Shown one piece after another: positions 1-34,472 of a stretch of 34,472 nt of DNA. How positions within the stretch are numbered: position 1 is the first letter of the stretch; every line of letters begins with the position of its first letter. Origin of the DNA: Catajapyx aquilonaris (Eukaryota). The notes beneath the pieces were generated by a model. That model was given only the letters and a program-made list of their open reading frames with translations, was not told where the DNA came from and searched no databases. The position numbers and the translations under genes are program-made. Location: positions 1-34,472 of the forward strand of contig JYFJ02004145.1 in assembly GCA_000934665.2 (NCBI GenBank), in the 5' to 3' direction.

Positions 1-619
1 CAGTGGAAGGTTCCTGTCAATCAAGGGGGTAGCCAGGCGAGGTGCGAAGTAGTGGGCGCACGTGGTAGTGCTCTACCCTGGAGCCTCCTTGGTCTAGTGC
101 AGGGTCACACTAGTTCAACATACTACCCGACAAGCGGGGGGTATCGGGGGCTAATTTTTTATACATGCATCCGCTAGGCTTTAAACCATTTATTGCATAC
201 TGTCAGCGAGTGGTGCAAAGCGGTGCAAGTTGTTTAATCTTACTTTTTGTGCAACGTTTCTTACGTATAAGGAGGGGTCGAGTGTTTATTCAAAAATAAC
301 ATAAGCTAAATTCTCACCAGAGGATATTTGTGCTTAAATATCAAGTGCGTCGTCAAATCACATAGGAAAAATAATTTCAGCCATTTTCACCCACGCATAT
401 GACAACCAGGGAATATTGTAATAACTGCATGAAACGCATCGCGAAATCCAAAACGGAAGAGGGGCAAAGTGTCGGCCTCCAAATAGAAAAAAAGGGGCAG
501 TGTTTTCCAATTTCCAATCTCAAGTGTCATTGTGGAAGACTTGTCTTTCATTTACTGTTCCTTAAAGGATGTTTTGATAAAATTCGCAAAACCTATTTAT
601 GTCGTCCTAAACTGGGCTC

Positions 620-1150
620 CGCGCCCACTGTGGGGCGGTGGGAGCATCCACGCAGTCCACCAGCAGCAACTGCAGCGCAAAAAGGTGCACCACATGCCAA
701 AGAAGGGAATGCAGTCAGGGCAACAGGGCACCCAACGTCCGTTCAAAGGCTGTGGGGGGCCCCACCCCCACCAGGACTGCTGGACTGCGACCGTCACGTG
801 TCGGTACTGTTCAAAGGTAGGGCAAATAGAAAAGGTGTGCCTGATGAAAGCAGCAGAAGCAGGGCAGGGGACCAAAAGCAAACACCAGTCACCAACCAGT
901 CCACGCCACGTCAGCAACCGTCGACCCGGAGGACATTGTCACGCTATTCAACATAGCAGCGGACCGGCCAGCCCCAACCATGGTGGAAGCCACCATCGCA
1001 GGTCAGAGAGTGGACGTGGAGGTGGACTCCGGGGTAGGGTGCAGCCTCATCAGCTGGCAAACCTTCAATACGCTCTGGCCAGGGAAGGAAGATGAGTTGG
1101 ATCCCATCAGCATGCAGCTCCGGACGTGGTCCAACCAGGATACCCTCCCC
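620..1150 (+). mobile_element. Gypsy LTR-retrotransposon fragment: gag zinc knuckles plus aspartic protease
   Basis: GCGGPHPHQDC...CRYCSKVGQIEKVC knuckles, then a frameshift into VDVEVDSGVGCSLISWQTF (DSG protease motif). Truncated at both ends. Confidence 0.85.
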
Positions 1151-1359
1151 TTTAACTATGTGCTTTTTAGCTGCGGGTTGAAACCCTCTCCCCTTCTGCT
1201 CTGCACCTTGTGTGCAGCAGGCTGAAAAAAGCCCCTCCCAGTGACACCTTACGTAGATGACAGCCGGCAACAGGAGCGGCAAGGAGAAGAAAGGCGGCAG
1301 CAAGACGAAGCCTGGTTGCCGCAGGAGTCAGCCCCAGAGGACCAAGACGCTGCTAAATG

Positions 1360-1585
1360 AGGTGCCCATTGAGCTGTATTTTAATTTTGGCATGTATAGA
1401 TCAATTGAGTTTCCAATCCGCTACAGGACAGATATTTTAGTTCTGTTCCGACGTGCGCAGGAAGAGCTTTAGACAGTTTTTTTTTGATTCCTGGAAAGTT
1501 TGATTTTCTACACTTGGGCCCTTGATGTATTACACGATTCAATTGGAAACGAATGTTATTTCGATGTCAAAAATCTACACTAGTG
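1360..1585. mobile_element. Possible CMC (Chapaev/CACTA-type) element terminus
   Basis: AT-rich tract ending GATGTCAAAAATCTACACTAGTG, i.e. a CACTAGTG terminus on the reverse strand. No partner TIR seen. Confidence 0.25.
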
Positions 1586-1699
1586 GAAAACAAACGCCGG
1601 AAACATGATTATTAGAAAAGCGTATTTAGGCACAGTATTTCAATAATGTCCATATACCGATGGATAAAATATGTAAATTCGTGGGCTATCTGGATATCT

Positions 1700-1886
1700 C
1701 TTGATCCGCCGCGTCAAGTATTGATCGAAAGAGAATAACATTTGGCCAGACACACGGTGGTGGATTGGGCCTCGTTTATCCGAGAGGTTTTTTTATGATT
1801 GGGCATCTAGAAATTCACAAATGATAGGAGGCCCCCAAGAGATAGTAGAAATAAACGAGGCCAAGTTCGGCAGGAGAAAATACCGC
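1700..1886 (+). mobile_element. Merlin (IS1016/IS1595-like) transposase fragment
   Basis: HTVVDWASFIREV...IGGPQEIVEINEAKFGRRKY matches the Merlin IGGxGxxVEIDExKFGxRKY block. The first catalytic D appears as N. Confidence 0.85.
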
Positions 1887-2033
1887 AGTCTTTGTGACTG
1901 CGCCGAAGATATCTGCACCGAGGTTTCCGAGTTCCGCTGTGCGGACTGTAAGAAATGCTTCTGCTTCCATCACTGTTTGTTGAAAAGGTGCATGATGCAG
2001 CGAACTGTGGGACCTATTAAGTTGGGTAACTGA
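1887..2033 (+). mobile_element. Cys/His-rich C-terminal tail of an unrelated transposase
   Basis: CAEDICTEVSEFRCADCKKCFCFHHC followed by a stop. Resembles CxxCxxxxCFxH tails of arthropod DDE transposases and is joined directly to the Merlin piece. Confidence 0.4.
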
Positions 2034-2179
2034 CAGTTTTTGTATAATAATAAATTACCAACTTTGTCCACATAAACTTATGTTTAAAACAGCTCACAGT
2101 CAAACAAAGTAGAGTGCTTGCTGTTAGGCTGCACGGAGAGGGCATTTGGGTTCACCTTTTCATATATGCGATTGCAAGT

Positions 2180-2790
2180 GTCAGGAGGCCAAAATGTACC
2201 AGGTAGTGGTTGATCCCCTTGAGAGATATTTCATTGTAAAGAAGCATGTACGAGTATTATCGTAGGATTCGAGCGGTTAAAGGTCAACCGTCGCGTCGGT
2301 TACGAGAGACAAATGAGGCAGTTGATGAGTTTGTCACGGCTTTGTATGGCCTATGTGAGCATTGTGATTATGGAACCCTAACTGATGAGATGATCAGAGA
2401 TCGAATCATTGTCAGCCTGAGAGACAAGGGATTATCGGAGAGGTTGACACTTGATGACTCATTGACAGTAGACAAAGCATCCATCAGGCCCGCCAGTCCG
2501 AGGCTGTCTAGAGGCTACATGCACCACTGATACGGGACCAACCCTTCCAGAGTGGGGGAATGCCTAGGACAGACCGGGTGCAGCAGGACCAGTGGCAGCC
2601 CGACAGTTGAAGAGGCGCAAAAAGACATATGGCAGCACGGGGGCCAAGATGGTGCAGAAAGCCGAGGCTGCAGAATGCAATTGGTGCGGGTATAAGGCGA
2701 TGCATCCCAAGAGGGACTGCCCGGCCAGAAATACAGACTGTCGTAAGTGTGCTAGGGACACTGTGAGGTGGCCGGGCCTGTCCAAAGAGA
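2180..2790 (+). mobile_element. Gypsy gag fragment (degenerate)
   Basis: EAVDEFVTALYGLCEHCDYGTLTDEMIRDRIIVSLRDKGLSERL, then knuckles CNWCGYKAMHPKRDCPARNTDCRKC. Contains frameshifts. Confidence 0.85.
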
Positions 2791-2795
2791 TACAG

Positions 2796-3060
2796 CCCAC
2801 ACAACACAAGGACGTACCTAGGACGTCCCAGAAGACACATTGGGATAAAGGGACGTCCAAGATCCGGATGTGGAGGTCCCTGGAAAGTCCCCGGGACGGG
2901 CCAAAGGACATCCCTCGTATCACATATGGACCAAATTGTGACATCCCGGGAACGTCCCGTGAACTTCCGCGGGATGACATGTGCCATGATTTGGTTACGT
3001 CACCTGGATGACATGGTGACCGGAATCGGACATCACACGCACGTCCCGTGCACCTCCGCT
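2796..3060. mobile_element. EnSpm/CMC-type terminus with subterminal repeats
   Basis: Starts CCCACACAACACAAGGACGT (CCC-type animal EnSpm TIR), followed by many GGACGTCC/GGACATCC-like repeats. Confidence 0.55.
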
Positions 3061-3247
3061 GGGGATGGGGAAGTGGCTTTTTCGCTTTTTATTATTCCCC
3101 AAAGCATTAACTTGCTAGTACTTTTTGGTTAGGCGGATGCCAATGCAGCAATTTGTTGCAAATCAAGAATTATTATCATTACAATAACAAAGATAAAACC
3201 TCCAACTTAACCTCCTGTTTCAATTATACTTCCAGACGAAGATAATC

Positions 3248-3750
3248 ATGGATCAGAGAGGACGTGGACGAGGTGGCCGAGGAAGAAGACCATACCAGGG
3301 CAATAAATTTGATCCCAACTTCAGAAAGGAAAGGCAAGCCCAAGGATTCTTCCAGCCCCAATACCGAAGTGCAGCCCGACAGGGAGAAGGTTCCAAGAGA
3401 ACCCCAAGCCTTCGAACGCCCACAGCTTCCAAAGCCGGAGGGGAAGCGGCAAAATCCCACACCAACAAAAGACGCATCAATTTGGTCAGAGGCAATTTTT
3501 GGCGAAGAGGTCACTGTTAAGGTTAACCCAAGAGCGCGAGTTAACTTGAACCTTCGTGAAACGGGAACGCAGGCAATCATGCTTCCGAATTTGGTTGAGT
3601 CTTTTCCTGCAGCTGGTAACCCATTAGCGGCTGGTGAGTTCAGGACGACTTCACTGAATCAAGACACAAAGACGGTCTTTGGTGTGGCCGCAACGTTAAC
3701 CTTTCAGATGTACAAAGAACCACGACCAGCAGGAGGAAACCCCGGAGGGC
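3248..3750 (+). pseudogene. Candidate endogenous viral element: partitivirus-like capsid, apparently internally deleted
   Basis: Arg/Gly-rich start MDQRGRGRGGRGRR, a frameshift, then SIWSEAIFGEEVTVKVNPR and GTQAIMLP...FGVAATLTFQMYKEP. These recall N- and C-terminal blocks of arthropod partiti-like coat proteins (from memory only). Confidence 0.4.
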
Positions 3751-3893
3751 ATGTCCGTCGTTGTCCCGGCCACGCAGGGAGAGATTGATCACCTCTACCG
3801 TGTGTGTACGGTGCAACTGATGATGTGGAATTCGAAATTTAGAGCCTTTCTTACATTTCCACTCCAATCTGACTTGTCACGTTTTAAATACAG

Positions 3894-4940
3894 AAGCGGA
3901 TTACCAGGAATTGGTCCAGAGTGAAGAGGGTCTCCGCCTACTGGAGGAGTCCGGGTGCCTAAGGCTAACAAACTTGGGCACTCGGGCCCTAATGATGCAA
4001 GACAGCATCGACTTTCAGGCATGTGCTAGGACCAGTACTGCCCTGAAGCAGTAAGTGGTTATGCACAAATAGTACAATATAAGTAAGTGCTGCGGGGAAT
4101 TTCAAATGGGGAGAAAATATATGGTGCAAGTCTTAAGCTCCGTTGGATTCAGCATGATTCTATACTGTCCTATCAGCTCCTATGGCAGAGCTATAATTTC
4201 ATTATGGGTCACCTTTCAGACTGGCACAGGGTTTGGAAACCCTAGGGTTGCTGGATATGATGAGAAGGAATTCTGTCACTCTCCAACCCCTTTTCTGCGG
4301 AAAAGGGGTGGCTATTACAGCAGACCGGCTGATGCGACTGTTTGAACCAGTGCGATCAGTACCAGGAAGTAATGCGTACCCCAGTGAAACGAACACTCTT
4401 GCACACTGGTACAAGTTTTTAGATACCGTGGAAGGTCAGTGTGCTAGTAGTAGTAGTAGTAGTAGTAAATAATAGTTAACATCAATTATTACGAGTACTT
4501 CAAAGTAAATGTAGTCGTTTTATTTTCTTCGAATTGTGCTGCTGGAGGAAAGAGATGTCTACATACAGTAGGGGAGGTGTGAAAGCTCTTATGACCTGTA
4601 TAAGTTTCTGTAACGATTCTCTAAATGTGGGGATGTGATTTAGTTTCAAACTGAATGTTTCTGCATTCCAGTGTCTCCCTCCAGTATTCAAGACGGAGAA
4701 GCTGTGACCCTAAGGGGAATTCTTGCCTTTGTGAGAGGAGCCGAGGAGGAGCCTCTCCTTGGCTACGACGATGAACCGAGAATTGTTTTCCAGCGCATGC
4801 TGGAGAATGACAGGCTCGGCATGCCCACGGTGTCGACATGCACCAACGTGCTGACTCTTCGCCACCACGACGTCTATGCAACATTTGAAAACTCATTCGT
4901 GAAGGCACAGAGAGAGTGCAAGGGGTTCTACGAAGTTTGA
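3894..4940 (+). pseudogene. G2E3-like HECT E3 ligase C-terminal fragment, three exons (3894-4050, 4220-4434, 4693-4940)
   Basis: Phase-compatible GT-AG introns join ...ALKQ/LAQGLETLGLLDMM...GSNAYPSE...W...E/DGEAVTLRGILAFVRGA...PTVSTCTNVLTL...GFYEV*. The catalytic Cys is in STC. The 5' part of the gene is missing. Confidence 0.8.
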
Positions 4941-4959
4941 GGAACTAGCAGTAAACCCG

Positions 4960-6662
4960 TGATTCGCGCGGTTCTAAACTTCTGCCAGTGAAGGTGACTG
5001 ACTTAGTGACAGTGGGTACATCACCAAAGGACCAAAGGGGTCGACATGGTAACGTAGCGCGAAGGAGTGGTCCTGATGTTGTAACTGCTATCAAGGAGCA
5101 TATCAAATCGTTTCCCGCCCGTCAGTCGCACTACTGTAGGCGCGACAATCCCGAGCGGCTGTACTTGCCTGAAAACCTATCAATAATGGAGATGTACAAG
5201 TTGTTTGCGGTTACACCTGTCGGCAAGAATGTGACTTACAAGATGGACTGGAATACATTCACATTCAACATTAAATTAGGACTCCCCCGATCAGATACTT
5301 GAACACAGTGCGACACATTCCACCATAAAATTGCATCTGCATCCCAACTTGAAGAGAAAATGGCATTGATCGGTCAACGAGACATGCACCATCGGAAGGC
5401 AGAGGCTTTCTACAACCTGAAAATAAAGTACAAAGCAAAATGTCGCGAGGACAGCGGGACGCTTGTAATCACATTTGACTTTATGCAAAACCTCCCACTG
5501 CCACACATCCCAAGTGGGCCTGTATTTTATAGTCATGAGCTGTGGTACAATGCCTTTGGCGTGCACAATCTATCGGATGACTCCGCCACAATGTATGTTT
5601 TCCATGAAGGCACTGCGAAAAAGGGACAGAACGATGTCACATCCTTGCTATTTGACTACATCAAGTCGCTGAATGTTCATGCGCAGGAGTTGGTCCTCAT
5701 CAGCGATGGATGTGGAGGGCAAAACAAGAACAATGTCACGGTTAGGTTCCTGTTCTTCATTGTCCATGTTTTCCGCATCGTTCCACGTGTCACGTACTTG
5801 TTCCCTATGAGAGGCCACAGCTACTTGCCCAACGATCAGGACTACGCATTGATTGAGAAGAAGAAGAGGACAACTCGAGCTGAAGTTCCTGAAGATTGGG
5901 ACAATGTTATTGTGGGAGCGATGAGCAAACCGTCACCGTTCCACCTCCACAAGGTTCGTCAGAGCGACATGCTTGCTGTGGGCGCTGCTGTAGCATCCTA
6001 CTAACTGAGGCAAAGCAAACCACCACTTCAGCTGAGAGAGTTGCGTATGCTGCGCATTTCCAGTGACGAGCCACAAGGAGTTTCAGTGAGAATGACATAC
6101 TCTGGCCCATGGCAGAAATGCATCATCCGAAACAGAAAGCCTCTTCCCAATGAGATCCACTTTGAGCCCCTTTACTCAGGACCTATCACGATTAACCCAC
6201 AGAAGCTTGAGAATCTCAACAAACTGAAGCAACTCTTGCAAAAGCCTGCTAATGCATCATTTTACGAGGCTTTCCAAGGTTGTGATGCACCTGGCGAGGA
6301 GGTGGATATCGATGAGGATAATAATAGCAGTGGCTGTGAAAACTGACATGTTATTCACAATAAAATAATGTGCTTGCTTATGCACTGACTCCGGATAAGA
6401 CTCTTTCATTTTCCCACAAAAATCACCCAAGTACAGGATTCATACAAAAACAGCCCATGTCACTTTTTAAAATAATTTATATATCAAAAAGTACAAACCC
6501 CATATGTGCAACTGTGATGTCATATCGCTCGTAACAACTGAGGCTATTCAATGAATTTAAGAATTTGTGTCTTTCTTCATGTGGTATTGTGCTAGATGAA
6601 TTTTTGTCTCTCCAGGAGAATTTTTCTCAAGTGACATGGGTTGTTTTTGTAATCAGCCCCTC
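4960..6662 (+). mobile_element. Sola1-type DNA transposon, 5'-truncated, right TIR retained
   Basis: HIKSFPARQSHY, FDFMQNLPLP, ISDGCGGQNKN and GHSYLPND motifs. Premature stops at 5300 and about 6002. Ends ...AATCAGCCCCTC then AATT. Subterminal inverted repeat at 6444-6463 / 6631-6650. Confidence 0.8.
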
Positions 6663-6949
6663 AATTTTTTTGCCGTAGGTGGGGAGCCTTGTCACGCCTA
6701 GCTTGCAGTTCGAGAGTTACCTGCACCCTGGGTCATGTTAGGAATGTATACTTCACAATGGCATGTACGCAAGATGCAGGGATTCCGTCGAGTCAGTAGT
6801 TTCGCAACTTTGACCCCTTTGGGTATACCGTTGGTGCCGGGCGACCGAGGGTATTTATTCGCGGTTCTTCTTAGAGTTCACCTCTTGGTAATTCAGTAGA
6901 GTTTCAGTCTCCTGTTCCGGGCTTCTCCTCACCCTTCAGGAAGGCGACA

Positions 6950-7430
6950 AGGCCAACCAGCTACAGGTTAGTAATAAGCTAATAGAAAGAGTACTGTCCT
7001 CCAAAAATCATCGCTCGCCTATATTCTCCCATTTTCACTGTTAATAAACTATTAGATGCATTAGAACATTGCGTGCATTATTCACCCACCACCTGACGGA
7101 CCAGTGCCCTTTTCTGGTTGACAAAACCAAGGTAGTAGTGCTGTAATTCCATTCCTTGGGGCTGGTATTTCGCCGTGTACAGGAGTCACGTTGATCCTGT
7201 TTGCGCGTAGACTTCGTGCCACGCTTTTACAGTATCACTAGTGCTTTTCTGTTTTGGTTTATGCCATCATTATCAAGATGACGTTGCTACCGTGTTAAGA
7301 GTTTGTCAGGCTATCCTTCAGTTCCAATCTTGTTACCTAGCATCTCTGATGAGCCTAGTAGGGCGAAACGGCTGTAAGATGCTGATTTTGTGGACCTGCT
7401 GAAGAAGGAATTGGAAATGAAATGATGCCT
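6950..7430 (+). mobile_element. Probable Penelope-like retroelement 3'/pseudo-LTR remnant
   Basis: Inferred only from the hammerhead type. No RT or GIY-YIG domain recognised, and boundaries are uncertain. Confidence 0.4.
7338..7384 (+). ncRNA. Minimal type I hammerhead ribozyme (Penelope-like element type)
   Basis: Stem I TAGCATCT, core CTGATGA, stem II GCCT-AGTA-GGGC, GAAA, short stem III C-GGCT-G, cleavage triplet GTA, stem I' AGATGCTG. Confidence 0.85.
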
Positions 7431-7499
7431 GACTTACCTGACATTATCGCGTGAGTGATTTGCCTGCTGGCGCACCCCGAGTTTCTTTTTGCAAAAAAA

Positions 7500-8168
7500 T
7501 ATCTTCAGGACAAGTTTCGGAATGTGTCGAGCCTGATTGTGGATGTGCCAAAGCAAGGACATGGTGCATAGAACGATGGCAACACAGCCCGACGATTTTT
7601 TTCGGACCCAAAATTGTCGGCTGAAGTCATTGGTATGCTTTCCAATAATATGCTCTTGTCTATTGATGAATCTGTTATTGTAATCAACTATTTTTTTCTG
7701 TGAAGGGATTGATGAAGCCCTCATCTCAAGGTTTGGCACAATCCTGAAGGCATTAAACAGCACCTACCCAGTGAATGCAGAGGCTTTTCAGGACTACTGT
7801 TTCACCACTGCGGAGATGTATGTTTCCCTGTACATCAGGTACTACATGCCAACCACTGTACATAAGATTCTAATACAATGTGCAGCAGTGGTGAGAGAAG
7901 CCTTGCTTGGGGGGGGGGTTGTCGGAAGAGGCTCAAGAGGCAGAAAAACAAGGACATCAGGAGGTACCGGGAACACCATACACGGAAACGTTCCCAGGTA
8001 CATGGAAACGAAGGCCTCTTCCGACGACTACTCCTCAGCTCGGATCCTAAGATTAGCACCATCACCATCAAGCGGGGACACCCCAAGGAGAAGAAGCTAA
8101 GAAAAGATGCGATGTCTTTAATTATGAAGGACTCAGACAGTGATTCCGATGAATCAGAAGAATGCTGA
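7500..8168 (+). mobile_element. Transib (RAG1-core-related) transposase C-terminal fragment with intron 7633-7705
   Basis: LIVDVPKQG..NDGNTARRFF, YYMPTTVHKILI, SEEAQEA, REHHTRK and LLLSSDP motifs. Phase-1 GT-AG intron. Contains a stop and frameshifts. Confidence 0.88.
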
Positions 8169-8269
8169 ATGTTTGATCAGAATATTTTGTACATGATTTT
8201 CTTTTACTATTGGAGTGGTTATGATGTTTTATGATACATTATGTCGGCCTGGGTTATGATACATTATGT

Positions 8270-8870
8270 CGCCTCAAAATCTAAATCAACGACCGTAAAA
8301 GCAGGGAAACATTAGCTACTTTCACCTACACTTGTACCGCTTATTCTATATATTATTAAAGTTTATCATGTTATACTGTACTATTTATTCCACGAGATCT
8401 CAAATTTGACGGTGTGTTTGATACAGGCTCTTGGTCTGGGTTCAGTATAGCCTAAAAATCTAAATCAGTTTCCGCCAACATATTGTACGGTAAAATATTA
8501 TTTTCACGTATCCATACTTATAATGTAGATTATACAAATTATTAAATTCGAGGGTCTTTTTATGGTGCACCCTGTACGTCCTGGTTCAAACAAACCTATA
8601 AATCAAAATTAGGACGGCGAAAACATCGGGAAATGTTATTTTCACCTGCTTGTAATGTTTATTCTACACGTTCTGAAATTCCATTGTCAGTTTTGAGTAC
8701 ACCCTGCAGTTATAGGTTCAAAATAACCTCTAAATCGAAATCAGCGACCGTAAAAACAGGGAAATAATTTGTTTTCACCTACTTGTACCGTTTATTCTGC
8801 AGATTAAATTCTACCCTGGTTTCGTACACCCTGTAGGTCTTAGTTAGATAAGAGCCTCAAAATATGAAGC
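8270..8870. repeat. Degenerate tandem repeats of about 130-170 bp downstream of the Transib ORF
   Basis: AAATC...GACCGTAAAA.CAGGGAAA...TTTCACCTACTTGTACCG.TTATTCT recurs near 8277, 8600 and 8731, with a weaker copy near 8456. Confidence 0.6.
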
Positions 8871-9074
8871 AGTGACAGCAAAACGGTGCATTGGTCTGGA
8901 GAGTAAAGATGCCAAGCATTACGATATTTCAGAGAACATTTTGACGACAGGAAATCACCTGGCAAAAAAAGAATGCAAGACTGTACAGTTGGTGGTGAAA
9001 GTCAAGGTCGAAAACCTACCCGCAAAGGAGGGTGAGGGAACTCGTTACAGAGTAATGTTAATGCATAATGTCAA

Positions 9075-9292
9075 ACGCCGACAGGAACTGAGCGCCCCTC
9101 GGGGATGTGTACTGTGGGGCACAAGAGTGGTGATACCGGCAGCGTTCAAGGGGGAGCTGTTGGGGTGGCTCCACGTGGCCCACCCAGGGATGGTACGCAT
9201 GAAGGGTCTGGCACGCAGCTACCTCTGGTGGCCTGGCCTGGACGAGGACATTGAAAAGGCAGTGGGAGCCTGCGAGGCGTGCCAGGCATTCC
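9075..9292 (+). mobile_element. Gypsy integrase H2C2 zinc-binding fragment
   Basis: GCVLWGTRVVIP...LHVAHPGMVRMKGLARSYLWWPGLDEDIE...CEACQ. Confidence 0.9.
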
Positions 9293-9329
9293 ATCCGGAC
9301 CATATTCTTCATGCACAGTTAGAGTGTCG

Positions 9330-9510
9330 TGTTTCAAAAACGTCACTGAAAGAATTTAGGAGGGCGATTATTCAATCACTTGTTCAGAGATCTGCACTTC
9401 GACTGTCACTTGGACACAGCATTTCACCAAGAGGAGGCAAGCCCCTGTGTAAACATGTCCATAAAGTACATTCCATGGAGTCTTCCACATCACATAGGTC
9501 ATCAAGAAGC
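9330..9510 (+). mobile_element. Possible piggyBac transposase C-terminal scrap
   Basis: SLKEFRRAIIQSLV resembles the piggyBac LxxFRxxIxxxL helix. Short and weak. Confidence 0.25.
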
Positions 9511-9551
9511 GAAGGATCATTAGATTTCAATTACGTACATGTTACTGTTGT

Positions 9552-9930
9552 GTGTGTGGCAGGTGGGAGGGAACTGAGTTGCGCCTTTTTTTATTGCTTA
9601 ATGTTGGACCTGTGGCCCTGAATGGAATCTTACCCGATCCTCCCTGTGGGCATTTCATACTATTCAGTGTGGCTTGTCGCATACTTCTGCAGCCCACTAT
9701 GCCCGAAGCCATGTGTATGTATGCTATTATGGTAACTTTTGTTGAAAATACTGCCACCCTTTACGGAAAGCGAGTAATGGTATACAACATCCACAACTTA
9801 ATTCACCTAGCAGATGTCGTCATGAAGTATGGCTCACTTGATAACCTCAGTGCATTTCCCTTTGAAATATTTTTGTATCAAATCATAATAATGTTAAGAG
9901 CCACGAGCCATCATCCCCTTGAAGAATTGA
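9552..9930 (+). mobile_element. EnSpm/CACTA transposase fragment
   Basis: RWEGTELRLFLL..GPVAL, LYG...VYNIHNLIHLADVV..YGSLDNLSAFPFE. Confidence 0.88.
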
Positions 9931-10489
9931 ATAACCAGAACTACACCAAATCATTCAATATGACAGCTAAATATGAAGGCATGTTTGCAAGCTTGCAAAA
10001 ACTGGTGATTGTGAGCAAATTTTGGTTAAAAGAAAACCTGCACACCTCATATTTCCCATCTTGTGGTTTTCACACACTTTGAAATGCAAGCCGTTGAAAG
10101 GGCATTTAAAGCGATCATTGCGATTTAAATCGGTCATTGCAGACATTGCTTGCAATATTATGCAACATTATTTATGCGGTTCCAAATGGGTAATGCCACC
10201 GTAACTGCTTGTTCTTGGTTGTATTCATGGAGGGTGTCCTACTTTATAGGAATTTGTTCAATTGGAAATAAATTGCAGTACAGCTTGCAGTTCTCCTTCT
10301 CACCTTTCTTCATTACTAAAAGGGGGAAAAAATAATGTATCTGAAAACAATCAGTCAGCTGCCAGTAGGTTTGTATGAAACCATGAAAATAATTAATTTT
10401 ATTATTATGCTTTCATTGCAGCATCTGGAGAGCATCCATCTGCCTCTACCAACACTGGCACAATAATAAAGCGACCCGAGACTGTCACA

Positions 10490-10900
10490 TTGTTCTGTCA
10501 TCTGAGCAGCAAGAATGCGCACGTGACTTGTCTTACTGATGGCAAGGTAATGCCCGACAAATGTCTCGAGTATTACGATGCAGAAGTCAAAAGAAGTGCC
10601 ATTGAGTGTGAAACCATATGCGAATTAACCAGGACGCAGGATAACACCTCATGGAAGGAGGAGAGACGAAAGAGCATAACCGGTTCCATATGTTATGGAC
10701 TATTCACCTACGGGACCCGACAACCAGTCTGGAAAAAAAAAAAAATGAAGATAACCTTGCACCACCTGTTTCTCGGGAACCGCAGCACACGCCATGGGAA
10801 GATGTGGGAGCCAGTGGCTTGGGAAGCATATGCAATGGAAAAACAATGTGACGCAAAGATGTTTAGGTTGGTAATTTCTCCGCAGGCTCCTTGGCTTTTA
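10490..10900 (+). mobile_element. YqaJ/lambda-exonuclease-like domain fragment (TE-borne)
   Basis: TRTQDNTSWKEERRKSITGS...GNRSTRHGKMWEPVA...LVISPQAPWL. Truncated before the SPDG motif. Confidence 0.75.
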
Positions 10901-11004
10901 AGAGAGAATCAAGATACCAGATGGAAGCAGGGACTTCACTCATGTGAGGATCAATTGTAAGCGCAAGTGCACCACTGCTATGTAAGCGATGCGGCGCAAC
11001 TGTT

Positions 11005-11637
11005 GTAATTGCGGGTTGGCTACCCTTCAGAGAGTGAAAAATCTTTTTAAAGTCGCTGTAGCTACGAAAATAAGGTCTCTACGTGGAAAAGGTACTTCAG
11101 ACTTTTTGTAGAGTACATGTTTCTGTACAACGTTTGTTTGGAACATATCCGCCTGAGAGGCATAGTACGCTCAGAAAAGACTTTTTACTCGCTTCAAGGT
11201 AGCCAACCCGCAATTACGGGCCACCTGGGCGAAAACGGCTGTGGCGCCATATCTGGATTGGAGGAATATGGTCTCAGGGACATTCTTACCAAATTTCACC
11301 AATGCACGGTTTACTTTTTTTTCGGCCCTTAATTTGGTTCAAGTCGCTGTAGCTCCGAAAATACTGACAGTACGCGGAAAGGTTACAATATACTTTTTGT
11401 AGGATACATGTTTCCCCACATCATTTGTTCGGAACATTTCCTCCTGAGAAGCACAGTTCGCTCAGAAAAAGACTCTTCCCTCACTTCAGGGTAGCCAACC
11501 CGCCTCCTGCGCGAAAACGGGCGTGGCGCCATATCTGAATTTGAAGAGTATGCTCTCAGGGACATTTGTACCAAATTTCATGCTTTTTTCACCAAATGCA
11601 CGGTTGACACATTATTCGTCCCTTAACGTCCGGACTA
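11005..11637. mobile_element. Non-autonomous DNA element end (possibly Academ-like) built from internal direct and inverted repeats
   Basis: Diverged direct repeat of about 290 bp (11050-11340 vs 11341-11630). Inverted repeat 11005-11047 / 11175-11217. Terminus ...GTCCGGACTA (TAGT on the reverse strand). Confidence 0.5.
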
Positions 11638-12449
11638 TGATCCAAGGCCATGATCCAGGCCCGTACAGTGTCACCCAGCTGGATTGTACTACTTGTCAGT
11701 AGAAAGATTTTTGGCACTAAGCTTATTCTTATTTCTAAGCAGTTGTACCTATGGAGTTGTTATATTTTAGTGGCTAGCTAATACATTAGGTACTGCACTA
11801 ATGTTATGCCTGATTAAATCAACCTTTCTTGGTTCTAAAGCACAATGAACTGTTACCCTTCGGTTCCTAACCTATAGATGCAATTAATTTTGGGGGCGAG
11901 AAAACATATCTAACAGGGATTTCACTCTAATTGTATTCCTCCAGTTGAGTACTGTGTAATGAGAGCTTAACATTGTAATGTAAGGAAATGTAATGTTGGT
12001 TGTTATTCTATTGGCCACTTGTTTGTGTAACTTAGATACTTGTTACCATGTATTCCAGTTGTTGTTTACCTGNCGTGGGGAAACAGGGAGAGGGAGAGGA
12101 TTTCTCTACTGCAACACACACTTTCTGGCGCTTTCTGGCCTGGCCTTCAATCTGGCCCCGACATTGAAACAGACTTTCAAAAGCAAGGAGAGGTGGGAGT
12201 CATTAGTCCCCCTTCGAAACGAAGGAAATACAAATGACTAGGCGTGGCCATTGGCCAGCAGATTACGCCGGACCGGGTGGGAGAAGGAGGCGAGTTTTTA
12301 TCTGGTTTTAGTCCTGTTCCCCACCTTACATCCCCCTTCCCTGAGCCTGGTCCTCATTTTAACCCAATGACCCAATCTTCACAGGCTGGTCCTCAATGTG
12401 ATCCGATACCCCAATTCCCGCAGGCTGGCCCTGCTTTTATTCCCCTTTC

Positions 12450-13100
12450 CCCGCGTCTGGCGCGATGGATAAAAACTTACTCCGTTTTACATCCGGCTCA
12501 AAAGGGGTTTATGCCCACGGATGGCGTAGCAGAGCACAATTTGTCCTGGAGCAACGTCTGGGAGAGGCCAGGAGAAACCGGGCCGACCTGTGTATAGGTG
12601 GGCTCGATTTCTCAGCCGCATATACCTCCGTACCCCATGGTGCCCTCCGAGCTTCCCTGGAAGCTGCCGGAGTGGGGGAGATGTTTGTGGACGTCGTGGA
12701 GGACTTCTGTGGCGGGGGAACGACGCAGATCGTGACGGTGGACGGTCTCACCCTGCCCATCCCAGTCAAAAACGGAATCCGTCAGGGGGATCCGCTGTCA
12801 TGTCTTCTTTTTAATGTGGCGATCGACCAGGTGTTGTGGAGGGTCTGCCCAATGACCACTGCCAAGCACCAGGTATTGTACGCGGATGACGTCACCCTCC
12901 TTGCTGACGATCCGAAGGAGCTCCAGAATGGCTTGGAGGTGGTGGAGAGACAGGCAGCCAGGATTTCCATCTTGGTGAATCCCAAGACAACCACCAACCA
13001 AGTCACCATGCATTTTTCAAGAAGGACCCCGGTGGGAACCAGGCCCACTGCCTTTTTTCTCGGAGGGCGCACTTGGATGGAGAAAAAACCATGTTCCTAG
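12450..13100 (+). mobile_element. Utopia/NeSL (R2-group) non-LTR reverse transcriptase fragment
   Basis: LHPAQKGFMPTDGVAEHN, a frameshift, then LDFSAAYTSVPH, GIRQGDPLSCLLFN and YADD. Confidence 0.85.
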
Positions 13101-13149
13101 GCAGGCCGGTGGGGTTCCAGGGCCTGACGGACTACTGTAGTCCCAACAA

Positions 13150-14327
13150 GTTCATTCAGACAGGCGAGAGTATACAGTGATGCTGCGAAAAAGTTTACAT
13201 TCTTAACAAAATTAGATGATACAGAAGAAGAGATTTGTGCAGAAGTTAATGCTTTAAGCCAAACATATCCTGAAGATGTGGACATGAACCTGGTTGGAGA
13301 ACTGAAGCATTTTCATCACTATGTTAGACATAGTCAAAGCCATGAACATGATAATCTGACACAAACATCTGTACCAAGTAATATTTAATGACCATGTCCA
13401 GTCTACATTCCCTAATGTAGAAGCAATTATTAGAATGTTCCTTTGTATGATGATTACAAATTGCCAAGGAGAAAGATCCTTTTCTCAGCTGAAGAGGATA
13501 AAAAATGAATTGAGAACAACGTCTCAAGATAAATTATGTTACCTCAGCCTCATGTGCACAGAAAGTGACAAGCTACGCAGTTTATCATTTGATGATATCA
13601 TCAGTGACTTTGCTTTGGCAAGAAGGCAAGTATTCTAACAATTACTCACTAACAAGTGTAACTAACAGGAGTAACAGGGTACAATGGTTTACTGTCCCAA
13701 TGAATAGTGTGGACTACTATGGCGATATTGATATGATATAAAAATGCGTTGTATTAACTACAATTGCATGGTATAGGTTATAAAATTTAATTTCATATTA
13801 ATAAAGTTATGTCTAATTATTAGTAGTTTGCATCATACATTTGTACCTATTATTACTTCATGTTATTATAGATTATATTTAGCAGATGTGTAGAGACTAG
13901 ACTAGATTATGAGTCTTTATTAATTGTGTTACTAAAGGAACTTTTGTTTTTGCCAAATGAAAATGTGTTTGCATTATTAACTTTGATATGAATAAAAAAA
14001 TCATGCTCAGCGCGGAGGAAAAGAGCAGATGGGAGCCACAAGCTATGCATACATTCGACACCCAAACTCTTGCAAAAGCTCTTGTTAGTATACTTCTTAA
14101 TTGTATTTCAGTTCAACAATGTCTTTGATAAAATACATCTTTTGTTATGTGCAAATGGCTTTAGATACCTATTAGGTACAGAAATTACCATATAGCATGT
14201 ATTCAACACAAAAAAACAGCGATAGTTTGTTGTTGAAAAAATTGACAGCTGGACATACTGTATAAAGGACGAAGGGCCCCATTACCTTCAGTAGCTTAGG
14301 GCCTCATCAAACCTAAATCCGGCCCTG
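13150..14327 (+). mobile_element. hAT transposon 3' part (ZMYM1-like dimerization domain, 3' UTR, right TIR)
   Basis: FPNVEAIIRMFLCMMITNCQGERSFSQLKRIKNELR with stop at 13638. Ends CTAAATCCGGCCCTG (CAGGGCCGGATTTAG TIR). Confidence 0.88.
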
Positions 14328-15447
14328 AATTGTGTGGAAGACTATCTGCAAGGGTAGTCCTGGCATGAATGTGAAGAAGTTTGCTCCGCGAAGGATAGGC
14401 AAAGGAGAGGCTTGCAGGAAGCGCCTTCTCTTTGGGGAAGGAAGCAAGAAGAAGCGGGTATGGGAGCGATCAATGCCACTGGGTGACAAACATTACGGCC
14501 CCCATGCTCCTCCCACGCCTGATCTCCCGATTGCAGAATTCGAGAAAGAGTGTGACAAGATCATGGGGGACTTAAAGGTGTCCGATGAGGAAAGGGCACA
14601 AATCGAGCGAGATACAAAAGACCAGAGTCTCAGCGATCTCTGGACGGAGAGGCGTCAGGGTCGCCTGACTGCTTCGTAAGAGTCTGCTAAATGAATGCTT
14701 GGACTTCATGTCATGCTACAGTGAAGGTCTTACTCTACCAAGTTGGATTGGACTCGGCCCCTAATCTATACGGTAGAGTACAGGAGGCTGTAGCTGTTAG
14801 CATGTACGAGAATTCCAACAGTGTCAAGGTCGAGTGCGCTGGTCTTTTTATCCACCCGACTCATTGTTTCCTTGCCGCTTCGCCTGATGGCTTGATTGGC
14901 GATGACGGTTTGCTGGAAGTGAAGTGTCCCTTCACCATCAGGAACATGGATCCGATTTGAGGGCATTGATTCTGTGATAGTTTTACTTTTGACTTACAAT
15001 GTACATGCTGGAATTATTTACTTATTGTATCATACGTTTTTGTGCCATACTATCCATCTTACCTATATCCTTACCCACAATACTGTTCGTCACCTTATAT
15101 AAACCTGTACAGTACAACCCGTTCACCGAGGCCTTCGGTCTCTTCTAGTTGTTGAGGCCACTGGTCATCCCCTTTGTCCAACCTTTTCCATCCCCCCCTC
15201 ACATATTGTTTTGTTTCGTTTCCCACGGTTGGTTTGAAATACATCGAGGACATTCATTGAATCCACTTGTCATCTTTTGAACCTTTTTACCTATTTCCCT
15301 CTCACTCTATTTAGGCCGATTCGGTCACAATTCTATCCCAAAGAGTAGAGCTTCCTGCACAGTCGACGGTCAAGGCAACCTGCACCTGAAGCGCTCTCAT
15401 AATTATTACTACAAAGTTCAAGGGCAGTTGCACATCACGGGAAGTGT
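14328..15447 (+). mobile_element. Second YqaJ-domain TE gene fragment, split by an insertion
   Basis: TKDQSLSDLWTERRQGRLTAS and GLFIHPTHCFLAASPDGLIGDDGLLEVKCP. Resumes at about 15350 as LHLKRSHNYYYKVQGQLHITG. Confidence 0.85.
14975..15340 (+). mobile_element. Insertion in the YqaJ gene containing a Helitron-like 3' end
   Basis: Hairpin GAGGCC-TTC-GGTCTC (15128-15142) followed by CTAG (15145-15148) and T. Confidence 0.4.
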
Positions 15448-15449
15448 GA

Positions 15450-15864
15450 GGCGCCAGGACGGGAGGTTGGAGCACTATGACCTCTCTAAATAACATAGGT
15501 GCACATGGTATGAAACTGAATATTCAGATGAGAACGAAATGGATTTTGATAAATGTAACGTATTAGAACATGGATACTTCCCTATTGGAAATGATATTTG
15601 TACTGTACCCAAACAGTGCATCAAAAAGTGGACAATAATCGTATTATTGTAGCTCCGTCTGAATTACAAAAAGTGTCGCAGTTTCTCCTTCAGCAATAAG
15701 GGTAAGGGTCATTCAGACAGTGACCAGTTTTTTTCTGAATGAACCTAATACTTGCTTGCTAGGTATTCCTAGCATAAATTATGAGTTAAGATTAGGGTTC
15801 AGGTTCCGCGAAAGAATTATGAAGTAAATATGGTTCCGCGGCCCAAATAGTTTGAGAACCGCTG
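15450..15864. mobile_element. hAT (Charlie-type) terminus
   Basis: Subterminal GGTTCCGCG twice. Ends GTTTGAGAACCGCTG, followed by GTCTATAG, which resembles the Charlie target site. Confidence 0.65.
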
Positions 15865-16249
15865 GTCTATAGTATCACAGAAACAGTGTTGACGTGTGTT
15901 TCTGTTTGGGAAATATTTGCAATAAAATGGGATATCTCTAAGGAAATATTATGAATTTCAGCAACTTTTCTGGACGTAACACTGCCTCATCCTTGAATCT
16001 ACCAATTTTCACTAACTATTCTAGGCAGTCTGCAAGTGGGTCTGATGGCTATGACATGCATACACACTTTCTGTTTTATATTAGCATATAAGGGGTGGTG
16101 ACAACCATCCAAGCATCCATCTTAATTATGAACACTGATTAACTATGTAGACTAATTGATACAGTTCCTATTAGTAATTCAGAAAAAAACAATAACTAAT
16201 GCACATAATAATGACGTTATGTCCATCTCAACAATTAATCCAACGTAGA

Positions 16250-18577
16250 TTATTCGATCCAAACCTCCATAAGGAGCTTCAAGACATCAACTTCAGCAAA
16301 CTCCTTCCAGGATTGACTCTGCCTCACCTCCTTAGAATGTGACAGGATGAACTGTATGCATGGATCCTTGAGTGTCGGCAAGTCTAACAAGACTGCATGA
16401 GTCAGAATGTTTAGTACAATTATTTACTAATTTGATTGTTGCATGAAATTTCATATCCTTTATTGAGTGTATAGTATATTCATTTCGAGGCGAGGCTTAA
16501 TTATATTTTGACACATTTGAGGCGTTCAGAGCACACTCGGTCTAAGTTCACTTTTTAAAAATTCCCTGTTTTCGCGCCGAGCATCTTGCAAAGGGGAAGT
16601 AAAAATAAGTGGAACATATTGAATTACTATTACTCCCGCCCCATATAAGCGCAATGCGCATGAAAAGGTGTACCCAAAAATCAATTGAATTATTATTAAC
16701 TCTTTATGCTAATGAATGAAGTGATTTAATGTGCAAATAGCAATAATATATTATTATTATTCTAGCTGGCTTCATAAATGCCAATTTATTATGTCTTTTT
16801 CTTTTGGTCAAGGACTCAATGATACGGCGCGACATACCTACATTCAACTTTTTCATTTTCAGAAACTTTCGCGGCGGAAAAGCGCCCTCCTGAAGGCGTC
16901 GGCAGAGGCCGGCCGCAGAAAAAAAATCTTGGAGGTGCTGACTAAGGAATATATGAGCAGCGAGGAGAGCGCCGCTGACGAGGATGCGGATGAAGGATCA
17001 ACCAGGACATTTGTTGTCAAACAACTGCCCCGGAGGAGCAGAAAAGTAAAAAGAATTTTCCGCAAGTTGGATGACATGCACCAACTGACCACCACAAAGA
17101 GGGGTGGAGACCTCATGGTCAAGCGTTCCTATGAGTCGGAGGTCATTTCTGAGAGGCGGCCTCCGACTGACGCCCCTCAATGGGCAGTCTGCTCCACAGC
17201 GGGATATACTCGTGGCCATGCTGAACACGAGGAGGAGGAGGAGGAGGAGGATTACATAAATTAAGGTAGTCACAAACCCCTTATGGGAATTAAATACCGT
17301 AAATGAAAGAGTAGATAATAATTGCTCATGTATTAGCTGCAAGCATTCGACATGGACAACACAAGCGAACCCACTTGATCATTTAATTGACTTTTTATTT
17401 CTTTGACTTTTTTCTTCAATTCAAAGGAGGATGTGATCTGTCTGTCCAGGCGTTCCAAGGCCGGACAGACAGCTGTGCATAGTCAAGCAAAGAAACCGTG
17501 CATATGTATCTACGCGCCGTGGGAATGTACCTTCACGCCAAGGGTGTAGAGAGAGTATATGCAGGACAAAGTATATCGTTATTCTCTTCACTCCGCGGTG
17601 AATAGGCAAGGGAAGATCGCCTATGCTCAGAGTGAAGGTGAAAGCCAGTGTGGCTATCCAAGCCTGAGCAATAGCGTGCGGTCACATATTTCGTAAGGGT
17701 GTAGGTGAGCTAAAGGCATCCATTTCTTCTAGTGATGTCAACAGTCAAAATTCTGCTGACACGCTTCACCATTAGATGCAGAAGACGCGGGATCTGATAC
17801 TTGTGAGCAGCAAGCAACAGATCCATGGCCAGCTCCGCCGTCACATCTTCAGGGGCTTCATCACTGTACATGAAGCTAATGAGGCCTCTCAGGACATCTG
17901 GTTTGAAGTCCTGAATGATCACCCTTCCAGTCTTCTTTTCCTCAGTATCGTGGTCAAACATGGCTGCAAACACAGGGCTCCGGGCACACAGAATGAACTT
18001 GTGCACTGGAAGTTCTGTTCCGTCGCTTACCACCAGAATTACATCCCTGCCAACCTGGGACTCCAGCATGGACTTTGAGACCTCGAGCAATCCACAGCCA
18101 AGAACTTCATGTGTATTTTTACAGTTTGCATCCAACAGTACTTCTCCATTGCAAATCAACGTTAGAGTTACCTTTGGAAAAAGGTCAGATGATCTTTCTT
18201 TTAAGACTTTGTTTTCAATGAACGTATAGGACACACCCAACAGCAACTTTTCCCATAAAATGGGTTGATATTTCCAGCAGGAACCCCAGTGTAGTCCGTT
18301 TTGTTGACACTCTTAATGGTGAGTGAAAATGTGGTAAGGAATTGGAGATGTGTGTCAGAAACGCAGTCAAACTAAATAGAGACGTGACTCCGATTAGCAA
18401 CTGGCATCTCGCCTTGGGGATCCATTTTGCTGACTTCAATCCACTGACGGTGAACGGGTCAGAAGCATATGATATTTTATCCGTTTCAGAATAGGGAGTG
18501 TACTAGTTGTCAATGGTCCATTTGAAGCTAAATGGCTTCGCATCTGCTGTAGTGAGGTATTTCTGTCTGGTAGTCAT
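16250..18577 (-). pseudogene. MATH-BTB/POZ (SPOP/roadkill-like) pseudogene interrupted by an EnSpm fragment
   Basis: ATG at 18577 after a pyrimidine-rich acceptor. FKWTIDN* (stop at 18503-18505). BTB DVILVVSDGTELPVHKFILCARSPVFAAMF. The C-terminus IVLNILTHAVLLDLPTLKDPCIQFI...WKEF resumes at 16420 with stop at 16250-16252. Confidence 0.88.
16421..17734 (+). mobile_element. EnSpm/CACTA fragment: accessory-ORF last exon plus right TIR
   Basis: EYMSSEES...LPRRSRKVKRIFRKLD (C14orf93-like motif). Ends GGCATCCATTTCTTCTAGTG (CACTAG on the reverse strand). AT flanks both sides. Confidence 0.7.
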
Positions 18578-18996
18578 TTTTTGCCAATCAACTGTGAAAA
18601 GCAAGAACAAAGGTAACTTTATAATAACAAAAATATATCCAAGTAACACAATTAATAAGTTTACGCATATTATTATCAGCTTTCATATGTAGCATTAGCA
18701 TGTAACTTCAATGTTTAAAAAACTGAAAATGAGCCTAACATGCCTATATCTCAGTTTTGCTATTGAAGATAACCTATGTTGTATAGATACGGTACTTCAA
18801 ATTTCGAAATTTTTAAATTTTTGATTTGCATTGTTGTTATTATTATTATTAATAATGATATTATAATCTTGTGCATGCTTTGTATTAAATACAAACAAAA
18901 TTGTTGGCCAACGACCCGTCGAGATATTCACTTTAAAAGTATGATGGGAAGAAACATGTAGATACTTGAATATTCCCGGCCTATCGCAAAGCAGAC

Positions 18997-19132
18997 ATGT
19001 ACGACAGGCGGGGTATTTCCCGAGGCACTTGCAGAGTGTGCGAGTGTACGGAATATGAGCTGCCAGAGGAGGGGCACAAGTGTGGATACTGCCTCCATTC
19101 ACCAGTGGAACGACACAGGCTCCGAGCAGCAG
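18997..19132 (+). other. Isolated first exon encoding a Cys/His metal-binding motif
   Basis: MYDRRGISRGTCRVCECTEYELPEEGHKCGYCLHSPVERH followed by a GTAAGC donor. Too short for the ORF track, and the source gene is unknown. Confidence 0.45.
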
Positions 19133-19239
19133 GTAAGCAGTTCTAGGCCTAGCCTGTGCCTCTTCCAATCCCTTATTGTTACTGCTCGTATAATAGTCAG
19201 TTGTCAGTGTAACTACTGCATTTGGTAAAACCAGGAACG

Positions 19240-19548
19240 AAAATCACACGTAAATCTCTCCTCCTACGCGTGTCAATTGCACACGCTAGGACGCACATAG
19301 TGGCGGCAAGACAGGATGGAATCCACCTTTCAAGGCCGACAACTTTTCAAGTGGGAGATCTGGTACCCAAACGTGCTCGGACCCTGTCCAACCACGCGGA
19401 AGGTGTCTCCGCGTCGATGGCTCATCCATAGGAAGGTCCTTACCGCATCAGGGAGTGACCGTCTCCAAATACTTTCCTCCTAAATCTAGAGGATATGGAA
19501 GGGAAGTCCGATGGGATCCTGTGGGCAGCAAATGACCTCGAACCTTAA
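19240..19548 (+). mobile_element. Gypsy integrase C-terminal (GPY/F) fragment
   Basis: FQVGDLVPKRARTLS...MAHP*EGPYRI...SPNTFLL...NDLEP*. Confidence 0.8.
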
Positions 19549-19798
19549 GTGCAGGAGATAGCTCATGAAATGGGCATCTCAGTGGACCAGGTACATCACA
19601 TTCTCACTGAAGAGTTGGGCATGAGGAAGCTGTCGGCGAGTGGTGCCGCGCCTGCTGACACCGGAGCAAAAACGCGTTCGCGCGGTCAATTCAAATGAAT
19701 GTTTGGCGCTTCTCCAGAGGAATCCTCAAGAGTTTCTGCGTCGTTATATCACCATGGATGTAACATGGGTCCACCATTACACGTCTGAGACAAAGGAA
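19549..19798 (+). mobile_element. mariner transposase internal fragment
   Basis: EIAHEMGISVDQVHHILTEELGMRKLSA, (W)VPRLLTPEQK and YITMDVTWVHHY. Confidence 0.9.
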
Positions 19799-19890
19799 AT
19801 TCTTGGGTGGTTCGGGCCCAAGTACATATACATTCAAACACAGTGGCAACGAAATCGGGCCACATTCAAACATAACTAATTTTGTCATAG

Positions 19891-20212
19891 GATCGAAGGG
19901 CGCGGCCCTCAATACTACAAGCTGGAAATCAAGCTGCTGAAGGGCATTGTGGCCCCAGATACCACTAAAATTCTGTTAGCAGATACAATTCGCTTCAGCT
20001 TCCGAAAGGCAACATTTGGTAGGCCAAGTATATAAACGTGCTGATGTTCAGGGCCGCTTTCTTGACAAGTACTTACGAGTTACAACGTATTTTCCCCTTT
20101 TATTCCTACAGGCAAGCGGTGGACATCTCTAATGATTGTTGGGGAACTAAAACGCAACCCGAAGGCTGTCAAATTTAACATACCCGAGACAGACCTGGAG
20201 GGCCAAGACTAA
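19891..20212 (+). pseudogene. Two-exon fragment (19891-20018, 20112-20212) resembling a CS/p23-like domain
   Basis: Phase-compatible GT-AG intron. YYKLEIKLLKGIVAPDTTKILLADTIRFSFRKATF/GKRWTSLMIVGELKRNPKAVKFN fits the CS-domain pattern. Confidence 0.4.
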
Positions 20213-20769
20213 ACGGAATGGAGAGGTAGGAAATTGATTTACTATTATAAACACATACGTAACTTACACCATTTTTTGTTCAAGGAACCGGGGGTATTGG
20301 TGCGAACATTGCAGGGACCATTTTTACGAACTAATTAACTATAGAAGGCACGTCACGTCGATGCAATGACGTCGGTAAAGAGATACAAAAATGTCGTCTA
20401 TCTCATCATCCTCCCTTCCATTAAGTCCTCTGCTGTACCTAACCACTCACCAGAGGATTCAGTATTGGTTTATGACACTGTTTGTTGTGTGTCCCTGGTC
20501 ATCGCTGGCTACCCTATTAGGCCTACAGGATTATGCCATGAGGTTATGAATGAATGAATTTTGTGGGTCACATTCATCCTTTGCACACTTTCTTCGCACT
20601 GAAGTAGGTTAGTTAGAGTTGAGGTTGCAGCTCACCTGGCCTTTGTATAGAGTGGCAAAAAATAGCAGCTGAAAAAGGTAGTTCTTATTTTCTGCTACTC
20701 TTGTATTTTAAACAATTTTTTGTGGGATTTTGTCTGCATATGAATTTGCATCCTGGCGCAACATGCATC

Positions 20770-22010
20770 TAGTTTGTCTTGCCTTGATAATGAGGTATTT
20801 ACATGTGAGGTTTGTGGAAAGAGTTACAACAAAAATGACAGCCTCCGGCAGCATAGGTTGCGATGTCGGGGAAAGACTGGACAGCCACACCCTGACAAAG
20901 GCGAGGTCAAGGGCGCATACACATGCGACATCTGTGGCAAAAATTTTCAATACAAGTAGGGTCTCCATCGACATAGGAAGATTCGTAATCTGAATCAGCT
21001 AGTGGGAAATGAACTACTTCTCCACAGGAACTAACTGCTCTTGATAGTATTGCGACATGTGTGAAAAGATGAAAGTGTTTCGCTTGGTAGTGTTTGACAG
21101 TATTGCACGGGAACGTTTTTAGACATTGACAGTCACATTCAGACTGACCGCAAGGACCTGGTAATTGATGCAAATGAGCGTCATATACGATGTCAAGAGA
21201 AACACTGTACCGGTACTTTTGTGACTTTGAAAGACCTCATGCACCACTGGAGCCATTCTCACGACTTTTAAAATCACTGCATGCTAGAGAAAAGCTTGAC
21301 TGATGACGCAGATTTTGAGACTTGGAAGACAGACCTGGAACAAAAGACCTCTACACGTTTTGTGCAAATTACTGGCCCTGTTAGGTACACTGACTATAAG
21401 GTTAAACGTAAGTATTGCATCATGTCAGGAAATTGCAGGGCCCAGGTAGGAAATGACTTTCACAAGAGCAGAAAGATTGAGAGGCATTGCAGAGCACACA
21501 TGGTAATGAAGGTGATGAACTCTTCTGGTGAATATCAGTCATATCACAAGGAGCATTATGGGCATGAGCTGAATCTTGCTTTGCTACCACTAAGCGGCAA
21601 TGACAAGGAACCAATCGCTCACCAGTTGAAGGCCAAGTAATGACACTCTCTTGCATTATGCACGGAAACTCAATAGTGGTGCTGGCGTCTTGCGTAGAAT
21701 GCGCTTACTAACCAAGAATGATATCAAAAACATCGGTAAGTCATATGGGATTGCAAGGCATGGCAATCGCCATGATGACGATGCCACCAGTCTTTTCATG
21801 CGGATGAAGGAAATGGAAGACAAGGGTGATAAGAAGCCAGTGCTCCTTGCAAGTGAACAACAGGGTGCTAATAGCATTGACTCGGCTGATGGCGATTTCA
21901 TTCTTGTAATCCAAACTGAATTCCAACGTCGCGTGATGGAAAAGTTTGCACCAAATAAGGTGGCGTTCCTTGACGGAGTACATGGGACCAACAGCTATGA
22001 TTTTCAGTCC
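20770..22010 (+). mobile_element. MULE/Mutator transposase fragment with N-terminal C2H2 fingers
   Basis: CEVCGKSY...H, CDICGKNF, SRKIERHCRAHM...EHYGHE, RHDDDATSL, DFILVIQTEFQ and LDGVHGTNSYDF. Several stops and frameshifts. Confidence 0.85.
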
Positions 22011-22658
22011 TAGGGAACAGGAAATAGCTGTTTCGGGACCACCCATTGTGTTGCAAACACTTGCTCCGGGGGAACCCCAGGTGCACTTTCCGGCCACCAG
22101 TGCGTACTTGAAGTGGAGGAACACTGTAATGTACTCAGAGGGAAGAAAAAAAAGAAGCGGGAAGAAGAAGGGAGGCCGGGGCGGTGGACGGGGGCGGTGG
22201 ACGGGGGCGGGGGCTACAAGCGAGGGCCTGACCCGCCCGAATCCACGTTCGCTGCCATGGCCGTGGCCGTTATGCAGGGCGAACCCTCAACAGTGAAAAC
22301 ATCTGGCAGTTCCGATGATGGGGACGTCTTGCTGCTGCACCCTTCGGACGAGGACCTGGCCATTTGCTCCGGTGGGGATGCTGAGTGTACTACCTGACTC
22401 ATGTGCTGCGACAATTTGGTTTTTGCTTTTGTTTTTTTTTTTTCTTCCCCTCTTCATTTTTAGGACGAGGACGTTTCGCGTTTTTTTTTTAAAAATATAT
22501 TCTTATTGTCAATGTAATTGTTGGTTGTTTCTCGTTTGATTTTCGACTTGTACTACTGTATTCTCCCGTACTCCGCCATACTGTTGTACAATTTTGTACT
22601 GCTGTTCCTCCCCCCTTTCCTCTCTCCCCCTCTCCTCTCTTTGTGAAGGGCGGGCATA

Positions 22659-25250
22659 GGGGAGAGTAGGGTAATGGCGCTCACCTCAGTTCCCGCCAAA
22701 CGACAAAAGACTGAGCGTCATGAAAGGTGCTACCATCTCCCTCCTAGTGTCACATATAACCAAGAAAGAAATGGCACCCGAGGCTGTGCCTAGTACTGAG
22801 TTGTGAATGTAAATGTACTTTTTGGCACTTTTCTTCTAAGGGCTACCCTTTCTTCTCGCCGCTCTAAGTTGCTTATCGTTATCTTAACGACTGTGGGGTA
22901 AATACCAGTGAAAATCTCATTCAATTCTTGTAGAAATGGCGTGGTTTGTTAGGCCTACGCTTGTTGTGCATTTCCCTAGCAGGCCTACGTCATCATCGCA
23001 TGAAAATCGGGCAATGGCGCTCAGCGTGAGTGCCATTGCCCGACTGATGAGCGCCATTGCCCGACTGATTTGAGCGATTTCCTTAACTGATTTCAGCGAA
23101 TGACTTATTGATTTAATGCACTTTCCAGAACGTTTTAGCACACTTTGATCATGCCGCGTAAGAGGGAAGTCTCAGCGAAGGCTAAATGGAGCATCGATGC
23201 TATGAAAATGGCAATCGAAGCGGTGAAAGGTGGGAATGGTGTCCGCGAATCGTCCCGAAGATTTGGTGTCCCCTTCAGTAGCCTGCGTGATAGACTTAGA
23301 GCAGGGACATGCTTCGAACCCCGAATGGGAAGGAAGTCTGTGTTTACTGAAGAACAGGAAAGGGAGTTGCGGGACCACTTGATCACTCTCGCTAACATGT
23401 TTTATGGACTAACTCCATTGGATGTGCGTAAAGTAGCCTTCGACTTTGCTGACAAAAACAACATACCCCACAATTTCAACACATCCAGCAAAATTGCTGG
23501 AAAGGACTGGCTATATGGCTTTCAGACACGCAACCCAGACATTTCTCTCAGGAAGCCAGAGGCGACCAGCGTCAACAGAATCAAGGCTTTCAACAAGAAA
23601 GATGTGGGAGTATTTTCTACTAATCTTGAGACTGTTATGGAGAAATACCATTTCGCACCAAAAAACATCTACAATGTCGATGAGACGGGGGTTACAACGG
23701 TTCAAAAACCAAGTAAGGTATATGCAGCCAAAGGTCAAAAGCAAGTTGGTAGTGCAACTAGTTGGGAACGCGATAAGAACGTCACTCTGTGTTGTGCAAT
23801 GAATGCAGAGGGTGGATTTGTACCTCCGATGTTCATTTCCCCCCGTATAAGAATGAATCCTCAATTAGAGAAAGGTCGTCCCCCAGGTTCCATCTACACT
23901 TGCACCAAAAGTGGTTGGATGACGGAGGAAGTGTTCACGGCATGGCTTGCACATTTCATAAAGCATTCACACGCTTCAGTGGCTAATCCAGTGCTACTTA
24001 TCCTTGACAATCATACAAGCCATATCTCCTTGGATTCCTACAACCTGTGCCGAAAGAATGGAATCACCATGCTTTCCCTGCCACCACACACGTCGCACAA
24101 ACTGCAGCCGTTAGACGTCACTTTTTACTTCCCCCTCAAATCAGCATACAACAGAGAGTGTGATATGTTCATGAAAAGTCACACATACGAAAAAATCACA
24201 CCATACGAAATGGCATCCCTCGTTGGAAAGGCTTACGGTCGTGTAGCAACTGTAGAAAAGGCAATTAGTGGGTTTAAGAAAACAGGGATATATCCAATGG
24301 ACCCCTATGTATTTGACGAATCTGAGTTCATGATGGATGACCCCATTTCTGAGCCAAGACCGCCCATTTGGCCAACACCAGAGCCAGCCAAAGAGTCGCA
24401 AGGTCAGGAACTCCGACACAAAACTGACCAACAAAATGGAGCTGGATCAACATCCGGAGAGGAACCTGTTGCTGGACCGTCTGGTGAGAGGCCGGTGCGT
24501 TTCAGTGACATCAGCCCTGTTCCACAGCTACGAGAACAGCAAGGCAGCAGGAAGAAACAAAAGTCTGAAATCTTAACAACGACACCAATGAAGTCGATGC
24601 TAGAGGACAAAGCCAGGAAGAAGAAGGAAAAATTATCCGCAGTGGGAAAGAAGGGCAAGCAAAGGGCTACCAAGACAGGAGCAAAAAAAAAATAAAAATG
24701 CTAAGAGGAAACTGAAATTGGTGGATACTTCATCCGATGATGATATTGATCCCGCCAAACTATGCGACGACAGAAGTGATGACACATCCATGGAAATGGG
24801 GCCGGACTGTAACTATTGCCTAGTTTGCGAAGAATTTGGAAGAGACAATGAACTATGGTACAGGTGTACAATTTGTGGTCGGTGGGCTCATACAGCATGT
24901 AGTGGAGTGGAAAGTGAGAAGAACTATACATGTGACTTTCTTGTAGAGGGAAAGTAGACCTATTGTCAAATCTGAGCTTCACCCTGGCCATAGTGATGGT
25001 AACCGATGTAATCTCGTGTTCCATGGGTGAGCGCCATTACCCGCCGAGTGGCGGGCAATCCCGCTCAGGGAGGGGCTTTTAAAAATGGCTACAACTGTTT
25101 AAGTAATTGATTAAGCTTTTTTACTTTTCATGTGTTTTGGAGAAAATCGGCGAATCTATCGCATTATTATACAGACGTTTCTTTAAAAAAAATAAGGAAG
25201 ATATGAAATGGCCTTTTTGCTTAAGTGAGCGCCATTACCCTACTCTCCCC
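22659..25250 (+). mobile_element. Complete pogo-superfamily (Fot-like, DD35D) DNA transposon, 2592 bp
   Basis: Perfect 26-bp TIRs GGGGAGAGTAGGGTAATGGCGCTCAC (22659-22684, 25225-25250) with TA on both flanks. Internal GAGCGCCATTGCCCG-type repeats near 23008-23063 and 25028-25067. Confidence 0.95.
23151..24957 (+). CDS. pogo/Fot-like transposase (HTH + DDD + PHD-like finger) with one frameshift in an A10 run
   Basis: YNVDETG, LILDNHTSH and LQPLDV with 35 residues between D2 and D3. Removing one A at 24683-24692 joins the ORF to CLVCEE...WYRCTICGRWAHTAC. Confidence 0.9.
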
Positions 25251-25252
25251 TA

Positions 25253-25308
25253 AGCAGCTTTGGCCGATTTTGTCAATAATTAAAACGACAAAAAGTTTGA
25301 CCGCCCTG
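25253..25308. mobile_element. Tc1/mariner-like terminus scrap
   Basis: Ends AAAAGTTTGACCGCCCTG followed by TA. Confidence 0.35.
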
Positions 25309-25906
25309 TATACGCTGACCTGCCTGTGAGACGAAATCTGACCTCTTCCTGCTGGTTGCTGTTGTTGTTGTCTTTCAATGTGTAAGCTGGTCAGTTAAAA
25401 TTATGTATACGTATATATTATTTAATACTAGCAACAAAACCACATGTAGGCCCCTAATTAAGAATCTGGATATAGGCTATGTACAGTATAGCCATCGTCT
25501 GCAGTCGGAGTAACCTCCACAAACTGTTTTTCTCCTATGGTTGGTGCAAAAATCTTTCTGCAATTTTTTTTCTTCCTTTGCATCAATAATAACTCCCTGC
25601 CCTAATGCAACATGATATGATCGAAGAGTTGGATCATTTCCCATTTCTGTTGCAAATCTTTAAAGATCGTTCCCCCCTTCTTCAGTCCTCGGGTTAAAAG
25701 TAATATTAGCAACTTGAGTTGATATGCTATACCATGTGTTGATATGCTATACCATGTGTTGGATGGCAACCAATAAAGGGCAAGTGGACATGCCTGTTTT
25801 TTTTTCCTCCTATGGTTGGTGCAAGTTGGAGAGAGTACAGGCCTCGTCACCTGAGCGCAATGGAGAAATACGAGTAAGTTATGTTTCATCCCCATGGTCA
25901 CTATGA

Positions 25907-26176
25907 TCAGGCTAAGCTAACTTTCTCTTCGTCTGTTGGAGAGCCAGTGTCACTTGATCCACCTGCACTCGCGTAAGCCTGGATGATCGTCACCACTTCC
26001 GGATGGTCGTGCCGCATCTTTGCCAAATCCAGCGGTGTCTTCCCGTCAGTGTCCTGGGCTCCTGTGCCTGCCCCATGCGAAATCATGGCCATGTGTGGCA
26101 GCATGGTGAAGCGGAGTAGGCTACGGCCAAACACAGAACTGACATCCATATCACTGTCAACTTTGAAGCAATATAT
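25907..26176 (-). pseudogene. Ankyrin-repeat terminal exon, degenerate
   Basis: Minus-strand acceptor near 26177. TPLHHAATHGH in one frame, then ISHGAGTGAQDTDGKTPLDLA...HPEVVTII and a stop. Confidence 0.75.
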
Positions 26177-26282
26177 CTGTGGCTCCAGGGAAAAAGGGGA
26201 TAAGTTCTATTCTTGCAATGTCCGGGTTATGGCACCAGTTTCCATAAAAATATGTGAAGTAGGTCTGGGGAAAAGGGGATAA

Positions 26283-26970
26283 GTCTACAACAGCCGCCGT
26301 CATAGCAACAAAAAGTACCTACCAGGTTTCTTGACAATAACTAAAATGTATGACTTGTACAAGGAGATGCACCCTAACACTCACGTATCCAGGACCATCT
26401 ATGAATCCTTGTTCCACAAACATAACTTATCATTCAAAGCACCTCAGCTTGACACCTGCCACTTGTGGGACACACTGGCTACAAAGATTTCCCTGGCATA
26501 CGAGGAAGAAAAGAAACTCTTATTAGAAGAAAGGGACAAGCACCATGGACGTGCTGACATGGCATTTCAGGCAAAGGATGCCGACAAGAAGGAAGCAAAG
26601 AGTGATGCCAGCGTCAGGGTGTATGCATTTGATCTCCAGCAGTGCCTCCCAACTCCCAGCCTATCATCCTCTGTGGCCTTCTACAAGCGACAATTGTGGA
26701 CCTTTAATCTGACGGTCTGCAATTGCGAAAACGGAATGGCTGTATGCTACATGTGGCATGAGGCAATTGGAGGCAGAGGGGCAAATCAAATTGCCTCATG
26801 TCTCTACCACTTCTTGTGCAATTTGGAGCCGCATGTGAAGCAGGTAATCTTCTATTCACACACATGTGGAGGCCAAAACAAGAACTCCCATGTGGCGGCA
26901 ATGTTTCTGGCAGCCATGGCTTGTAACCGGAATTTGGAAATAATCGATCATAAGTTCATGGTGTCTGGCC
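26283..26970 (+). mobile_element. Second, divergent Sola1-type transposase fragment
   Basis: LTITKMYDLY, PQLDTC, FDLQQCLPTP, FYKRQLWTFN, WHEAIGGRGANQIASC and CGGQNKN. Confidence 0.85.
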
Positions 26971-27224
26971 GATATTTTGACAAAATATCGAAAACTGGAG
27001 GTTATTTTTTGTTCTGGCAACCACGCGTTGACAGCGACCCTCCAGGCCTGCATCCTGCTTCCTGCAATCCTCCATCCCTTTTGCCGGAGGGGGCTACGGG
27101 ACTTGGGCAACGGCGGGATCTAATCAACTAATCCGGAACGGAAGGAGAGCACGGGGGACGGGGGTCGGGGGCTCGGGGGCACCTAAGACCTTACACGCCC
27201 ACACGGACTCATGCCCTCACGGCG

Positions 27225-27263
27225 CACAGTGGGGCCAATGACCGATTTAGCCGGACAAAAATT
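27225..27263 (+). mobile_element. Isolated Transib-type TIR with 23-RSS geometry
   Basis: CACAGTG (27225-27231), a 23-nt spacer, then ACAAAAATT (27255-27263). Confidence 0.6.
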
Positions 27264-27287
27264 GAAAAAAAAAAAAACAAATCCACG

Positions 27288-28172
27288 ATGAATCCGTACT
27301 ACCAGAGTGATAAAAAGAGAGCAGGTCTCAAACTGAAGCAAGAGGTGCCAACGAGGTGGAACTCTACCTTTTTTATGCTGGAGCGCTTTCTGTTGCTGGC
27401 ACCATCGATTGGGAGCGCCATTCTGAATAACCGGGCTGCCCCAGAAATGATTTCAGCCAGGGATCTTGAACTGTTACGAGATATTTGCAAGTTGCTGCAA
27501 CCACTCGAAAAAGTTACCAGAGAGGTGTCAGGAGGAGCCTATACTACAATTAGCAAAGTCATAGTGCTGTATCACTGTATGAAAGATGCCCTGTCGCGGG
27601 AGTCAACATCCACGGACATTGGAAAAGAGTTTAAGGTCAAACTGACGGACAATCTGGGGAAGCGGTTTGGGAAATGCGAGGAAAATTCTTTCCTGGCAGT
27701 TGCCACTATGATGGATCCACGTTTCAAAAAACTACATTTCTCAAAAAATCCTGTGGCCTGTAGCTCAGCTGTGTTCAAAATTAACGATGAAATCAAGTCC
27801 ATGTCCCAGTCTTCTGAAATTCACCAGGGAGGTCAGTCCACTTTTTGTTGTTGCTGTTGTTGTTGTTGTTGTTGTTTTCACGGTGTGCATATTTTTATGT
27901 CACGTATGTAGCATATTTGGGTTTTGATATTTATTCAGACCAATTTTACTTTCTTCAGCTTCTGCAGACATGAATGTAGAAGATGGGAAAGAAACCAGCA
28001 TCTGGGACTTCCACGGAAAGGCAGTCAAGAGGAGCCGTAGGGAAGCAAAGTACGAGGCAAGCACCAGCAGTAGCTCGACCCTGTCACCGGCATTGAAGAG
28101 ATATTTGGGGATGCCACTTTGTAACATCAGCGAAAATCCTCTGCAGAAGTGGCAAGAAATGGGACCAGCCCT
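27288..28172 (+). mobile_element. hAT (ZBED/hobo-Ac-like) transposase fragment with intron 27832-27958
   Basis: LKQEVPTRWNSTFFMLERF and ATMMDPRFK. Phase-1 GT-AG intron containing (TGT)n, then SIWDFH...LKRYL...NPLQKW. Confidence 0.88.
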
Positions 28173-28568
28173 GGGTACCTGCTGGGTACTGACATAACTG
28201 GTGGTGCAAGACCAACACAAGTGGAGGCAGATGGAATGATGGCTGCAACCACCAAGTGAAACCAGTGAAAATCCTATGGGGACCTAGAAGAAGTGTACCC
28301 CTAAAGATGGGCCACACAAAATGGTTCAGAGCTCTTCATCCCCTAACAGGACAGTGGGATTATCTGAGACAAAATTAAAACACCCAATTGTGTTAATGTG
28401 AGCTGCCCAGCAGCCTTCATGGGTCTGTCATGAAGCCCTTTGCTACGTCCAGCTCACCGGGAGAAGCCTCTGCGATTGGTCGAGACATTTCGCGCCAAGT
28501 TGCCCGCCCCTCCCTGCGACCCCACCTCACCCTGCCTGTTCCACTCCCTGCTGGTTCCTCAGTCAAAA

Positions 28569-28620
28569 AAAACAACAAACAAATAAAAACAACAACAACA
28601 ACAACAACAATAATAATAAA
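28569..28620. repeat. (AAC)n/(AAT)n microsatellite
   Basis: Read directly from the sequence. Confidence 0.8.
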
Positions 28621-30653
28621 CGGCGGCAACAGCATCATATGAGGTGTTTGTAGCATACTTTAAGAAACCCATTATTTGGGACGTGCGGACTCGGCAGTAA
28701 CGGACTACGGATTCCAAGGAGAGAGCAAGGGAAGAGGTCACCCAGAACAGCAGGGTGGCTGGTGATTTTTCGCGGCAGAATGTTCCTTGCCGTTCCATTC
28801 CTGTGTTCTCTTTATTATTCCCTACCACCCCTCTTGTGGCCAAGCTGGAGACAAATTGATACAGACATGACCAACCAGCCCATACGAATTTCCCACATGT
28901 GACTCGTTCTTTGAGCAAGTTGTTCCATCACTCAGGCAGGAACAAGGACGTCTAGTCATCACAGATGATGGTGGCAACCAGGCCCATGGGTCTTCTTCCC
29001 AACTGCTACCCTCACGTTGTCCCCGCCAGTACCCCGCAAGGGATCTCTTGATGGTTGGGGGATTGATGCCCTTCCCTTCCCTCCTTCCTACAGGCCTCCT
29101 CCTCAAGCATCCATCAGGTCCTTCCGCAGGACGGTTGGCTTTGTACTTCAGCCACATGTGATTCTATAGGCAAGGTTGGTTATGTAACCATCATCATCCC
29201 TCATGGCTTTTCCCAAAGGCCTGGGGTTGCCAATGGATAACTGTGGTCGTCACTACCCTCATATAACCTTTTTTTACCAATTCTCGAGCCTGGTCAGGTA
29301 CTCGCAAAAAATGGGGGGAGAAATACAACAGAGTGCCAACTAGTCAGGCTATGCTGGGTTGTTCACTTCTGCGGTGTCCCTGGAGACGTCCAACCCCAAA
29401 GGATGGGTGAGGCAGGCGTGCCATCTCCCTGCTGAGTTGTTGGCACCACCAGACGGAACAAAGGAGAGTAGCAAAACCTCCAGGGTCTTGTTTGGAATGC
29501 CTTCTACTTGCTGAATCATTGCCAACAGGTAAAGCATGCGATATAAAACCCAGATGTGATGCTGCGTAGATGTGCCTTTTCCAATCTGCAAAAAAAGAAG
29601 GTGCGTATTAATTTTCAATTTATATCACACATTCAAGACATTAGAAAAATGGCAATCACAACACCTAGCATCCGAATGTCATAAAATATTTTATCAACAC
29701 CCCATTTCTCCTTTTAAAAAATACGTCCAAGCCATGTTACTTTTGTGGCAAAATCAATGAAAAAAATCTGTTTCTGGCTAACACTGGACACTTGTTAGAA
29801 TTTCTGACTAAGTGGCTAACACATCCATGCAATGGCTGGTGTGTCTCAAAATAAGTACCTACTACGCTACACCCATTTCTTGAAGAGGATTCCCATTTAC
29901 GTTGATGAATCTAATGAACCGGCAATTCAAGTGAGAGGGATGTAGTGAAGTATCACCTAAGGGGCAGCTGGGATGTACCCAATTTAATTTTAGGTAATGA
30001 AAACTGCGGGTTAAAAAAAGCTCGGCTCATATGTGCAAACAAAAAAACAGATCCTTAAAATCGGTTGTGGCATTCGTCATACATCTACAAACTGAGCCAT
30101 TCCAGGACAAATCACGCAAAGGACTTCACCCCCCCTATCCCAATGAAATTTGGTATGATAATTCTCCATGAGGAATAGATCATGAACCAAGTTTTTCGAA
30201 CAATTCTGGGTCATTAGGTCACATGAAGTGAAGTGGGAAAAATCCCGTAAAAGGCCCCACACACTTGGACGAACAACCCTATGTCTCGTTGACTACACTG
30301 CACAACAATATTTCTGATGTATGAATGTGCTGTCAGGATTGAGAGATTGTAACGATTGAATGTTCAAATTTTTGAAGTCTGAATAAAGGTGTCACATGTA
30401 GAATTCATTGTTAAAAGATATTAAGGTCAACTAACTACCTCCTTCATCCTTGAAATTTATATCCTGTGTTCTGTACTTCATCCAGCATTTTTTACATATT
30501 TTCCCAGGGTGGTCCCTCAGTGAGTTTCAGAGTAATAAAATAAAACAGATAAAACAGGCAGGCTGTGAACATGTGGCATGTTCCCAACCTCCTTCACGAC
30601 AGATGGACCATAATGCCAACCCTGCCAGATTTGTGACAAATTTCGTGTCGTTA

Positions 30654-31316
30654 AGGTGCGTTCACATATACGCGAATAAACACTTGCGAGCAATTTTCAG
30701 GTTTTGCTTTTTCGCGTCTTTTACGTCATGAATCGAGCGAATTTTTGGAAAATTTTCCAGCCATTCATGTGTCCACTATGCGATGAAACTTACTAGTTAG
30801 TTATGGAGCATGCGCTGTGCAGCAGGGCAGGTAGGAGGGAGGACGGGGACGTGTGGGTAGGGGGAGGTCTTGGGCTGAGAAAGATGGCGGAGGCAGCCGC
30901 CATGGCAGTGAAAATGCTGCTGAACCGACTTCGGAAGGGCATCCAGGTCACAGTGCACCAAGTGGGGCAATAGCTGGACATGGTGCGGAGGCTGGCCGGG
31001 TCTGGAGTTAGCGACAAAAAAATAGGTAACTTCCGAGCTCGGGCACCAGCATCCCTAACGTGGCAGGGGAAGGCCGATAAGTCCGCGTGGCTTGAACCAG
31101 CTACAAAATTTGCTCGCGTCAAAAAATCCCTTCTATCTGGCTCTGCCAGAGGACCGCGATTTTTACGTGATTTACGTGAGTGACCAAAAGTGACCAAAAT
31201 TTGCCCATGTCTAGGAGAAAATCGCCGATACGAGAATTACTTTGGCCAGACGTGAATTCGCTGAAAGCTGAAATTCACTCGCTTTTGATCAAAATCACGT
31301 ACATGTGAACGCACCT
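30654..31316. mobile_element. PIF/Harbinger-type MITE nested in the foldback element
   Basis: TIRs AGGTGCGTTCACAT / ATGTGAACGCACCT with a TTA duplication (30651-30653, 31317-31319). Confidence 0.8.
30800..31100 (+). mobile_element. GC-rich insert in the MITE, possibly an R2-group LINE post-RT fragment
   Basis: GGLGLRKMAEAAAMAVKMLLNRL...LTWQGKA, with an abrupt composition change. Confidence 0.3.
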
Positions 31317-31607
31317 TTATACAACCAAAATACAGAGTTGACTGACATGTTTTGTTTTATTATGTGGAAACTCACTGAGGGACCACTGAAAAAATCAGTA
31401 AAAAATGGTCGTTGAAGTACAGAACACAGTATATATAATTTTTAAGGCCAAAGGAGGTAGTTAGTTGACCTTAATAAATTTTTCAGCGATGAGCTCTAAA
31501 TAGAACACCTTTAGTCCGATCAAAAAAATGTGAACATTCAATCATCGCAATCTCTCAATCCTGGACAGCACATTCGGACATCAGAAATATTGTTGTGCAG
31601 TGTAGTT

Positions 31608-31883
31608 AATAATAATAATAATAATGGATACCCCGTGCTAGGCCTCCTTGGGCCTCTTAGGGGATCATCTTTTATTTACCCGACTTTAATCATTGCCTTT
31701 GCTGTGATGGATTTTGATAGCGGGAGGAAACGGGAGAACCCCGAGAAAACCCACGCAAACACGGAGAGAACCCATCGAAACTCTATCCACATAAGAGTCC
31801 TCCGTCCGACCCGGGGATCGAACTCGGGACCTTAGAGGTGGAAGGCTGCGGCGCTAACCACTCCGCCACCGTGTCGCCCTTAA
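31608..31883 (-). mobile_element. tRNA-derived SINE with V-domain-like core and (TTA)n tail
   Basis: On the minus strand: A box TGGCGGAGTGG, B box GAGTTCGATCCC, core GCGTGGGTTTTCTCGGGGTTCTCCCGTTTCCTCCC. 13-bp TSD GTGCAGTGTAGTT (31595-31607, 31884-31896). Confidence 0.92.
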
Positions 31884-32428
31884 GTGCAGTGTAGTTCACG
31901 AGACATATGGTCGTTTGTCCATGGGTGTGGGGCCTTGTACTAGTTTTTATGGTATTTTCCTCATTTAATTTTGACATAATGACGCTAAACTGTTTCAAAA
32001 AATTTGATTTGAGCTCTATTACTTATGGAGAATTATATTGTACCAAATTTCATTGCGATCAAAAAATAGGGGGTGTAGTCCTTTCGTGAATTGTCCTGGA
32101 ATCGCCTTCCTATCAAATCAATATCCCCCCCCTTCCCCCCAATTTTTCGAGCCTTGCCAGGAGAAGGTCTACTATCTTGCCTTTTGAAGTTCCTTTCATT
32201 CCAGTTTGAAGGCAATGAGAAATTTCACGATGTTGCAAACGTACTTGACAAGTGTCACAGACACAATAAAATATATATGCATATCAGAGGAAATCTGACA
32301 ATGCCGTTTAGACTACTCATGGAGCCTTAAAAATTTGAGATGGGTTTAGTCCAACTGTGACAAATAATGGTGTTGCCGTAATACAGTCAATTTCACCTAA
32401 AAGAAACATTAGTACAGTGTGACAATTA

Positions 32429-32666
32429 CCTCCAGATTAGCCAGGTGAGGCTGATCACCATTGTCATCCCAAACTGAGCTGATGTTTCACTCCATAGCTA
32501 TGGGCCACCATTCCATCCACCGCTAACCAATTTCCCCCTTGAAGCCTCCTTTGAGGGAGTTGTCATGTTCCCAAGACTCATCCCTTGTTGAATTGTTGCC
32601 AAGTGTTTCAAGAAGTTCCTCACGGTTGCCAGTCATTTGATGGCCACGGTCAGATGACTTTTCTTT
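32429..32666 (-). other. Possible minus-strand exon remnant
   Basis: Acceptor TTCATTTTATTTTCAG and donor GAG/GTAATT on the minus strand. In-frame stops and no recognised domain. Confidence 0.3.
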
Positions 32667-34139
32667 CTGAAAATAAAATGAACATCAGTCACACTGTCTA
32701 TTAAACACCAGCAGCTGATCACACAAGATGACCCAATGCAATGGTCAATGCTATTTCGTGAAGGCTCCCCTCACTGTGATAATTTGAATGAGCTTGTTTC
32801 GTACCATATATGGTGGGAATGTAGGTTGTTCGATAGAGGAAGAGGGAGAGTGAGACAGGAGTATGTGGAATTTAGCCGAGAAAACATGTGGAGGGCTCTT
32901 CTGAGCCCCTCAGAAACACAAATGCGGGCCCTATTCTATTATTTTGGTTACATCGCAGACTGGATATACAACTGTTATACTAAGGTGAATCATACTGGTA
33001 TACTCTGAAACATCATTTCCACAACTGAGACAGTTCTATATTTTCTGTAATTTGTAATATTCCTTGCTACCTAATAGTCTGATCTCTGCTGCAAAATAGT
33101 GAAAAGGGAAAACAAAATTGGGCCTACTCCAGGAAAGACTTTTAAAAACATTAATTTTCGTGTTGCTCTTGCATGTTGGAATTAACCTCTTTCAGACTCC
33201 AATGAAATTTAATACCTGGATTTGAACTTGTTGGTTTCATTATTTTAGAGATTTCTGGCATACTGACTGCTGATAATGCTGCGCCAGAAAATATGTACTG
33301 GTACTTTACAATTTTAATATAGCCAATGTAAAGGTTGGACTTCACTAAATTTTGCTAAAAATTTCTATAAAATTTCCAAATTACATCATTAGTTCAGGTG
33401 TTGCATTTACCCCATCTGCAGTAAATAAAACTCTAACTGACCACCTCCCTATGATATTGCATTCCCCTATGGGGTAATTCCGACACTTGTTAGTGATGAT
33501 TTTCGATTCCATATTGCGCAATATTGTACTTTAGATACAGTACGAAAAAAGTTACGAAATGTTTGATGCTGCAAATAGGCCTACCAAGTCTCACCCTAGA
33601 TATTTTAACATTATAAATCATGCGCTTGATTCTCCTCTTTTACAAAACATTAATATTCTGTATTTTAGAGATACACAATAACATTCAAATACCACCATCG
33701 ACATCGCAGAAGAGGTGGGCGGCAGTGGAGGACCGCCAGCTCTGATCGGAACTAATGTACTCCGGAGTCCGGACCATGCACGTTTATCTTTGAGGGGTTT
33801 GGAAATGTCCGAATTGAATTTCTCGACCCTGATAACGTAAGAAATGACACTAGAACGGCCATCACAGCTCAACAGATAAGCCAAAAACACCCAATTTTTT
33901 AAGGCCCTGTTAAAATTCTTTGCGCGACTGTACAAAAATCAATCGAAACTTTCGTTGGCACCTACAACCCTGAAAACACTACATAAGGTGCCTGGAACGC
34001 GGGAAAAAATTAGCGCTTTTGGCTCGAAATACATAATACTTTCAATACGCCACCGTACTAAGAAACCGTGCAATACTGGTTGTTATACAGAAAATTCCTG
34101 GACGACTTGGAACTGCAGAGATTCATATTTGATCACATA

Positions 34140-34472
34140 CGAGGTGCAGTCATTAAGTTCGAAGCCCGAATTAAATCTCGGCTCCCATTTAACATATCAC
34201 GGCCAAATATTTATGGCGCATTGAGAGAGACTTTAGGGTGAAGAGGAAAAAAAAGAGGGCGCTGGCTCATATTCGATAATAGTTCTCGTCGTTTTCCCGA
34301 GAGGGCGCGCGGGAGTTCGGCGATGAGAATAAATAACACAAAATGGCGCCTGAGCGGAGGTTTGAGGAGCAATGCAACTCAATCAAATTTTGTGTGTTGC
34401 TGGGCCATACTCCCCAGGAAACACTGGGCATGTTGAGGAAGGCGTACGGCAAATGTGCCGCTCTCTCATGGC
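34140..34472 (+). mobile_element. mariner element 5' end (runs off the window)
   Basis: TA then CGAGGTGCAGTCATTAAG TIR. ATG at 34343 gives MAPERRFEEQCNSIKFCVLLGHTPQETLGMLRKAYG (mariner HTH). Confidence 0.85.

Follow-up and report, generated by a model that had tools for sequence, protein, structure and literature searches.

The window analyzed here, a 34,472-nt stretch of Catajapyx aquilonaris DNA (contig JYFJ02004145.1), holds between positions 487 and 28194, i.e., over about 28 kb, an old and dense transposon graveyard in which every recognizable transposable element (TE) gene fragment is in sense orientation on the plus strand. This strand polarization is real: taking the Pfam, PDB, protein-database and Atlas searches together, we count 11 secure and four to five weak TE gene fragments on the plus strand and none on the minus strand. 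The secure set spans at least eight unrelated protein families, namely two DUF7869-type fragments, Transib, an LTR integrase, two YqaJ fragments, a non-LTR reverse transcriptase (RT), hAT, mariner, MULE and pogo (Table 1). As the best fit to this anatomy, we tentatively posit that the minus strand serves, or for a long time served, as a single long transcription unit feeding the piRNA pathway, making the region a candidate uni-strand piRNA source locus. Fragment orientation by itself fixes neither the transcribed strand nor the piRNA output.

Table 1. Features placed in the window, ordered by position
Feature	Position	Strand	Evidence
LTR-retrotransposon-like gag zinc knuckle and aspartic protease (weak)	487..1222	+	Asp_protease_2 E 0.041 at 848-1222
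Transposase-like ORF, unverified	1725..2030	+	Weak Tc5_C E 0.0018, below cut-off
C-terminal piece of HECT (non-TE)	4644..4937	+	Pfam HECT E 1.1e-6, profile 232-303 of 306
DUF7869-type DDE transposase fragment, copy 1	4955..6343	+	Pfam DUF7869 E 2.8e-7 at 5303-6001
Transib transposase fragment	7684..8165	+	PDB 6PQN (Transib transposase) E 1.4e-12 at 7684-8097; chain residues 339-406 of 497
LTR-retrotransposon integrase, zinc-binding part only	8848..9618	+	Integrase_H2C2 E 1.5e-11
EnSpm/CACTA-like, lead only	9498..10079	+	Atlas first match 0.96
YqaJ-like exonuclease fragment, copy 1	10397..10957	+	Pfam YqaJ E 1.2e-4, profile 2-91 of 150
Non-LTR (R2/NeSL-like) reverse transcriptase fragment	12402..13097	+	RVT_1 E 6.9e-17, profile 54-189 of 205
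hAT C-terminal dimerization fragment	13360..13635	+	Dimer_Tnp_hAT E 1.5e-7
YqaJ-like exonuclease fragment, copy 2	14329..14957	+	Pfam YqaJ E 1.1e-11 at 14691-14957, profile 50-119
SPOP-like (MATH-)BTB-BACK gene copy, interrupted	16253..18312	-	BTB E 5.6e-24
1316-nt insertion in SPOP-like coding sequence, 179-aa ORF (tentative TE)	16419..17734	+	Depth 220-307
Mariner transposase fragment (HTH and linker)	19549..19876	+	Homologues E 7e-32, 64% identity, with PF01359/PF17906, named SETMAR-like
MULE transposase N-terminal part and C2H2 finger	20744..22127	+	zf-C2H2 E 2e-8 to 2e-7
Near-complete pogo element, 36-nt terminal inverted repeats	22654..25255	+	Terminal inverted repeats 92% complementary
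Ankyrin-repeat fragment (host-like)	25910..26206	-	PDB ankyrin/DARPin chains down to E 6e-21; Pfam Ank E 0.13
DUF7869-type DDE transposase fragment, copy 2	26283..27128	+	BLASTP to copy 1: 34% identity, E 3e-25
hAT transposase fragment (weak by tools)	27132..28194	+	hAT-like_RNase-H E 0.0034; Hermes transposase E 0.024 (PDB); weak matches at 27132-27908
Long inverted-repeat (foldback-like) element	30158..32036	.	Inverted pairs I1-I5, I7, I8
tRNA-derived SINE, ~3000 copies	31606..31880	-	Depth 68,000-120,000 vs baseline 20-50

The polarity emerges from a Pfam search that treated the two strands alike (197 plus- and 205 minus-strand stop-to-stop ORFs of at least 45 aa), in which nine plus-strand ORFs and no minus-strand ORF proved to be of TE type. 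Among ORFs of at least 60 aa, a family was matched at E<=0.01 by 13 of the 104 on the plus strand, the nine TE-type ORFs included, seven of which exceed the Pfam curated cut-off (DUF7869, Integrase_H2C2, YqaJ twice, RVT_1, Dimer_Tnp_hAT and DDE_1/pogo); of the 100 minus-strand ORFs, a single one had a match, to BTB, which is not a TE family. ORFs of 45-59 aa yielded no TE family in Pfam on either strand (0/92 plus, 0/105 minus). Relaxing the threshold to E<=0.5 for ORFs of at least 75 aa that had neither an earlier match nor a duplicate overlap (46 of 65 plus, 58 of 63 minus) added a weak aspartic protease on the plus strand, a weak Ank on the minus strand and nothing else. The additional non-Pfam searches targeted ORFs of the plus strand, whereas comparable coverage of the minus strand came from Pfam, one tblastn and reading of the ORFs; this lesser effort counts against the piRNA reading. 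Within that scope, a check for additional minus-strand TE genes, as the first-pass annotation had proposed, found none. The same polarity is backed independently by the asymmetry of long ORFs, with 12 on the plus strand versus 4 on the minus strand at 150 aa or more (35 versus 24 at 100 aa or more).

The two-sided probability of a uniform strand is 2 x 0.5^11 = 1e-3 for the secure fragments and 2 x 0.5^15 = 6e-5 with the weak ones added, and the value of 4e-6 offered by the first-pass annotation holds only if all 19 of its plus-strand TE fragments are admitted. Its polarity stands for 487-28194, and its count of 19 and claimed extent of 620..34472 are confirmed in part only: from 28.2 to 34.5 kb no coding fragment was verified, and a SINE lies there on the minus strand. 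As for the assignments, Transib, both YqaJ fragments, MULE, pogo, one mariner and one hAT are secure and a second hAT is weak, whereas Merlin, both EnSpm fragments and a second mariner went unverified by the tools. Only one of four supposed Gypsy fragments survives as a secure LTR-type fragment (the integrase zinc domain), the other three being unverified by the tools, as were two Sola1 pieces, which are possibly the DUF7869-type ones. Most of the fragments are short internal pieces, no DNA repeats were found between them, and DNA transposons predominate. In sum of parts, TE-protein remnants make up about 12 of the 34.5 kb, i.e., about one third of the window.

The YqaJ, DUF7869 and hAT pairs each overlap in profile range and are thus not halves of one element, which argues that the fragments represent independent events; the second YqaJ fragment, for instance, overlaps the first in profile range and is thus a separate copy. 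No split-half (A1-B-A2) signature of nesting was seen among the fragments. The leftmost fragment shows a CCHC knuckle and a DSG motif in its translation. The ORF at 1725..2030, possibly the Merlin piece of the first-pass annotation, bears what we take to be an IS1595/Merlin-like motif, and tblastn with pogo proteins found no match in it. The ORFs flanking 5303-6001 read in translation as the same DUF7869-type protein, the second copy of which scores 0.92 to DUF7869 clusters in the Atlas and had no match in a PDB search. Pfam detected no rve core after the Integrase_H2C2 domain, and the integrase ORF had no match in the PDB. The Atlas cluster matched by the EnSpm/CACTA-like lead carries DUF4218 on 11% of its members, with a recognition of 2272, slightly below 2300. 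For the RT, the top PDB matches are R2 proteins (8GH6, E 2.8e-14), followed by LINE-1 ORF2. Using tblastn, the mariner fragment, for which a PDB search gave no match, was placed at 19549-19819 and the MULE fragment at 20792-22127; the latter has 341 homologues at E<=1e-3, and its long homologues carry PF10551 in 12 of 12 cases and C2H2 also in 2 of 12. The last fragment, at 27132..28194, displays typical hAT motifs in its translation.

The pogo element encodes a 518-aa ORF with DDE_1 (E 1.3e-22) and HTH domains in Pfam. Its homologues extend into a PHD-like ORF lying in another frame (Pfam, tblastn), indicating one frameshift; a fully intact ORF is ruled out, as the C-terminal finger sits in a different frame. 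Contigs span both ends of the element at baseline depth, and a protein search returned relatives of about 50% identity, none closer.

Copy number was gauged from word depth and from junctions in short contigs of one sample, DNA only and possibly the assembly's own data, which report on local junctions and copy number and not on contiguity of the whole mosaic. By word depth, nearly all the fragments are single-copy at >=95% identity. Most of 12101-28775 lies at baseline depth at that identity, and in the polarized part depth is raised at 15436-16102 and 16770-18103 only. Accordingly, any piRNAs from the locus would have few close matches among present-day elements; the absence of closely matching targets at >=95% identity, unlike in flamenco, counts against the piRNA reading.

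Two well-supported non-TE relics, the SPOP-like copy and the ankyrin fragment, lie on the minus strand, opposite to the TE fragments, which fits what the piRNA model predicts for pieces of host genes. The SPOP-like copy includes BACK/BACK_BPM_SPOP matches (E 0.003-0.004 at 16253-16423; Pfam, minus strand), and homologues of its BTB ORF, of which the search gave two, carry MATH and BTB. The insertion at 16419-17734 is skipped by DNA contigs, which connect 16418 with 17735 and 16421 with 17738; by ORF coordinate arithmetic, the BTB ORF stays in frame with the BACK ORF across either junction. The skipped segment is a young multi-copy insertion with its ORF again on the plus strand; an intron was considered and rejected, as its ends are not GT..AG. 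With its coding sequence broken by this insertion and a word depth of 6-10 times baseline, indicating a 6-10-copy family, the SPOP-like copy looks more like a relic than like an exon-bearing host gene. The HECT fragment, a non-TE piece on the plus strand for which a PDB search gave no match, counts against the piRNA reading, as does the abundant SINE on the minus strand.

Taken together, complete TE polarity and oppositely oriented host-like relics are compatible with a uni-strand piRNA source. Under this model, TE pieces landing antisense to a minus-strand precursor would yield antisense piRNAs against TE mRNAs and be kept by selection, sense-oriented pieces would give no such benefit, or would terminate the precursor, and be lost, and host-gene relics would persist only in the harmless sense orientation. 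There is precedent in Drosophila, where uni-strand clusters were discovered de novo from TE arrays of uniform orientation, with confirmation by small RNA data (extract of PMC10643416). The window shares with flamenco and flam-like clusters a dense TE-fragment array of strong one-strand polarity, the feature that served there for predicting clusters on genome sequence alone (PMC10643416). The label of a flamenco-like locus, proposed in the first-pass annotation, nevertheless fails on content. According to the same extract of PMC10643416, the bias of flam-like clusters is carried by Gypsy/ERV elements only and they span 227-1085 kb. Here, DNA transposons predominate, with one secure LTR fragment, one weak protease and an RT of non-LTR type; Pfam detected no env on either strand of the window; nearly all fragments lack near-identical genomic copies (>=95%); and the verified stretch, for which the window sets the limit, amounts to about 28 kb, in a locus known from its DNA sequence alone. 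Hence, neither a content and strand bias dominated by Gypsy/ERV elements with env nor a close match to active elements at >=95% identity was found. A second parallel is offered by mosquito core piRNA clusters, described as unidirectional loci that trap viral fragments in antisense and owe their transcription to read-through of a gene upstream (extract of 10.1101/2022.08.22.504762). Both are one-orientation catalogues of short foreign gene fragments, and the host-like ankyrin piece lies upstream on the putative transcribed strand. However, the pieces here are TE genes rather than viral fragments, and any read-through and piRNAs of this locus are putative.

An unlikely, albeit far from negligible, alternative is that the region consists of long introns, UTR or non-coding transcript of an ordinary minus-strand unit from which sense TE genes were purged, their terminators and splice sites being disruptive to the host transcript, with no piRNA role. 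Such a unit possibly includes the ankyrin and SPOP-like sequences. Purifying selection is established as a source of antisense bias among intronic LINE and LTR elements (extracts of PMC3088655 and PMC1391917), and the TE genes here run antisense to the region's only host-like coding sequences: ankyrin (26206-25910), BTB (18312-17713) and BACK (16423-16253) follow in order on the minus strand, with mariner, MULE and pogo antisense between them. However, the known genic bias is partial, and in transcribed mammalian regions DNA transposons, which make up most of the fragments here, are the least orientation-biased class (extract of PMC1391917), so that ordinary genic selection poorly explains a complete bias across them. 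Moreover, the SPOP-like copy is relic-like rather than exon-bearing, and about one third of the window consists of TE gene remnants. Poly(A) hexamers (A[AT]TAAA), the proposed selective agent, number 36 on each strand, above the Markov expectation of 27.0 +/- 4.7 for the minus strand, and thus give no sign of selection for an uninterrupted minus-strand transcript; the depletion looked for is a mammalian yardstick (extract of PMC1391917). Minus-strand G+T, at 50.3% from base counts, likewise shows no clear transcription-type skew. The lack of a poly(A) or G+T footprint also counts against the piRNA reading. The CpG observed/expected ratio is 0.66 throughout the window, a value that can be read only against a genome-wide baseline.

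Somewhat less probable still is chance, i.e., a neutral TE graveyard with random orientations, noticed because it happens to be uniform. A probability of about 1e-3 for the secure fragments would be met in a scan of many TE-rich windows, the transcription footprints are absent, and one SINE lies on the minus strand. With 11-15 events, values of 1e-3 to 6e-5 are not extreme over very many windows, which counts against the piRNA reading. Against chance stand the tally of 15-16 to 0 once weak fragments are included (6e-5 or less, or 4e-6 on the full first-pass list), the opposite orientation of the host-like relics and the long-ORF asymmetry. Total polarity across DNA-transposon superfamilies is hard to obtain by chance or by ordinary intronic selection.

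We consider it very improbable that the pieces were joined in one orientation by Helitron/Pack-type capture or template switching, or that they are an assembly chimera of repeats. Helitron and Pack-MULE arrays do line up adjacent short fragments from unrelated genes with a uniform orientation, as in the gene-fragment arrays of maize Helitrons, and the short, unnested internal pieces here resemble them. However, Pfam found no Rep/helicase or other capture machinery on either strand, terminal signatures are absent within the window (the array would end outside it), the single-copy state argues against a mobile composite, and capture would have taken up TE genes instead of host genes. An artefact is opposed by short-read contigs, which are spread at uniform baseline depth over all 30 bins and bridge several junctions, e.g., 26146-27310 across the DUF7869/hAT border, with these possibly being the assembly's own data. 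A directional archive, in which an active process in place of random insertion and selection adds short internal TE-gene pieces of many superfamilies in fixed orientation, e.g., as TE transcript copies inserted into a piRNA source locus, would explain short, non-redundant, unnested and uniformly oriented pieces and is the most far-fetched of these readings.

If small RNAs confirm the uni-strand piRNA source, the locus would provide one in a poorly studied animal, with polarity across many DNA-transposon superfamilies. It would show that every TE class can come under selection for antisense orientation, as against Gypsy only in the Drosophila flam-like clusters, and would support TE strand polarity as a sequence-only means of finding non-insect piRNA source loci. 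Should small RNAs be absent, it would be a useful counter-example for polarity-based predictions.

To the right of the polarized part, word depth reaches 160-600 over 30110-31443 in the region of the foldback-like element. The SINE has an A/B-box-like head and an (ATT)n tail when read on the minus strand, motifs that we take to mark it as tRNA-derived. ARAGORN and Rfam gave no match, and many different loose contig ends fall at its border, at 31879/31880.

Since readers of raw sequence spot coding more easily on the plus than on the minus strand, both strands were given an equal scan, with every stop-to-stop ORF taken and subjected to the same Pfam search. Matches (E<=0.01) came from 13 of the 104 plus-strand ORFs with a length of 60 aa or more; nine of these were of transposon (TE) type, seven of them above the Pfam curated cut-off. 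The TE-type matches comprise DUF7869, Integrase_H2C2, YqaJ (twice), RVT_1, Dimer_Tnp_hAT and the DDE_1 with HTH domains of a pogo element, together with weak matches to Tc5_C and a hAT-like RNase-H; the other four matched ORFs hold HECT, C2H2, PHD (weakly) and Pet100 (at chance level). Just one of the 100 minus-strand ORFs of that length matched, to BTB. TE families were found in none of the ORFs of 45–59 aa (0/92 plus, 0/105 minus), the minus set of which gave a weak BACK/SPOP-BACK match. A relaxed search (E<=0.5) of ORFs of at least 75 aa, covering 46 of 65 on the plus and 58 of 63 on the minus strand with those already matched and overlapping duplicates omitted, added a weak aspartic protease on plus and a weak Ank on minus, and no TE family among those minus ORFs. 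Reading the remaining minus-strand ORFs by eye revealed no transposase-like sequence, and tblastn of 291 database proteins against the window gave no further matches on either strand. The excess of long ORFs on the plus strand (12 versus 4 of at least 150 aa; 35 versus 24 of at least 100 aa) agrees with the TE polarity. Further fragments came from non-Pfam searches targeted at plus ORFs, so that equal treatment of the strands holds only at the Pfam level.

Features located in the window, with the evidence for each
Feature	Position	Strand	Evidence or remark
HECT C-terminal fragment	4644-4937	+	directly upstream of DUF7869-type ORF
DUF7869-type transposase, copy 1	4955-6343	+	Pfam
Transib transposase	7684-8097	+	6PQN, E 1.4e-12; chain residues 339-406 of 497
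EnSpm-like	9498-10079	+	lead only
YqaJ	10397-10957	+	Pfam
Reverse transcriptase	12402-13097	+	non-LTR, R2-like kind; profile positions 54-189 of 205
YqaJ	14329-14957	+	Pfam
SPOP-like BTB-BACK copy	16253-18312	-	host-like relic
Mariner transposase	19549-19876	+	E 7e-32; homologues with PF01359/PF17906; HTH and linker only
MULE transposase with C2H2 finger	20792-22127	+	341 homologues; PF10551 in 12/12 long ones
Pogo element	22654-25255	+	near-complete
Ankyrin repeat	25910-26206	-	host-like relic
DUF7869-type transposase, copy 2	26283-27128	+	34% identity to copy 1, E 3e-25; Atlas 0.92
hAT piece	27132-27908	+	two separate weak matches
tRNA-derived SINE with (ATT)n tail	31606-31880	-	~3000 copies, roughly 3000 times baseline depth

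The one-strand TE pattern is thus real. The first-pass annotation had counted 19 TE fragments, all on plus, between 620 and 34472; the polarity stands, with every fragment on plus, while the count comes to 11 secure and 4–5 weak fragments, and the polarised stretch holds for 487-28194, nothing coding being verified beyond 28.2 kb. The paired YqaJ, DUF7869 and hAT pieces are separate insertions because the profile ranges overlap within each pair. Most fragments are short internal protein parts (for example, the zinc domain only of the integrase and the dimerisation tail only of the C-terminal hAT piece), and no DNA repeats common to different TE fragments were found in the window. Nor do side-by-side fragments show split-half nesting. 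The exception to truncation is the pogo element, with 36-nt inverted repeats at its ends and a 518-aa transposase ORF, whose C-terminal PHD-like finger lies in another frame, indicating one frameshift before the finger. Its closest database relatives are only ~50% identical. The HECT fragment may be a relic from the host or cargo of a TE.

The SPOP-like copy on the minus strand belongs to a family of 6–10 copies and is broken by a 1316-nt multi-copy insertion with an ORF on plus; contigs lacking the insertion, from other SPOP-like copies in the reads, hold BTB and BACK in frame. An intron was considered for this insertion and rejected, its ends not being intron-like. The SINE, sitting in the right arm of a long inverted-repeat element, is likewise opposite to the TE gene fragments.

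Complete TE polarity with host relics opposite points to a long transcription unit on the minus strand, which would be under orientation-dependent selection. Uni-strand piRNA clusters produce one-strand TE polarity (PMC10643416; 10.1101/2022.08.22.504762), and we posit, from sequence, that the locus may plausibly be such a source with a minus-strand precursor, a reading we tentatively rank first. Ordinary genes also produce TE orientation bias (PMC3088655; PMC1391917), and an ordinary genic unit on the minus strand, ranked second, is an unlikely source of the pattern: genic bias is described as partial and weakest in DNA transposons (PMC1391917), yet these dominate the window's fragments, and the accompanying depletion of poly(A) signals on the minus strand is absent (36 versus 36, the minus count being above expectation). 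Minus-strand G+T is 50.3%. On these grounds the piRNA source is placed above the genic unit. Chance, ranked third, is improbable, with a two-sided probability of one-strand orientation of 1e-3 for 11 fragments and 6e-5 for 15; the earlier value of about 4e-6 requires all 19 fragments, a set that was not reproduced. A capture process or artefact comes last as very improbable; the mosaic has local support from contigs that bridge the pogo element at either end and the junction between the DUF7869 and hAT pieces, in runs that may be the assembly's own source data.

These contigs derive from DNA runs of one sample and span all 30 bins of 12101-32100. Word depth is at baseline (~20–50) over most TE fragments, pogo included, and the fragments are therefore single-copy at >=95% identity. 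The label "flamenco-like" does not fit the contents, which are dominated by DNA transposons, and the fragments, in contrast to flamenco, lack close present-day copies (>=95% identity). If it is a piRNA source, the locus would be an archive of old invaders and would join the known class of uni-strand piRNA sources.

In three runs of the sample (X1-X3), contigs omit 372 nt at 14958-15329 and have 10 other letters instead, with none in X5; this is an indel allele or paralogue. Across 12101-32100, ~63% of contigs (1315/2095 in X1) are 95–99% alike to the window with many single-base differences, the sample being highly heterozygous or unlike the assembled individual.

The window has 34,472 bases (G+C ~45%, one N), and its content is that of a TE-rich animal genome; scans of the window for tRNA genes and Rfam families found neither. 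CpG observed/expected is 0.66 across the whole window, with a TpG/CpA excess of 1.21 and GpC at 1.0, values that suggest past germline methylation and need a genome baseline for their interpretation. At 11005-11580, a ~290-nt unit without coding match is present in two direct copies (78–86% alike) and an inverted partial copy.

What the first reader, a model, noticed from the sequence alone, without database searches (positions are those of the whole stretch)
1700..22010. Internal coding snippets butted together without termini or TSDs
Seen: Merlin to Cys-tail at 1886/1887, Gypsy integrase to EnSpm over 9075-9930, Utopia RT to hAT at about 13100-13150, hAT TIR to YqaJ at 14327/14328, and Gypsy to mariner at 19548/19549. 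Most pieces are 200-700 bp and lack the ends needed for transposition. The flanking element usually does not resume after them. Inference: either templated capture during DNA repair (spacer-like acquisition), or nested insertion followed by heavy deletion that keeps a sample of each family. Recognition bias toward conserved domains may inflate the pattern.
Basis: partly seen in the sequence, partly recalled or inferred. Interest (0 to 1): 0.7.

Follow-up and report, generated by a model that had tools for sequence, protein, structure and literature searches.

The report
One-way mosaic of transposon fragments
This stretch of an arthropod genome is a patchwork of short, cut-down pieces of many unrelated jumping genes that all point the same way, most simply built by ordinary insertion followed by deletion, and laid out like the loci that animals use to make transposon-silencing small RNAs.

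Summary
The mosaic is real. Tools verified short internal coding pieces of unrelated transposon (TE) families lying next to each other. They are a Merlin/IS1595-like piece, Gypsy gag and integrase pieces, an EnSpm-like piece, an R2-like RT, a hAT C-terminus, a MULE-YqaJ piece and a mariner piece.

The "Gypsy" left of 19548 and the "Cys-tail" identity were not verified. The Gypsy-to-EnSpm junction holds about 240 unassigned bases. An assembly gap (N at 12073) lies just upstream of the RT piece.

"No termini or TSDs" is too strong. The hAT piece ends in its own terminal repeat at 14327. A 357-bp solo LTR with a 4-bp duplication (TSD) sits inside the MULE-YqaJ gene, which resumes behind it. A MITE and a nearly intact pogo also keep their ends.

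So ordinary nested insertion plus deletion is directly shown at some sites and is the simplest reading of the rest. Repair-templated capture has no support, but it is not excluded.

All 13 tool-verified TE coding pieces in the 34.5-kb window lie on the + strand and none on the – strand. The pieces also carry few stops, and several have no other copy at 80% likeness or more in the reads. This is the layout of a one-strand piRNA source locus, untested for lack of RNA data. An earlier scan note reports a similar one-way array elsewhere in this genome.

The parts
652..1141 (+). Gypsy-type gag zinc knuckle plus protease piece (outside the finding, same array)
   Evidence: Pol profile positions 181-344 of 1320, in two frames. 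tblastn gave 30 matches at E<=1e-3.
1688..1889 (+). Merlin/IS1595-like transposase piece of about 67 codons, with one stop and one frameshift. It ends at the break 1886/7.
   Evidence: tblastn to P0211. P0211 was the single hit at E 4.4e-4, matching query residues 23-55. The family name rests on a recalled motif; P0211 has no Pfam family.
1886..2763 (+). Repeat unit that starts at the break. It holds a Cys-rich ORF (1887-2030, identity unknown) and a Gypsy-type gag (2294-2759).
   Evidence: An 879-nt read contig of depth 94 covers exactly 1886-2763 (table 8). Gag matches profile positions 95-236. The Tc5_C match is weak.
4644..4940 (+). C-terminal end of a HECT ubiquitin-ligase domain (a host-gene fragment)
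   Evidence: Pfam HECT, profile positions 232-303 of 306, E 1.1e-6. No PDB sequence match.
4955..6346 (+). DUF7869 protein gene (probable transposase, by inference), 464 codons with 2 internal stops
   Evidence: Pfam DUF7869. It is 33-34% identical to a second copy at 26283-27911. Single read contigs span 4958-6695 or 4958-6719 in 4 of 4 runs.
6443..6651 (.). Small inverted-repeat element (MITE-like) with TA on both flanks
   Evidence: 30-nt arms, 87% complementary (pair I15). Flanks read.
8351..8801 (.). Diverged tandem repeat of about 140 bp, many copies in the reads. It abuts the Gypsy piece.
   Evidence: Self-matches at 69-72%. Summed depth 810-1454, loose ends at 8714 and 8749, and 'goes back' joints.
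9058..9294 (+). Gypsy-type integrase zinc-binding domain only (pairwise matches reach 8779-9315)
   Evidence: Integrase_H2C2, E 1.5e-11. Profile positions 921-999 of 1320, E 3.5e-36. 62% identity to P0001 residues 935-1018.
9558..9974 (+). EnSpm-like (weak DUF4218-type) internal piece, 138 codons with no stop
   Evidence: 41-46% identity to residues 370-512 of P0208 and P0209, with no other part present. These relatives carry only a weak DUF4218 match. Read contigs 9465-10235 bridge both ends in 4 of 4 runs.
10550..10918 (+). Second, older YqaJ nuclease piece
   Evidence: Pfam YqaJ, profile positions 2-91 of 150. tblastn gave 16 matches.
11005..11620 (.). High-copy short repeat with inverted and direct copies
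   Evidence: families D1-D3, pairs I6 and I10. Summed depth 5100-12000.
12073..12073 (.). Assembly gap (single N)
   Evidence: Read contigs run on for 136 and about 245 letters unlike the window on either side (tables 7 and 8).
12402..13100 (+). R2-like non-LTR reverse transcriptase piece (RT domain only, one frameshift upstream)
   Evidence: RVT_1, E 6.9e-17, profile positions 54-189 of 205. Best solved relative is R2, 8gh6 residues 506-661.
13128..14327 (+). 3' part of a hAT element: C-terminal about 170 codons, the natural stop at 13636-13638, the 3' non-coding part and the terminal repeat ending ...CCGGCCCTG
   Evidence: Dimer_Tnp_hAT. Sequence read. No 5' repeat is present in the window.
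14329..15442 (+). 5'-cut gene of a Mutator-like-transposase-YqaJ fusion family, interrupted by the solo LTR
   Evidence: Window 14332-14655, 14706-14954 and 15323-15442 match P0088 residues 314-419, 421-503 and 506-544. Family domains are PF20700 plus PF09588.
14973..15329 (.). Solo LTR, 357 bp, TGTGA...TCACA, flanked by ATTC on both sides
   Evidence: Sequence read. Unique in the window. Read contigs join 14957 to 15330 in 4 of 4 runs (table 5).
16253..18312 (-). SPOP-like BTB (17713-18312) and BACK (16253-16423) gene pieces, with about 1.4 kb between them that paralogous contigs lack
   Evidence: BTB, E 5.6e-24. SPOP residues 136-288. BACK match is weak. Joints 16083-16418 to 17738-17847.
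19549..19797 (+). Mariner transposase N-terminal piece (second half of the DNA-binding region up to just before the catalytic domain), one frameshift
   Evidence: Atlas first hit 0.95 with 184 shared features, clusters carrying PF01359. Frames read. No Pfam or PDB match.
21272..22013 (+). MULE-like N-terminal piece ending at the first catalytic-Asp motif (identified by eye only)
   Evidence: Translation, motif recalled. No Pfam match.
22654..25255 (+). Nearly intact pogo/Tc5 element with both terminal repeats (just outside the finding)
   Evidence: 36-nt arms, 92% complementary (pair I9). DDE_1, HTH_Tnp_Tc5 and HTH_psq in a 518-aa ORF. The C-terminal zinc finger lies in another frame.

Best explanation
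The region is a transposon nest made by ordinary events. Elements of at least nine superfamilies transposed into the locus and into one another. They were then cut down by deletion, by LTR-LTR recombination and by further insertions. What remains are short internal remnants that now lie side by side.

What is shown: classical insertions with ends and target duplications occur inside the region, and one interrupted element resumes behind its insert. What is inferred: the internal-to-internal junctions (1886/7, about 9294-9315, 9558, 9974, about 13000-13150, 19548/9, 19797) are deletion scars.

On top of this, every verified TE coding remnant in the 34.5-kb window points the same way, and the remnants carry few stops. 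I read this as orientation-dependent retention with fast turnover. That would make the locus probably a one-strand (flamenco-type) piRNA source transcribed from the – strand, so that its RNA is antisense to the transposons. This last step is inference only, and I put it at about 40% on its own.
For: 1. Insertion with ends and TSD. A 357-bp solo LTR (TGTGA...TCACA) with ATTC on both sides sits at 14973-15329. The MULE-YqaJ reading frame continues across it, P0088 residue 503 to 506. Contigs in 4 of 4 runs join 14957 to 15330.

2. The hAT piece ends in its own terminal repeat at 14327, directly against residue 314 of the MULE-YqaJ protein.

3. A MITE with TA flanks and a pogo with both terminal repeats lie in the same array.

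4. The truncation is real and is not a recognition artefact. The Pol profile finds only positions 921-999 near 9.1 kb and no RT, RNase H or integrase core anywhere. The Mutator domain of the MULE-YqaJ family is absent. Residues 1-369 and 513-end of the EnSpm-like proteins are absent.

5. Strand. 13 tool-verified TE coding pieces lie on + and 0 on –, and both strands were scanned alike. The scans were Pfam on 135 ORFs of 72 aa or more, Pfam on 150 + ORFs and 150 – ORFs of 42-71 aa, and tblastn or a profile with 87, 120 and 3 relatives. The two-sided binomial is 2.4e-4.

6. Age. The aligned stretches of ten truncated pieces, about 1,400 codons, hold only a handful of in-frame stops. On a uniform-substitution estimate of my own, that means a few per cent of neutral change.

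7. Flamenco-like loci are defined in print by dense TE fragments inserted predominantly in one orientation (PMC10643416, passages read).
Against: - For the six or seven internal-to-internal junctions there is no terminus and no TSD, and the cut element does not resume. Deletion there is inferred and was not seen.
- Flamenco-like clusters are enriched in Gypsy LTR elements. Here only 3 of 13 pieces are Gypsy-type, and most are DNA transposons.
- A HECT gene fragment also lies on +. A – strand precursor would therefore give small RNAs antisense to a host gene.
- Several pieces (DUF7869, RT, hAT coding part, MULE-YqaJ) have only one contig's worth of depth at 80% likeness or more. Their source families seem absent from the genome, which needs either loss of all other copies or another route of entry. 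The tool warns that depth is not a copy number.
- Two family labels are weak: Merlin-like rests on one hit, and the transposon nature of DUF7869 is inferred.
- Only one window was examined, so how common same-strand runs are in this genome is unknown.
Confidence: 0.55

Rival explanations
1. Plain decaying transposon-rich DNA with no function. The same insertion-and-deletion history applies, but the common orientation is chance, or it comes from lying inside a long – strand host transcription unit (an intron) in which sense-oriented elements are selected against.
For: The same structural evidence as for the best explanation. A – strand host-type gene piece (SPOP-like BTB and BACK) lies in the middle of the array. 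Purine excess on + is confined to the assigned coding pieces (54.2%) and is absent from the unassigned DNA (50.6%), so nothing marks the whole stretch as one unit.
Against: 13 to 0 is unlikely by chance (2.4e-4). Intron orientation bias, as I recall it, is moderate and mainly concerns LTR and LINE elements, whereas most pieces here are DNA-transposon fragments. No other – strand exon-like Pfam match was found in the window.
Confidence: 0.27
2. Spacer-like capture. Short internal pieces of transposon DNA or cDNA were copied or ligated into double-strand breaks during repair (filler DNA or templated insertion), so they never had ends or TSDs at this site.
For: Several junctions join internal points of unrelated elements with nothing recognisable between them: 1886/7, 19548/9, 9558 and 9974. 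The pieces are short and carry few stops. A short TG-rich run sits at the 9558 junction. Capture of foreign DNA at breaks is known (NUMT filler DNA, PMC2567098, abstract seen in the listing).
Against: No donor copies were available, so no microhomology or filler could be scored. For several pieces no other copy at 80% likeness or more was seen in the reads. Random capture predicts both orientations, against the 13:0 seen. Where the history can be read (solo LTR with TSD, hAT terminal repeat, MITE, pogo), it is classical transposition.
Confidence: 0.07
3. The array was assembled by a capturing mobile element (Helitron- or Pack-MULE-type fragment capture), or by template switching of a reverse transcriptase across several transposon mRNAs. 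Either route can give same-orientation chimeras.
For: All pieces share one orientation. Host-gene fragments (HECT, a C2H2 finger) lie among the TE pieces. An R2-like RT piece is present. That Helitron-captured fragments are mostly co-oriented, and that R2 RT jumps between templates, are both recalled and not checked here.
Against: No Rep/helicase domain was found in any ORF scanned. Long parts of the array have single-contig depth, so the array is not a multicopy element. End-to-end template jumping would join 3' ends to 5' ends, not internal points. The hAT piece keeps a DNA-level terminal repeat. Bounding termini were not searched for.
Confidence: 0.03
4. Some junctions are assembly chimeras of a short-read draft, not real DNA.
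For: An N gap lies at 12073, where read contigs run on unlike the window. Contigs over 12074-13060 differ from the window by 14-17 letters and 11-20 gaps. At 1944 no contig carries the window's base (table 3). The 1886 junction lies at a contig end.
Against: Contigs from 4 of 4 runs (one sample) bridge both ends of the EnSpm-like piece (9465-10235) and span 4958-6695. The hAT terminal repeat against the MULE-YqaJ frame, and the LTR with matching TSDs, are biologically coherent joins. Table 8 was cut (5101 rows not shown), so the other junctions were simply not visible.
Confidence: 0.05

Closest known systems
flamenco and flamenco-like one-strand piRNA clusters of Drosophila (PMC10643416, passages read)
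   Same: Dense, truncated transposon fragments from many families, nearly all in one orientation. The fragments look recent, and turnover appears fast.
   Different: Flamenco-like loci are enriched in Gypsy elements and measure 227-1085 kb. Here DNA-transposon pieces dominate, only 34.5 kb was seen, and no small-RNA or promoter evidence exists.
Nested transposon clusters with solo LTRs in repeat-rich or heterochromatic DNA (general knowledge, recalled)
   Same: Elements are inserted into elements, with TSDs at preserved ends, a solo LTR, and a host element that resumes behind an insert.
   Different: Ordinary nests show both orientations and usually old, decayed copies. Here the orientation is uniform and the reading frames are little decayed.
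Filler DNA or templated insertions at repaired double-strand breaks, for example NUMT capture (PMC2567098, abstract only)
   Same: Internal pieces of foreign sequence lie without ends or TSDs.
   Different: No donors, microhomology or filler could be shown. The orientation is not random, and some pieces carry true transposon ends.
Helitron or Pack-MULE arrays of captured gene fragments (recalled, not checked)
   Same: Co-oriented fragments of unrelated genes abut one another.
   Different: No capturing element, no bounding termini and no multicopy array were found.

Membership tests
One-strand (flamenco-like) piRNA cluster | Dense transposon fragments | tested here: met
   At least 13 verified TE coding pieces plus a solo LTR, a MITE and repeats in 34.5 kb.
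One-strand (flamenco-like) piRNA cluster | Strong strand bias of the fragments | tested here: met
   13 on +, 0 on –, with both strands scanned alike. Binomial 2.4e-4.
One-strand (flamenco-like) piRNA cluster | Enrichment of Gypsy-type LTR elements | tested here: not met
   3 of 13 pieces are Gypsy-type. There is no genome-wide baseline, so 'enrichment' itself could not be computed.
One-strand (flamenco-like) piRNA cluster | Size above about 35 kb, up to hundreds of kb | tested here: inconclusive
   The bias runs through the whole 34.5-kb window and neither end was reached. No genome is held.
One-strand (flamenco-like) piRNA cluster | 24-32-nt small RNAs from one strand, antisense to the transposons, and a promoter at one end | not testable with these tools
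   No RNA run was listed for the organism. The run search and the read-laying caps are both used.
Nested insertion followed by deletion | Preserved element ends with target-site duplications at some junctions | tested here: met
   Solo LTR with ATTC on both sides, MITE with TA flanks, hAT 3' repeat at 14327, pogo repeats.
Nested insertion followed by deletion | The interrupted element resumes behind the insert | tested here: met
   Met for MULE-YqaJ across the solo LTR. Not met for the Gypsy, EnSpm-like, Merlin-like, mariner, RT and hAT pieces.
Filler DNA or templated capture at break repair | A donor sequence elsewhere, with junction microhomology or filler | tested here: inconclusive
   No genome is held. 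At 80% likeness or more, several pieces show no other copy in the read contigs, so no donor could be compared.
Filler DNA or templated capture at break repair | No orientation preference expected | tested here: not met
   13:0 orientation (calls as above).
Helitron or Pack-type fragment capture | Rep/helicase gene or bounding element termini, and a multicopy array | tested here: not met
   No Helitron-type domain in the 435 ORFs scanned. Long parts have single-contig depth. Termini were not searched for.

The most novel reading that the evidence does not exclude
The locus is an orientation-selected archive that keeps short, still almost open-reading samples of transposon families with no other recognisable copy left in the genome. 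At least some samples entered as ready-made internal snippets through break repair rather than by transposition. That would be an animal counterpart of spacer acquisition feeding a one-strand small-RNA source.
Probability: 0.05. Interest if true: 0.85.

Novelty: new member of a known kind. Interest (0 to 1): 0.3.

Why it matters
If small RNAs confirm it, this would be a flamenco-type one-strand cluster in a non-insect-model arthropod that is built mainly of DNA-transposon pieces rather than Gypsy elements. That would bear on how general the 'trap' model of transposon immunity is.

The combination of young, truncated, single-copy pieces also gives a concrete place to ask how clusters gain and trim their content. 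As it stands, the structure itself is an ordinary product of insertion and deletion.

Tried and rejected
- The whole genome is not held, so I could make no genome-wide fragment-size or orientation baseline and no donor search.
- No RNA holder was listed among the runs.
I used stop-free ORFs instead. Searches left out 19 of 169 + ORFs and 27 of 177 – ORFs, the shortest ones.
- 'Gypsy' left of 19548: no match with 87 Pol proteins at E up to 5 on the + strand, none with the Pol profile, and none in Pfam at E up to 10.
- Mariner piece: no Pfam family above noise and no PDB sequence match. Only the Atlas supports it.
- 'Cys-tail': no relative in the representative search, and no likeness to the pogo C-terminal zinc finger in the same window.
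- HECT piece: no PDB match.
- Rfam and tRNA scans found nothing.
- No 5' hAT terminal repeat is present in the window.
- Earlier-scan look-ups by place and by sequence found no look-alike stretch.
- RT template-jumping origin is rejected. It should join RNA ends, whereas the joins here are between internal points, and the hAT piece keeps a DNA terminal repeat.
- Reading the pieces as spliced exons of one gene is rejected. Frames differ from piece to piece, and the one insert checked (14973-15329) has no canonical splice sites.

Full report
**What the window is**

The window is 34,472 bases, 45% G+C, with CpG observed/expected 0.66 and one N at 12073. No genome is held for it. Earlier notes of this scan call the genome an arthropod. 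Four DNA runs of one sample hold 64-71% of the sampled words of 8800-15000, and no RNA run was listed.

**How I mapped coding remnants**

I scanned both strands alike.

- Pfam on all 135 stop-to-stop ORFs of 72 aa or more gave families at E<=0.01 in 12 ORFs.
  - Nine are transposon-type, and all nine lie on +: Tc5_C (weak), DUF7869, Integrase_H2C2, YqaJ twice, RVT_1, Dimer_Tnp_hAT, the pogo set DDE_1/HTH_Tnp_Tc5/HTH_psq, and a weak hAT-like RNase-H match.
  - Three are host-type: HECT and a weak PHD on +, and BTB on –.
- Pfam on 150 of the 169 + strand ORFs of 42-71 aa added only a C2H2 finger and noise-level matches.
- Pfam on 150 of the 177 – strand ORFs of 43-71 aa added only a weak BACK match and two noise-level matches.

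I then fetched full-length relatives and laid them on the window with tblastn and a profile. There were 87 Gypsy-type Pols, 120 listed YqaJ proteins of 127 found, 3 EnSpm-like proteins and the single relative of the Merlin-like ORF.

**Junction (a), 1886/7**

The ORF 1725-2030 matched one protein among 1.84 billion representatives (P0211, E 4.4e-4), and only over its residues 23-55. By tblastn, P0211 residues 58-124 align to 1688-1889 with one stop and one frameshift.

P0211 has no Pfam family. The name Merlin/IS1595 rests on my recall of the zinc-ribbon and 'VEIDE.KFG.RKY' layout.

To the right, the Cys-rich stretch has only a sub-threshold Tc5_C match. In all four runs a contig of raised depth starts at 1885/1886, and one 879-nt contig covers exactly 1886-2763. 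This unit also holds a Gypsy-type gag (profile positions 95-236).

A contig end can reflect a repeat border or a mere variant among copies. So this agrees with a repeat edge at the break but does not prove one.

**Junction (b), Gypsy to EnSpm-like**

All 87 Pol relatives cover only 25-52% of the ORF 8848-9618.

A profile of the 43 Pols of 1200 aa or more matches 9058-9294 (positions 921-999 of 1320, E 3.5e-36). The other matches in the window are the gag and protease pieces near 0.65-1.14 kb and 2.3-2.76 kb. RT, RNase H and the integrase core are absent from all six frames.

Some pairwise alignments stretch the piece to 8779-9315. Its left side meets a diverged tandem repeat of about 140 bp.

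Bases 9316-9557 match nothing.

The stretch 9558-9974 is 41-46% identical to residues 370-512 of 641-662-aa proteins that carry only a weak DUF4218 match. The rest of those proteins is absent even at E up to 50.

Contigs 9465-10235 bridge both ends of this piece in 4 of 4 runs.

**Junction (c), RT to hAT**

The RT piece (RVT_1 positions 54-189 of 205) is closest to R2 among solved proteins (8gh6 residues 506-661, E 2.8e-14).

The assembly gap at 12073 lies 330 bases upstream of the ORF. Read contigs there carry 136 and about 245 letters that the window lacks. The 5' extent of this piece is therefore unknown.

The hAT piece is the last 170 or so codons of the transposase, with its natural stop. 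The join lies somewhere in 12992-13150.

**Junction (d), 14327/8**

The hAT non-coding tail ends ...CCTAAATCCGGCCCTG at 14327. This is a hAT-type terminal repeat; the CAGGG start is recalled. No partner repeat exists in the window.

From 14332 on, the DNA encodes residues 314-419, 421-503 and 506-544 of P0088. P0088 belongs to a family that fuses a Mutator-like transposase domain (PF20700) to a YqaJ nuclease. The Mutator part is missing here.

Between residues 503 and 506 lies a 357-bp insert, 14973-15329. It starts TGTGA, ends TCACA and has ATTC on both sides, which marks it as a solo LTR with a 4-bp target duplication. Contigs in 4 of 4 runs join 14957 to 15330 without it.

So at this spot the history is readable. 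An LTR element transposed in, collapsed to a solo LTR, and the host element resumes behind it.

**Junction (e), 19548/9**

From 19549 to 19797 the two frames read as the end of a mariner DNA-binding region and the linker before the catalytic domain. The Atlas puts the second frame at 0.95 next to clusters carrying PF01359. Pfam and PDB searches give nothing.

The left side reads to my eye like the C-terminal end of a retrotransposon integrase, but no tool supports that. One search was wasted on a wrong frame.

**Other contents**

- A DUF7869 gene (4955-6346, two internal stops) has a 33-34% identical second copy at 26283-27911.
- A HECT C-terminal fragment lies at 4644-4940.
- A MITE with TA flanks lies at 6443-6651.
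- A very high-copy short repeat lies at 11005-11620.
- A SPOP-like BTB and BACK gene piece lies on the – strand. Its two parts are separated by about 1.4 kb that paralogous contigs skip.
- A nearly intact pogo with both terminal repeats lies at 22654-25255.

All 13 tool-verified transposon coding pieces lie on + and none on –. They are gag-protease, Merlin-like, gag, DUF7869 twice, Gypsy integrase, EnSpm-like, YqaJ, RT, hAT, MULE-YqaJ, mariner and pogo. The two-sided binomial is 2.4e-4. Three more by-eye pieces also lie on +.

The caveats are that the Merlin-like label rests on one weak hit and that the transposon nature of DUF7869 is inferred.

Purine excess on + is 54.2% in the assigned pieces and 50.6% in the unassigned DNA. 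The unassigned two thirds of the region therefore give no further orientation signal.

**Age and copy number**

The aligned stretches of the ten truncated pieces total about 1,400 codons and hold only a handful of in-frame stops, plus roughly eight frame changes. By a uniform-substitution estimate of my own, that is a few per cent of neutral change.

Yet at 80% likeness or more, the bins 5035-6368, 12372-13705 and 14373-15706 carry only about one contig's worth of word depth (19-35 in run X1). Repeats reach 800-5000. The tool warns that this depth is not a copy number, so I treat 'no other copies' as a hint.

Young, truncated and apparently unique pieces call for fast local turnover and loss of the source families elsewhere.

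**Reading**

Ordinary transposition followed by deletion is shown at several sites and is the most economical account of the internal joins. The uniform orientation needs selection or a directional process.

The known system with this layout is the one-strand piRNA cluster, defined in Drosophila by dense fragments in one orientation, Gypsy enrichment, large size and one-strand small RNAs (PMC10643416, passages read). Here the first two structural features are met, Gypsy enrichment is not, and RNA evidence is unavailable.

I did not test that locus.

**Verdict**

This is a new instance of a known kind of locus, of modest interest until small-RNA data are laid on it.

Noticed in passing
window 12073 and 12074-13060: A single-N assembly gap. 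Read contigs carry 136 and about 245 letters on its two sides that the window lacks. Contigs over 12074-13060 differ from the window by 14-17 letters and 11-20 gaps.
   Followed up: partly
window 16253-18312, - strand: SPOP-like BTB (matches SPOP residues 136-288) and a weak BACK piece, from a family with many copies in the reads. Paralogous contigs skip about 1.4-1.65 kb between the two parts. This fits the expanded MATH-BTB family noted earlier in this genome (e1-7506695).
   Followed up: partly
window 4955-6346 and 26283-27911, + strand: Two diverged (33-34% identical), nearly full-length genes for DUF7869 proteins. The second also gives a weak hAT-like RNase-H match. They are possibly an undescribed DDE transposon family. 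No terminal repeats were seen.
   Followed up: no
window 22654-25255: A pogo/Tc5 element with 36-nt terminal repeats, TA next to both repeats, and a 518-aa open frame. Its C-terminal zinc finger lies in another frame.
   Followed up: partly
window 30158-32036: A large, segmented inverted repeat (arms 29-86 nt, 77-93% complementary, nested around about 30550-31350), like a foldback element.
   Followed up: no
window 4644-4940, + strand: An isolated last 72 residues of a HECT ubiquitin-ligase domain, ending at a stop, with no other HECT part in the window.
   Followed up: no
window 1886 and 22013: Both the Merlin-like and the MULE-like pieces stop a few codons after what looks like the first catalytic aspartate motif. 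This is by eye only and may be coincidence.
   Followed up: no
window 1944: Every read contig over this base carries C where the window has G (4 of 4 runs, table 3). This is a likely assembly or strain difference.
   Followed up: no
window 7684-8100 and 16725-17264, + strand: Open frames of 138 and 179 aa with no Pfam match. The second is acidic and lies inside the insert that splits the BTB and BACK pieces.
   Followed up: no
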